A stretch of 64,000 nucleotides of DNA from NCBI GenBank assembly GCA_010093815.1, contig ML996568.1. One strand, given 5' to 3'. The notes beneath the pieces were generated by a model. The model did no database searches. It worked only from the letters and a program-made list of their open reading frames with translations, and had not been told where the DNA came from. How positions within the stretch are numbered: the stretch's first letter is position 1; every line of letters starts with the position of its first letter. Below, piece by piece: positions 1-64,000 of this stretch. The position numbers were made by a program, and so were the translations under genes. The stretch comes from Pseudovirgaria hyperparasitica. Taxonomy: Eukaryota.

Positions 1-1
1 A

Positions 2-2821
2 GAAGCTATAGAAGTAAATAAGTCTACTATTAACTAAATTATCGCTATCTAGGACCCGTAAGAGTGATAGGACTATATTCTAGACACGTTTAATAATCTC
101 CTTTATATTACTAGCCTTATAGAATAGCTCTTAAGTAGTATAGTTAACCTCTTCTAGAAAGTAGGAGCCGTAATAGGGTATAGTAAGGTAAAGATTAACT
201 CCTCTATTCTAAAAGAAGTCTACGAGATAATTCGTCGTAGAAGAGATACTAACTCCCGTATTCTAAAAGCTAAAAATATAATCCTATAAAACTAGTAAAA
301 AGACCTCCCTAATAATAACGGCTAGTTACTCTAATCCGCCCTCGGACAGCTCTAGTAAATATAGAACTTTATAGAAAAGCTAGTAGCGCTCTTACGAATG
401 CGGATATAGGTGAGAGTAAGGAACTAGTTAAACGCATCTCTATAGTCCCGAATCGGCTAGGGATAGAAGGGAAGGGGAATTAAGGTATATCTTTAGAGCT
501 CTAATATCGATACTACCCTAGCTAGTAATAGTAATAAGGATAGTCTATCTCTCTAGTAACTCTCGAACTACCCTAGCCGATAAAATAAACTAATGTTCTA
601 TAATAAGACGGGACTTATTATCTCCGCTAGTTAATAGTTACGGATAAGTAGAATAGTTTATAGGCCTATTAAATACTACCTATAAATTAAAGAGATAAGT
701 ACATCGCCTCCGTCTTAGACCTTACTATCGCTAAAACTAGTATAGATAACGTCTACGGTAAAGTCCCCTCTACGAAGCACGCCTTCTAGTTTAGTAGTAC
801 GTCGTCTCTTCGAAGCTAGTCGTCCGTTTAAAGTAAGTATTCCTTCTACTACTACTAGTATATGTCTCTTACCGGGCCATGCGAGGACCTCTTTAGTATC
901 TATTACGGCCACGCCGATAAAACCCACTCATGGACGTGCCTTATCTACCGGCCCTTAGTAATTACTAGGGGCGCCTATATAATAATCCCCGGTTATTCTT
1001 AGTTCGTACCCTAAGACGATAGTATTAGTTAAGGAAGAGGACAAGCCTAAGAAATATTAATACACGCCTTTAGTAACGAAGACTTTTAAGGCAGCTATAT
1101 TATTAAAGAAGAATTTCACGAGTATTAAGGGAATGGCCCTACTAGTACGCTAGAAAGCGTAGATAGATAATATAGCTATTCCGTATAAAGTCTACTATAA
1201 GCATTACTAAGACGTGGCTAGAAAGAATAATATACTCGTTAGCGTGTTCTACTTAAACCTAGTAGCGAGACTTAAAATAGTATATAAGTTTAGAGATAAT
1301 ATAGGGGCCCTTAAAGTTTATAAGGACCGCTATACCTGGTTCGCGAAGTACGCGTAGCCACCTTATCCGATAGAGGCATTAGGTATCTATTATTACTAGG
1401 CCCTAGAGACCCCGAAGTAAGTTATTAATATTAAAACTATCCTTACTAGTATCGTATTTATAATTTAGAAGGAGGATAGTAGAATAGGTAGATAACTCTT
1501 TAACGAGTAGAAACGTACCGGAAGTGTTAACATTAAAGGGCTCTTCGAGCCACTTAAAAAGACGACCTCTATACTTAATAAGAGTATCCTAGAACTCGCG
1601 AGGGATGAATTTAATATATATAAGTACTACTAGCGTATATTTAATAAGAAATCGAACTACGGCTAGCTACGAACTATATACTACTCCTATATCTAATAGT
1701 TTATTAGGTAATATCTACTTTACTAGCTTACCTATGTCGCTCTTCGGCCTAATCTTAACTACTATCTAATCTCGTACCCGTACTATACGAAGTCCTAGAA
1801 TAGGGGCGATAAGACAGGTTTTAAGCATCTCAATAACGCCATTAATCGAATCCTCGATCCTAGCAATAGACACGGGTTTAATATAATCTAGGGGAGTATT
1901 AGTCTCGACGACGAACGAAGTAACGACTATACTATAATTATTCCCCACTCCTATAAGTTCTTAAATAAATAGTAGTCGAAGGCCAAGCTCCGCGAGGGGG
2001 TTAATCAAAATAGTATAATCACGGCTATTAACGATAAGATCTATAATACGGACGATAAGAAACGATTTAGTCCCTTTGTCCCGGTCCCCTACTAGTCCCT
2101 TAAAGTGCGTATCTCTAGCCTACTAATAATATATAGCGCCTAGGGTCCCGTAAAGGGTGGAAGACGTACGATGCTTCTATGGTATATCGCGATTAGCCCT
2201 AATCATATAATAATAGAAGTGCCTAAAATGGGCATATGGGAATAACTCGCAGTAGCTCATAGGAATTTAACTCTGGGACCTACGTCTCCGTCGGGATTTT
2301 CTAATAAATATAGCGCGATTCCTTTTACCTTCCTAGCTATAGTTTAACTCCCGAGTTTTAACGCCGTTAGTAACGTATTAGTCGGCTATAAAAGATAGGA
2401 TAGCTAGAAGGTAAAAGAAGAGGTAGCTACGTAGCTTAACGTAAGTCCTTAATAACTTAAAGCTAAGGTAGACGCCTAGTTTAAGGAGAGCTCGAGGGTA
2501 TTCGTGGAGACCTTTAAGAAAATAGTAAGGTAGGAAAGGCTAGTCTATAGGGATAGGTCGTTCTAGAAGGAATTTAACGAGGCGCGCGCCGCTAAGCGGC
2601 TAATTAATTTTAAGAAATTCGAGTCTAACGCGGGCCTAGATAATATTAAAGAGAACTTCTATAGATAGAAGAGGCCTAATGAACTATCCGATAAGGAGGA
2701 ATCTAACCTCTCTAAGATAAGCGACACGATTCTTTAGGAGCTAGCTCGCGACCTTAAGTACTAAGATTAGGCGCCTAAAAACCTACCTAATTATTAGTTA
2801 AGGGCTGCCCTTAACTAATAA
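2..2821 (+). pseudogene. RIP-mutated long ORF (>=940 codons, 5' end outside window) with a C-terminal 2OG-Fe(II)/PhyH-like dioxygenase domain
   Basis: Same frame at every point checked from 2 to 2821. De-RIPed motifs: YGWLRTMY...YVALRPD...LISYPYYTK...GFKH-L-D (HxD, ~1825), IQGSISLDDE, FVPVPC..EVRIS...MHG (distal His, ~2132), RRTMLPWY, SPSGFSNKYGAIPF. The frame ends TAA TAA inside the palindrome. Confidence 0.7.
2791..2821. repeat. 31-bp palindrome, copy 1 (ttattagttaagggc-t-gcccttaactaataa)
   Basis: Perfect 15-bp inverted arms around one central base; overlaps the end of the dioxygenase-like ORF. Confidence 0.95.
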
Positions 2822-3390
2822 TCCGGGCTAAGGTTTACCCGCGCTAAGAGGTTTACTAGGGGCGTATTTTATTCATATTAAGGTCTTTCTTTTAGGCGTT
2901 CTTTATACGGTTTCTTATATAGTTACTATACTACTAAGGGTAGTAGTTCTACGGGCTGGGGAGGTATATATAGAAGGCCGCTCCTACAGCCCTATATGTA
3001 TATGTCCCTAGCTCGATTATATAGCTTTATTATATATTTAAGGAGGGCGTTTTCCTTGGTTATTCTACTCGGCGCGCTTCCCCCATTACTAATATTCGAC
3101 TATTTAACCTTTTCTTACATTCATAGGCCTCTATAGGTATTAATTATTAGACTTAGCTATTAAAGAATTAATTAAGAGTATTATATAGACCCGTCCTATC
3201 GTAAAAGAGAACTAATAAGAAGTCGTGCGTTTAAAGAGAACTCATAATACCTAGAAGAGATACTTATGAGTTCGTCGCGACTACTATACTAGGAACATAG
3301 CCATTTATAAAAGGGACATACGTGGCGATAGCTTACTATAGTAGTATACCCACGACGTGTTAGGACACGCGCCTTTAAGAAGGGAGATAA

Positions 3391-3542
3391 TATTAGGCAC
3401 GTAAGGAGTACGTAGCCTACTAGTTAATTCTATATGTATATAGTAGTCATATATAAGTAGTATGCTCCACCCTTAAAGTAGTAGCTTTAAGATTCGGTCC
3501 TTTTAGTATAGTTAGTTAGTACGTAGAGCCTACCTCCTTACA
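3391..3542 (+). mobile_element. 3' LTR (with upstream polypurine tract) of an LTR element sharing its LTR family with the TRIM at 29363-29964
   Basis: Reverse complement of the TRIM LTR with a ~12-bp indel; starts tattag (de-RIP tgttag), ends ttaca; PPT aagaagggaga at 3377-3387. Confidence 0.85.
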
Positions 3543-3544
3543 TA

Positions 3545-3772
3545 TATTAGGACTTAGCCTTAGGTAGAACCCGACCTATATATACCTTAGCTAATAGGGT
3601 TAGAAGGTAATGTAAAGGGCGGTAAATAGTTACGTGCTAGATAGATCGGCGTCCCTTTATATATATACTCTCGGATTCCTACCGAAAGGGTTCGGTAGTA
3701 ATTCGTTCTATAATAGAATATACCCTATTATTCTATCTAACTATACTACTATCTAATAACCCTATTCTTATA
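3545..3772 (+). repeat. 5' LTR of Gypsy A
   Basis: Matches the split copy at 35240-35372/38293-38390; termini tattag...ttata are consistent with RIPed TG...CA. Confidence 0.9.
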
Positions 3773-5308
3773 TTTAAATTACTCTCTATATAGTACTATA
3801 GTTAAGATAGTCTAACTAGAACCGAGAAGGTCGATACGATCTACTATAGGGATAAGTAATACTATATTAAATAATAGGGATCCTCTATAATCGGTATTAA
3901 TCCTAGCCGTTTCTAACTAAGAAGTAGAAATATTAGACTAAATTACGGAGCTTTTAGACGAAGAAATAGTAGATACGCTAAGTAACTTCTAATAATATAA
4001 AGCCGGATAACGAGTTATGGCGGAGCCACGTAAGGTATTATAATAAACTATTACTAAACTTTAGGAATACGTCGCGAATTAGGCTCGAGAGATTTAAACT
4101 CTTAAAGAATAGATAGAATATACGAAACTCCTCGTAAAGAGATAAGAACTTAAGAAGTCTCTTAAAGAACTACGCTGAACGATAGTAGGTAGACGACTTT
4201 CTATACTAATTTAGGCGGAATTAGTTTACCTACCATTAGAGTTGCGATAATCTACCGTATACCTAGCCGCTTCGTTACTAATTTACTCTACTCCTTCCCT
4301 AGATATACTAAAATCTAAAGACCCGACTATATTTATAGGGAAGAACTAAAAGGAGTAGAAAGACTAGAAGAAAGACTATAAAAAGTACTTCCTTAATAAC
4401 TCTCTACTCTTTTCTACTAAAGTATAACGCATTTTATTCGGAGAACGATACCTAGACTTATAATCCCGCGATTAATAGGATAGATAGAAGGAAGTATAGC
4501 TACTATCTACGATAACCTAGGAATATTTAGCTATATTTATACTAAATACTCTCGGAACGGATAGAGAACGTGAAAGAAAGATACTATCTAAGTTAAGAAG
4601 CGTAGTATAACGACCGAACTAGACATCTACTTAACTACTATAATACCTCTAAAACCTATAGAATAATATCCCTACGCTATAGAAAAATATTTATATATTC
4701 TAGTTTCGCGAAGTACTACTTCCGTTAATCCGCGAAAGACTAGAAATAGTATTATTAAGTTTTAACTATCTATATGAATTAGAGGAGAAAGCTAATAAAT
4801 ACTACCGTATCCTTAAGGAACGCGGCTCTCTAGGTAAAACCGACGAACCCTATACGGGTTAGAAACGAGGTCGATTAAATACGTTTAATTAAGAGTAACC
4901 TTACCGCGATTAGTACTAGAAGAGCGTAAATCGGGGTAGAAACGCGTTAAGAGGATACTAAAATAATTAAGGCGGTGCTTCTTAACACGGAAAAGGATAA
5001 GACATAGGCTTAAATATAACGCCTATCGTAAAATAGTAGAATTATAGCGTACTTCGTTACTATAAGTATAATAATAATAATAATAATATTGTATAACTAG
5101 GTAGAGTAGTACTCTACAGGCCTATGCCTCCTCTAGTCTAAGCCACTATGTAAGAAGAAACCCTATAGAGAAAAACTTCCTTATATCTATAACTATATCT
5201 TATTAAACCTCTATTTCGTCTTAAGTATATAGCTATAGGGTACGCCTATTAGCCTATAGCCTATATTACCGTTATTTTACCCTTAGGTAGCACGTATAGG
5301 TGCGGAGG

Positions 5309-5339
5309 TTATTAGTTAAGGGCTGCCCTTAACTAATAA
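5309..5339. repeat. 31-bp palindrome, copy 2 (LINE ORF2 stop / 3' UTR)
   Basis: ttattagttaagggctgcccttaactaataa read directly. Confidence 0.95.
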
Positions 5340-6412
5340 TCGGGGTTCTCCCGGAGTTCTTCCGGTATATATCGGGTTACTACCGGCGTATACCGGGTCT
5401 CTTCCGGTATATATTTCTAGGTCTACTAGTACTAGAGGAGTAGTAGATATATAAGTATCTATCGGGAGACGTCCTTAGGGTACTTATTAAGCTATTATAT
5501 AATATCTAAAGTCTTTATAACGTGGATAAGCTATTACTATTATATATGGAGGTTAGGGTATATAGCTAGATAGTAGCGTATTATACCTCTCCGGCCGTAC
5601 GCCTTACACCATAGGGAGGTGTTAGGAACGCCTCTCTTATGGCCTCTAGTTCAGAGTTAGATAACTTCTATAGGTTCGACGTGCCCTATACCATTAGGCC
5701 CTACTCCTGTTTTCGCCTTATCTCATCCCCTCTAGGCTTATACCTCCGGCTCTACTAGGAGAGATAACTAAAGCCTCTCCTAGCTAGGTAACTACGAGGT
5801 TTACTCCTTAAACTTATAATACTAGCGTATATACCTTATAGGCGACACGTTCTATCTCTTTATAAATCAATACGTATATCCGTTCTCTCGGGCTATATAG
5901 TAGTCTCTCTAGCTAGAATATAATCCTATCTACTTCTAGATATACTAAGGGTTAGAGCCTATTAAAGGGGTAAGGTCCTTAGAGCTAGTAGTTACTACTA
6001 TATACCACGCCCCGCCTTTAAGCATTACTACTTTTCGGTTTCGCGTTACCTATAAGAATCTCTCTATAATAGGCCGACCATATCTTATAGGAGAGTATCC
6101 TCTAAATCCCTTACGTATATACGCCTAGGCGACTTAGGTATTCTCTTTCTACTAACCCGACTTATTTCTACTACTCTTAAAGGGTCCCTATAGCTACCTC
6201 CTACCTATATCTATATACTATTATCTATATACTCTAGTATCCCACCTCCTACAGTAGACTATAACATCTCTCGTACACGGGAGCCACTCTATCTATTAGT
6301 AGTAAAGTGGTATCTCGTATCGAGCGAAAGGTCTTAATAGAGTCGTGCTACTAGTAGTCGTACTAGGCGGCTTAATAAACGTAGTTTAATACTATAGGAG
6401 AGTTAGCTTTAA

Positions 6413-6972
6413 NNNNNNNNNNNNNNNNNNNNNNNNNNNNNNNNNNNNNNNNNNNNNNNNNNNNNNNNNNNNNNNNNNNNNNNNNNNNNNNNNNNNNNNN
6501 NNNNNNNNNNNNNNNNNNNNNNNNNNNNNNNNNNNNNNNNNNNNNNNNNNNNNNNNNNNNNNNNNNNNNNNNNNNNNNNNNNNNNNNNNNNNNNNNNNNN
6601 NNNNNNNNNNNNNNNNNNNNNNNNNNNNNNNNNNNNNNNNNNNNNNNNNNNNNNNNNNNNNNNNNNNNNNNNNNNNNNNNNNNNNNNNNNNNNNNNNNNN
6701 NNNNNNNNNNNNNNNNNNNNNNNNNNNNNNNNNNNNNNNNNNNNNNNNNNNNNNNNNNNNNNNNNNNNNNNNNNNNNNNNNNNNNNNNNNNNNNNNNNNN
6801 NNNNNNNNNNNNNNNNNNNNNNNNNNNNNNNNNNNNNNNNNNNNNNNNNNNNNNNNNNNNNNNNNNNNNNNNNNNNNNNNNNNNNNNNNNNNNNNNNNNN
6901 NNNNNNNNNNNNNNNNNNNNNNNNNNNNNNNNNNNNNNNNNNNNNNNNNNNNNNNNNNNNNNNNNNNNNNNN
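6413..6972. other. Assembly gap (560 N)
   Basis: Run of N; hides the left terminus of the Plavaka element. Confidence 1.
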
Positions 6973-7129
6973 TTATTATTCTAAATTATATCTTTAGTAT
7001 ATTTAATTATAGTCTTTAAATTTAATACTAGAAAGATAGTATATAATAGAGAGTAGAGGTTAAAAATTAATTAGACTAGGAACTTAAATTAAATAGTACT
7101 ATTCTAAGCTCTCTCCGACTATATAGCTA

Positions 7130-8920
7130 CAATAAAATGTAGTAGACCTTCCTTTCTTCTACCTTTGGGCGGTGTCCTTTATCTATTAAAAGGTGTCCTT
7201 ATCTAGAACTACCTTTAATGACCTTTTCTCCCACTAGACACTTCCCTCTATATTTCTAGTTACTGTTTTTATTCTCTCTTATATTATCTATTCGGCCTCG
7301 TGGTAGTCTATATAGTTCCCTAGCTATATACTAATATCCGACTTCTCTTGAAAGTATACACTCTTTATATATAGGTTAAAGACCTAACTTGAACGTCCGC
7401 CACCATCTAACTTCATTTTGATTTAAGTATCGGTCGGGGTAGATAGACTACTAGTTAAGGTAGCTATAACTAGGGATAATAAGTTAGTAATAGACTCATT
7501 CATACTACACGTATATATACTATCATTTACCGTTCCCGCGGTTACTTAGAGCGGGTCTATACTTAATACCCAAGATGGTATAATCTTATCCGTAGCCACT
7601 ACCAGTGGTGTAGAACTCTCACCCATATCTAATGGCGTATGAGATGATTCGAGGCACTTATCCAACTAGTTTAGAGTATCCGACTCATCCTTTTCGTAGT
7701 AGTTAGTATCTATATAGCCTCTATAACTTTAGTATATACTTATATTACCCGATAGCTTAGACTCCTCGCTCTCGTCTAAGTCATCCACATCTACTTTAGA
7801 GAAGTTATCTAGGTTATCTTTATATAGGTTTATATATATAGTGTCCGGGTCGATTAGTGTTAGTGCTATAAATACTAATACTATTAGTGATTTTTAAATA
7901 TAGTCGATACGGTAGGGCGCCTAGTTCGACTATATTAGGCTTAGCGCTCGCTATTCCTCTATATAATTTAGCACGCGATTAGATAAAGGTATATATATAT
8001 ACCTAGTATTAGTAGAGAGCGTGCGAATCTACAGCGACCGAAGGACGAGTTCGGCGCCCGCCCGCTACTATATTCGTTAAGGGCATGCCTTATTATAATA
8101 TATATAATAGTAATCATGGATAGTGGGATCGGTCGGAACATACTACTATAGTGCTCCTTCGATCTAAGGAATCTTAGGGACTATAGTAGAACTAACTTTA
8201 GAGCCTTAATTACTACTAGCCCTATGAATATTTTCCGAGTTACGCTAGTATTATACTAATAATTAGTAACACGTCTAACACGACGTAAGTAATATACCTT
8301 TACTCCTATATACGCGTTATTACGTATTAGGTTACTTATACTAGCTTTTCTCTTCTCGGCTATCTCCTAGTCCTAGTATTCGGATACCATCTACCTAACT
8401 CTAGAGAGGAGTTAGTAACGGAAGTCCATTATATCTTCCTTTACTAGCGCAATAATATGGGCGGGAGGTGTGTTTTATGAATTATAATTAAGGTAGTGGC
8501 CACTAAGATTAATATCTCCGGCGGCTATCTAGGCCGATTATACTAGTATCCTAAAACTATCTAGGCTACTATCTAGCTATATATTAAGGCGATCGAATAC
8601 CGGTGGTAACCGGCCTAAAAACGTTATGGCGATCGAAATCTCTATTATTATAAGGTACCGGTCTCGTTCGTAAGGCTAGAGACTATCTCTATAGGACCGC
8701 CTCTTTTCACGGATAGTTAGTTCCCTCTCTACTACCATTTCTCTACCTTCTTCTATCGAGCTAGATAGCTAATACGGTGGAGGAGAGGACGTAAGGCCGT
8801 TATATCCCCGGTTACTATTACGGTAGGATGTTACCGTGACGTCTAAGCTATATAGGGCGTTACTACTATATTCGCTACCGGTATACCTAGACTACTAGGT
8901 TGTTAGTAGATAAACGAACG
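7130..8920 (-). pseudogene. DUF6532-like gene (RIP-mutated), boundaries approximate
   Basis: De-RIPed reverse-strand translation at ~8040-8235: IFMGPAVIKALKLVL...G......MFRPIPLSMIAIIC..MRHALDEY.SG....SF, resembling the DUF6532 consensus; acidic stretch and basic C-terminus; divergent from the transposase. Confidence 0.55.
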
Positions 8921-9540
8921 CGTCGAGATAAGCTAGATATATATATATATATTTTTTATGTCGATGGCTGTCGTGTAAGTCCCTATTATTAATACTAATA
9001 CGTATCTACGTTATATCGCATCTTCGTTTACCTATCCCGTTTAGTTTACTATGGTTACTAGATTATCTTCTATTAGTATTACCGCCACGGTAGCTAGATG
9101 GTCCCTTAACCGTCTTCCGTGTTAGAGGTCCTATAGAGAAGATATATAAGAGATTAGTAGATATTTTCATTAGTAATGGGTCGGTGACCTACTAGGCGAT
9201 AATATTAGGTAGCGGGATAATAACTAGCTAGTAGACACGATAAAGGTTTAGGCGTAGACTAATATAGTATTTTTATAGACGCGTGATGCTTACGTGTTAT
9301 TATTAATAATTTTAAGCGAGCGTGTATGGGAATCAAGGGGCTAAGAGCCGGGTAGAAGTCGGGGGTTAGTAGGTATATGTCGGGCTTTCGACGGGCTTAC
9401 ACCTAACTTCTTCTAGTATACGCCTAGAATATCCGCCGTATACCGTATTATTACTATCTACTAATGATTATACTATGGTATTTTTCCTTTATAGTAACTA
9501 CACCTCGAGATGCCACGGGCCGTAGTCTCCTACTAATACT

Positions 9541-12500
9541 ATGGTAGAAAGATTAGTAGTATATACTATATAATCCGTAGGCACTATAACTCGGAACCGT
9601 GTAGACGAGCACGGCTTGCCGCATCGCTATTATTATTATAACCATTAGGCCCGTGGCTACCACTATCGACCGGGTCACGGCGCGGCTTTAGTACTCGTAG
9701 TTATATTAGTCGATGGAACTCTTTGGTTCGCTCTATTAGTATTTAGCCGTCGAGCGTTAATTAGGAGTCCGAGCCTATGGAATTAGGTACTTCTACTACT
9801 AATATTACCCTATATAAAGATACTACTATTTTCTCTAATCCTATTTCGGACCTGGAATCTATAGACGGCGTTACTAGTAGCCATAGTACCGATTTAGTAT
9901 GTTAGTCTAATATATATAGTAGAAATGCTATATCTATGGCGACGAGGGCGTCTAGTACTATATATTTAACGAAAACGTTCGAAGAGGAGAGCGGTATATA
10001 TATTATAGTAGACTAGAGTAGACGTGATAATCCGTCCGACGTGAGTATATATAGTCTAGGTTTATAGTAGTAACTAATTTAGTAGGCCCGATTCGGTTAA
10101 TTCGATAGTAAGTTTATAGAGCGCCTTATAATATAGACGAATCGGTTCGGTATTTCGAATGTAGTATACGATGAATTAACTACTATCCTTAAATAGACTT
10201 CCGCTATACCCCCTGACCTTTTTATACTAAAATCTAATATCATACGTAAGTAGTTATTACACCACCCTAAAGGGATACCGCACGAAAGTTGGCAGCGTAG
10301 CTACGATATATTTAGCACTACTATAGTCGAATACTAGTATAGGGATCCGCTTACGTTAGTGGAATTCCTCCTTAGATACCGACCGTTCGCTAGTAAGCTC
10401 GTGTTTAAGCTAGTACGATAATTTACTAGTATAGGCGACCGGGTATATAGTAAAGCCTATATAGTAGATGGTTAGTAGGATATATATGCTACTATTCCGG
10501 ATAGTACCGTCGTTATCCCTATTATTTTATCTTCGGATAAGATAAACCTTACTAACTATGGTAGTAATAGAGTAGCATGGCTAGTCTACCTATCTATTTA
10601 TAATCTACCACTAAACGTCCGCTTATCTAGGAGTCTACCATTATTTCTACTACTTACTCTATTACTAGTAGTTAAGCTAGAAACGGTAGCGAATCGCTTT
10701 ATGTTCTATTAGGTTATAAGTAAAGTTCTAGCCCGTATATCCGCCCATGATAGAGTCGTTAACTATACTAATTATTATATAGCGTTGCAGGCTATATAGA
10801 GTACTAGAGTATTAGTATTATATGCCGATGGCGGCTCGCGTAAGTACTATCCGCGTTTAGCTTTATATATTATAGATTTTCCGGAGTAGATACTTATTAC
10901 GGGTGTATCCTATCGGTATACATGTCTAATATATATAGTCCCTAGTAATAGATGATAGTATCTACGAGAAGCCATTACTAGTGTATAGGAGTTCCGTATA
11001 TACTCGTCGTTATAGAAATAGGTTTACCGTGTACGTCACGAGTTAATAACTAATAGCTACGGTAGCGAGTATACTAGTAGTAAGATAGATAATAGGACGA
11101 GTGTACCTAGTGTCTTATCGTTTTCGTCGACGTCTTTCGCGCTAGTAGTATAGGGCCATTATATTCGCCAATCGGTTAAGAGTCGGTATTCTAGTAGGTG
11201 GATAGAGCCATTGGATAATTTCGCCTAGTTACTTACTAGAGTTAATATACACCGCGCGGTCGCTCCGGACATTCTATATTAACTATATAAGGGTATATTA
11301 GAACATACGTTTAATTAGATAGTCTTGTATATTATTAATTAAGAGCGTACGGGACATAAGTTAAAGGGTATGTTTACTAGTATACCCCCTATAGAACGAG
11401 TAAAGAAGGCGATCGATAAGCGATTCGCGTCTATTAGGGTATTCGGTTGTTATAACCTACTTACGTGTATAACTTTAGTAATATAATAGACGGGGGTGAT
11501 GTTTAAGCGTATGCTAGCAGTGTTCATGGTCACGTTTAAACCGCTCCTATATTATAATTGACACTTCCTAAGCGTAGTGCGGGCGGTTATTAATATATAT
11601 ATGTTAGCGGTATACTATACGCATGATACGTAGACACTAGTATACTTAGAAGAGGCTATATTACGCTTAGACGACCTGAAATACTAGTTTATACTATATC
11701 GTGGAGATAAATCGGAGGATAATTATTTTAACTTTCCGAAGTTCCATATATTATCGCACCTGGTCGATGCCATTAAACACCATGGTTCGTTATATCTAAT
11801 ATCGGTAGAGCTACTAGAGCGATCTCATGTCGTAGTAAAGAAATTATATCGAGGTTTAAATAAGAGGGAGACGTTTCTATAGTAGATACTAGTAGTAGAT
11901 ATACGCACGACGAATACTAAAATCTCTAGTAGTATAGAGGTGGCGGCTAGTACTAGTATATTAGTAGCCCCTAGCCTAGAGTAGCTCGATGATATACGTA
12001 AGCTAGTCGGCTAGCGGCGTATTCTAAAGAAGCCACGCCGGAGTAAATATATACTCTACGTCTTATAGAGCTATAGACTATCTACGTCCTACTAGACCAC
12101 TGTCGGCGACCTCCACGACGTGTATAGTAGTAGTTTCATGTTACTCGATACGGTTACACCCTTTATACGCAACTATTATAATCGGCTTATTAGAGATAAT
12201 ATATCGAAAGGTATAAATGTCGAATATATTAAAAAGGACCCTTCGTAGACACGGGTTCTTCCTATCTATATGTACGAGACCATGCACGTACCGATACGAC
12301 TAGATAGAGATATATCTATAGAGGCCTTTGACCCGATTCGGGTAAGGTATACCCATAACTAGTAAAAGAGTGGTAAGGCCAGGGAGGATTATATAATAGT
12401 ATAGGAGTTTAACGAGGGCAGTAACCACCTTAATAGGAAGCGGGTTAGTAAAGTCTATATATTTCTAGAGGTATACGATACGGAGAGCATTAACGTAACT

Positions 12501-12836
12501 AGTAGTATAGCGGCGCGATTCCTAGGTGCGTTAGTTAAACTACTTAATAACTTAGGTGGAGGTAATGTTAATACTATTAGTGGCCTTATACCATTACGTA
12601 TAGCGGGTTAAAGGTCTAGTAATAAGACTCGTACGATGGATAGGTTCCGTGTCTACGAGCTAGAGCATGTCCTACGCCCTATATAGATTATATCACGTTA
12701 GTTAGTTACGGATAGTTTATTCTAGTTAAACACGTATAGTAATTAGGGGATCTATAACGAGGTATATAACCTAGACTTCTAGGCTATAAATAGACGAAAC
12801 GTGACCGTAGTATTAAAACACGGGCGCGTGTCGTAA
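9541..12836 (+). pseudogene. Plavaka transposase (PF18759-like), RIP-mutated; start approximate
   Basis: De-RIPed motifs YRDPL..VEFLLGHRPF..., RVYSEA.TADGWW..., VIPIILSSDKTNLTNHGGDRVAWPVYLSI.NLP, CADG..RKCHPRLA.YIADFPEQ.LITGV...CP.C, FNFPKFH.LSH, and C-terminal LNTYSDWGIYNEVYDPDF. Confidence 0.9.
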
Positions 12837-13339
12837 GTCTATCGCTATCTACCGCCGCCTACCGTAGTATACTAGCATATGCCGGCATATGGCGGAAGTT
12901 ATGGTTTATATATAGTAGCACTCGATAGTCGTATCCTACACTAGGATATCTCTAAGGAATGATCGTGGTTTATTACGATCGGTTCTATAAAAGGCTTATA
13001 TTTAATAACTATCTATAATTTCAGCTAAGGAGCATCCAGGGATGCACCTCCTTATTACCTAATAATTACCAGCTAGCATGAAAACTCCACGCCTCTAAAA
13101 GGGGCACATAGAACTTAAAGGATCCTCGTTCACGGGTAGAACCAGACATGGATAGCATTAATCTAACACAGATAGATTATATGTATTAATACCCTAAAAT
13201 CCGAACTATGTCTCTAGGCCTACTAGACCTAGCTCGCACCCGATTCTAATGTTTTTATTATTCGCGTTTATACCTTATTAGATACCGGGCATATAACGAG
13301 TCTATGGTTAAGTAAGTATTAGGTACGTGACGAGTCTAT

Positions 13340-14250
13340 TAATGAATAAGTGCCGGGTATATAACGAGTCTATGTAAATGAGTATAAATAAGTATATGCC
13401 GGGTATATAACGCTCTTACTAGGGAAACGTCTTCCTTAAGTATCTCCCCCTCCTAATGTTTCTCCTTCTCTTCCTTTATTCTTTCCCTAGCCTTATAAGT
13501 ATAGTTAGACTTATATCGCTATATTATTAATGTATACGTTCTTATATAGACCGTTAGAAACTATAGTAACTAGATATACGTTCTCGTGATAGATAAATAT
13601 ACCGTACTAATGCGTCGCATTATTCGTGTTTAATATAAGGGTTCGCTACTATAATCATTCGTCGTTACGCTCGTCTATCTCTTCTTAACGATAGTACTAA
13701 TTAATAACGACCTATTATAGAGATGATAGTTAGCATTACGTACTTCTCTTAAATATTCATATATTAATGTTACATAAGCATATGCTTCGCGGAGGTCCTC
13801 TATCCTTCCCTCGAGCTATCTAGACCATCCCCTAATCGCTAAAAACTCTTATATCTAACTATTTCTACTATTTGTTCCTCGGTTCTACTCGTTAGGCTTC
13901 GAATGATAGCGAACCATGACGGGTTAGCAGTTATCTATATTTCGCGTACGCCGAGTTAGTATGCCTAAATATAATAGATAATAGTATGTTTATAATAGTA
14001 TATACTAGATCTCATAGTATTCCTCTTTAGCGGTAGATCCACGTGGTCGCAAAGACGGCCTACTATCCTATCGTGCCTATATACTACGCTACTCTTTTAT
14101 CGTATATAGATAGTATTACTAGAGTAGGGCTATCGCCCGGTAAACTTAACGTTATATGTGGAGTATTATATATTTAACGTCGTTATTTCACGTGCCCTAT
14201 GTTAGTACGGGATCGGATGCCGGCTATATGTTTCCCCGCCTCCATTAAAT
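13340..14250 (-). pseudogene. Unknown cargo ORF (RIP-mutated), approximate
   Basis: Long reverse frame interrupted only by RIP-type TAA/TAG, with a charged C-terminal part; no recognisable family. Confidence 0.35.
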
Positions 14251-14439
14251 TAACGAGTTATTACTAAAAACTATACGGACTACTCGCGTTAATGTAGCCG
14301 TAACGTACATGTTATATCTACGCCTATTATATAGTATATATATCTCATCTCTCTATCACCCTAGTAATATATACTATTCCCTATTCCGTCTACCTATAGC
14401 TACGTCCGGCCAGCCGCGAATAAATAGCCGAGTAGAAGC

Positions 14440-15280
14440 GAGTCTCGACCTACTTCATATATTTAGAGCGTCCGACAGGCAGAAACTTCGGGTATATATA
14501 GAAGAGTTGATTTAGGAGGAATTTACTAGCCTATTACTAAACCTACGTAGTAAGGAAGTAAAGGACCACCACATAAAACAAGAGCGTTGTCTATAGATAG
14601 TCGCGGATGAATATATATTCATTAATAGTAGTTATACTATTTCACGGGTAGATACCATATATTAACTTAATACTATATTCTTGGTATTTACGCGTAACTG
14701 GCGGCGGTTAGCTAAATACCATCATATACGTTAAAACGATGCCCCGGGCTAGACGAGCTATTATAATATTATATATACCCCACGAACCCGCCTAATATAT
14801 CTAGCTAACCTAGTTATTCGACCGTCGGACCACTAGTGTCTATATCTCCTAAGGTAGCCGTGCCGCCGTGTTATATATATATGCCTATAGTCCTTATCCG
14901 CGATCGTACTCGGGTCACCCTAGTACTAATAACGGCTATATAGAATAGCACGACGCCGTTAAATATTAAGGGTGTAAAAATACGCGATATAGTAGGTCTT
15001 AGTATAAATAAACTATTAGAATTTATTAGCTCGTCTATGGATGCACTAGGGGACGTAGGTGGTTATAGGCATAGTCGCGTCTACCTAGAGTACCCGATTC
15101 TACCGAGCGAGTCGAGTGATATAATCCTTTATAAGGATAGTTTAGACTAGGTATTATAGTAGGCTATTAAATAGGTACTAGGCTTAGGACTAGATCGGGT
15201 GGTTTTCCGCGTGGGCGATATAAATAGTATATTTAGAAGCCTACTATAACGTGTTAACTATAATCTAACCATATAGGAAC
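14440..15280 (+). pseudogene. Unknown cargo ORF (RIP-mutated), approximate
   Basis: Protein-like forward reading (overlaps ORF-track 14309-14515) with a probable intron or frameshift; no family recognised. Confidence 0.3.
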
Positions 15281-16614
15281 GTCGCGCTATGAGTATAGTA
15301 GCGGGATTTATCCGTCTAGCGCGCGTAGGTGAGCTCGAGATATATATACGCCGATAGATATCGGCATATATCGATATATTACGACTACTAAGCGGTGTAT
15401 ACCGATGTATACCGGCATATCTAGTATATACCGGTATAATGCCGTCGCTCTTCCGTGGATATAATACCATTTATATATCTTAGGTTTTCGGTTATCGGTT
15501 ACGTATAGTGTTATATACACGGCGGATACCTTACTAGATTTAGGTCTTTCGTTAATAGTATATAGGTACGCCCTAGTCCACTCGATATAGGCGTAGTTAA
15601 CGCTTTACCCACTTAAACGATAGACGTTAATAATGACGCGACTAGTATATTTACCTATTATATTATTAGCTAGCTAACGTTATATTAGGAGAGTCGAGCG
15701 CCGCCGTCCCGCCTAGTCTACCCGTTAATGTTAACATGCTAGCGATTACAACCTAATTACCTTACAAATCGACATATAATACTAGTGCGCTCGAGAGTTC
15801 GAGCGAACGTATAAAAGTCCGATATTATATACTATTTAGGGCCGGGGAGGAAGCGTCTACCGGCGTAGTGGTTATCAAGGTAATAGTAGAAGTCTATATA
15901 TAACTAGATATACTAAGTCCGCCTCCTTCTTATATAGTCCTATTACTAGATAATATTACCGGTTTCGACATTACGGGAGAGGAGTTTATAGATACGAACC
16001 CATGAATATCGGCATAACATCGGCTCGATAGTACGTATTATAGTATAAGGCAAGTTATATTTAAGCGGTAGTTAGACACGTGCGCTAGTATACTAACGGA
16101 TATATAGTATCTCTACTATGAATAGAATAGGTAAGGCATGGCTAGTAATATCTTACTATCTAGAAGAGATAGTTACCGTAGAATTTGGGAGATAGGCTCG
16201 GCGTCTATAGCGTTAGTATGTTAGACGGTTAAACTTTTATATAATACTATTTACTTATACCTATATTTACCTAAGCCCCGATTCGATAGCCTTCTATAAC
16301 GTACTATATACTCGGTCGGCGAGCTACTAGACTCATATAATAGTAGTATACTACCCCACTTTATATACTACTTAAGCTACTATTACTTTAGCCTACGTTA
16401 ATCTTAGCTTCCTTTAGTCGTCTCTATATTATAAAAGAAAACTTCTATAAATCTTTCCTCTACTTATCTTGGTTTTTAAACCTAAATCTTACCTTCTATA
16501 CTTTATTCCGTATTAATTATAACTATATACGAACGCTGCGTCGAACTCGACTCTATTAACCCTTAAGGTCTATTCTATATAATAGTTAACGAGGTCATAT
16601 TTACAGTTTATAAT

Positions 16615-19600
16615 ATGGATCAAGAACTCGTTATATTTGGCGATATTTAGGACCAGTCTACACTCGACGTGATTAAGCCTTACGTTTAAGCCGAGTCTCA
16701 TATTCAAGTCGAGCCTTACGTTCAAGTCGAGCCTTACACTTAAGTCGAGCCTTACGTTTAAGCCGAGCCTTACGTTTAAGTCGAGCCTTACGTTCAAGCC
16801 GAGCCTTACGTTTAAGTCGAGCCTTACGCTTAAGCCGATCCTTACGTTTAAGCCGAGCCTTATACTTAAGTCAATCCTTACGTTTAAGCCGAGCCTTACG
16901 TTTAAGCCGATCCTTACGTTTAAGTCGAGCCTTACGTTTAAGCCGATTCTTACGTTTAAGCCGATTCTTACGTTTAAGCCAAGCCTCACGTTTAAGCCGA
17001 TCCTTATATTCAAGCCGAGCCTTACGCTTAAGTCGAAGCTTACGATACGACTACCGTCTCGACCGATAATAAACTACTTATCTTTAGTATACTTACCGGT
17101 AACTACCGTCCTAACGACGAGTATAAACTTAAGAAGGTCTAAAGTAGTAAGGCTCCCGTTCCTACTTACGCCACCTATTAGATCTCTCTTATATAGGGTA
17201 ATCTATAGTTAACCTTTAGGAATGTCTATAGTATTAGTAGAGAAATAGATAGACTTAAGTAGGAATAAGCGAAAACTTAAGCCGAGCTTAAGCTAGTAGT
17301 ATTTAAGGCTCGTGGTAAAGGTTACGGCTTCGAAGAGTCGATTAGTTATACATGTAGATTCCTTAAATTCCCTAAGTACCGCTCTTAGATTAAGTTACGT
17401 GCTCGCTTCCGATAGATTAACGAAGGGAAATCGGTATCCTTAATAAGCTTACTCCGCTTTAATCGTACTAACATCCTTCTATCGTCCGACCACCCTACGG
17501 TATAGATCTTTAAGGTTAAGTAAGTAGGCGACTTCATTAAGTATTTTCCTAAACTTCCTAATCTTATTATAAGCAAAGCGGATAAAGCCAATATACTATA
17601 TATTAATACCGGCCTCTACGAAGACCCTCGCGACTTTTAGATTATCGAACTTATAGCTAGCGAGCTTCTTGGTGTAGGTTTTACTATTCTATTATATATT
17701 AGACCCGATATAATATATAAACGAGTGAAGCAATTCTTCGAAGATCTAGGTGCTTATACTATAGTTTGTATCTTGCTACTACTACGTGACCCTATGGATC
17801 TTACCGGCTTTAATAATAAGCTTAAACTAGAGAGCGATCCGATTAATTCATGGCATGTAGGAGTTACTACTCCCTATATATAATACGGTATAATAAGTAG
17901 GCCGGACACTTAGCCCTAGATCTCTATTCCCCACCGCGAGTCATTTAATAAGAAATTCGACTACCTAATATATATCGCTATAAGTACCTTATAAGACGAA
18001 TAGGCGGATCTCCCATTATCCTAATTCCAAGACGTTACCGTCGGGTATATCTAGCTCTCAGGTGTTACTCGGGCGCTCTTGGCTATCGTCTATCCTATTA
18101 ATACGAAAGGATTCCATCGTATGGAACCAGGTAGTCGTGGGTACCTTAAAGTAGATTTAAAGGATTATAATGACGACGCGTACCGCTTTAAAGTCCTTTA
18201 ATTTTGCCTAGGCGTCCTCCTATTCGAATACCTCGCTCTAAAAGTCTTTAATAAGGTTAGGCGTCCTCCTAAAGCATCTAAGGTACCGATTATATTAATA
18301 GATGCGGTTACTAATATAACTCGAGCTCGTCCTAAACATTTCATTCGGACTAGCGACACTAGTTTAAGTATAATTAGGTCATCCCTTACTACGCTCATGG
18401 GGTTCACGGACGTTCCGGCTTTAGTTAGCGTATAAACCTATGATAAGCTTACTAAGTAACGCATTAATACGTGCTAGAAACTAACCTACCACGCCATGTA
18501 AGCTCCTAGAGACGGCGGCGTAGACGACCACGCCGCTTAGAATGCGTTTAATGCGATAGTCCTTAATGTTATCGTGGACTCGGTGTCTATATCTCTAATG
18601 TATGGGTCCCCTAACCCTAACGATAAGATTCTAGATTATAGTACGGAGCCTTAGGATACCCTCGTTACTCTTTCTAAATTATCTATATCCCTAGATAATA
18701 ATAAGGACACGAATATAGAATATAGTCACGATGTTATTAGCGACGAAGGTTCCATTACTAGCCCCGTCGCCGATACACACACACTCCTAATATCATCCAA
18801 AGTCCACTCTAGTATCCTATCCCCTTTGCCACCCTCCGTATAGAACCTAATACTCGGTAATAACTACCTGAATCTTTAACCCGTTAACTATAACCGCTAC
18901 GTTAAAGATCATGAAAGATTCTATAATCTCTAGGATATCATACGTTCGGAGCTATCTCCCTAATAATAGTATACCTATATATAGACGACGGACGCACTTA
19001 GGGCTTAGTTTCTACTTCACGGCTATGGAGGAGCTAGGAAGAGCCATTTATGGCTTCGTCTACTACTAGCTACACTTCTAATTAATAAAATGAACGGTGC
19101 TCCTGTTATCGCTCATACTACCAAGGTAGTTATCCTATCTAGCGATGTGACAGCGCACCTCCCTACGCTAGGTTCCACCTAAACATGTAGGATATATATA
19201 TATGTTATTATCGGCCTAACTAACGAAACCTACGACGACGCTATAAGAAAAGCATATAAATATACGAGTAATATATTTACTCGCTATAAGTCTCTAAAGA
19301 TACCGGTCGTTCTTCGAAGATGCCCCGAAGCCGTTAATCGAGAGGTTTTCTTTACTATAGCTAGACTATCTCGTCGCGGCGACCCTCTTATCGGGCTAAC
19401 CTAGAATAATATAATAGGCGGTGCCATCCTCGTGTAAGCCTAGGCCGACTATAGTAAACGACCATCGGAATATAGCACGGATCCCCGTGCTCGTCTATAG
19501 AAACTATATACCGGTTACATTACGCTCGAGGTCGTTAGACTCGTTAAATCTCGATACTAATACGAATAGATCCCTAAGAATTTCGAGAAAGAAACGGCTC

Positions 19601-21216
19601 GGCCATTACGCACTATCTATGAATATTACGCTTATAATAAGGATATACCTAAGGAGGAGTATAATAGGATAAACGAGCTATACCTCGCTACCTAGGACCT
19701 AGTTACTATCCACGCCTAGATTCATGTAGGGACCCTATATGTTATGAATATCGCCAAGGTAGCCCGTAATATATATCCGATTTTAGTCGTGATAGAAGAG
19801 GCTACGTGTATCCTTAAAAGTGATACACTCGGGATTATCGTTAATTATACTACTATGGAATAGTAACTAACATTTGTTTACGTCGGCGACCTACGCTAGC
19901 TCGACACCTACTAGCGTGATAGTACTAATATATAGGCCGCGAACTAGAGGATCTCCTTTATAAAGCGCTAGATATAATATAGTTTCCCGACCACTCGCCT
20001 TACCAAGTTAGAACGCTTAGTTCCTAGAATAATAAACGTTATATCGCTAATTACTTACTCGGGCGAGCTAACGACCTCGCCCTATATAATAAATAATATC
20101 GATATACCACTCGTAGAGACCGTTCGATAAATATTTGGAATCCGCGGCTATCGACACGTTATATACGCCAACGTCGACGGGGATCACGCGCACATAGTAA
20201 ATAACTTAATATATAATATAGACTTATTGCGTTTCACTTAGTAGATCATTACCGAGCTCTTCTATTATGGCGTCGCACTCGATCGCGTACTCTATATTTC
20301 TATATACACCGCCTAACGTGATCTATTTAAAGGGATAGTTAGGAACTCGCTTCTAACTATACTTGCCGCAGCGGATAAAGCTCGATTTAATACCCTACCC
20401 AAGCTAGTATAGAAGCTTGTCCAATGGCGTTTATAGGACGGTTCTTAGGGTCATAATAACGATATAGTCCTTATTAACCCGGTCTAAACTAATCGCTTCG
20501 GCTTCCTCTCGGAAGTAAACCGTAACGTCGTTACTATTACGCGCGCTAAATAGATAATAGTTATTATCGCCAACTTCATATCTCTTAAGAGGTAGAAAGT
20601 CCTAGACGGCGTACTCGGCGAGATATAGAATAAGTACTCTAAGATTTATGCGACATACACGTGCACGACCCCCGACCTAGATGGCCTCCCTCCACTCTCT
20701 AATATACCTAATCCCTAATACGGTCGCTCTATACTTAGTATTAGAGAGAGGGGAGAACGAAGCGATTAATAAACTACTAATGGTACTAAGCCCCGTAAGC
20801 CGCTAGTCTACCATAAATATAACGTCGAAGAATATAAGTCTATTAAGTGTCTAAGAGGGTCGACGCTTATATATAATAACTATTAGGACATCGACTATAA
20901 AGCTAATGTTTACCCTAAACCTAAGACGCTTACGGGTATATTTTACTATAATTATAGGACTACCGGTTATACTCGGCGTTATTATCCTAGCCGTACTAAA
21001 TTACCAGCACGCACAAATGGTAATAATCTAGTTAATGCTACTAGAGCTAATGCTACTAGAGCTAATGCCACTAGAACTAATACTACTAGAACTAATACTA
21101 CTAGAGCTAATACTACTAACGAAGTAACTACTAGCGGCTAGAACGATAGAGACTACGAGGATACCGGCCGAGACGGCGGTGTTACGACATATAAAGACAT
21201 AGAAGTCAATTAGTAA
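16615..21216 (+). pseudogene. Superfamily-1 (Upf1/DNA2/Sen1-like, AAA_11/AAA_12) helicase with N-terminal hexapeptide repeats and three C-terminal CCHC zinc knuckles
   Basis: ATG 16615, Walker A and the terminal stop share one frame (~1530 codons). Motifs: HGYGGAGKS (19018-19044), VVIEEA, VGDLRQL, SL.KR, DGSQG..NDIVLI, GFLSEVNRNVVAITRAK; C-x2-C-x4-H-x4-C three times at ~20805-20990 after de-RIP. Confidence 0.85.
16676..17040 (+). repeat. 18-bp coding minisatellite, ~20 units (de-RIP gagcctcacgttcaagcc = EPHVQA/V)
   Basis: Direct tandem array; explains the spurious reverse ORF 16570-17013. Confidence 0.95.
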
Positions 21217-22132
21217 TAGTATACGATTAGACTTACGTGTTAGGGCTACTTAGTCACGGCTTCTTAGTAAGTACACCTCTATATCCATTTTAGTTATAGT
21301 TATGACATCCTACTAGGTAGATAGTTTAGCTCTATTAAAGACCTATTAAGGGTATTTCTATTACGTCTACTCTAGTATAGACGCGCTATTAGATAATATA
21401 GCGCCACTAGGCACGTTAACTAGTACCCACCGATTAAGAAATAAACACGATTCTATATCTACCGCGAGCCCCGGCCTAATAACGTAGGCTTCCTTTAGTT
21501 ATCCCCTTCATACTTTTAAAACTACTTCTAGCCTTTATATCGGGAGATATTACTACCTAAAGAGAAAATATAAAAAAACATACGCCCTAATCAAAGCCTC
21601 CACCTTTAGACTTTAACTATAATATATACGGGATATAGTAAACCCAAATATCGCGTACTTTAAAAGCATGGAAGGATACGACACTCGAATACGACGAAAT
21701 ACAGGCTCACGATACTCGGAGAGTACCTAGGGATAAGCATATGAATATAAAATGGGATAAGACCAACGCGGCACCTCGTACATGCGTAGCCATATACCGT
21801 CCTAGACGTAGTCGCCTACGATATGACATTGCGAGATAAGAATCATAGCTATCCAATTCTATTAAGGGTATTAGATAACATAAAGTGAATAACTACACGC
21901 CCGACCACGCCACGCCAAGTCACGTGCGTGTTATAAACGCGTGTTTAAGGAACAATAAGGATACAAACAAGGTTCACCTAGTAGGTGCCTCGTTATTCCG
22001 GCTTCTACCTCTATCGTCCGACCTATACCTCCGTCTTCCTCGCGCCTATAATATACCACGCGTATACTATATAATTAGTCCGTAAATTATAAACACTATA
22101 TTAACTATATACATTAACTACATACGATTAAC

Positions 22133-23444
22133 ATGTCGAATCCGATTCTATAACAAAGTAACCGTCCGAATATAGTAATTGCCATAGCACTACTTCGCAT
22201 CTTAAGCCTAGATATATAAGTAAAGCGTAAAGCTATAGAGGCGCGTATAAGGTAGCTATATATAGAAGTATATACGGCTACTCTACTCGTAGACCATAGG
22301 TGTTAAACTAAGAATGAGCTCGGCGTAAAAAGAGCACGTAAGATTATTAATAAGGTAGCGGGCGAATTCCTAGTAGTATAGGAAAGAGTAGTAGAGTGCA
22401 TAGAGATGAAGGCGCTATACTATATCTACGACCAGGTACACACTATAGTATAGAAAACCATATATTATAGAAAAACTATCTCCGAGTATAAGAAGAGGCG
22501 CGTAATTATAGCCCTATATCCCACGACCTTATAATCCCCGCCTATTACGACCTTATAACCTCCGCCTATCGCGATCTTATAACCCCCGCCTATTACGACC
22601 TTATAGCTCTTATATACCACGACCTTATAGCCTATACTCGCAGCGGTCCCATAGCCTACTAATATACATACTACGAGAAAAATCAAATTTATAATTAGGT
22701 TTAACGACAACGTATTCCTCGAAATACTAGTATCTACGTCTAACTAGTAGAAAGACCATAGTGACGCTTCGTGTATTAATTCGATAGTATTTATACGGCG
22801 AATTAGGGTCTAATACGTAACGAAGACTAGGAGGGCACTTAACTAGAGCCGTGCTACCATACATTCTATCGTGCTAGTGGTTAAGTATATAATAAGTAAA
22901 ACGGAACTAGAGGTAGATATTAGATAGCTCCTATAGTTAGTAATCGAATATGTTCTAGAACATAGTAATAGTATAATACTCCTCGGCCTTAGATAGAATA
23001 TAGATAGTATACCCGAAGTAAAACGAAATATAAACCAGCGACTAATATATAATAGTATAGACGGCTATATATAGGTTACACTCGAATAAATCCGCCCCTC
23101 CGTCCCTAATGCCATACTCGCTATAATTAGTATAATAATAGTAATAGAAAGCTACCGCCTACGACGGTAGAGATACCTATAGAGATAGTATTATAGGTAG
23201 TAGATAGCATTACCTAAACGACTTAACCCTTCCTCTAGCGATACTATATATACTACTATCGGCACCCGGGAAGTCGCGAGACCGACCTATAAGCTCTAAA
23301 GATAGTGACTTCGAAAGCCTTAAAAGTACCTTAGATATAGAGGATATAGATATCGCTTTCGAAGACTAATAGGATAATGAAAAGGGTGCTAGAGGTAGTA
23401 AGAGTAGCGTGCGTACTTGGCTAAGGCGATGCGATCCGACGTAA
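22133..23444 (+). pseudogene. Unknown cargo ORF with 24-bp (HDLMTPAY-like) repeats
   Basis: ATG at 22133; protein-like frame with RIP-type stops; ~5 tandem 24-bp units at 22520-22630; acidic C-terminus. Start and end frames differ (intron or frameshift). Confidence 0.45.
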
Positions 23445-23770
23445 GACGGCTTCTACCTACTATATATTAGTATATACCCGATTCTACTAGCTATATAACT
23501 ATGGCGCACATGTTTGGTTAAGATATTACGATACTAGTATAAGCCGGCGTCTACCTAGTTCACGTCGGGATACGCCCGGTCCTACTAGCTACATTATTAC
23601 TACGACTATAATCGTATAAGATCCACTCTAATAATTAAACATTCACTTATATACTTTACTTCCTCCGCACTTATTAAAATTACGTTATAATCGCTAAACG
23701 CGGCGACTTAACTCCTACCGCCTAAATCTAGTTTTCATATCTTATCGCCATTAACGCCGTCTTACTATCT

Positions 23771-26700
23771 ATGGCCTAAGTCGCACATAGGAATAGATAG
23801 GCACAACGAGAGTTACGACTATCCTAGTTTAACTACCGGCCATAGAATAGCTAACCGTAACACGCATATACGACGTGCGGAGGCCTTAAGCGTTAGCGCC
23901 CTCCTACCTTATATCTAGTACCTCCGAGGCCTATACCTAATACCTAAAATAAGTTATAATATATATAGGGCTACTATTATTAAGATAGTAAGTAAAGAAG
24001 TAGTAATAGAGCTTAAAACTAGTAGTATAGATACTACTATACTCTATAGAATAGTTAAGGAAACCGTTACTAGAGAATTCAATTAGCATATCGCGGCTAT
24101 AAATAGTAAGTTAGTACCGACGGTTACGACCATAGATATAATAGAGGCTAAACTAGATATAGATACTATAGGCATAGGTACGTAGACATAGTTACCGCTA
24201 GAATATAAGGAGAAAGATAATATAGAAGATACTGAAATAGAAGACAACGTAGCTAGTATACTTAGACATATATATATATACACGGTCCTAGATACTAATA
24301 TTATCGGAGTAGTGTCGAATACAGGCGCGGTTATGACTACCGACATAGATAATCTATCTACGAATATCGTCGTGCCTAGCGAAGCTCATCCACGCGTAAA
24401 TACACTAGCCATAGAGATATAGTTATAGTTACCGCCGGAATATACGGAGAAAGAGAACGTAGAAGATACTAAAATGGAAGACGACGCAGCTAGTATACTT
24501 AGACACATATATATATATATGGTCCTAGATGCTAACATTAGAGTAGTGTCGAAGATAGGTACGGCTATAACCACCGACATAGATAATCCACCTACGAATG
24601 TCGTCGTGTCTAGTAAAGCTTATCCACGCGTAAACACACTAGCTATAGAGACATAGTTATAGTTACCGCCGGAATATATAGAGAAAGAGAACGTGGAAGA
24701 TACTAAAATGGAAGACGACGTAGCTAGTATACTTAGACACATATATATATACATGGTCCTAGATGCTAATATTAGAGTAGTATCGAAGACAGGTACGGCT
24801 ATAACTACCGACATAGATAATCTACCCACGAATATCGTCGTGCCTAGCAAAGCTCATCCACGCGTAAACATACTAGCCATAGAGATATAGTTATAGTTAC
24901 CGCCGGAACATGCGGAGAAAGAGAACGTAGAAGATACTAAAATGGAAGATAACGTAGCTAGTATACTTAGACACATATATATATATATAGTCCTAGATAC
25001 TAATATTAGAGTAGTGTCGAAGACAGGTACGGCTATAATTACTAACATAGACAATTCCCCCACGAATGCCGTCGTGCCTCTAGATACCGGCGAGACTTAT
25101 CTACGGCTACTAGAAACAAAGAGGACACTCTTAGATAATATAGTAAACCTGGTCGATTCTCCGAAACGCCTAAAACTAGAACATATTATACTACTAGATA
25201 TCGACCGGTAGACACGTGAAAACCAGGAACTGTTCGGGTTAGTAGATAATTTATATGGTAGATATATATCGGATAGTGCATTAGCGAACGGCCTTAACTT
25301 TAAAATTCTTTCTATAGACGACGACTCTAACGGAGACGAAGCAAAGCTAGATATAGAGGACTTGATTCCGGTAGATAACGATGTTAGTACGAAACTACAG
25401 GAAGCGTAAGTTATACTAAGAAGTAAGTAGGAATATACACTACCATACTAATGTACCTATAGAATATTCGCCGTTAATAACTCCGATAAAGTAGTCTAAG
25501 CTATCTCTTATTATATAGAAGAGATGCGGTCACTTACTATAAGTATGTTTAGGCTTACGCTAGACGACCTAATAAAGGAGTTCGGCCATACACCTACTCT
25601 ATATCCAGCCTTTAGTATAAGTGGGTCATATAGGCCATGGGCCGGCCAGTTACTCGCGGTAGTTACTATATGCAAGTAGCGGGCGGGTCCGTGGAAGTAC
25701 TAGATCTTAGTAGATAGCCTAGAGCTAGGGAAGATAATCGTGCTTATAATATTCATCCACCTCGCGTTTTATTAGGACTTTCTACACGATAACATAGAAC
25801 TTAATCTAGGAAATCACCTATAACCGACTTAAGACTCGGGCATGGATAGGAAGTGCCCGATATAATCTCTGCATCCGATTAAATGTCCGTGTAGCTAGAC
25901 CGATAATTTCGTCTATATGCCCCGCCTTCGAGGACCATTTATACTATACTACCTAAGGTCCCTTCTAATAGCGTATTGGCCGCAGCGCTTTAAATAGATG
26001 TATAACGATACGGATAGCATGTTCACCGATTAAATTAATAAACAGAACCCGATAAAGATAATAGTACGGCTAGCGTACTCAAAAACCCTTACCGACGCCC
26101 CTAGTATCCGATAATTCTCGTATATAGACCGATAATACTTAGCTAAGAGATGCCTACACCCCGAATAGGAATACAGCGTCGATATTAGTAATACTACTAA
26201 ATTCGAGACCGACGAGAAGTATATTATTAGGGCATGGTCGATTCCCGTTAATAGGACCGCTACCACCGAATTTCCGTCGCGATACGCGAAGAACCATATA
26301 ATCTATAGCACTATCTAGAGTGTGGAACCCTAATATCTTAAATCTTTTAAGGGATGTGTGGTTATAAGAGTAAAGAGGGCGAAATAATTTAGTACTAAAA
26401 ACACTTAAACTCGCGAAGTAGCATTCCTTAGTATATTAATAGTGGACGAGTTCTATTCCGCAAAGAACCCCGATATAAAATAGTATAAATATACGATATA
26501 TAATACCCTTATATTTAGTATATAGGTTAGTGTAACGCCCCTCTCGAATAGTCTAGTAGATATTCTAGCGGCTATTAAGGTAGGTGCTCCGGATAAGTTA
26601 CCCGACTACGTCGATAATAATACTACTAAAAGGGTATTCGAGAGCCTATAGAATAAAACTATAAGAAAGATTATTATAACGTGGTCGAATAAACTCCTTA

Positions 26701-27940
26701 GTTTAATAAAAGGTAAGTCGGCGGACATGATGGCCGCGATAGTCCGTAGGGCATTAGAAACCATAGAAGGTAAGCGTACACTACGTATGGTAGCCGATTA
26801 GTATTTACTATTCATCCTATAACGGGGACTACTAACTAAATGGTTTAACGGAGAGGCATGTCTATCCACGACATCAAAGCTAGTAGTAGAGTTTATATCC
26901 GTCCCGGCCATAGAACTAGAGAAGATAATTATATAGTTATACGAGAATAGAGGTAGATAGTTTAATAATCCATAGCCTAATAGAACGCCGCGGGACTCGT
27001 AGGTATAATCTACCGCCTAGATTAAATCGAAAGAGGGTACCGGGTCCGGGCTTAACGCATACTACCATTAGGCTAGGCTAGCTACTACGTGTGCACCACT
27101 TATATACCTTACCGATAAAAAGATAGAAGACGAGTAAATTAATATCACGCTCACGCGTCGGAGGGATAGTAATAATAGTATACCGAGTAAGATAATCGCT
27201 AATCCCGTACGCGAAGCGCTCCTATAGCTAGATAAGGCCATGCGAAAGGAGATAGTATTACTAGCTAATAAATACGCTTCGAAGGTAAACTAGATCCGTA
27301 ACTTTATTAATAATAACGTTTATAATAAAAGTACTAGACGCGCGCGACGAACATCCGCCAACTACCCGGAGAAAATCGTACTCATATATACCGTACCGGC
27401 AAGCTTAATGTTCCTATACTTAGTGAGTATTTACACTACCTACTAGTAACGTAATTCACTAACATATATAGGTACTACGTCCATATGCACAAGCGAAAAT
27501 ATTAGTATATTTACCAGCCGGCCTAAGTACGTCCGAATTAAACAAGGTATATAGATTATTTAGGTCGACCAAGTCGGATTCTCCGTATATTCTACTAGTA
27601 TTAGCTTCGTAGGTCTATGAAGGACAAGACCTAACAGTCGCCGGTTTTATAGTATTAGTAGACTAATGCTTACGTAAGGAGACGTGGCCGTAGGTAAGTA
27701 TAAGATATTATCGCCATAGATAATATCGGCCTATAGTATATACGTATACTTTGATTTTAGACTATTTAGAGGTCGAGGCTAGACTCGCCGCGTTAGGCAA
27801 GGTAATCGAAAGCACGAGAATATAAGCCTTAGACCTAGGAAAAGGAGATATAGCTACGGTAGAGATAGCCACACCTAATATACTAGTAATAGGCGTACGC
27901 TTTAATCCTATAGAGATATAGTAGTATAGAAGTAAGTAAG
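23771..27940 (+). pseudogene. SNF2-family (SF2) ATPase with N-terminal 78-aa repeats, RIP-mutated, intron-containing
   Basis: De-RIPed motif I ILADG..GKT (~25705-25735), motif II LIVDEFH.AKN (~26435), motif III SATPLSN (~26540), helicase-C EKIVL..., EGQDLTVA...LVD..., R.HR.GQ.R. GT..AG introns with branch sites at ~25405-25461 and ~27424-27471. Confidence 0.8.
24170..25080 (+). repeat. 234-bp tandem repeat, ~4 units, in frame
   Basis: Anchor gttaccgc recurs at 24191, 24428, 24662 and 24896 (spacing 237, 234, 234). Confidence 0.95.
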
Positions 27941-28069
27941 GTAGTCGGTTAATTAGCTTCTAAGAGACTAGATAGCATGGTAGTATAAATACGAACCGCT
28001 GTTTACTCGTGATAACATGTCTATATATATCTATACATAAAGAGAAATAAGATATTTATTCTATACCAT

Positions 28070-28600
28070 TATATAGTAGGACGTTACTATATATACCGGC
28101 ATACAACGGAATATTCCGACATACGCCGGTATATTATAGGATATTCCTAGATACTCGAAGTATAGTCGTAGTATAAAGTAGCATTACTATTATATGCCGG
28201 CATATAGTAGAACGTTACTACATATGCCGGTATACAACGGGATCATGTTCTAATATACTATACGCCGCTAGTATATTATAGAATATTCCTAGATACTTGA
28301 AGTATAGTCGTAATATAAAGTAGTATCGCTATACTATGCCGGCATTTAGTAGGACGTTACTATATATACCGGCATATAATAGGATTAAACGTTTTCTTAA
28401 CGTTCGATAGAACGATTCTAAAAGAACCGGGATAGCTCTAGGAGAACTAGAACGACTCCGGGAGGACTAGGACGACTCTAGGAGGATTAGGATAACTCTA
28501 GAAGTACCGGGACGACTCTAGGAGGATTGGGACAACTCTAGAAGTACCGGGACCCATTTGGGATAACTTTAGAAGTACCGGGAGACCTAGAAGCATTGGG
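28070..28600. repeat. Subterminal tandem repeats of the Plavaka element (~130-140-bp units x2-3, then ~20-bp units x~9)
   Basis: Repeated gtaggacgttactatatataccggcata at 28070-28380, then gacgactctaggagga / ctagaagtaccgg-type units at 28420-28600. Confidence 0.85.
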
Positions 28601-29362
28601 AGCGCCGTATCTTTCCTAATGTTCCTAGAGCCGTTTAAGCCTTAAGGTATCCTATCGCGCTACTAGGACCTCCGCTTCCTCTACCTAGTTAGTAAGATAG
28701 ATTTAGGCCTGCTTTTAACATAGTAGTAGCGCGTTAGGTGGTTTTCTTATCCCTTTATCCTCGTGAACTTCTCTTAACGCGTTAATTAGGGATAGAATAG
28801 AAGTATATACTTCCCTAGCTAGGTTATGTTAGCGTGGTTTAGTAAGGTAGACGCTCCACGAAAACTCTTTAACTATCTATCTAGCGACGACTAGGTCGCC
28901 ATTAACGCCGCTCCGAACCTCTTACTACCTCTATAGAGGCATTGCCTAGCTACGACGACGTGGACGCGGTTCGTAAGGCTTCGTAGCCGTTACTATAAGT
29001 ATAGAGAAATAGAATATATTTCGTCTAACTATAAGAATCCGAAAAAAGAATAGACTAGTATATGAGACCTAACTATATCCTTAGCTAAATTATATATACT
29101 TAGGAGGAGCCGTAGCGCCTTCCGGCGAGTAAAGATCTAATATTACTAAAAGTATTATTATCTATAGTAAATAGTAATAAAACTATATAGGCCCTCGTAG
29201 ATACTAGTATAGAAGATAACTATATTTTATCGATTCTCGTAAAGGAGTATAGATTATCGTATAATCTCGGTAAAGTTAGCCGAACTATCGTAGTTAATAG
29301 ATATAAAGTTAGAACTTTAGGTAAAGCTATAACGAATTACGAAGTTTATAACTCGAAGATAA

Positions 29363-29964
29363 TATAAGGAGGCGGGCTCTACGTACCAACCAACTATACC
29401 AAAAGGACCGAATCTTAAAGCTACTACTTCAAGGGTGGAGTACACTACTTATATACGACTACTATATACATGTATAATTAACTAGCAGGTACGTGTCTAA
29501 TAATATCTCCCCTTTTCGAAGGCGCGTACCCTTACGTGTTGTAGGCATCTACCTTACGAAAGATAAACTAAACTAGCTATAATAGGCCTAGTATACGCGC
29601 TAGCCACACTAGGCCTAGTATAAACCATATATACATAATTAATATTCGTAATACCGCCTCTAGTACTAGATACGCTAACTTACCGTAGTAACGTTACTAC
29701 TATATTATCCGTTACATATATAAAGTACACGTAACGTAGTAAGCTAAACGGAATCGTACGAAATTTAATAACGGTTAACTAGACCGAGATTTAAACCTAT
29801 AACCCTATAGTAGCTTTAAGATTATATAAGGAGGCGGGCTCTATATACTAACTAACTATACTAAAAGGACTAAATCTTAAAGCTACTACTTTAAGGGTGG
29901 AGTATACTACTTATATACGACTACTATATACATATATAATTAACTAGCAGGCACTTACCTAACA
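29363..29964 (-). mobile_element. TRIM (terminal-repeat retrotransposon in miniature) inserted in the Gypsy A protease region
   Basis: 140-bp direct LTRs at 29363-29502 and 29825-29964; ~320-bp non-coding interior; reverse PPT tctcccctttt beside the left LTR; 4-bp TSD ataa; removing it restores the protease frame (…ILG.PWL). Confidence 0.9.
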
Positions 29965-32900
29965 ATAATAAAATAGTAGATGTCTAATAAATTTATCGTG
30001 GCTAATATTAGCTAATAGAATATAATTCTAGGGATACCTTAGCTTAGACGCCTAAACCCTATCCTTAATTTTTAGAAGGAGATATTAACGTTCCGACGAC
30101 ACCGTAGTAAATTATACTAGTAAGTTATAACTATTAGTAAGGAGGTATAGAACCTCGCCATGCGGACCCGATTATCACTAATCTATCTTATATTCTTATT
30201 AATTATCGATAAAGATAAGGATGATAGTAATAATTAGGGCGAAGACACGCTACCCGACGTATATTCATAGTATATAGATATATTTTTAGTAGGAGATACG
30301 TTACTTCTCCCTAATTATAGGCCGTATAAGCTAAAGATTAAGCTTAAAGAGGGAGTAGACGTCCCTTATAGCCTACTTTACCTACTTTCGAGACTAGAAC
30401 TTAAAGTTCTTTATAAATATATTAAAGAATACCTTAAAAGAGGCTAGATACGTTATAGTATATTATTAGCCGGCGTATCTATTCTCTTCGTAAAGAAGAA
30501 AGACGGAAGTTTACGTCTATACGTTAACTATTAGATACTAAATACGGTAACTAAGAAGAATCGTTACCTATTACCGCTAGTTAGTAAATCTTTAGACTAA
30601 TTAATAAAGGTAAAGTACTTTATAAAGCTAGATTTACGAGATATATATTACCGGCTTCGAATTCATTACGGAGATAAGTAGAAAACCGCATTTCGGACTA
30701 GATATAGTTATTTTAAGTATACTATTATGCTATTCGGGCTAATAAATGCGCCAGGAGCGTTTTAAGGATACATTAATACTATACTTATAGAATTACTTAA
30801 CGTGATTTACGTAGTTTATCTCGATAATATACTAATTTACTCTAATAGTATATAGGATTATAAAGAACACGTAAAATCGGTACTAAATCGTCTAAGGTAG
30901 TATAAACTCTACGTAAAATTATCTAAATACGAGTTTTACTAATAAGAAGTTAGGTTTCTCGGCTTTATTATAATATATAGCGGCCTAAAAATAGAGCTAG
31001 AGCGTGTAAAGACTATTATAGAATAGCTAGAACCTACTACTATACGTTAAATTAGAATATTTATAGGTTTCGTAAACTATTATTATAAATTCATTATAGA
31101 CTTCTTATAAATTATAGCGTCGCTTAATAAACTTATAGAGAATAGCGGTAAAATCTCTATAGGTAGGCGAGTATAGCGTAAAGCTAAGTTAGTCGAGATA
31201 TAGTTAACGCTAGAAGCGCGAGATACGTTCCGATCATTAAAGAATTACTTTATAACTACGCTAAGTCTTAGGTATTTTAATCCCGAGAAGTATATTTAGG
31301 TCAAAACTAACGCGTTAGGATTTATAATTACTAGAATTATTAGTTAACTATATAAAGATACGAAAGATAAGGTATAATGGCACCCGGTCGCTTTCGTTTC
31401 CTATAAAATAGCGGATATAGAGACGCGTTATAATATATATAACTAGAAACTACTTATAATTATCGAGAGTTTTAAGTAATAGCGACATTATTTAGAAGGC
31501 TCTATATATTAGATCGAATTATTATCGGATTACGTAAATCTACGTTACTTTATATTAACTAAGATCCTTAATCGCCGATAAGTACGTTAGGCTAAGTAGA
31601 TATTAATATTTAACTTTAAAATCTTATATAAAGCTAGAAGAGAGAATAAAGCTAATCCTCTATTACGGCGTAAAGATTATAAGAAATCATTATAGAATAA
31701 CGTAGATAGTCGGTATAAGTTAGACTATACTATACTTTAGATACTATAAGACTAGTTATCTAATAGAATACTAGAAGCTAGGACACTTTTAGCGATTCTC
31801 CGCGGGAATTAGAGTGGGTATTAAGTAATCTAAATAAATATCTAAGAAACTAAGAAAACCCTTAAAGACTTAATTAAATCTACCTAGAATTCTAATATAT
31901 TAGTAAAGAAAGTTATAAGTATAAAAGGAAGCGCTATAGATCCGCTATAGTTATTAAGGTAGAAACGACGATTAGACGCGATCTACTTCTAAGGCCGACT
32001 CTACGTGCTAGAAGGCGGCTTATAAATTAATATTTTAAGGGAATAGTATAATTATATATTAGTAGAGTACTTTAGCGTTATAAGGACGGTCGATTTAATC
32101 CGAAGGACGTATAACTAGCTAGGTCTTTATAAATATATAAAAGACTACGTAAAAATGTATAACGTTTACTAGCATATAAAAGTATATAGATACTTACTAT
32201 ATAGCGAATTAAGGCTATTACCTATACTAAAGGAGGTATAGAAGGAATTATTAATAGATTTTATTATAGATCTACCCCTAAGTAAGTATTCTAGGTATAT
32301 TTATAATAGTTTACTTATAGTTCTAGATAGATTTATAAAGATATTATACTATATCTCTATAAGAAAGACGATCTAAGTACTAGATCTTATAGATATACTA
32401 CTCCGTAACGTAGTCCGGCTCTATAGTATACTAAATAGTATAGTTTTAGATAGAGGTCCGTAGATAATATCTAAATTTTAGAAGGATTTCTACTATACGC
32501 TAGGAATTAAGCGGAAACTTAGTACTATATTCCACCTATAAATAGATAGGTAGATAGAGCGGTAGAATTAGATAGTCGAGGCGTATTTACGCGTATATTA
32601 TAACTATAAGTAGAATAACTAGGTAAGGTTAGTCTATATCGCGGAATTCGTATATAATAATAGCCGATATACGTTAATCTACGTAAGTCTATTTAAAGTA
32701 AACTTCGGTCGGAACTATAATACATAGTTCTTAGGAACTTAGTTTAAAGTAGAACGACCTAACGTTAAAGTAATAGAAATTACTATAGAACTATTCTAAA
32801 CGTAAAGAAGCGTTATAAAGTTACTATAAGATACTACGAATTATAGTAAATCGTACTATAATAAGGGTAGAAAACCTATAATCTTTAATATTAGGGATAA

Positions 32901-34269
32901 AGTTTTACTAAATCGTAAGAATATTCATAGTATTAGGCTAAAGAAGAAGCTTAACTATATAATAATAGGTCTATATAAGATTACTTATATAATTAATAAC
33001 TAGGCGTATAAGTTATAACTCCCTTCTACGTTAAAGATATATAATATATTCTATATTACGCTTCTTAAGCTATTTCATACCTTATTATTACTAGATCGTT
33101 CCGAATAGATACTATATAAAGTAGTTATATAAGAAGGTATAGATATCTATAAAGTTAAATAGATACTTAGCTAGTAACGCGCCAAAGATAGTATATAGCT
33201 ATATAAAATTTATTAGAAAGGATATAATCCTAACGAAGATACTTAGGAACCTATAATAAATATTAGTATAGTAGTAATATTAGTATATAAGTAGCGATTA
33301 GTAAAGAAAGCCGTAGAATCGTAGAGAATTATACTAAAGTATAGTAATTTAACGTTTTTTAGTATAGTTTAGTACTAAGGACGGCTATCTAAAAGGAAGA
33401 AGGTAAAAGAGATATAGATCTTTAAAACATTCTAAGGAATTAAGGAACTTCCTTAGAAAGTTCGAACTTAGAACTTTAAAAAATTTAACTAAAAAAGAGA
33501 CTTAGAAAAATAATTTACTAAGAGAAATAGATATCAAAAATCGGTACTAATCGGTATAGATTAGTATAGATTACTAAAGAGATTAAAGAAGTTATTATTA
33601 AAGAAAGATAAAATTAAGAAAGCTAAAAGAAAATATAAAGATCTATATAGATCTATATAAACTCATACTAATATATCTAGAAGAAGTAAGATCGCTTTAA
33701 AATTAAAACTAAAAAACTAAAAACGCTAGATAAAAGAGATATATTAGTACCGATTAGTATAGATCTAAACTAATTAAGTTAGAGTAGGAGTAGAAGTACT
33801 AATTACCGCGATAGTTATATCTAATTCCTTCCACTAGATCTTATTTAGTATAGTATAGAGCTTTATAATATAAGTCTCTAGCCTTTTATTCTAACGCTAT
33901 AAATTCTATATAGTACGCCTTATAGCTATAAACTCCTCTATAGAAATCTATAGAGCGGTAGAACCCGGGATAGAGAGGGACGGACCGGTATAGACACGCT
34001 AAGAATTATATAAATCAGCGAAAAGATTTAACAATCGGTATAGAACCATATACCTTTAGTATAGAAACTTCTAGATTAGAGCTATCTTCCCTAAATTTAT
34101 AGCTCTTTAGTACGCGCGAGGAAGGAACCTTAGCCTTTTTACTAGAATCTTTTCTAGGAATTTTAATATCGCTAGTATATAGAAAGAAGTCCGAAGTAGT
34201 AGAGATTTTAGTACTATTATAGAGATTAATATATATTAGTAAGAATCTATAACGATTTAAGAAAAATGA

Positions 34270-34755
34270 TATTACCTAGTAATCGCGGTAATAATAGCTA
34301 TAGTAGATTCTAATAAATCCTTACGGATCTTATTAGAATCGTACTTCTAGGCGTAACTCTTACCTTAGATATATAGCTCGTAGAAAGCCTTCTCTAAGGC
34401 GTTATAATTAGTAGTACTACGCTCCTTATTAGTAGGGGTTACTAGAGGTCTAGTAGTAATCTATACTAATATAAGTAAATCTATATAAAGTTCTTCAAAC
34501 TTACTTAAATACCTATAAGTAATAACGCTTCTTAGTTATATAAGTACCGTATATTATAGATTTAGTACTACCGTAAGTAATATACGACGGAAAGCGATAA
34601 CTATAATAATATATAGCTAGATTATTAGAGCCCGGCCTAGGTTAGGGTAGATTAATAGCTTTCGATATATTAGTAACATATATAAGATAGAGATTATTCG
34701 AAGGCGCCTATTTCCGCGCTAATTACTTTAGAGCGTCGAGATTTTGGGAAACTAT
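34270..34755 (-). pseudogene. Putative antisense Cys-rich ORF in the 3' region of Gypsy A
   Basis: Reverse frame reads (M)VSQNLDALK.LARK.APSN..(C)L.(C)V…, with many tat/tac codons at CxxC spacing (RIPed tgt/tgc); may extend further. Confidence 0.4.
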
Positions 34756-35372
34756 ATTATAATTATTATTAATTTATATAGATTATTACGAATTATATTA
34801 TTACTAGCTAAGGATAGCACGAAAATTAGTAAATTACGTAAATCGTACTAAATTATAGTAAATCTATATAAATCTATATCTATAAGGATCGGGTGATATA
34901 CCTAATAATCTAAAAAACTCTATAAAGAGTTAAGAAGTTTTTTAAAGAAAGGAATATTTCTAAGAAAAGATTTTAATATAGGTAGTACCTAGGCTTACCT
35001 AATTACATTACGTGATACGCTAGGCCTAATTAGATAATCTTATCTATATAAGAAGTTAAGATAGATAAAATCTAGTTTATTAGAAAAACGCTTATATAAA
35101 TCTTAGATCGGCGAATATTAGTAAGTATCTAAGACGAAGTATAGAGAATAACTAAGATCTTATAAGACTTAGAATAGGGATATAGAGATAGATAATAATC
35201 TAGATCGCTAAGGGTAGCTTCCTAGAGGGAAGGGATAATTATTAGAACTTAGCCTTACTAGATAGGACTCGATCTATATATACCTTAGCTAATAGAGTTA
35301 GAAGATAACGTAAAGGGCGGTAAATAGTTACGTGCTAGATAGATTAGCGTCCCTTTATATATATACTCTCGG

Positions 35373-38254
35373 CTACGAAGCCTTACGAACCGCGTCCACG
35401 TCGTTATAGCTAGGCAATGCCTCTATAGAGGTAGTAAGAGGTTCAGAGCGGCGTTAATAGCGACCTAGTCATCGCTAGATAGATGGTTAAAGAGTTTTCG
35501 CGGAGCGTCTACCTTACTAAACTATACTAATATAACCTAGCTAGGGAAGTATATACTTCTATTCTATCCCTAATTAACGCGTTAAGAGAAGTTCACGAGG
35601 ATAAAGGGATAAGAAAACCACCTAACGCGCTACTACTATGTCGAAAGCAGGCCTAAATCTATCTTACTAACTAGATAGAGGAAGCGGAGATCCTAGTAGC
35701 GCGATAGAATACCTTAAGGCTTAAACGGCTCTAGAAACGTAAGGAACACGTCGAGGGTAACTAAGAAACTACTACTAGAAGAACTTATTAAAGCTAACTC
35801 TCCTATAGTATTAAACTACGTTTATTAAGCCGCCTAGTACGACTACTAGTAGCACGACTCTATTAAGACCTTTCGCTCGATACGAGATACCACTTTACTA
35901 CTAATAGATAGAGTGGCTCCCGCGTACGAGAGATGTTATAGTCTACTATAGAAGGTGGGATACTAGAGTATATAGATAATAGTATATAGATATAGGTAGG
36001 AGGTAGCTATAGGGACCCTTTAAGAGTAGTAGAAATAAGTCGGGTTAGTAGAAAGAGAATACCTAAGTCGCCTAGGCGTATATACGTAAGGGATTTAGAG
36101 GATACTCTCCTATAAGATACGGTCGGCCTATTATAGAGAGATTCTTATAGGTAACGCGAAACCGAAAAGTAGTAATACTTAAAGGCGGGGCGTGGTATAT
36201 AGTAGTAACTACTAGCTCTAAGGACCTTACCCCTTTAATAGGCTCTAACCCTTAGTATATCTAGAAGTAGATAGGATTACGTCCTAGCTAGAGAGACTAC
36301 TATATAGCCCGAGAGAACGGATACGTATATTAATTTATAAAGAGATAGAACGTGTCGTCTATAAGGTATATACGCTAGTATTATAAGTTTAAGGAGTAAA
36401 CCTCGTAGTTACCTAGCTAGAAGAGGCTTTAGTTACCTCTTCTAGTAGAGCCGGAGGTATAAGTCTAGAGGGGATAAGATAAGGCGAAAACAGGAGTAGG
36501 GTCTAATGGTATAGGGCACGTCGAACCTACAGGAGTTATCTAACTCCGAACTAGAGGCCCTAGGTACTAGAGCGAATATAGAGAGACGGCATGCGGCATC
36601 CTACAAGGGAGCACCATCTCTCCAATCCTATTCCTCTTCTTTATAGTAGACCTTCTTTAAGGAATAAAGTATATAGAGGTAGTCGGATACGCCGATAACA
36701 TATACCTTCTAGCCATCGATAATAATACTAACCGAACGTATAGACGACTAGAATAGGACTACGAGAGGTGTCTCTAGTGGGTAAAACGCCACGGAGTAAA
36801 GTTCGCCCTAGAGAAATACTAGCTCATGCACTTTATTAATCGTTAAGAGAAATAGGTAACTAGGGAAGGCGAATAACGCCCCTAAATCAACGCATTTAAT
36901 GAACTACTAGTATAAAGTATACACGCGCTCGGAGTTATACTAGATAGTAAGCTTAAATAGGGACCATAAGTAGTATATACCGTCTCTAGGGCCCTCCGGG
37001 TAGAAGCCGCTATATAACGGATTATAGTCTCTACGTAGAGAACCGCCCGGGATAAGGTACGCCAGCTATATATATCTATAGTACGACCCGCCTTTACGTA
37101 CGGACACGAGTACTAGTACACGGCCCTTATATAGACTAGGCGAATAAAGCTCGAATCTATATAGAACCGTATACTCCGTCTTATATTAGACGTATATAAA
37201 GCTACTAATACGATGCTACTACGACGCGAGATAGACGTTATAAGTATATATAACTTCTACTAGATATAGAGGGTGGTATACTTTACTAAATAATAAGTAT
37301 AGAAACGTATAGAAAACGCAGAATATACTTTCGCCGCGCTATATGTACGAATTAGTATATATTACCGCGCACTTCTATATATAGACCGGAATCGAATACG
37401 GTATAGGTGCTTAATAGAAGCCGACTCTAGCTAAGTAGTATAAGAAGTCCGAGACAACCCGGACGCTCTCCTAGACCGGTAGAGCCTTTAAGAACTTATA
37501 AAAAATATACGGTCGTGGACTTAAGATAAGTAGAAAGAGGCACTCCGTGCCTACTAGACCTCCTAGTAGAATAGATACCTAGAGTAGATTCGAGGGCCAT
37601 AGAAGGAACTAAGTAAATAGATATATAAAGGGCTAACGAAAGCCTAAGTATCTATACTTATCTAAGCCCGAACGGGCGCCATAGAACTCCTATACTATAT
37701 CTATAAGAGAGGCGTTCCCGACACCTCCCTATAGTATAAGGCGTACGGCTAGAGAGGTATAATACGCCACTATCTAGCTATATACCCTAACCTCTATATA
37801 TAACGGTAATAGCTTATCCACATTACGAAGACTTTAGATATTATATAATAGCTTAATAAGTACCCTAAGGACGTCTCCTAATAGATACTTATATATCTAC
37901 TACTCCTCTAGTACTAGTAGACCCGGAAATATATACCGGAAGAGACCCGGTATACGCCGGTAGTAACCCGATATATACCGGAAGAACCCCGGGAGAACCC
38001 CGATTATTAGTTAAGGGCAGCCCTTAACTAATAACCTCCACACCTATACGTGCTATCTAAGGGTAAAATAATAGTAATATAGGCTATAGACTAATAGGCG
38101 TACCCTATAGCTATATACTTAAGACGAAATAGAGGTTTAACAAGATATAGTTATAGATATAAGGAAGTTTTTCTCTATGGGGTTTCTTCTTATATAGTGG
38201 CTTAGACTAGAGGAGGCATAGGCCTATAGAGTACTACTCTACCTAGTTATATAA

Positions 38255-38274
<20 letters not shown>
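35373..38274 (+). mobile_element. Composite non-LTR retroelement copy 2 (5' module 35373-36559 + ~1.7-kb LINE 3' end) inserted in the 3' LTR of Gypsy A
   Basis: TSD ttatatatatactctcgg at 35355-35372 and 38275-38292; (TAT)n tail; LINE part starts mid-RT (GI.QGSTISPILF, VGYADD) and ends with a C-terminal zinc-finger-like motif and the palindrome. Confidence 0.9.
38004..38034. repeat. 31-bp palindrome, copy 3 (LINE ORF2 stop)
   Basis: ttattagttaagggcagcccttaactaataa; the apparent ORF2 C-terminus reads through it to a tandem stop. Confidence 0.95.
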
Positions 38275-38286
<12 letters not shown>

Positions 38287-40803
38287 TCTCGGATTCCTAC
38301 TAAAAGGGTTTGGTAGTAATTCGTTCTATAATAGAATACACCCTATTGTTCTATCTAACTATACTACTATCTAATAACCCTATTCTTATAGTTAACTCGA
38401 TTTAATCGTAGGGTATATACTATTAAGACCGATTTTCTATTATCGATCTAGCGGAAACGGCATCGCAGGGTAATCTTAGAACGGTGTTTAGGGAAATCAA
38501 GTATCTCGCAAGAACATAAGATTAATTATTTAAAACCGTATCCTTTACTACGCGCCTCGAATATAGCTTCTTCGATCTCGGTCTATGTTTATTCAATTAC
38601 TTCCTCGCTAGTAACTATAGCGTTATAGAGGTCGGCGAATATAAGATAAATATCATTCTAAGTAAGGGAGACTTAACATAGAAAGTAATCTAGTACTAGT
38701 ACTTTTAAAGGTCGGACTCCGGCGACTTTATACTCGTTGTTTAGACGGTAGTCGCTAGTAATAGTAGTAAAGAGCGGTGGCTCGTCTATGGCTAAAGAGA
38801 CTTTAGAAGCACTATTATTAGAAAGGTTATTATAAGGCGTAGCAGATTCAGTGGCTACGACTTTATCTAGGTTTTCTATAATACCATGAATTAATTCTTT
38901 ACTATCCATGATAAGGCGCTCCGTACTCCCGTATAATTTGGTTTCTTAACTAATGGAAGATATACTAAAGATATTAAGTATATTATGTATTAAAGTAAAA
39001 GAGAAGAGAGATAAATAAAAGGTAAAGTTTAATACCAAGACGTCTAAAGGAAGCGGTGGTTAATAGAGCTAAAGTAACGGTAGCTAAGGTAATAAGGTTA
39101 AGGGTAGCTCGTTAGGAATAATATTTACTATACTCGCCTAAATTAGTACGACTATTACGTAAATAACGTAAGGGATATCAACGTAAATAGGGAGTAAAAA
39201 CATTATAAAGGAAAATCATAGAAGGTAGAAATATATCGAACGCTAAAGAGGATTACCTAGCTAGCACGTAATTTCTTTAAACGTTTACGTGCGTTAAAGG
39301 CTACTACCATTTTAGATATATTACGTATTAGATCCGATTTACGTACCTAGTCTAGCTTATCGTAGCCCTTCTATATAACTTTAAGGTAAGATACCGCTTT
39401 AGTTTCACCTTCTAGGCGCCGTAACCTACGGGCTAGTATTTAATTAATAATATAGGCGGCTTCGCCCTCGATTTCTTTAATAGAGCCGGGGTCGCGAATT
39501 AATCTATTAAGAGTATCTAGCGTATATAGTTCGAGGTAAGTAATTAAGATAACCGGGTGAATTTTAACGTGTTTAGGGAGTTCGAGTCGGAAGGTAACCT
39601 AAGTAACTTTCTCGAGTACCTTATAGAGACCGACTTTCTCTAGATTAAGGTAGGACATTAAGAGTAATCGATACCCTTTAGTACTAGGCTTACGTATAAC
39701 TTTTAGCTAAACCTAATTATCTATATTAACCTTACTATAACGATTATCGAAGAAGATTACTATTTTAGCTTAAGCGACGGTTATTATCTCTTTAGCCTAA
39801 TTACGGATGTCTTAGCGGGATAGAGTAAAATCTTCCGCCGATTACTCGTTCTTATTTAATGGCTAGGATAGTATTATTACTATTATCGGATCCCTTAGGC
39901 GTACACCGTACATAAGTTCGAATGGGGTTTTATTCGTTATAGAACTCGTTATCGTTAGTAAGGTGTATTCCACTATTAGGAGTAATTCATCCCATTCTAT
40001 AATATTCTTATTCTCCTTAATAATTAAGTATTAAAGGATTATTTCCACGGTTAAATTTATCCGTTCGCTCTACCTATTTGCTTTAGAATTATAGGCTACG
40101 GTAACTACTATTATAACCCTTATAATATTAAATAGTACACGCTAGAATTAGCTTAGAAATCGCGAATCGCGATTAGAGATAATAACCTTTAGTATGGTCT
40201 AACTAGCGACGACGTAGTCATGAAAACCAACTACCCATTCCTATGTAGTCTAAGTATCCTTCCCGGGTATAAGCTTAACTCCTTTAGTAAATTTATTAGT
40301 AATAGTAAGGTACTAATTAAAGCCGTTAACGGTTATTAGTAGTCCTATAATAAAGTCTATTAAGATTGTATGAAATGGTATTAGAGGAGTAACTACTAGT
40401 ATTAATTCCCCGATTGGTTGTCTATTTAATACTTTAGAGGCGCTATAAGTAGGGTATTAGTTAATATAGCCTCGTACGTAATCTCTAAGCTTTAGAATAA
40501 ATAGATTCTACTATAGACGAATATATATATCGTTTATATCTCGATATCTACCTTTAGTATAAGCCTAATCTATAATAATAATATTAGTAAACTAGGTAGA
40601 GTACCACTCTATAGACGCATGCCTCCTCTAGTCTAAGCTACTATATAAGAAGAAACCTACGAATAGGAAAAACTCCCTTATATCTATAACTACGCTCTGT
40701 CTATCCTCTCGTTCTTTATATATATATAGCCCTAGGGCTACCCCTAGGCCTATAGCCTATATTATAATGGTTTACCCTTAGGTAGCACGTGTAGGTACGG
40801 AGA

Positions 40804-40834
40804 TTATTAGTTAAGGGCTACCCTTAACTAATAA
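40804..40834. repeat. 31-bp palindrome, copy 4 (LINE ORF2 stop)
   Basis: ttattagttaagggctacccttaactaataa (one RIP-type change at the centre). Confidence 0.95.
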
Positions 40835-43800
40835 TCGCGGTTCTCCCGGGGTTCTTCCGACGTATACCGGGGTTCTTCCGGTATATATTAGGCTTCTTCT
40901 AGTATATATACGCGGGTCTACTAGAACTAGGGGAGAGGAAGGTGTATAAGTATCTATCGGGTAACGTCCTTAGGGTACTTATTAAGCTATCGCGTGATAT
41001 TAGAGGTCCTCGTTATATAGACGAGGGCTTATCTTAGGGTATAGAGGCTAGAGCACGTCGCGAGGTAGTAGTATATTATACCTCTCCGGCCGTAGTCCTC
41101 GTACTAGAGAGATATATCTAGGACGCCTCTCTAGTAGAGGTAATATAGGAGACCTATAGCGCCTATTTAGGCTTAGAGGAGTATAGATGCTTAGGCCTTT
41201 ATTAGCCCTTTATATATCTATTTACTCGGTTCCTTCTAAGGCCCTCGGATCTATTCTAGATACCTATTCTATTAGGAGGCCCACTAGGCTTTAAGTACCT
41301 CCCTCTATTTACCCTAGATCTATAACCGTATAACGCGGCTAAGCTCCTTAGGGCTCTATTAGCTTAGGATAGCATCCGGGTTATTTTAAACCTTCTACGC
41401 GGTCTAGCTTAAGTCCGCCTCTATATAGTATTTATATTATACTCGAGTTTATTCTATAGTAGAGAGGGCCTAGTAATACGCGCGGATACGTATACGTAGT
41501 ACGGCGAAGATATATACTCTATCTCCTCTACGTTCTTATACTTATTATTTAGTAAAGTATATAAGTCTCTATATCTAGTAGAAGTTCTATATACTCGTTA
41601 CGTTTATCTTACGTTAGAGGAGTATCGTATTAGTAGCTTTATATACGCTAGAGATAAGGCGGAGTATACGGTTTTATATAGACTTAAGCTTTGCCCGCCG
41701 AGCTTATATAAGGGCCGTATACTAGTACTCGTGTCCGTATATAAAGGCTAGGCGTACTAGGGAGACGTATAGCTATCTCGCCTTATCCTAGGCTATTCCC
41801 TACGTAGATACCGTAATCTAGTATATAGCGGTTTCTATCTAGAGGGCTCTAGAGACGGCGTGTGCCACCTATGGTCCCTATTTTAGCTTATTATTAATTA
41901 TAACACCGAGTGCGCGTATACTCTATACTAGTAGTTCTATAAAGGCGTCGATTTAGGGGCGACGTGTCCCCTCCCTAGTAGTCTATCCTCTATGGCGGTT
42001 AATAAAGTATATAAGCTAGTATTTTTTAGGTGCGAATTTTACTCTATGGCGCTTTACCTACTAGACGCATTTCTCGTGGTCTCGTTCGAGTCGTGTATAT
42101 ATTCTACTAGTACTACTATTAACCGCGAGGAGGTATATATCGTCTACGTATCCGACTACCTCTATATATTCTATTCCCTAAAGGAGGTCTACTATAAAGA
42201 AAAGAAAGAGAATCGGGGAGATGGTACTCCCTTACGGGATGCCATATACCGTCTCCTTATATTTACTTCGGTATCCGGGGATATATATTTAAGTAGTCCT
42301 TTACGCGAGGAAGGACTATATAAATTATATAATCTACTTAGGTATTCGCCTTATCCGGAGGTTATAGATAAGTCTTATATAGTTTACCTTATTAAACGCC
42401 CCTACTATGTCTAGGGAGAGTAGCGTAACGACTCGTCCTTATTTCTATATAGTCTAGATAACCTCGAGGATATATTAAATAGCTATAATTAGGGAGCTTC
42501 CTACCTTCGCCTTCTAGTTTACTAGAAGAAGGCCGTGTACCTATACTACTATACTTATCTTCTTAGTAATTATAGCTTCTAGTACCTTACTAAGGTAGGA
42601 GAGAAGGGCGATTAGCCTCCATCCCTTCGGCGTGTTTAGGCTCTTCCCTAGTTTTAGAAGTATAACCGTGTATATAGTTCGGAAGCTCTATAGATGGTAT
42701 CCTATACGGGCGCACGCTCGGAATATATAGCCTATAATTAGTAAGGTCGCCTATATGGTCCTCTTAAGGCATCGATTCGGAATTCTATCTAGTCTAGGCG
42801 CTTTATTATTCGGGAGTATCTTAATAGCGCCGAGTATATCGTTGTCCGTAATTTCCCTAGAGATACTTATAGCTTCCGGGTATTCTATGCCGTCGATATC
42901 TAATAGGTCTACGGGTTCTAGGAGAGGGAATATAACCTCTTATAGGATCTCTATTTTCTCGAGGCTTATAGAGTACGTCTTTTCTTAATATATAAGGGGG
43001 GGTATAAGTGGTGTAGGTGTCGGGGAGGCGGTGCTTTTAGCCTATTTTACTATATGCCATAGTCTAGTAGTATTACGTGTATATCTATCCGTGACTATAT
43101 ACTACTATTTACGTCGCTCGTTATAGAGGACCTTATCTTATTATTTTCTCGCCTCTCTCTATTTATCCTATACTTTAGATATATAGTTATAGTATACGCG
43201 TGTATATAATCTCTAGACTTCTTACCTATGCTCTCGTACTTAAGGTATACTTTTCGGGTCTAGAGGTCTATATATTTAGTACGGCACGTGTTTATCTCTT
43301 ACTCCCTAGTATACCTATAGAAGTATATTCACGGCCTAGTCGATGGCCGGGCCATTAGATATATTAACTATAGACGGGTCTAGAATCGTCGATTCTAGGT
43401 CCTTTAGGTACTTTTCCTAGTTAGTATCCTTCTATAGCTATCGCCCTCGTTAGTCTTAAGGGGTAGATACGTCTATTACGGTCTCCATGTATTCGTGGTC
43501 GGAGTCTATCTATATAAGGCTTAGGCGGTAGTATTAAGTCCTATTATAAATGTGTCTAGTGGCTAGAGTAAGGTCGAGTATAGATCCGCCCTTATCTTAT
43601 TTATATTTTCGCTAGGTAATCTATTCTACTAGTATAAGAAGGTATAGGAAGCCATAGTATTAGGTGCGTAGTTCTCTAGCTCGAAGCTCTTCGCGGGTAA
43701 CGGTTAGTCTACCCTACTAGCTATAATAGAGGTTAAAGTCTCCTAGGAGGATGTATTATCCTAGCTTAGTAGTACCCTTAAGTATATTATCCGCCTAAAG

Positions 43801-45592
43801 TAATCGGTTCTAATTATATATATTATATATATAGAGGGGTCCGATATTCGTCTAGAGGTATAGTATTATCTAGAGGTTATCCCGTTTAGTATACAACTAT
43901 AATAAGAGTAGAATAGACTTATAGATATGGAAGAGGACTCTCCTCTCCGGTCCTAGGGGGTGTATTATATAATATCCTAGGTATGTTATTGGTTTGTTCG
44001 TCTAGTAGTGTTTATATAGCTCCTATATAGCGAGTATTATAGCTCCGGTCTCCTCGAGGAGTATCGCCTAGTTCTTACGTTTATACTATACGTTTACCTA
44101 TATAATTAGGAGTATATCTTGGTCTCTTATTAGGTGCTAGGGAATATATAGACCTATATATTTATTCCTCTAAGACGCGACTATCCTCGTACGGCGGCGG
44201 CCTTAATAATTCCTTAGGGCCGTCCTATTATTAGCTTTCTTAGAATGGTTTACTATTCCTAACCGCTTCCTTATAAGGAGATAGTCTATAGTAGTAGTAT
44301 TATAGTAAAGAGAGGAATAGTAGTAGGTCGTATCGTTTATAGCTACCTTACTCCCTTTATCCAGATTAAGTGGATATATTTAGTAACCTATTTACGTTTC
44401 GCGCACGTAGTCGACTACGACGGGTACTTACCGTCGTAGTTAGAGTACTTCGCCGTGTCTCTATCCCTCTAGCCCTCTCCTTATATCCCGTGGGGGCACT
44501 TCTAGGTACTATATTCTTATTAATACCACCTATACCTAGTCTTTTAGGAGTACCGCTGTGCCGTATACCCGTATCCCTAATAGTTAAAGTACTATATTAT
44601 TACCTATGCTCTATCCTATGGTTCCGCCATAAGAAGCTCCCCTTCCGCTAGGAATCTCTCTTATATAATTTAATACGCGAGGGCGGGGTCCTTAAGCTCT
44701 ACTATTATAGTAGAGTGTGCCTTTAATCTAGTTTTAATCCCTTATATATTCTTCTACTATACTCTTACGATCTTAATCCCTAGGTATTTTCGCTCGTTTA
44801 ACTATTCTATCCGCGTGATATCCTCTTCTCTAATAACCTATCCGCTTATAGATATAGAGTATACCTATATTAGGTATGTGGCCGCCCTAATAGAGGCGCC
44901 TAGAAAGATACTACTAATCGCGTTCGGATCGCGCGAGATAGTCTACTACGCGATATTCGTTATCGTGGTAAGTACTACTCCTTCTAGCGTGAGTTTAGCG
45001 GTAACGATATTTAACTATATTCCCTTTTATTCGTTAATCTTACTTACTATATCCTTTAGGGATACTTACTAGACCTATACTAGGGTGTCCTTATCCTAGA
45101 TTATAACGTATATACTACACGCCACGTCGCCGGTCTAGGGGGCCCGTAGTATAGCCTCTAGTATTACTACTATTTATATCTATATACTAGGGCGCTTACC
45201 TTAAGTAAGTTCCTCCTAGATTCTACGTAGGCTAGCCTCTATTTAGTCGAGCCTACCCTCCGGTCCTCCTAGTTATATCTTCTTCTCCTCCTCTATAATT
45301 CACTTTAGATTCTAGATAAGATTCTAGAATATATATAGAAGGGTCTTCTAGCCCTCTCCGGCTTCCTTCTCTATACGTGCTACCTAGTAGTTAATATAAT
45401 CTAGAAGGGTTTCCCCTCTCGGGGTCCCCTTTATTCTATCTATCTATAGCGGCGTGCGCCTTTAGGTGTATTCTACGTTTTAGATAGGTATATAGTTACC
45501 CTTAGTAATATCGCTATATAGCCTTTTCTATCGTACTAGTAGGGGTATATCCGGTATATACTAGGGTATATCGGTACCTAAGGCCGCCATAT

Positions 45593-45623
45593 TTATTAGT
45601 TAAGGGCTACCCTTAACTAATAA
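45593..45623. repeat. 31-bp palindrome, copy 5 (LINE 5' UTR, 2 nt upstream of the ORF1 ATG)
   Basis: Same sequence as copy 4, but in unrelated flanks. Confidence 0.95.
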
Positions 45624-48600
45624 AAGGGGGTCGGTATATCGGCGTTCTAGTAGCGTGGTCCGTGCCTCTATCTCCGTGAGGATTTTAAGAGGGTGTATAT
45701 ATATCTTTATATGGTGATAACGTCTTGGTTTCGACGCTACACGTACGTGCGTATGGTAGTAGTTAGTGTACTTAGTATACTCTATCGATTAAGGTATATA
45801 TCTCGCTATATTACCCTAAATGGACCAAGTTAGCCTCTTGGGGATGTAAAAGAAGTTTTTTTTTTTAAGCCTAATCTATAAAGTCGCGTATAAAACGATA
45901 TAGAATATATAAGTGTTCGTAACTATCTAGGCCGACTTTATATATAAAGAGGGATTTAGGATCTAGATAGAAGGAGTATCGTTTCACGTAAGGTTAGACG
46001 CCTACGTCTAGAGTTACGGTTTACCGCTATTCTTTAAGATCTTTAAGGAGTTAAAGGTAGATCTTACTAAAGGTAGAATCCTTTAGTAAGTTCTCGAGAA
46101 TAGCTTCCTTAAACTTATTAGTTATTTTAACGAATTTAGTTTACTAAATAGTATTATCTAGTATTATATAGTCTACGCGGTTTACGTAATGGATTAGAGG
46201 GGCGGTAGTTAATACCGCATGCTACGGTAGGCTTATAACTAGTAATCGGGATAATGAATCCGCGTTCTAGTAGTCCTTCCCTAGTCGGTGTCTAAGTTCT
46301 AGGCGTTTCTTAAATCGACTTAGGAATAATTACTATCCTATAAGTCTCTCTAAACGCTTACCCTTAGCGTTTTCTTCCTTATAAACGGCTATAATTACTT
46401 CGTAATTAACGTACGTAATATAATATCTATAATCTATAAAATGCGGAAGCTTACGTAAGGCCTACACGAGAGCGGTAGTTTCGAGCTCCGTAGACTAATA
46501 TTACTTCTTAGCTAGCGCAATTATATGTAATAGGTATAGAACGGGTTTCTCTATGGGATTATCTAGTTTAGTTAAATCCATTTAATAAATAGCGTAACCG
46601 AAGCCGTTAAGGCTACCGTTAATATAGAATATAAAACTATAATTAAAATCTAGATATATAAGCGTTAGTATAGTATAGAAACGATACTTAAGATTCTCGT
46701 AGGCTTACTTATATTTCATGCAATAAGAAGTATCCTTAATAAGAGAGATAATACTTATCTACTTTACGTATCGTTTATACTCGAAACCTTTCTTTAGAGT
46801 ATCTTTAAAGTCTTTATTTTTAAGCTCTTATAATAGTTTAGCTATAATTACGTATTTCTCTACGAATTTACGATAATAGTTTATAAAAGTAAGAAACTAT
46901 TTAAGTTCTTATAAATTTATAGGAAACGCGATATTCCTAATAGCGTTAACTTTTTTCTTTACCATGCTAAGCCCGAGACGCGAAACGTAATATTCTAACG
47001 CTTAAATTAAAGGGTAAGTAAAATAGCATTTACCTAGGTTTAAGGTAATACTACTTTAGTTTAGTAGGCCTAACGCGTACTCGAGATAAAGTAAGTAATC
47101 CTCTAGATTATAACTAAAAACGATCATGTCGTCGATATACACGAGCATGAATTTCTATAAGTAATTACTAAATAGATTCTCTATGCGGTGTTAGAAGAAC
47201 CCGGGGGAATTTACTAATTCTATTATAGCTACTATGAAAGTCTCGTGTCCCTAATAAGGAGTAATAAACCCTAACTTCTATTAGTTCTCTTCTTTAATAG
47301 ATTATTAGAAAAAGGATTTCGTAAAGTTAAGTAATAACTAAACTTAAGCGCCTTCTATTACGGTAAGGATAGTATCTTACTTAGGTAACGGGTAAGCGTC
47401 CTTGAATAGGGCCATGTTAACGCGTCTTATATCGACTACTACTCGTGGTTAAAGGTTTCTCTAAACCACGAATGCCGGGCTTAAAACTAGACTTAGCTCT
47501 TCTAACCTTAGCTTTCGTACGTAACCCTATTCCGTTAATAGATTAAGTACTTTATCTATCTCTATTTTATTACGTTTAGAGAGGTCAAAGAATTACTACT
47601 TAAGCTTACTTAAGTCGGTATCATAATTAAAGGGCACTAGCATTTTAATTCTATTATTAAACCGACCGAGCTCCTTTTAGAATAACGTATTATACTTAGC
47701 TAATATAGCTCGGATACGGTCTTAGTATTGCTTTCTACTATAATCGCTAATATCTACACCGTCTAAACTTATATACTTATCTAGTGGCTCTACTATAAAT
47801 AGTACGCCTATAGAGGGATTGTCCGGTTTATCCTCTATAGAGATTAGAAGTCCTTAAAAGATGTCCTCTATTAATAGTATAGCTAGATTTAATAGCGTAG
47901 TAGATAGCGTGAATACACTCACGGAAGCGACTTATTACTTTTACTTTAGAGTAATCGGTTTATCTCCGAAGTTTATAAATAGAATATAGTAGACGAGTTT
48001 AACACTATTGTCTACTTTTATCGGTTATCTAATAAGATAGCTCGCTGCCCTCGCATATTAAGTAGCGGATTAAAAGATATACAACGAGCTATCGATTAAT
48101 AAGTCTCCCGAAGGCGGTTTACGGATTTAAGTTAGTAAATTTATATCTAACCAAGGCGGTATTATAATGGTAGTTTGAATACGGGCGTAAGTAGTTTTCA
48201 CATGCGGCTGTAAGTTCGTATATATTTTAATAAAATGACTACCCACGCGTAGCGTAGTATATCCTCCCGGGGCTTTCTATATAACATCTACGGCGTTTAG
48301 TTCTAGTACGTTATTTCCTAGTATATAGGGTACTAGTAGCCGGTCCACGATAAGGACATTAGCGTATAGTCGTACGTTTTTACTATCGACCGCTTTTAGT
48401 ATAATAGAGAGGTCTTTATAATAAGATTTACTCTTAATAGCGTGTTAAGATATACCTCTAATAATAAAGTTCTTCTTAAGAGGGATAATATTCACGCGGG
48501 GATAAAATTTTATAATAATATCCTTCCGAATTATTAAAATGCTAGCTCCTATATTAGTATAGAATTCAATGGGTACGTGTTTTAAAGGAGAATATATATA

Positions 48601-51210
48601 AGCGCGTATTAGTGTTTTATTATTACTAAAGGTACTTAGGTATACGTTACCCATAATAAAAGGGAACGGTAGGGTATTTATAGTAGGAGTCGGAGATTCA
48701 TTAGTTATATATTCTAAGGATTCAGTCGCCGATAAATCTATAGGTCTAGAAATATAGGTTTTAGTAATTAATTTATTAAACCACGATCGACCTTTCGAAA
48801 CGATAGATAATAAGGTAGATACTAATGCTATAGGGCTATCATTTTTCGAGGATAGTTAAGCATGATTATCTTTGGAATTAGGCTCGCTCTCTACTAATTC
48901 CTCTCCTATTTTTCCGAACCTTTAGCTATAGAATTAATAATAATATAGTCTCCTTACTCCCGTTCTTACTCTTCTTCCGTTTATTCTCCTAAGTATAGAT
49001 CTATATTAGGTATTTATTCGTCTATAAATCATACTAATCGTTGTTAGGGACACTTATTATTCTTATATTATCTACTATAATACACGCACGGATAAGCCAG
49101 TGGCTTTTTCTCTATAATAGCTAGAGTAGGTAGTAAGCCTCGAGGTTAAGCGCGTTATATAGATATATTAGCGAGAGGGGCACGGTATAGAAGAGTAGTT
49201 CCACTAGGTTAATATCGTGCGCTAGGGATATTAGACACCGGATTATATAAACGCGGGTCTCGAGCTACTAGCGCAGCCGTACTCTAAGGATAGTTATAGT
49301 AATAGAGACGTCTCGCGGTAAACTTATATTTAAACACTTTCTTTAAGAAGTTAGTTATAGATATACTATCTTCGGGAGTAGTAAGTAACATAATAAGGGG
49401 ATCGAGATCCATCTAGACTTACTATACTATCTCTCCTTTAGGGACATTAGTATCGCATAGTAAGGATTATTTTTAGGAAATGTATTCGCAAAGAGGGAGC
49501 ACTATTTCATTTATAAATAGATATCTATATCTTTCGGCACGTAGCCTAGCTTTATATAGATCCGCTATAAATTATTATCGGAGTTAGTTAATCTATTCGT
49601 CGATACTATATATTATATCTTCTTATATCTCGGGAGATAATAAATCATGCTACATAGCGGCCGAATCTCTTAAGCAGAGGGGTAGCACGTCTAATACTTA
49701 GTTATATAAGTATTAATTCACGCGTTACACGATACGATTAACGAATAATTATATACTAGTCTTACTATTATACGTCCCTATGTCTTAAGCTTTTAGCGAA
49801 CGGCCTTAAGGTCTTAAGTCGGTTAAATCCGGGTACGCGAATATTAGGGGAGCTAGTAAAACCTAAGTATATTCATGTCTAGATACTCTATTTATTCTAC
49901 TAAACGTATTCCGTAGAGAAGGAGAGTACCGTTTCTTTAGAGGGGAACCAGGAGGGAAACAGGGAGCGTATAGTCCTATATCTCGCCCGTGACGAGATAT
50001 TAAGAAGTCTTAAATGATTTTGACGGTAGCATCTCGATCTTAATATATATAGGGACGGCTTAATAGTAAGGGTATCGGATTACCTCTTATGCGGAAACGT
50101 ACGGGCTTACCTATTATAGAAAAGGTTAAAGGACGTGCTCGTTCTTCCGGTTTAACTTCCTTATTATTAGTAGGTCTATTTTTAAAACGCTAGATAAAGG
50201 ACTAAAAGTTTATAGCGCTAGTAAGATAGCTATTATTCCTTAATAACTTATCTAAAGCTTCTAGGACTTCTTCTTTATGTTCCGCTCGCGAGTAGAGTTA
50301 AAGATATTCCCGAATCGTTCTTACCTTAATTATAACTACTTCTAGTAATACTACTTTAAATATAATACTTTCTAGGAGATTGTTTTCCTCGATAAACGCT
50401 TCTAGGTAAAGAATAAGGAAGGCGTCTTTACGAAAAGCTAATTATAAATATAAGATTAGAGGAGGGAGAGAGATAGATCCTTCTACTTTAGCCTTAATTA
50501 TACGGGTTATTTACCCTTCTACGGGGTCCGTCGTACCCGCTATAACGTCTCGTAGATAGGGTCGTTAATAGAATTATATAGTATATTAGAAAGAGGTTAA
50601 TAATTCGGATAACGGCGAGAATCCTCCCGGTATATTAAAATTAGTCATTTTAGAAGAAAGAGGAGCTTTAATCCTTCTTATCGATTCTTTCTTAATAATT
50701 AGAACTCGGGTTTACTCCGTCGGTTCGGCGGTTAGAGTAGATACTAATTATAATTATAAGCGTAACTATGATTATCTTAAGCTTATTAGAATTTAATTAG
50801 GGTCTAAAGATTATAGCTCTCTTTTAGATATAAGTTTAAGTAGTTATATATCTTTAAGAGATAAGTAAAATTAGGAGATAAGGAGACTCCTAAGGAGAGC
50901 CTTAGTTAATATTTACTAGGGCACACGGCGGAGAACGTAGATCGTTTAATTTTTCAGCTACTAGATACCGAGTATAGTACTTAGAGGGTGCTATATTATC
51001 TACCGAAGGGTCTATAATAGAGTAAAGGAGATAGAGATACTCTTAATAAGTCTTTAATTAAGTACTAATACCGTTATACATAATAATCCTCCTTCCTCTA
51101 GCTATAAATAATATAGAAGGAAGAAGTAATATATACTAAGCTTCTAGCGTCATGTGATAAGGCCACGTGACTTAGCTACTTATGTGACCTCATATGACTA
51201 CCTATAGTAC

Positions 51211-51843
51211 ATTGCCAACCCAGAGCCAAATTCAACATTTTTCACATTGTAGGTTTGATATAAATGACACTAATCTGGAGAAATGGATAACTGAGGCAGC
51301 ACACTAGAGACCATTTGAACCGACATAACGTCTTGGAGCACGATGCTAGCCTGAGTCGCTCCGACGACTTCTTTGGGAACAACCATGTCTTCAACGCCAC
51401 CATCTTCGATGAGTCTCGTGCTTACTGGACCGGGTCGATCCTTGATGCGAAGATGCTCGCGAACAGCAAGGTAGCTCGTCAAGTGACGTCCAGATCCAAG
51501 AATCCGGAATATAAATTCACAGAGTCCATTGAGTCCTTCAGCGTCGGTGAATTAGCGGCCCCGATCATCGTGTTTGGGGACATGGAGGCTGGAACAGTCC
51601 AGAAAGATATGGTCGAGTACTTTTTTGGTATGTAGAAACAATCCTCCCTTCATACTAGTACTGAAAATTGGTGTAGAGAATGAACGGCTCCCGACTGAGC
51701 TAGGGTGGTCGAAGAAGACTGAGACTGTTACGATGGGAGAAGTACTGCGCGCTGGCGGCGTCATTCGTCGTGCCACCAGTCTGTTAACTTCATCTGAAGT
51801 GACAGGGCATACCTCCTTGAGACGAGGCCTGCATGGCACCTGA
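51211..51843 (+). pseudogene. 5'-truncated heme-thiolate peroxidase (chloroperoxidase/UPO, Peroxidase_2 family)
   Basis: Exons ~51211-51248, 51308-51628 and 51677-51843 give IANPEPNSTFFTLDHLNRHNVLEHDASLSRSD...ENERLPTELGW. The EHD-S motif is present; the N-terminal PCP heme-ligand part is absent and replaced by RIP-like DNA. Confidence 0.85.
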
Positions 51844-52969
51844 GACCAGGGCGTTGGTCCGAAGTCTGAACACTTCACTTATGCTTTGCGGAACGACTAT
51901 GTTACCATGCACACTCAATGGGAATGGAAGAACGAGTTAGTCGGAATTGGAGGTCGACAAGACATGACAAATGTTTCAGATCTTGGCGGTTTCAACACCC
52001 ATTGTGTCATAGGCAAATGTATGACTGAGTGATTCATGTCTCTTTTCAATTTATAAAGGTACAACTCTCCACCGCTCGTGGTATTGAGATTTCATTGTTC
52101 GTGAAAAGATACTTGGTTCGGTCTCATTTTCGCATGATACACATTTCTCCACAACGCTGAAAGGTCTGCAAAAATGCTTTTGACGCGACACACTGCGCAA
52201 GGACTACTGGGTCTTCCGCTGTTGCGTTTCAACGACATACTATGCAGAATTTGGCTAAGGTGTGTTCGCAAACTTTTTGGTTCGAGAGAGAAAGTTACGA
52301 AAAGCTAGTGACGCGTATCCAGGAATGGGAACTCAGCGGCCTGGCAATCGAGTATACTGGGGCCTAGATGTGAACTTTGCGCAACATTCTGCTAGTGTCT
52401 AGGTGAGACCACTTCATTCTGTCAACTCATCGGGCCCCAAAGCCATCAGGGAATAACGTTATTACCCAGACCCGCAACCGTCTCGATCATGTCGGTCATA
52501 GTTATACCCCTGAGGCTCTGATTCGTTGAAGGAGGTAGTTACCGACAAGCCTCTGTACCCCGCGAAAACCCCAGATTCGTTATTTCCAGGGACAAACCCG
52601 AAATCTGGGGCCTTCTTTCCGTGTGCCGATCCCGACTAGTCCTGGAGGCGTAGAACTCTAACCACATACATCTTAAGTTCAATAACCTTAAGCCCGTTCG
52701 GCATCATCAACATGACGATCATCCTAGACTTTTGCCTCGCGAGGACATAGTGCTCTGGAATAAGTGGACTTGGCCCATAGAACAGCGGTGAACCCGGCGG
52801 GGAAAATGATCAAGAGCGTGTCACGATGCTCATTTTCCCGTTGTAGACGGCACTATTGTATCTTCTTTAAAGACATGAGAGGCCCTATACTGCCGTTGTT
52901 GACTTCCACGCCTGCAATCCCCCGTCATTGTGCCATTGTCGTCTCGTGTATCACATACTGTGCCTCACA

Positions 52970-54129
52970 ATGCGACCTCTCCTGGTCTCTGCGCTCGCGG
53001 CTGTGGTCGTTGCAGCACCGGCTCCTGAATTTATCCACGGCGACTCAGACGCGTCGCTTTTTCGCTTTTACGACAACCCAGACTTCCTGCAAGGACCCTG
53101 CGACATCACAACCGGCCCGGATGGTAACATCTGGACGCAGAACTTCCTCGACAATTCGATCTCGAAGATTGAGATCGAGAGCGGCAAGGTGACCAATTAC
53201 AAGATTCCGTACTCGCCTGATCAGTTGTACAACACCACAAATCTTCCGTTGACGGGGCGCATTGCGTTTGCGTGCGCTATCCAGCCGGGGAAAGATGGCA
53301 ATCTGTATGCTGCGACCGGTGTTCGTAGTCAGTTCTTGAAGATCAATCCCGCGACTGGTTTCATAAAGGTTTTCACGCCGCCGCTGCCAAATGTGCCTCT
53401 ACTAGGCAATATCCAGCCTTTCAACGACCTATGGCCCGATGAGACAGGCGTAAGTATCATCCTTAGCATCATCATGATCCGAACAATCCACTAAAAACTT
53501 CGCAGATGTATTATAGCCTGACCACAGCCGGCACATTATATCACTTCGACTACGCCACCGAGACCTTCGACGGCGTGTACCCGCTACCCACACCCCTCAA
53601 CGGTGTCGTTGGCGTATACGTCGACCAACAACAAGGCAACGTCTGGCTCGCCGAGTTCTTTGGGCAGAAGATTGCCAAATTCAACCCCTCGACCAAGACC
53701 TTCACCGAGTACCCACTCCCGCTCGACGGCCTCGGCATCGTCGTCGTGCGCGCCGAGACCGAGCAGCGATACATCTGGTTCACTGGCTTCCTGTCCGGCA
53801 CAAATGTGCGGTTTGACATGGCCACGGACGAGATTAAGGTGTTCCACGACACGGGCCTGCTGGGCCTGGCCAGTCTGCCGACGGAGAACACGGTCGACAC
53901 GCGGCATGATTGTATGTGGTATAGTACGGCGAGCAGGAACACGATCCAGTATATTGATACGAATGGCGTGACGACGATTATTGATATGCCGGATAATGGC
54001 ATCACGCAGCCGCTGGGCGTGCCGCCAGGTTTGAATATCGCGATTCATTACAATGGCGGAGATGATAATGCCATTTATTTCTCGCAGACGTTGAGGAATA
54101 GGATTGGGAGGTATCAATTAGGTCCGTAA
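52970..54129 (+). CDS. Secreted beta-propeller protein, virginiamycin B lyase (Vgb)/NHL-like, ~367 aa
   Basis: Signal peptide MRPLLVSALAAVVVAAPAP; GPCDITTGPDGNIW, GNVWLAEF and TEYPLP repeats; intron 53450-53505 (GTAAGT...CAG) joins ORFs 52928 and 53506 in frame. Confidence 0.85.
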
Positions 54130-54305
54130 TTGGAGAGCATGGGTATTTGTATATGTATCCGTAGAAGGCTGGCTTCCGCTGCCTGTTCTGCAGCATAGCT
54201 GCGATCACCGTGACGTATCAATAATGTCTGTCGTAAGACCGCATATCGAAAGGTTGCCTCGGACGTGCTGGTTGCGCCGTAGATTTCGCCTATATCAGCA
54301 CAACA

Positions 54306-56657
54306 TCACTCTTCATCAAAACCCAGACCCTCAACATGCCCTAAGAACTCCCCCTTCTCTGCCTTCAACAGCGCCTGCACATCCACCCTACCCCCTGTCA
54401 GATACTTCTCGCTCACGCCTACATTCACTCTCTGTGCCAGCAGTCCCTTCAGTTCCGCCTTGACAGCCTGCGCCGCCTCGCGTGACATCTGACTCGCCTC
54501 ACGCTCCTTCTGTCGTCTCTTATTCCCGCGCCCCTGCCTCCCAGTTGCCTTCTTATCAAACTCTTCACTATCATAGTCGACGCCCAGCTCCTCCGCAGCC
54601 TCCTTCATCCAGTTGCTCTCGCTCGTCTTCTTCTCCTTGGCGATCGTTGTATCAGCAAGTTTTTTCGCAAGAGTGACGCGAGGCTTGAGGCGCGATACGA
54701 TACGACGATCGATATTCAGACTGCGCATGTAGTAGCCGCTCTTCTTCGCGTCGGCGGCCGAGCCTGCGCGCGCGTGCACCTTTGCAACGAGCCGGCGCAC
54801 GCCCTGCACTTCTTCCGGCGCGCAGATCAGGATGCTGGCGCCACTGGACGACCCGCGCGCCGTACGTCCGGACCGATGCACGTACATGTCTGCGGCACGC
54901 GGAAGGTGATAGTGAAGGATGAGCTGCACGCCGGAAATGTCGAGGCCACGAGCAGCGACGTCCGTGGCGACGAGGATGGAGCCTTCGCGTTGTGTAAAGC
55001 GTTCGATAGAGCGCAGGCGGGCCTTCTGCTCCATGCCGGAATGTAGGGCGAGCGCGGGAAGGTTGAGATTTTGGAGCAGAGGCGTGACGCGGCGGACAGC
55101 AGAGATGGAATTGGTGAAGACAAGAGTACGTTTTTGTGGGTGATAGAGCAGGAGTGCATACAGATAAAGGTCTTTTTCAGTGGCGCCGCATTCGACCATG
55201 CCCTCGCGCAGCTTTGCGGCCATTTGATGGACTGGGTTCACATCGACGAATTTAGGTTTCTCTTCACGGAAGTTGAGTTTTTTTAGGAGGTATTGCATGG
55301 ATTCCGTTTGAGAGAGAATATCACCGCTGGCCTTCGTCTTGCCAGTAAGCTTTTGTTGCAGGCCTTTGTGGAAGGTTGCGGAGAAAACGAGGGTTTGGCG
55401 GGTGCCGGACTGGTTTTCCAGGACGTTATCGTATTCATCGGTGTCTTTGGCGTCGAGGAGATCCATGATTTCTTCAACTTCCTTGAAGTGGCCTTCGCTG
55501 AGGAGGCGATCGGCTTCGTCGACGACGAGGAAATGTATCTTCTTGAACCATTCGACGGTGCCGTGGCCTTTGCTGATGATCTCCCAAACTCGACCCGGTG
55601 TGCCGATGAGTATGTCTGCATACTCTAGAACGCGCTGTTGCTTTTGAATAGACAATCCGCCTGTGAGAGTGACGATGGACGGTCGATCGAGGTTTGCTGC
55701 AGACACAAGATTCTTCATATGTGTAGAGATCTGATGAGCTAATTCACGAGTCGGGGAAAGTATCAAAGCCAAAGGGCTTGCTTTTGAATCTTTTGTCTTC
55801 CTAGTGGCATCTTTGTTATTACTCAGAAAATGTTCTAGTATTGGAATGCCAAAAGCCAGTGTTTTTCCTGAGCCAGTCGAAGCTTTGCCTATGACATCGT
55901 GCCCAGCCATGATTTCGGGAATCGAACTGGTTTGAATAGGTGTTGGACGAATAAATTTGAGTTTTGAGAGAGAAAGCATTGTCTCTGCCGACAAATCGAG
56001 AGGGAACCAGGCGGAGACGTCAGCTTCCTCATCCTCTAGAGCTTCGTCTTCGAGGCCTGCAAATTCGGAGGCTTCTTGATTTGTACGACTACTTTTCAAC
56101 TTTACCACTTTACCACCCTTCTTTGCTATGCCCTTTTCTTTTTTAGATCTCTTTTCCTCTGTCGTCTTCATGTCAGTGGCCTCCGCAGAGTGCTCATCGT
56201 TCTCCTCAGGACTCCTTTCTGGCGCCTGTTGAGGCGAGTCAGACTCTGTCTTCCTTTCCGTGACTGACGAGGCACGGGACTCGTCACTAAAGCCTTCCCA
56301 TTCTTCATCGATCTCTTGCGCATCGTTTGACTGTTCCTTGGTTGAATCAGATCTGTCTCCAGCGTCCTTTGCTTGCTCTGCTCTGCTTTCCGGCTTCATA
56401 TCTCGGAACGACACCAACCCATTGTCGGCTTTAACAACTTCAATATCATCAATCTCTTCGAGTCCGAAGAATCCCTCATAGTCATCCATGCGGTCAGGTA
56501 TTTCCACGTCTTTCCAGTGTAGCTTATCGAGTCGCACATGCTGCCCGCCGCTCGTAGGCTCCTTAGCTGGAAAATCGCTTGTTTTGTCGTTCGACCGGTG
56601 CCGCTTCCTCGACTTTGCCAAAGTAGTTTGCTTATCATTGCGCTTTCGCTTTTCCAT
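54306..56657 (-). CDS. MAK5: ATP-dependent DEAD-box RNA helicase MAK5 (DDX24), 60S biogenesis
   Basis: Q motif PTPIQ, ASTGSGKTLAF, PTRELA, DEADRL, SAT, YVHRSGRTAR; MAK5-typical GFFGLEEID and EKDLYLY segments; likely start at MEKRKR. Confidence 0.93.
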   Translation of the reverse strand: MEKRKRNDKQTTLAKSRKRHRSNDKTSDFPAKEPTSGGQHVRLDKLHWKDVEIPDRMDDYEGFFGLEEIDDIEVVKADNGLVSFRDMKPESRAEQAKDAGDRSDSTKEQSNDAQEIDEEWEGFSDESRASSVTERKTESDSPQQAPERSPEENDEHSAEATDMKTTEEKRSKKEKGIAKKGGKVVKLKSSRTNQEASEFAGLEDEALEDEEADVSAWFPLDLSAETMLSLSKLKFIRPTPIQTSSIPEIMAGHDVIGKASTGSGKTLAFGIPILEHFLSNNKDATRKTKDSKASPLALILSPTRELAHQISTHMKNLVSAANLDRPSIVTLTGGLSIQKQQRVLEYADILIGTPGRVWEIISKGHGTVEWFKKIHFLVVDEADRLLSEGHFKEVEEIMDLLDAKDTDEYDNVLENQSGTRQTLVFSATFHKGLQQKLTGKTKASGDILSQTESMQYLLKKLNFREEKPKFVDVNPVHQMAAKLREGMVECGATEKDLYLYALLLYHPQKRTLVFTNSISAVRRVTPLLQNLNLPALALHSGMEQKARLRSIERFTQREGSILVATDVAARGLDISGVQLILHYHLPRAADMYVHRSGRTARGSSSGASILICAPEEVQGVRRLVAKVHARAGSAADAKKSGYYMRSLNIDRRIVSRLKPRVTLAKKLADTTIAKEKKTSESNWMKEAAEELGVDYDSEEFDKKATGRQGRGNKRRQKEREASQMSREAAQAVKAELKGLLAQRVNVGVSEKYLTGGRVDVQALLKAEKGEFLGHVEGLGFDEE

Positions 56658-56851
56658 TCTGTTTGGGATGGTTGACTTATCATAATAATCGCACAATAAT
56701 CGAGGGCAGAAAATTTCGGGGTGACGAAAATTTCGCGACTCCCTAGAATCGCCTGCTCCGAACCCCACGTCTAAACTTCTCGATGAATTTATCATTTCAG
56801 CACAAATATTAGTAACTCCCTGCGCTTGTTACAGCAGTGCAGATTCTCGCC
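56658..56851. promoter_or_regulatory. Short bidirectional promoter between MAK5 and TRM7 with two RRPE-like AAAATTT elements
   Basis: 194-bp head-to-head spacer; gaaaatttcg twice at ~56709-56735. Confidence 0.5.
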
Positions 56852-57952
56852 ATGGGAAAATCATCGAAAGATAAGCGTGATGCTTATTATCGGCTTGCGA
56901 AAGAACAAGGCTGGCGCGCCCGCAGCGCCTACAAACTTCTCCAGCTCGACGAAGAATTCAACCTCTTCGAAGATGTAACTCGCGTCGTCGACCTATGCGC
57001 AGCACCAGGCAGCTGGAGTCAGGTGCTATCCCGGATTCTGATCAAGGGCGAGAAGTTTGGGCGTGTGGAATGGGAAGACAGGCAAGCCGCAAATCGCGCA
57101 TACATATCCGGCGAGACAGAAGCGCCACATGTAGAGGAGGATGTCAAGCATAAATTGCAGCCACGCCAGGGCGTGAAGATTGTTTCTATTGATTTGCAAC
57201 CTATGAGCCCACTCGAGGGGATCACGATGTTACGCGCTGATATCACGCATCCGTCTACAGTTCCACTTCTTCTCAAAGCGCTCGACCCAGACACATTCGA
57301 CGCTGCCTCGACATCCGCGTCGCAGCTTGTAGACTTGGTGCTTTCGGATGGTGCGCCCGACGTGACTGGGCTGCATGATCTGGATATCTACGTACAGAGT
57401 CAACTTCTATGGGCAGCGCTCAATCTTGCGCTGTGTGTGCTGAAGCCGGGTGGGAAGTTCGTGGCGAAGATCTTCCGAGGCAGAGATGTTGATGTGCTGT
57501 ATGCACAGCTCAAGACTATGTTCGAGAAAGTCTGGGTCGCGAAGCCCCGGAGTAGTCGAGCGAGCAGTTTGGAGGCGTTTGTGGTGTGTATTGGGTTTCG
57601 TCCGCCGAAAGGCTTCAAGGCAAGCTTGGAAGAGCCACTCGGGGCACGATCAAACGTGACGCCAGAGACGCTTATCTCTGCAGTGGAGACTGTGACGTCG
57701 TCCCGAAAGACAAGGAGTGATGGTGTCACGGAGTTGGATCTTGGCTTGGACACAGATGTCAGTTGGGTGGCGCCGTTCCTTGCTTGTGGCGACCTTTCTG
57801 CGTTTGATGCCGATGCTTCATATCATCTACCCAGAGACCGGACGACTCTCGACCCTGTACAGCCACCCACAGCACCACCATACAAACGTGCACTAGAGAT
57901 GCGCAAAGCTGCTGGCGGTGCGTACGGCAAGACGAAAGGACAGACTCCTTGA
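56852..57952 (+). CDS. TRM7: tRNA (cytidine32/guanosine34-2'-O)-methyltransferase, FtsJ family
   Basis: MGKSSKDKRDAYYRLAKEQGWRARSAYKLLQLDEEF, VVDLCAAPGSWSQV, SDGAPDVTGLHDLD, KPRSSRASS, PVQPPTAPPYK. Confidence 0.96.
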   Translation: MGKSSKDKRDAYYRLAKEQGWRARSAYKLLQLDEEFNLFEDVTRVVDLCAAPGSWSQVLSRILIKGEKFGRVEWEDRQAANRAYISGETEAPHVEEDVKHKLQPRQGVKIVSIDLQPMSPLEGITMLRADITHPSTVPLLLKALDPDTFDAASTSASQLVDLVLSDGAPDVTGLHDLDIYVQSQLLWAALNLALCVLKPGGKFVAKIFRGRDVDVLYAQLKTMFEKVWVAKPRSSRASSLEAFVVCIGFRPPKGFKASLEEPLGARSNVTPETLISAVETVTSSRKTRSDGVTELDLGLDTDVSWVAPFLACGDLSAFDADASYHLPRDRTTLDPVQPPTAPPYKRALEMRKAAGGAYGKTKGQTP

Positions 57953-58068
57953 CACATACCTAGCTGTCCGCCAGAAGCACACTATACAGTCAAGAGCACG
58001 GAAGCAGTGCTATATTGGTCTATATTGCCCCCACCTTCATCCATCTTCACTGACACGTAGCCACACCG

Positions 58069-58995
58069 CTAAAACTCATTCTCCTTCATCCACTTTGCAT
58101 TCTCCTCCTTATACTCACTCCTCCACCTACTACACGGCTGCCGATCAAACACGATATCTCCCTGCGCCCACATCATGCGCTTCTTGTCCGTCTTCTCATC
58201 GACATCATTGTCTGGACAAATCGCATAGAAGCTGCCTTTCGCCATCTTCTCATACAGAAATTCGGCTACCTGGCTCGGCCACCACGCGCCAGCCGGTTTC
58301 TCATTTGCCCCGGCGGCGCGCGTGAGTCCAGTGTATGTCCACCCAGGCACCAGCAGATGCACAGAAGTGGGCGTGTCTCGAAGGTCGTAGGACAGGTGCT
58401 CAGCGAGCGTCTTCACGGCAGCTTTGGAGGCATTATACGCCGGGTTCCCTGGGGGATTCGTGATGCCTTGTTTCGAACCCGTAATGACGATCGCCGAGGG
58501 CTTGTCTTGGCTCTGTGCTTGCATGACGGGTACAAAGGTCGTCAAGCCGTTGATGACGCCGTAGAGATTGGTGTCAAGGACCTATATAATCGTCAGTCTT
58601 ACTAGCCAGGTGGACGCGCCTGTTGCATCGCTACTACCTAAAGGCCGTGGCTGAAAGAGTATTCTCACCGTCCTGAAATACGCTGCATCCCCCCAATCGG
58701 CCTTACCGCTCACACCGGCGTTCAGCATTAGCAAATCGATCCTGCCACCCAATTGCTTGTCCACCTTGCTCTTCAACTCAGTCCATTGCTCCAGCTTGCT
58801 TACATCAACACTATAAGTCTCGACATCCGCAGACTTCAGTTCAGTCTTAGCTTTCGCTAGATTTGCGGCATTGTTATCCACAATTGCTACTTTCATGCCA
58901 TGCTTGAGACATAAATGGGCCACGGCGTACCCGACACCCGATGCGCCGCCTGTTATGAGCGCGGTGTTGGCACGCGCGAAGACTTTTGTAGCCAT
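58069..58995 (-). CDS. Short-chain dehydrogenase/reductase, ~279 aa
   Basis: TGGASGVG, LNAG, YNASKAA; intron 58582-58668 joins the two ORFs in frame. Confidence 0.92.
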
Positions 58996-60625
58996 GATGC
59001 GATTTTGGTATATCCAGTATTTCGGGAAGAATCGTGTTTAGGAGATGTTCGCGTATTGCAGAATGAGAGAAAGAATGCACTTTTAAACATAGGAACCTAG
59101 ACATTGGCAGCAAGGATAGGCAAAAGGAGTGGGGTGTCAGGTCCATTATCTCCGCGGTACCGGGTGAGGTGTGAGGTCATACATGCACATCGATCGATCC
59201 ATCGTTGAGGTTAGCGCTTGCTGAGGCAGGTCGTCGGGGCCAAAAGGCGACGCTGAAAACTATTGGGCTTGGCATATTGCATGTTATGTTCTGGTGTTGA
59301 ATTACTAAATATGACTATATATACAATTATAGTCCTTTCGTCGTTTGTGCGAGGTCAATTGGTCGTCTACTACAATATTATTTTGTCGGCGTGCTTCATC
59401 TTAATTGACTCTACACAGTGCTTTGCATTTTGCTTGTCATCTACTGCGTCGCTATGGATGGTCACAGCCCCTGGGCAGACATAATGCTCTGGATGGCCTC
59501 GTATGCCGCAGCAGAGTTGTTATGCGCTGATGCCGTGGCCAGTGACTGGCTGGATCTATGCCTCAAGCTTCCACGTCTCCATGTTTAGGAATATCATCTG
59601 TACGCCATCTGTACGTTTCTAGTAATGAGATAGTCCCTCTATATAACGGTAGATCGGATTCACCAGTGATGACAAGCACAGGTTTGGTGCTCTAGTCCAT
59701 CATATGTAGAGAAGCGAGAGTGAGAGTCTCATATAGAGTGCCAGGCTGTTTTGTTTACTCGGCGACGGTGATAGATACGGGATCGTAGGCCCCGCGGTGG
59801 AAGAAAAAGGACTTGTCGGCCTCGGCATTCGAGTTTGATGATGTAACTGAGCGGAAGGTCTCGCGAGGGGATCTGTTGGCATATCGTCTAATTGTTGCAG
59901 TGTCGACGTAGTTGTGGTTGTATTTCTCGAATGATATATCCCAGTGTCTATCCGAAACAGCATTCCATAGCCGTAGTTCACGAGTCTCTTGTAAGCGCCA
60001 TGTGAGAACATCAGCATACGGCGAGGACGTTGGAGGGGATTAATCACAACAGTTCACAAGAGCGGCCTTTAATAGATGATGTCCAAGGGCGTATTGCGAG
60101 TGCGCAAACCAGACCGCAAGCGGTTTCACTGGGTCAGGTTTCTCCGAGGTAGTTAGCACGATTCAGAGTAGAAGCTGAAGGTCCTATCTGGTCGAAACGA
60201 TTGACTCAAGATAGTCTATTTGGCATCAGTTCGTTTCCTGCTTGCTAGATTTATAGTATTATAGCAAGCTTGCTTTGTTGTTCGGGTACATGACACTACA
60301 GGTGGAGCACTTTGAGGAATTTGGATACTAACTTGTCTGAGTAGCGCTTAAAAGCTTCATTATTGAGCGTTGGACTATAGCCCTAAAGTTGGTTTGACCG
60401 ACTAGATATATGGAGCAAGTTACTGCAAGATTTCATCTGTAGTTGTAAGACCTAACAGCACTATTGCGCTTCCAGAGGTCAGCGTGTGTAAATCACTGAG
60501 TATTAAGCCTCTGGCAGCGACTTGGTTACGTTAATTGTAGCTGCTTATGAATTCCCGATCTTCAATAGCATTAATGAACAACGAGCAGCAAAAAGGTCTG
60601 GCCTCGACGGTAGTGAGCGTGAATA

Positions 60626-61672
60626 TCATGCATTTTTATATTTCATGTCATGACCTAATTCTCTGTAATCCCTCAAGCTTAATAAACGACTAGTGAGAGG
60701 GGCTGCTCTGACAACAGTGCTTGGGATCTCTTCACGCATCATGTGATCCCATTCAAATAGGTCCGAGAATAGCTCGTAATGTAACTGGTTTCGCGAAAGT
60801 GTCTCGAGACACCAATGAGGGCTGGTCCATGCCGCCCCAAAATCCACGAGAAGTCCATTCATGTAGTTGCGAGCAGCAATGTCTTTCTGGTAGATCTCAT
60901 GAGCTCTGAGAATTTTCAGGTCTGCTAGCATCTTACGTGGACGGCCAAATGCAGGCTTGTTCTCAACAAGCTGTTTAACCAGTGCACGAAATGGTGCTCG
61001 GATATCTTGGGACATGGATTCGTCTGAAGATGAGCGATCCCAGTCGAATATACCAAATCTCTCTGCGAGCAATGCCTCAAACGTGGGGGGTAAACCCATA
61101 AATCCATAACAGGGGACAGCAAGTCTATGAGCCTCGCGATCGACGCTGTGTTTAGATGTTACCTGACTTCTGCTGTTCTTTTGGGATCTGGATTTCCGCT
61201 TCGTTTGTTTGGTAGAGGATTGGATCTGTTGAGCTGCAACTCTCTGGGAAGCCTTTGAGGACTTTCGCGCCATCGACTCTTCAATCTCTTCGATTTTTCC
61301 ATAAGCCCTGCACTCAGCATAGAAGGGATCAGAATGGAATACCAAATCATCATCGCTAACGTTTTCATTGGATAGTGCCCATTGTTCTCCTCTTAAGTCT
61401 TGAATCTTCTTAAACTTGAACTTGATGCGATCAGAAATTGTCTCTCTCGATCCAAAGGAGCTTACAATTTTCAAAGCGTAATAGCCTCTCTTTCCAAACT
61501 TAACCTTGAATACATGTGCGCATGCTCCGGTTGGGCTACTCGACGGCGGTTCACTGAGCAGACTAACAAATTCAATGGATTCTTTGCGATACTTAAATGG
61601 CTTAAGACGCGGCCCATCGCAAGGAGGTAGCGCTGCTTTTCCATAGAGATCGACCGGGGTGCGCGACGTCAT
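60626..61672 (-). CDS. Atypical protein-kinase-like protein (PF13095 FTA2-like fungal family)
   Basis: HVFKV..YALKI, DPFYAECRAYG, AVPCYG, RALVK, DIAARNY..GLLVDFG.AWT.PH; probable in-frame 45-nt intron at 61421-61465. Confidence 0.75.
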   Translation of the reverse strand: MTSRTPVDLYGKAALPPCDGPRLKPFKYRKESIEFVSLLSEPPSSSPTGACAHVFKVKFGKRGYYALKIVSSFGSRETISDRIKFKFKKIQDLRGEQWALSNENVSDDDLVFHSDPFYAECRAYGKIEEIEESMARKSSKASQRVAAQQIQSSTKQTKRKSRSQKNSRSQVTSKHSVDREAHRLAVPCYGFMGLPPTFEALLAERFGIFDWDRSSSDESMSQDIRAPFRALVKQLVENKPAFGRPRKMLADLKILRAHEIYQKDIAARNYMNGLLVDFGAAWTSPHWCLETLSRNQLHYELFSDLFEWDHMMREEIPSTVVRAAPLTSRLLSLRDYRELGHDMKYKNA

Positions 61673-62438
61673 TGTGAGTATGCTGAAATCTCCTAACCTG
61701 ATAGTTGTAGGAAATGGCTGTTCGTCGGTTGTTTATTATTGATATCTGCAAGTGGCTGGGAGACAGCCCGCCTCTCCACTATGGAAACGCTAAGCTGATC
61801 AGGGCTAGTGACTACTTAGTCTAGTTATATACTTATGCTCGTCCCGGCACCGTGCTCACAGGTAATTAATAAGTTATCCATTCCTAGGTCCCAATATGGC
61901 TACGGACAAGTCCAACAAATGGAATCTTAATTAGCTCCGGTAGGCTATATGCGCCCTTAGTCTATATGCGTCCTGATATGTACCCGCCCTGATCTACGCG
62001 CTCGGATCTGTACCTAATACGCGCCCTCTGTATGCGCACTAGTTTGTTATGCGCCCTCCTGGGTATGCGCCTGTGCCGCAATAAGGCAATCAGAGCTGAG
62101 CACCGAGGGCATGAGGAAACAGCACCCGAGCAGGCATCCTCGTATTGGCTTATCGGCATGATGCCCAGAAGCTTCAGTGCTAAAAAAGGATTTCCCACCG
62201 ATCTAGATGATACTCGATGTTTCAGCCTTGTCGGCTTATCACACTGGAAAACTGGATCACCCTAGAAAACAGTATACAAACCTGGGCTTTAGCGCATTCG
62301 CTGTTACATCTGATTGCTTTAATATGCAGACCCCAACTTCACTGCCCCATCAGTGGGGCATAGACAGACTTCTCGACCGAGTAGACTTATATATGACCTT
62401 TCCGAGCCCCAGTTGATGGAATCGTAAATTCTCCAGCG

Positions 62439-63635
62439 ATGGCGCCTCCTAGAACTGTCATAGAGCTTTTGACCATTCCGAATCCCGTTGTTACACTCTC
62501 TGAACGTCACCGCGCTAAATCTACTTCTGTCAGCAAGCGAAGTTACTACCCAACGGTCCGGAGACTCAAACCATGGACGGAATTTTCGATCAAAACTCTA
62601 CAAGTGCTCTTCGATAAGCGACTTTGGGTATTACTGAAAGCAGAAACGCCGAATCTTTGTGTGCCTATGGAAGTTGATGCGAACAGTCGTACAATTGTGG
62701 AAGAGAGATCAATCGAAGCTCTTGTGCTCAAGTGGAACCACACAATTATTGATCATGCCCTCAGTAAAACGGCCGTCAGGTTTTTGGGACAAAATGTCCA
62801 TATGGTGATTGGACCTCAATCTACCCTGACGTTTGATGAGCATAAAACAAAACCTGATTGGGGGGCAATATGCGATAGGCAGCAGCACAGTTCGATCCTA
62901 CCAGGAGACTCCAAATGTGGTATCAAATGGCATAGCTCGCATTTAGATGGCCTTGTCAACAGGAAACGAGATTTCGCGGTCCCTCAAGGCCTTCAACATG
63001 CTCTATGGCCAATCCGTCAGGTTCTTTACTATTGCATTTCGAGTAACACTCGGTATGGCTACATTATTACTCACCAAGAGTTAGTGGTTCTACGGTGCAG
63101 CTACCGCCCTGACAGTCATCTACCTGACCTCCATGGAAAAGAGCTTAGACAGCATATTCAAGACAACGCATCAGTGGAGTACCGATCGATCTCCTGGCAC
63201 GCAAAAGGGAATGAAGCCCTTACGGTGAACCTAGCAATCTACGTTTTGCACATACTTGCAACGAATAATGGCCAATTGACCAATGAGCCTCATGGTCCAT
63301 ACTGTCCTTTGATAGACGAAAAGCTTCTTCCAATAGAGTCACAACCCTTGCTAGTATCAGTCCCTAGCCAGAACAGCTGTCTAAGTCAAGATGCAAAAAG
63401 CTTCTCACAGCAGGTTGAAAATGATGATTCCCAAACGCAGGCCAAAAGAAACGACAAAAGTAGAAATGGGGATGATTCTACTCAGGATGAAGTTAGATCA
63501 GCAACGCAGCGCTCTCGGAAAAGAGCTCGAGACTCTGACGACGACGATACTCTGGCTCTGAGCATGGCAAGCTCCAGAAGTGAGAGGAAGAAGATATCGC
63601 AAACTCTTCGCCGGAGCAAGAGACATCGCATATGA
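62439..63635 (+). CDS. Uncharacterised 398-aa protein with a PD-(D/E)xK nuclease-like core and a disordered basic tail
   Basis: Intact ORF; KPDWG...PGDSK...KW...IRQVLYYC...TRYGYIITHQELVVLR...LTVNLA; NLS-like RKRAR/RRSKRHR. The fold assignment is inference. Confidence 0.7.
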   Translation: MAPPRTVIELLTIPNPVVTLSERHRAKSTSVSKRSYYPTVRRLKPWTEFSIKTLQVLFDKRLWVLLKAETPNLCVPMEVDANSRTIVEERSIEALVLKWNHTIIDHALSKTAVRFLGQNVHMVIGPQSTLTFDEHKTKPDWGAICDRQQHSSILPGDSKCGIKWHSSHLDGLVNRKRDFAVPQGLQHALWPIRQVLYYCISSNTRYGYIITHQELVVLRCSYRPDSHLPDLHGKELRQHIQDNASVEYRSISWHAKGNEALTVNLAIYVLHILATNNGQLTNEPHGPYCPLIDEKLLPIESQPLLVSVPSQNSCLSQDAKSFSQQVENDDSQTQAKRNDKSRNGDDSTQDEVRSATQRSRKRARDSDDDDTLALSMASSRSERKKISQTLRRSKRHRI

Positions 63636-64000
63636 GAGTCTTACGTTACGATGCCGAGCACATGGGAACTACAAAACGGAGGTAGGGAGTGTCACAGGCT
63701 ACTGCGTTCGCGAGGGAACTTCAAAACTTCCGATTACAGGTCTTATAGCTGTAAAAGCAAGACCATGACCATTTTATGGCATATTGTCATGTGTCATTCC
63801 CCCGGATCCGACATGCATAGGCTTACGTTTCAAGACCCAGCTGCAGGAGCGGCCGAGCACATATAGTAGAACTCATCACATGCTATTAGTCTGCAGGCAA
63901 TGACAGCAACGTTCAGCTATAGCCACTCAGACAAGGTCTACTCGTTTCGTATGGTTCCAATCGAGTTGAGCAGTGCTGCTGTGCCAGGAACCGGAAGAGG

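Follow-up and report, generated by a model that had tools for sequence, protein, structure and literature searches.

How one short palindrome comes to lie at the borders of unrelated mobile elements is the question raised by a 64-kb stretch of contig ML996568.1 of Pseudovirgaria hyperparasitica, which we refer to as the window. Five sites of 31 nt, of the form TTATTAGTTAAGGGC-W-RCCCTTAACTAATAA, had been predicted here from the letters of the DNA, and all five are present on the plus strand with 0 mismatches (Table 1). Each comprises self-complementary 15-nt arms around one central base, and a pattern search allowing up to 3 mismatches returned these 5 sites (10 strand matches), whereas 100 shuffles preserving dinucleotides gave 0. 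A search of the window for additional copies or half-sites, with up to 2 mismatches, yielded just two unrelated 15-mers. Flanks are shared by the sites at 5309 (-), 38004 (+) and 40804 (-), which represent one position in a LINE, and the flanks at 2791 and 45593 are different, which gives three contexts sharing a unit of 31 nt with sharp edges. As the original prediction held, the flanks of these contexts are unrelated: in Smith-Waterman comparisons, performed on nucleotides and on purine/pyrimidine-coded sequence with 200 shuffles per context pair, no score was greater than that of the largest shuffle. Likewise, no TSD was found flanking the 31-mer itself.

Table 1. Positions of the palindrome copies and of the elements that surround them in the window.
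Feature	Position	Strand	Remarks
Dioxygenase ORF, ~900 aa, RIP-mutated	2..2700	+	C-terminal PhyH-type 2OG-Fe(II) domain; homology 1067-2599
Second palindrome, 22 nt, 1 mismatch	951..972	.	Inside dioxygenase ORF, ~codon 317, disordered linker
Palindrome copy 1	2791..2821	.	Behind dioxygenase ORF; read depth steps up there; plus-strand centre CTG
3' LTR or truncated part of one	2822..3340	+	Probable; from depth step and analogy with other loci
Third LINE copy, 3' end	5057..5640	-	95% identical to 37703-38275
Palindrome copy 2	5309..5339	.	3' part of deleted LINE copy; LINE sense minus; centre CTG
5'-truncated LINE copy, second subfamily	36558..38278	+	75-76% identical to full-length copy
Palindrome copy 3	38004..38034	.	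Behind ORF2 of 5'-truncated LINE copy on plus strand; centre CAG
LINE TSD, 3' copy	40560..40575	-	
Full-length Tad1-like LINE	40576..45865	-	TSD-bounded; (TAT)n-type tail
Palindrome copy 4	40804..40834	.	Behind full-length LINE ORF2 (sense minus); 228 nt from element 3' end; centre CTA
21-bp x 3 tandem repeat	40846..40908	-	Between probable ORF2 stop and palindrome
Palindrome copy 5	45593..45623	.	Full-length LINE 5' UTR; 2 nt before ORF1 ATG; 242 nt from 5' end; centre CTA
LINE TSD, 5' copy	45866..45881	-	10-16 nt; common string TTATAGATTAGGCTTA in LINE sense

The earlier identification of LINEs is supported by matches to RVT_1 (E 1.9e-17) and to Exo_endo_phos_2 (E 8.5e-05, below the Pfam cut-off). 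The full-length copy is a Tad1-like element in which ORF1, starting at 45590, retains CCHC-knuckle remnants and ORF2 encodes endonuclease and reverse transcriptase domains together with a CCHC motif at its C-terminus; the first bases of its TSD may belong to the tail. This LINE has the palindrome in both UTRs, before the ORF1 ATG, at the spacing claimed previously, and behind ORF2 after three units of a 21-bp repeat that is also present at 37929-37991 and 5358-5413. The 3' palindrome of the full-length copy is located ~83 nt behind the probable ORF2 stop. Homologues of ORF2 end ~47-58 residues after the CCHC motif, and these ends are matched by a double stop that both LINE subfamilies have 38 codons short of where the palindrome ends; on this comparison, ORF2 probably stops upstream of the palindrome. 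Present in both subfamilies, which are separated by 296 transitions and 116 transversions across ~1.7 kb, the 3' palindrome is older than their split. Of 1704 windows of 31 nt, it belongs to the 27 that show no more than one difference between the subfamilies (top 1.6%), a conservation that is only modest.

The 2791 copy lies behind an ORF described originally as dioxygenase-like, a description borne out by 560 homologues, conserved H-x-D...H...R motifs and a match to the PhyH-type 2OG oxygenase fold. The ORF may start to the left of the window, and its native stop would be near 2680-2700. Since the LINE proteins match nothing in 1-5057, this copy is not a LINE fragment. Homologous dioxygenase ORFs are situated directly behind Gypsy pol (RVT_1, RT_RNaseH, Integrase_H2C2, rve) at loci L006, L008 and L058, and pol-like sequence was detected in 34 of 80 dioxygenase loci; in at least five lineages it immediately precedes the dioxygenase ORF in the same orientation. 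By analogy, the carrier of the 2791 copy is probably a high-copy LTR element of the Ty3/Gypsy type, in which the dioxygenase ORF is an accessory gene, and the palindrome probably occupies the junction of its internal region and 3' LTR. Gypsy gag lies outside the window, and neither pol nor the LTRs of this element were seen within it. The carriers predicted to be unrelated mobile elements do belong to two unrelated families; both families are retrotransposons, and DNA-transposon classes take no part in the sharing. Accessory 2OG-Fe(II) dioxygenases have been described in orchid Ty3/Gypsy elements with an AlkB domain (PMC9289625) and in fungal DNA transposons with TET/JBP (PMC12730594). The present case resembles these in the type of cargo, but here the domain is PhyH-type, forms a separate ORF of ~900 aa behind pol, and comes from fungus-like, RIP-affected elements. 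Among the 10 of 116 papers listed for the PhyH/phytanoyl-CoA dioxygenase literature, none mentions 'LTR retrotransposon'.

Positions 1-6400 are highly repeated in two DNA runs from one sample, possibly of the same source as the window (X1 and X2; 20360 and 7120 matching pieces). Summed contig depth over 2822-3340 is 1.6-2.4 times that over 2569-2782, rising to the right of ~2783, and 3340/3341 marks a sharp repeat boundary. The depth step could indicate that the palindrome originated in the Gypsy element, as an LTR terminus or an att-type structure for integrase, and reached the LINE later by recombination: the right arm at 2791, from the central TG onwards, would be the first 15 nt of the 3' LTR, and the left arm the complementary stretch at the position of the polypurine tract. 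The centre C-TG-C, from which an LTR could begin with TG, and a short purine run (AAGGG) in the left arm are in keeping with this. However, there is neither a matching inverse terminus at 3340 nor a second LTR within the window, and the two copies inside LINE UTRs with LINE-specific flanks are left unexplained, so we regard this origin as very unlikely.

A RIP-like signal is heavy over 1-52000 (TpA/ApT 1.6-1.8; (CpA+TpG)/(ApC+GpT) 0.19-0.34), and the frames of the two long ORFs contain in-frame stops at 72 of 940 and 124 of 1300 codons. Read from its sequence, the palindrome includes a stop codon in all three frames of both strands, so any frame ends at it; given such frames and such stops, that the palindrome 'ends' both long ORFs cannot be established. 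The C-terminal peptide that the two ORFs were proposed to share is unlikely, because the C-termini of homologues suggest that both native stops are upstream of the palindrome, at an estimated ~80-115 nt. With the stops placed there, every copy would be transcribed but is probably non-coding. Of the pre-RIP form proposed for the palindrome, no unmutated copy was seen, and a degenerate pattern covering both this form and the present one gave 0 stretches in JGI metagenome contigs. The arms have no CpA or TpG remaining to mutate, and RIP saturation alone could account for the identity of the palindrome between the LINE subfamilies. Since arms saturated in this way keep their identity more easily after divergence, one might ask whether the copies are without biological meaning, arising by chance, assembly artefact or local gene conversion. 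This is barely credible in view of the empty result in shuffled sequence, the X1 and X2 contigs that cover both palindrome and flanks, and the 31 exact bases common to three unrelated contexts. We read the palindrome as an integral component that two unrelated retrotransposon families of this genome have inherited.

Dioxygenase homologues, too, have palindromes in or near them. The disordered linker of dioxygenase homologues contains them, as does that of the window's own ORF, and in 40 non-redundant metagenome dioxygenase loci we counted 32 palindromes, compared with 0-4 in 10 shuffles, with a one-base centre in 27 of the 32. These are of odd length and have other, lineage-specific sequences, not that of the window's 31-mer, and they have a common architecture of AT-rich outer arms, a GC-rich core and one central base. 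Most of those near genes are in DNA that is probably transcribed: they occupy the ORF linker, begin between 27 and 61 nt beyond the stop, or lie upstream at a distance of 87-247 nt. Within single loci, palindromes are repeated with unrelated flanks (four times in L017, three in L031, two each in L014 and L059, and seven in L010). A palindrome after the dioxygenase stop is not general across loci, since one with a stem of at least 11 was present from -60 to +450 nt of the stop in 3 of 74 loci (background, 77 of 1047 windows).

These observations bear on the possibility that the 31-mer is an ultra-short proliferating DNA unit that has no role for its carriers and was amplified with them, a nuclear equivalent of mitochondrial GC-cluster palindromes in fungi or of bacterial REPs. 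Its insertion would leave no TSD and might involve a hairpin snapping back at DNA repair or an enzyme supplied in trans; the unit would survive only where harmless, in UTRs, junctions and disordered linkers. The sharp edges in three unrelated contexts, the lack of a TSD, the repeated units of the same style within loci and their excess over shuffles all favour this, and 7 of the 9 in-ORF palindromes are in the disordered linker, as a tolerance filter predicts. Linker density is, however, ~4 times that of the flanks (7 in ~10.8 kb versus 0.15 per kb outside), suggesting more than mere tolerance. Moreover, all three insertions would have had to strike master copies that were active, in two families and twice within a single LINE; none of the 12 joints listed for contigs matching there skips 2791-2821, as an empty site would; the 64 kb contain 0 copies outside retroelements; and no mechanism or enzyme is known. 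We consider this explanation rather doubtful.

Alternatively, the palindrome could be the recognition site of a dimeric DNA-binding protein, possibly the element's own. One candidate is the Gypsy-borne dioxygenase protein, with its N-terminal helical domain, conserved C-x-C...C-x-x-H cluster and 2OG oxygenase domain. This protein would work on nearby chromatin or nucleic acid, for instance to counter silencing, and the LINE, having captured the site, would share the benefit. Residues C382, C384, C425 and H428 (P0018 numbering) are invariant or nearly so among homologues, the catalytic H630, D632, H730 and R740 are conserved, and lineage-specific palindromes of common architecture accompany gene homologues across many loci, the window's own gene having one palindrome in the linker and another behind. 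In the L017 family, the two variable positions per arm change non-compensatorily and the arm variants combine like independent half-sites, a pattern more in line with DNA bound by a protein than with pairing in an RNA stem. Against this, the fold neighbours are PhyH-type hydroxylases of amino acids and small molecules (proline hydroxylase, SnoN/SnoK, EctD, DUF1479) and not TET/JBP or AlkB, no DNA-binding domain was recognised, with 0 Pfam families in 9 of 10 homologues, and the palindrome excess at these loci is one over shuffled sequence only. The intact Gypsy copies L006 and L008, furthermore, have a different palindrome elsewhere, between pol and the dioxygenase ORF. On balance, such a binding site seems unlikely.

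The reading that we tentatively prefer is that the palindrome is a discrete module copied between retroelements, acting as a hairpin or dimer-linkage element. Transfer between elements would have happened on three or more occasions, through a process generating no TSD, after which the unit would have spread passively along with its carriers. The copies fold into a 14-16-bp stem (90-nt windows, -26.8 to -36.9 kcal/mol; z -2.9 to -4.3), and in retroelement RNA or single-stranded cDNA the palindrome might act as a very stable hairpin. It may also serve in dimer or end linkage, because it pairs with any other copy of itself: the 5' and 3' palindromes of one LINE RNA could pair, as could two RNAs, including those of both families. 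Retroelements of this kind typically encode CCHC zinc-knuckle chaperones, by which the hairpin might be handled. Counting against the hairpin module are the non-compensatory L017 arms, the lack of a general post-stop palindrome, the identity of the sequence across contexts, which requires a transfer mechanism, and the absence of Rfam matches, both over the window at gathering score and near the 5' copy with E up to 1. In addition, relative to the upstream ORF, the unit has opposite orientations in the Gypsy-type element and the LINE, as judged from the central base and following TC, so a sequence-specific loop would differ between the carriers.

Several known systems invite comparison. Mobile GC-cluster/PstI-type palindromes of fungal mitochondria and bacterial REPs are short, with a GC core and AT-rich outer parts, and are scattered at gene borders and sometimes in frame inside genes. 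The palindromes described here likewise combine lineage-specific sequence with a common architecture, but they are nuclear, reside in RIP-mutated retrotransposons and have no known mobilising enzyme. MITEs and foldback elements are similar in their inverted-repeat structure, many copies and lack of coding capacity, whereas the 31-mer has neither a TSD nor internal sequence, and its total of 31 bp is far below known MITEs. 'Stringent-type' LINEs have 3' UTR stem-loops that are recognised by their own reverse transcriptase (see also PMC5135761). A stable 3' UTR hairpin could likewise provide the present LINE with a cis signal for its own machinery, and could be shared with other RNAs using that machinery. 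In contrast to those stem-loops, the palindrome is perfect over 31 nt, stands 228 nt away from the tail instead of adjoining it, and recurs in the 5' UTR as well as in a non-LINE element without a LINE tail. Fungal GalEa (Copia) elements have a Conserved Hairpin Site, a 9-bp palindrome at the primer-binding position beside the 5' LTR, which is discussed with regard to priming and dimerisation (PMC5445492). Like that site and retroviral dimer initiation sites, the palindrome at 2791 is a hairpin-forming one at an LTR/internal-region junction, although it measures 31 bp, lies towards the 3' end of a probable Gypsy element and has identical copies in a LINE. The occurrence of one exact palindrome outside the coding parts of two retroelement families suggests a small, transferable hairpin module.

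Five copies of the 31-bp palindrome TTATTAGTTAAGGGC-W-RCCCTTAACTAATAA are present in the 64-kb window, and no further copy occurs there at up to two mismatches per half-site. That they are real, as originally predicted, is borne out by 100 dinucleotide-preserving shuffles, none of which contained a match; that the unit is an artefact is hardly credible. The copies differ only at the centre, where the only remaining CpA/TpG dinucleotides of the unit are also located. Sequence up to ~52 kb is strongly RIP-like, with a TpA/ApT ratio of 1.59-1.84 and a (CpA+TpG)/(ApC+GpT) ratio of 0.19-0.34, and the corresponding values from 52 to 64 kb are 0.71 and 1.25. This latter region shows a sharp switch to a GC content of ~0.46-0.53 and normal dinucleotide indices, so that a gene-type isochore lies beside a repeat isochore. 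The RIP-like region also contains two tandem arrays, and an N run marks an assembly gap inside repeat-rich sequence. The palindrome has strong hairpin potential: it folds into a 14-16-bp stem, with free energies of -26.8 to -36.9 kcal/mol in 90-nt windows and z-scores of -2.9 to -4.3 against 200 shuffles. Read directly from the sequence, the unit contains a stop codon in all three frames of both strands.

Comparison of the window with itself reveals that four of the copies are carried by a single LINE, present three times, which we take to belong to the Tad1 clade from its overall architecture. When its ORFs were translated with stops read as X, ORF2 matched the reverse transcriptase family RVT_1 (E 1.9e-17, 64.1 bits against a cut-off of 29.6 for translation P0005; E 2.6e-08 for P0003), whilst the endonuclease region scored below the Pfam cut-off for Exo_endo_phos_2 (E 8.5e-05, 22.8 bits, cut-off 27.4); PF14529/PF03372 domains are present in the ORF2 homologues P0007-P0009. 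ORF2 also retains a C-terminal CCHC remnant and ORF1 has zinc-knuckle remnants. Because a duplicated string of 10-16 nt flanks the long copy on both sides, it represents a full-length insertion of 5290 bp. Its two palindromes lie inside the element, one 242 nt from its 5′ end and the other 228 nt from its 3′ end, and the real target-site duplication lies at these distances beyond them; the palindrome is thus not the target of a site-specific LINE, and the 5′-truncated copy has none at its 5′ junction. The three 3′ ends align for ~240 nt past the palindrome and then all enter a (TAT)n tail. Directly before the 3′ palindrome is a 21-bp repeat in three tandem units, which contains CCGGTATATACCGG-type mini-palindromes, and motifs similar to CGGTATATCGG are found around the 5′ copy. 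A 775-bp repeat adjoins the 5′ truncation point at 36558, its other copy adjoining LINE position 37703, an arrangement that may reflect either deletion from a junction or two nested insertions.

According to the original prediction, the long ORFs of the carriers would end within the palindrome and share a C-terminal peptide, which now looks unlikely since homologue C-termini suggest that both native stops are upstream. In six distant ORF2 homologues (23-33% identity), the protein ends ~47-58 residues past the CCHC motif. This tail length agrees with a double stop found 38 codons before the palindrome end in both LINE subfamilies, which suggests that the native ORF2 stop is probably ~83 nt upstream of the palindrome. 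In the dioxygenase ORF, homology ends at window positions 2563-2599 and homologue tails extend for 31-38 residues, placing the native stop near 2680-2700, apparently ~100 nt before the palindrome. All positions of the palindrome would then be non-coding. Between the two LINE subfamilies there are 296 transitions and 116 transversions, and only 27 of 1704 31-nt windows show at most one difference between them. The palindrome forms one of four such clusters; judged by this comparison, it is conserved between the subfamilies, but not uniquely.

The fifth copy, at 2791, follows an ORF that matched no family when eight translations of 1-5057 (six frames, stops as X) were searched against Pfam, and which was recognised only through a HMMER search of 1.84 billion representative sequences. 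The window frame P0002, which ends at the palindrome, has 560 homologues at E≤1e-3; 292 remain at 1e-10 and 91 at 1e-30. Their length is ~900 aa, and they match P0002 residues ~358-855. Alignments of the family show conserved F-R-H-I-D-x-N, P-H-G and R-R-T motifs together with a C-x-C...C-x-x-H cluster, and PhyH assignments within the family comprise one weak match and one precomputed PF05721 match. The AlphaFold model of homologue P0018 (mean pLDDT 75.7, exceeding 90 over much of residues 380-890) has a helical N-domain (1-204), a linker left disordered (205-369) and a C-domain modelled with confidence, for which the Foldseek matches (probability 1.00, TM scores of ~0.5-0.6 normalised to target) were proline hydroxylase, SnoN/SnoK, EctD and DUF1479. 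In the ESM Atlas only generic PhyH clusters were retrieved (score 0.91). Residues H630, D632, H730 and R740 of P0018 are invariant or nearly so among homologues, and in the window copy the Asp of the metal triad reads Asn, a RIP-type change. From the modelled fold, the ORF before the 2791 palindrome is predicted to encode a PhyH-type 2OG-Fe(II) dioxygenase domain, and the earlier label "dioxygenase-like" was right in this respect. The possibility that the 2791 copy is simply a LINE fragment was also checked: LINE proteins match nothing in 1-5057.

To place this gene in its genomic setting we relied on a metagenome scan with the family alignment, which gave 311 relatives, from which 80 loci were kept. 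In two loci with intact ORFs and a GC content of 0.51-0.52 (L006 and L008), the gene lies directly behind a same-strand pol of at least 1135 aa with RVT_1, RT_RNaseH, Integrase_H2C2, rve and SH3_Tf2-1 domains, and in L058 an integrase is located upstream. Using the L006/L008 pol as a tblastn query, matches were obtained in 34 of the 80 loci, and in at least five distinct lineages (the L006 family, L020/21/32, L036, L042 and L058) pol immediately precedes the gene in the same orientation. In one metagenome the L006 family is represented by ~30 RIP-like copies, which have in common a sharp 3′ boundary ~330-590 nt downstream of the gene, consistent with an LTR end. We regard these contigs as fungal from their Gypsy content and RIP-like decay. 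Small LINE fragments accompany the gene in only two of the 80 loci. Neighbours of stand-alone homologues include a DUF6589 protein, an SNF2-related protein and DEAD/Helicase_C helicases, the latter convergent with the dioxygenase gene in two loci. We found no description of a Gypsy-borne PhyH-type dioxygenase family in the literature; in the accessible part of the Blastomyces genome paper, dioxygenases are mentioned only as metabolic genes.

In the organism itself, positions 1-6400 of the window are represented by 20360 contig pieces in DNA sequencing run X1 and 7120 in run X2, covering every bin and differing mostly by RIP-type transitions; the element bearing the 2791 palindrome has a high copy number. 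Summed depth stands at 121k in bin 2569-2782 and is higher in the two bins that follow (189k, then 281k), a step at ~2783, and many contigs break at a repeat boundary at 3340/3341. Taken with the pol context elsewhere, these features lead us to read the region as three parts: an accessory dioxygenase ORF, probably of a high-copy Ty3/Gypsy element whose pol would lie left of the window, a segment that is probably the 3′ LTR or part of it, and the palindrome, probably at the junction of the two. The Gypsy assignment is made by analogy, the window opening in or at the dioxygenase ORF. No second LTR copy was found within the 64-kb window. None of the 12 joints listed among the contigs of X1 and X2 skips 2791-2821, so that no member of the repeat family without the palindrome was encountered, which is weak evidence given how short these contigs are. 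A further explanation, that the palindrome is a structure of the LTR terminus borrowed by the LINE, we judge very improbable. Contigs from two runs with the same species label, X3 and X4, cover only 10 of 30 bins. One has a loose end at 5383 that reads ACTAATAA; this does not settle the pre-RIP form, since the contig is itself RIP-like. At 3341-3850 and 5640-6400, positions that are A or T in the window read G or C in X3/X4 contigs (A>G, 62; T>C, 40; in the reverse direction C>T, 4; G>A, 6); those other repeats therefore also exist as copies with fewer mutations, which are possibly expressed.

The original prediction placed the palindrome in unrelated mobile elements. Its core point stands and can now be stated more precisely: the carriers are a LINE and a probable Gypsy element, both of them retroelements. 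The contexts have unrelated flanks, as had been proposed: local alignments of the LINE 5′, LINE 3′ and 2791 flanks, in both orientations and in nucleotide as well as purine/pyrimidine coding, never scored above the largest of 200 shuffles. The sole similarity outside the 31 nt is a TC that follows four of the five copies when all are oriented with the centre as T, and in this orientation the upstream ORF is on opposite sides in the LINE and the Gypsy-type element. The palindrome is thus discrete and identical in three unrelated positions, all inside elements, and the unrelated flanks suggest that it passed between elements as a separate unit on at least three occasions. None of the five copies shows a target-site duplication, a tail or a terminal motif that would mark such a transfer. 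Because the flanks lack a duplication, in line with the initial report, the unit is not a MITE or TIR DNA transposon. The 3′ hairpin of Helitrons precedes a CTRR terminus by 10-12 nt. Here CTAA follows at 6 nt after the 2791 copy only, with no CTRR similarly spaced from the LINE copies, and in the absence of a consistent CTRR the unit is not a Helitron hairpin. Rfam gave no match at gathering score over the 64 kb and none at E up to 1 in 45300-45950. The 31-mer could also be a purely selfish mini-palindrome; we consider this unlikely, though a serious competitor to retention through service to the elements.

Coordinates of the palindromes, elements and neighbouring features (window positions unless a metagenome locus is named)
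Feature	Position	Strand	Remarks
31-bp palindrome	2791-2821		centre CTG
31-bp palindrome	5309		centre CTG
31-bp palindrome	38004		centre CAG
31-bp palindrome	40804		centre CTA
31-bp palindrome	45593		centre CTA
LINE copy 1	40554-45623 and beyond	-	full-length
LINE copy 2	36558-38275	+	75-76% identity to copy 1; 5′-truncated
LINE copy 3	5057-5640	-	95% identity to 37703-38275
LINE ORF1 start	45590
Target-site duplication, long LINE copy	40560-40575; 45866-45881
3 x 21-bp repeat	37929-37991; 40846-40908; 5358-5413
775-bp repeat	5638-6412; 35788-36562		97% identity
Probable accessory dioxygenase ORF	1 to ~2700	+	dioxygenase-family frame at 2-2700
Palindrome in dioxygenase ORF	951-972		22 nt; ~codon 317
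Probable 3′ LTR or part	2822-3340
N run	6413-6972
Tandem array	16676-17044		18 bp x 20.5 copies
Tandem array	24188-25079		234 bp x 3.8 copies
Gene-type isochore	52000-64000
Dioxygenase homologue behind pol	L006:3767-6724
Neighbour regions of stand-alone homologues	L031:5682-8523; L017:4884-6917; L043:6511-9375; L015:8188-9543
27-nt palindrome family	L017:2659, 4506, 6942, 7023; L004:6587
61-63-nt palindromes	L059:20-80; L059:3135-3197
27-29-nt palindrome, five times	L010:1453-1730		63-nt spacing; upstream of gene
27-29-nt palindrome, twice	L010:4640-4723		57-nt spacing; inside linker

The palindrome itself was not encountered elsewhere: a metagenome pattern scan with the pre-RIP and RIP forms as a degenerate 31-mer returned no stretches, its 19-nt core is absent from all 80 dioxygenase-related loci at up to one mismatch, and literature searches with 12-13-mers of the unit and of its inferred pre-RIP form gave unrelated occurrences only. 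Other palindromes are frequent at the homologous loci. Requiring arms of at least 11 nt, at most one mismatch and a loop of at most 3 nt, we identified 32 non-low-complexity palindromes in 40 non-redundant loci (225,314 nt), 27 of them with a one-base centre like that of the 31-mer, compared with 0-4 in ten block shuffles, an excess that may be specific to the gene family or general to these genomes. These 40 loci exclude the RIP-like L044-L080 (with L047, L049, L058, L059 and L078 kept) and eight near-duplicates (L005, L008, L019, L021, L023, L024, L032 and L041). The palindromes are lineage-specific in sequence and alike in architecture, with a GC-rich core between outer arms rich in AT. Several recur at places with unrelated flanks within one locus (four times in L017, three in L031, twice in L014 and L059, seven times in L010). 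Seven of the nine in-ORF palindromes are at codons 245-320, within the linker left disordered by the model, and a strong linker palindrome is present in 6 of 19 full-length ORFs. The window ORF likewise has a 22-nt linker palindrome, GCCCTTAGTAAT|TACTAGGGGC, whose arms resemble those of the 31-mer in permuted order. In L006 and L008, the intact Gypsy copies, the interval from pol to the dioxygenase ORF contains a 27-nt palindrome. Palindromes are not enriched from -60 to +450 nt of the dioxygenase stop (present in 3 of 74 loci; background, 77 of 1047 windows). In L059, two nearly identical palindromes lie 194 nt upstream and 553 nt downstream of the homologue, like cassette borders, and L010 repeats one palindrome at regular spacing.

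A 27-nt family, GATTT-NN-CCCGCC-S-GGCGGG-NN-AAATC, occurs four times within 8.4 kb of L017: 15 nt after the dioxygenase stop, in the linker, and twice near a DEAD/Helicase_C gene and a small ORF. Its NN pairs vary like independent half-sites, behaviour that would suit DNA recognition by a dimeric factor, which might be the dioxygenase protein itself. This explanation of the 31-mer is weakened by the PhyH-type fold, and we think it rather unlikely. A more elaborate and quite speculative scheme would have the dioxygenase of fungal Gypsy elements work with a palindromic "address tag" that differs from genome to genome. Recognition of the palindrome, as DNA or RNA, by the protein or a partner would lead to modification of a mark on nucleic acid or chromatin close by, and elements bearing the tag would thereby avoid silencing. 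In this genome the tag would have been acquired by the LINE, which now has it on either side of its coding region, and palindromes at homologous genes across many lineages would be co-evolving tags.

Our preferred, tentative explanation is that the 31-mer acts as an RNA or cDNA hairpin with a self-pairing role, in dimer formation or 5′-3′ linkage, and would have been retained because of its service to the elements. We rank this first because both carriers replicate through RNA, because such elements typically encode CCHC chaperones, remnants of which are seen in LINE ORF1 (the Gypsy gag lies outside the window), because two copies can pair with each other and because the 5′ copy is located at what is presumably the position of retroelement packaging and dimerisation signals. 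The palindrome resembles the 3′ stem-loops of stringent LINEs, the palindromes of mitochondrial GC-clusters, bacterial REPs and the conserved hairpin site of GalEa and retroviral dimer sites (PMC5445492), but differs from each in size, position or compartment. A search of openly accessible articles for palindromes in fungal retrotransposons and nuclear genomes returned only the GalEa site.

All of this is a lead, drawn from one window and unlabelled metagenome contigs, and the link between the palindrome and a Gypsy-borne dioxygenase family rich in palindromes is a concrete and testable part of it. The occurrence of an identical palindromic module in an LTR and a non-LTR retrotransposon is unusual. 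If functional, it would constitute a cis signal common to both. Families regarded as independent in their replication would then be in cross-talk, be it by packaging, dimerisation, hitch-hiking or a host or element factor that both use. A selfish unit would instead be a counterpart, in a eukaryotic nucleus, of REP or GC-cluster palindromes, and among the smallest units able to proliferate. Two further testable leads are a PhyH-type dioxygenase that is widespread as a Gypsy accessory gene and the strong excess of odd-length palindromes around this gene family.

Follow-up and report, generated by a model that had tools for sequence, protein, structure and literature searches.

How far a single DNA transposon extends, and which of the genes found within it are its own, is the question raised by a block at 6973-28621 in a 64,000-nucleotide stretch of Pseudovirgaria hyperparasitica DNA (GenBank assembly GCA_010093815.1, contig ML996568.1; the whole of this stretch is hereafter the window). 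A preliminary description, made from the sequence alone, had proposed a giant Plavaka/CACTA-type transposon carrying its own helicase and SNF2 ATPase. At a probability of roughly 0.6, the block is read here as a RIP-inactivated copy of a high-copy, PlavakaB-lineage cut-and-paste transposon (CMCT/EnSpm-like clade) of at least 21.6 kb, which lies inside a non-LTR-type retroelement and carries helicase and probable SNF2 accessory genes. Self-comparison of the window shows it to be a nest of repeats.

The interrupted host and its empty site

The block is a single insertion that interrupts a non-LTR-type retroelement (host copy 1). The empty site is known because an uninterrupted host paralog, present at 35353-36562 in the same window, matches both halves: self-comparison aligns 5638-6412 with 36562-35788 (minus strand) at 96.9% identity and 28613-29006 with 35746-35353 (minus strand) at 93.7%.

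5056-5070, no strand: left 15-bp host target-site duplication (TSD), GTTACTATAAGTATA, identical to 28989-29003
5071-6412, plus strand: left half of the host non-LTR-like retroelement, starting with (TAA)n, 95-97% identical to 38275-37703 and 36562-35788 (both minus strand)
6413-6972, no strand: run of N, a scaffold gap, recorded as 560 N
6973-28621, plus strand: visible part of the proposed giant Plavaka-type element, 21,649 bp, from domains, self-comparison, contig cover and terminus
28622-28988, plus strand: right host half, differing from 35737-35371 by transitions only
28989-29003, no strand: right 15-bp host TSD, identical to 5056-5070

The left host half differs from the paralog by 23 transitions and one transversion, and 28622-28989 from the host copy by no transversions. 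Host copy 2 is likewise flanked by a 15-bp repeat, though of another sequence; since host copy 1 has matching 15-bp TSDs and host copy 2 a different repeat, the scaffold join over the N gap is sound. In its behaviour the host resembles a non-LTR retroelement, and Pfam searches found no RT domain on either strand of 1-6411 or on the minus strand of 28600-35800. Position 6973 is the edge of the N gap and no element end, so the start placed there by the preliminary description falls away, whereas its view of the block as a unit between the halves of one TSD-flanked retroelement is borne out by the empty-site paralog and the identical repeats. The gap should hold some 53 bp of host sequence together with the left element terminus, and one contig from the public run X2 extends 108 nt leftwards of 6973.

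The right terminus

28057-28553, plus strand: subterminal direct repeats, a pair of ~131 bp at 28057-28385 and 20/40-bp units at 28436-28553
28612-28621, minus strand: candidate 3′ terminus of PlavakaB type, the last 10 bases before 28622 reading CATTAGGAAA on the minus strand

Bases 28617-28621 read TAATG, one G>A transition (in TpG context) from TGATG. For PlavakaB, the available part of PMC12730594 gives a main-text terminus consensus of CATCA..TGATG and, in its supplement, the 5′ ends CATCAGCAAA, CATCTGGAAA, and CATCGGGGCA; the reverse-complemented right end equals these published termini after one RIP-type transition. The decamer pattern CATYDGSMAA, derived from the published termini, occurs three times in the 64 kb, where 0.52 occurrences would be expected, and one of the three lies exactly at the host junction. 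The subterminal repeats and the terminus at 28621 reported earlier stand, but the terminus is CATTA/CATCA-like and not CACTA-like, with PlavakaB ends giving the better fit. The right flank starts with TTC where the empty site reads TTT, and the first two to three bases of the right host half probably represent the TSD of the Plavaka element.

A junction at 28612/28613, the first BLAST reading, was demoted, since the transversion count and the terminus comparison favour 28621/28622. Positions 28613-28621 agree with the uninterrupted host copy at 7/9 positions, and thus the junction could lie at 28612/28613, in which case the terminus match would be a coincidence. Within the visible window, the terminal 16-, 24-, and 40-mers do not recur above shuffle maxima in either orientation. 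Transition-tolerant local alignment of the left kb to the reverse complement of the right kb scores 324 against a shuffle maximum of 321; a TIR is therefore not detectable in the visible sequence.

RIP and copy number

The block has a TA/AT index of 1.57 and a (CA+TG)/(AC+GT) index of 0.35, compared with 0.71 and 1.25 at 52-64 kb, and both are even along its whole length. In the public runs X1 and X2 it is represented by tens of diverged copies: at ≥80% identity, 15,824 (X1) and 8,248 (X2) short contigs match 6973-26972, with differences from the block that are nearly all transitions. The block is thus both RIPed and multicopy, as had been proposed. Summed over thirty 667-bp bins, contig depth ranges from 14.1k to 37.6k in X1 and from 7.5k to 14.4k in X2—contig depth being neither a copy number nor fit for ranking parts of the block—and peaks in the bin that contains an internal tandem repeat; exact-match contig depth is ~320 (X1) and ~217 (X2). 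Purine/pyrimidine-collapsed BLAST for diverged copies was uninformative, yielding 204-268 matches in shuffled controls. All genes of the present copy are dead, with 52-83 stop codons per ORF (per-frame stop density being a weak discriminator), and functional tests hence need copies that are less decayed, taken from this genome or from related ones.

For a fungal DNA transposon, the size and the presence of several genes are unusual, and a left end hidden in the gap means that a further gene, such as one for a tyrosine recombinase, could sit there. The block might then be part of some larger region, mobile in a Starship-like way or segmentally duplicated, in which a dead Plavaka copy happens to lie. 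This is very improbable: the gap is recorded as 560 N, the host TSDs place the interruption within a single small retroelement, and the PlavakaB-type right border is flush with host sequence. Six-frame Pfam searches of 6974-28700 at E ≤0.01 found no tyrosine recombinase (DUF3435) or other mobility domain, in agreement with the preliminary description. Starships of Pezizomycotina are likewise large multi-gene mobile elements in RIP-competent fungi; however, they are low-copy, whereas the present element has tens of diverged copies and a DDE transposase, and is an order of magnitude smaller.

The transposase and its divergent partner

8040-8471, minus strand: DUF6532 domain of a divergent second gene (Pfam PF20149, E 1.5e-7, 32 bits against a cut-off of 24)
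10314-11864, plus strand: Plavaka transposase core; likely ORF ~9375-12600, 52 stops

Both genes had been named in the preliminary description, and both are recovered by profile. PF18759 matches 10314-10947 at E 6e-27, scoring 95.1 bits where Pfam requires 26.3 and aligning over profile positions 40-247 of 325, and stands alone in the plus frames of 6974-14500, where Transposase_21/Tnp2 has no Pfam match at E ≤0.01. Four intact transposase homologs (P0001-P0004) show 27-33% identity, and tblastn places residues 228-660 of P0001 on 10326-11864 in a single frame (E 2.5e-21, 524 columns). The ORF contains 52 stops in ~1075 codons and many residues altered by RIP; word-indexed protein search gave homologs only with the query restricted to residues 105-335, and an 800-residue stretch of the transposase gave no match.

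Among 80 metagenomic Plavaka loci, of which 35 include ≥2 kb of upstream sequence, 11 have a DUF6532-transposase pair, with the DUF6532 ORF on the minus strand, upstream of a plus-strand transposase, and with 8 of the 11 ORFs above the Pfam cut-off. When 10 of these ORFs were compared with the window by tblastn (the eleventh, L051, being omitted as an apparent duplicate of L050), none matched significantly, the best in-place match having E 0.64. On the model of TnpA in En/Spm, the DUF6532 protein probably serves the element as a second, DNA-binding or accessory protein. DUF6532 thereby emerges as the regular divergent partner gene of Plavaka transposases, which supplies a functional setting for a domain of so far unknown function.

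The helicase gene

16615-21130, plus strand: UPF1/ZNFX1-like SF1 helicase ORF; ATG start, one frame, ~1505 codons, 83 stops
16676-17044, plus strand: 18-bp tandem repeat, 20.5 copies, encoding the N-terminal (EPYVQ[AV])n hexapeptide repeat of the helicase ORF
19990-20575, plus strand: AAA_12 domain (SF1 helicase C-terminal), Pfam E 8.1e-10, 39 bits against a cut-off of 27
20809-20985, plus strand: three RIP-degraded CCHC zinc knuckles, at 20809, 20872, and 20944, pattern [CY]x2[CY]x4[HY]x4[CY]

The helicase with its zinc knuckles is real, and the Upf1-like gene with three knuckles described earlier is thereby confirmed. AAA_12 recurs in a separate Pfam scan of the helicase region (E 4.7e-9); the best PDB matches are ZNFX1 (E 4.3e-4) and Upf1/NAM7 (E 0.012-0.025), with SEN1 at E 0.09, and a Walker-A-like (P-loop-like) string, GGARKS, lies at 19027, alongside a weak Pfam match to a PIF1 P-loop (E 0.15) that was taken as spurious. 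The knuckle pattern occurs three times in one frame within 60 codons, against 19 occurrences in 101,996 six-frame codons of RIPed sequence (51 kb). AAA_11, the N-terminal helicase domain, has no Pfam match in the ORF even at E up to 10, and word-indexed protein search with the RIPed helicase gave no match.

The third long frame

23775-27700, plus strand: third long low-stop frame, 1308 codons, 52 stops; four 78-residue repeats, then an SNF2-like region
24188-25079, plus strand: 234-bp tandem repeat, 3.8 copies, in frame with the third ORF
25704-25739, plus strand: candidate SNF2 motif I, ILVDSLELGKII, read from the translation and RIP-consistent with xxADxxGLGKT
26427-26597, plus strand: candidate SNF2 motifs II-III; the sole PDB matches are three CHD1L chains, E 0.35

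The third ORF possibly carries an SNF2-type ATPase, every score lying below threshold. Its candidate motifs occur in the correct order, motif I being compared with xxADxxGLGKT, which we take to be the consensus. In Pfam, the best SNF2-rel_dom match reaches 11.4 bits (E 0.17, one 200-residue tile) against a cut-off of 24.9. Whole-frame Pfam scans gave neither SNF2 nor Helicase_C, tiles spanning 26475-27899 gave no Helicase_C match at E up to 10, and exhaustive phmmer of the SNF2-like frame gave 0 hits among 1.84 billion representatives. The intron-containing SNF2 ATPase of the preliminary description is hence reduced to a sub-threshold candidate, whose visible motifs need no intron, and the 'about three orphan ORFs' listed beside it could not be delimited. 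Of the profiles it had named, PF18759, DUF6532, and AAA_12 found matches above threshold, SNF2_N scored below threshold, and AAA_11 and Helicase_C gave no match. An AAA_33 match (E 6.7e-4), lying in another frame inside the 234-bp repeat, was judged spurious, as were weak Pfam matches to LPP20 (E 0.0088) and Mst1_SARAH (E 0.13).

One element or several

A single large Plavaka-lineage transposon is favoured because the empty-site paralog, the host TSDs, and a PlavakaB-type 3′ terminus at the point where host homology resumes all frame the same block, and because no second terminus is found inside it and multicopy cover is roughly even over 20 kb. Its Plavaka lineage and giant size, as first proposed, thus hold up; that the helicase and SNF2-like genes are its cargo, as opposed to older nested insertions, is what we infer.

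Alternatively, a normal Plavaka of ~9-10 kb, with only the DUF6532 and transposase genes, may have been interrupted or extended by unrelated repeats bearing the helicase gene and the ORF at 23.8-27.7 kb, possibly co-amplified later. Published lengths would suit such a nest: the two fungal PlavakaA consensus sequences given in the available part of the PMC12730594 supplement have inferred lengths of ~8.7-9.5 kb, in contrast to at least 21.6 kb here. The window is, moreover, demonstrably a repeat nest, and a single contig per run joins 19569 to 20866. At 38391-39094 (minus strand) there is also a separate, diverged paralog of the 5′ end of the helicase gene, and in the sequence upstream of it no similarity to the block can be detected; the gene may hence occur in other contexts as well.

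None of the 80 other Plavaka transposase loci was seen with a helicase or SNF2 gene beside it: AAA_11, AAA_12, and SNF2_N were absent from all 114 flanking ORFs scanned (of 188 ORFs ≥130 aa), most of these metagenomic contigs being short and from distant basidiomycete-like relatives. Searched by tblastn with the degraded frames of the window itself (helicase, SNF2-like, DUF6532, and orphan), the same loci gave no match at E ≤0.1.

A nest is nonetheless considered unlikely. RIP is uniform across the block, and all three long ORFs lie on one strand. From the DUF6532 gene through the start of the third ORF, depth (which is not copy number) is even within ~1.7-fold outside the tandem-repeat bins, and self-comparison reveals neither a recurrence of the terminal sequence within the block nor any further repeat boundary inside it. 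Nesting that preceded amplification would, furthermore, in effect be a cargo-bearing element.

Were the block one transposon, its core would be the conserved Plavaka module, a plus-strand DDE transposase and a minus-strand divergent DUF6532 protein, extended by ~16 kb of extra same-strand sequence that places the helicase gene and a second long ORF between the transposase and the 3′ terminus. Mobility would follow from cutting by the transposase at CATCA..TGATG-type termini with their subterminal repeats, and the helicase and ATPase could be lineage-specific accessories that act on nucleic acid or chromatin, for transposition or against silencing; an anti-silencing role is speculation. A fuller, and doubtful, version is that a PlavakaB lineage in a RIP-competent ascomycete more than doubled in size, gaining and keeping its own UPF1/ZNFX1-like zinc-knuckle helicase and an SNF2-type remodeller, both with repeat-rich N-termini, and that the pair acts on element chromatin or small-RNA pathways, thereby favouring transposition or escape from silencing. 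This would make it the first DNA transposon known with such a pair.

Relation to known elements

The nearest relatives appear to be the PlavakaB elements of Agaricomycetes (Kojima 2025, PMC12730594; CMCT clade), which, in the available part of that paper, share the PF18759 transposase, the TGATG 3′ end (here after one G>A transition), and a similar terminal decamer; a divergent DUF6532 gene upstream of the transposase is seen here and in the 11 metagenomic loci. In contrast to these, the present element adds the helicase-zinc-knuckle and SNF2-like ORFs and resides in a genome that uses RIP, Pezizomycotina-like. Maize En/Spm (CACTA) is likewise a cut-and-paste DDE system with two core proteins, subterminal repeat arrays, and CA..TG-type ends, but the present element has no Transposase_21/Tnp2 match, a CATTA/CATCA-like end, a much larger size, and extra genes.

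Accessory genes that plausibly act on host silencing are found in the TET/JBP-carrying KDZ and Plavaka elements of basidiomycetes, according to the available part of PMC12730594; the accessory genes here come from other families, their anti-silencing role being hypothetical, and no TET/JBP domain was detected in the element. If the helicase and SNF2-like genes are true cargo, the range of accessory genes known from DNA transposons—among them those for TET/JBP dioxygenases in fungal KDZ/Plavaka (PMC12730594) and for methylase/SET and ParB-2OG proteins in red-algal Plavaka (bioRxiv 10.1101/2025.02.11.637652), in the parts of these sources available—would extend to nucleic-acid and chromatin motor proteins, giving a testable case of how large cut-and-paste elements cope with host silencing.

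Giant gene-rich Plavaka elements are not in themselves new, and the novelty suggested in the preliminary description, which knew of no account of this gene set, is overstated. EnSpm/Plavaka elements of 16-20 kb with 4-5 ORFs are on record for the red alga Chondrus (cited in PMC6431247), and Plavaka/EnSpm elements of 17.4-19.1 kb for the red alga Bostrychia (bioRxiv 10.1101/2025.02.11.637652), as far as the available parts of these sources go. As described there, the red-algal giants of ~20 kb similarly combine a transposase with several accessory genes, internal tandem repeats, and very high copy number; their accessory genes encode a DNA methylase and SET protein, a ParB-like/2OG-oxygenase protein, and an unknown protein, whereas the present element, in another host kingdom, has DUF6532, a CCHC-knuckle SF1 helicase, and perhaps an SNF2 ATPase.

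Insertion of the block into a retroelement copy

The favoured reading of the block at 6973–28621, with a probability of about 0.6, is a single inactivated copy of a giant PlavakaB-type transposon. It is an insertion into a single copy of a non-LTR-like host repeat, and the features that define this insertion are as follows.

5071–6412 and 28622–28988: host-repeat copy 1, non-LTR-like, interrupted by the block
6413–6972: run of Ns
35353–38275, minus strand: host-repeat copy 2, non-LTR-like
40554–42263, plus strand: host-repeat copy 3, non-LTR-like

On comparison of the window with itself, 5638–6412 matches 36562–35788 (minus strand) at 96.9% identity and 28613–29006 matches 35746–35353 at 93.7%; the window therefore also contains a paralog without the interruption, the empty site. 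Identical 15-bp direct repeats (5056–5070 and 28989–29003) bracket the interrupted copy, the paralog is bracketed by another, different 15-bp repeat, and both begin with (TAA)n. Target-primed reverse transcription leaves long, variable target duplications; since the 15-bp duplications fit this pattern, the preliminary description was reasonable in calling the host a retroelement flanked by target-site duplications (TSDs), and the host presumably mobilised by this route. A domain scan found no RT domain in 1–6411 (both strands) or 28600–35800 (minus strand). The identity of the host TSDs on either side shows that the scaffold join over the N gap is correct. Such 15-bp TSDs are known for two of the three host-repeat copies, and approximately 1.14 kb (36563–37702) present in copies 2 and 3 is absent from copy 1.

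Repeat DNA degraded by RIP (TA/AT 1.3–1.9; (CA+TG)/(AC+GT) 0.07–0.65) fills the window's first 51 kb, and a single ORF of at least 100 codons survives in 1–35000. From around 52 kb onwards the sequence is normal (0.6–0.8 and 1.1–1.3, respectively), with an abrupt switch at ~51000–52000 from the AT-rich compartment (GC 0.27–0.42) to GC-normal DNA (GC 0.45–0.56). At the extreme edge of the RIPed compartment, 50987–51058 (minus strand) matches 21334–21405 of the block over 72 bp at 79% identity.

Termini of the block

The initial BLAST junction fell at 28612/28613. Nearly all differences between the host copies are transitions (23 transitions and one transversion in the left half); 28622–28989 contains zero transversions, and 28618 is a transversion. 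PlavakaB elements are reported to have termini 5′-CATCA..TGATG-3′ and TSDs of 2–3 bp (Kojima, PMC12730594), and 5′ ends given in the supplement to that paper include CATCAGCAAA, CATCTGGAAA, and CATCGGGGCA. On the minus strand, the decamer at 28612–28621 is CATTAGGAAA. A terminal pattern built on these three published ends, with C>T permitted at position 4, has three matches in 64 kb against 0.52 expected, one of them precisely at 28612–28621. Because the host shows transitions only from 28622 and a PlavakaB-like decamer occupies 28612–28621, 28621 is accepted as the block end, where it had originally been placed, and the TTC that follows (TTT in the empty site) is the probable TSD of the insertion. 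The junction at 28612/28613 is a minority reading, kept alive by the resemblance of 28613–28621 to the empty site at 7/9 positions. The other two matches (55569–55578, minus strand, and 58726–58735, plus strand), both in the non-RIPed, GC-normal part, are probably chance: their order and orientation are incompatible with one element, and tblastn found no Plavaka transposase in the non-RIPed part around them.

The left terminus must lie within the N gap. In the visible window, neither an inverted nor a direct repeat of the terminal 16-, 24-, or 40-mer scored above shuffle maxima, and a transition-tolerant alignment of the two block ends scored at shuffle level. Two runs, X1 and X2, match the block; both derive from one sample of one study, possibly the assembly source. 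A 251-nt X2 contig at ~16x the usual depth matches 6973–7115 exactly and extends 108 nt into the N gap, so the read data contain the element's missing left part. Just inside the 3′ terminus, at 28600–28612, lies a GC-rich 13-mer, GGAGCGCC[GT]TATC, which recurs at 38909–38921 (minus strand), directly upstream of the ATG of a helicase-gene fragment, perhaps by chance or as a binding or promoter motif common to both places.

Conserved core and other Plavaka loci

Genes were sought in all six frames, with stops read as X.

8040–8471, minus strand: DUF6532 (PF20149), Pfam E 1.5e-7
10314–10947, plus strand: Plavaka transposase (PF18759), Pfam E 6e-27

Four intact homologs of the transposase (Bondarzewia, two from Thelephora, and one ENA record) share 27–33% identity with it, the best giving a single-frame alignment over 10326–11864 (E 2.5e-21). 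Scanning metagenome contigs with an alignment of the four proteins yielded 80 loci totalling 492 kb, with 188 stop-free ORFs of at least 130 aa lying >600 bp off the transposase match; 114 were examined once overlapping ones were dropped. DUF6532 was detected at E ≤0.001 in 11 ORFs from 11 loci (8/11 exceeding the Pfam cut-off), which are not all independent, L050 and L051 being seeming duplicates and L021 and L022 very similar. All 11 are on the minus strand, upstream of a plus-strand transposase, as in the window; at least 2 kb of upstream sequence was available in 35 of the 80 loci. The conserved Plavaka core is thus DUF6532 plus transposase.

AAA_11, AAA_12, and SNF2_N were found in none of the 114 flanking ORFs, and the window's degraded accessory frames (helicase, SNF2-like, DUF6532, and orphan translations) matched none of the 80 loci; the helicase and third ORF are therefore not general among Plavaka. 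The main rival to a single giant transposon, that the block is a nest or composite, is possible but rather unlikely. That both genes would be the giant transposon's own accessory genes is an attractive inference. Published elements include giant Plavaka elements of 17.4–19.1 kb with three accessory genes in Bostrychia, a red alga (bioRxiv 10.1101/2025.02.11.637652), EnSpm families of 16–20 kb in Chondrus with 4–5 ORFs (PMC6431247), and Plavaka elements of Agaricomycetes carrying TET/JBP (PMC12730594). Within the literature covered on Plavaka, DUF6532, and EnSpm/CACTA/Kyakuja/Zisupton (which also included PMC5751038, PMC7473861, PMC8955403, and PMC10799480), neither an SF1 helicase nor an SNF2 gene was found described for a Plavaka or EnSpm element, nor was such an element in a RIP-affected genome.

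Copies of the block

Short contigs at ≥80% identity were compared with 6973–26972 only, giving 15,824 from X1 and 8,248 from X2. Those from X1 comprise 5054 at ≥99% identity, 4754 at 95–99%, 4643 at 90–95%, and 1373 below 90%, and their differences are overwhelmingly transitions (478 C>T, 429 G>A, 151 A>G, and 139 T>C; each transversion ≤3). Summed depth per 667-bp bin is 14.1k–37.6k (X1) and 7.5k–14.4k (X2), peaking in tandem-repeat bins, and exact-match contigs have a depth of ~320 (X1) and ~217 (X2); contig depth is not copy number and is unsuitable for ranking parts. The depths weakly indicate that each part of the block's first 20 kb occurs in tens of copies, with comparable abundance throughout.

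Helicase gene

16615 (ATG): start of the helicase frame, ~1505 codons, 83 stops
16676–17044: 18-bp tandem repeat encoding the helicase N-terminal (EPYVQ[AV])n
19990–20575: AAA_12, E 4.7e-9 to 8e-10

The closest solved structures are ZNFX1 (E 4.3e-4), Upf1/NAM7 (0.012–0.025), and Sen1 (0.09); Pfam scans did not detect AAA_11 in this frame. Right behind the helicase core, three matches to [CY]x2[CY]x4[HY]x4[CY]—the CCHC knuckle as RIP alters it, with Cys and His changed to Tyr—fall inside a 60-codon stretch, against a background of 19 matches in 101,996 six-frame codons of the entire RIPed 51 kb. The AAA_12 match and this cluster together uphold the proposed helicase with three zinc knuckles. 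Behind the knuckles, tandem repeats at 21033–21134 (15/30-bp units) encode an (NATRA)n-like tail, and further repeats (22506–22629, 24/48-bp units) lie inside the 21.2–23.7 kb stretch. In each run, one contig connects 19569 directly with 20866 and so omits 1296 bases, pointing to a deletion inside the helicase core of one or more copies of the family.

A diverged paralog of the helicase 5′ end (~61–75% identity) lies at 38391–39094 (minus strand), within 2.3 kb of sequence flanked by inverted host copies (35353–38275, minus; 40554–42263, plus). It has an ATG of its own and is open in the N-terminal frame; the hexapeptide-repeat expansion is absent.

Third ORF

~23775–27700: third low-stop frame, 1308 codons, 52 stops
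24188–25079: 234-bp array, corresponding to four 78-residue repeats of the third ORF

Whole-frame Pfam scans assigned this ORF to no family, and it had zero matches among 1.84 billion representatives. SNF2-rel_dom was the sole family on one 200-residue tile (E 0.17; 11.4 bits, cut-off 24.9), PDB matches at E ≤10 numbered just three, all of them CHD1L (E 0.35), and no Helicase_C lobe was found in the ORF. It contains, in succession, ILVDSLELGKII (25704–25739) and then LIVDEFYSAKNP and VTPLSNSLVD (26427–26597), which resemble SNF2 motifs I, II, and III if the changes A>V, G>E, T>I, and H>Y are permitted. Objectively, the SNF2 ATPase of the preliminary description is weakly supported; an SNF2 origin of the third ORF is probable, if unproven.
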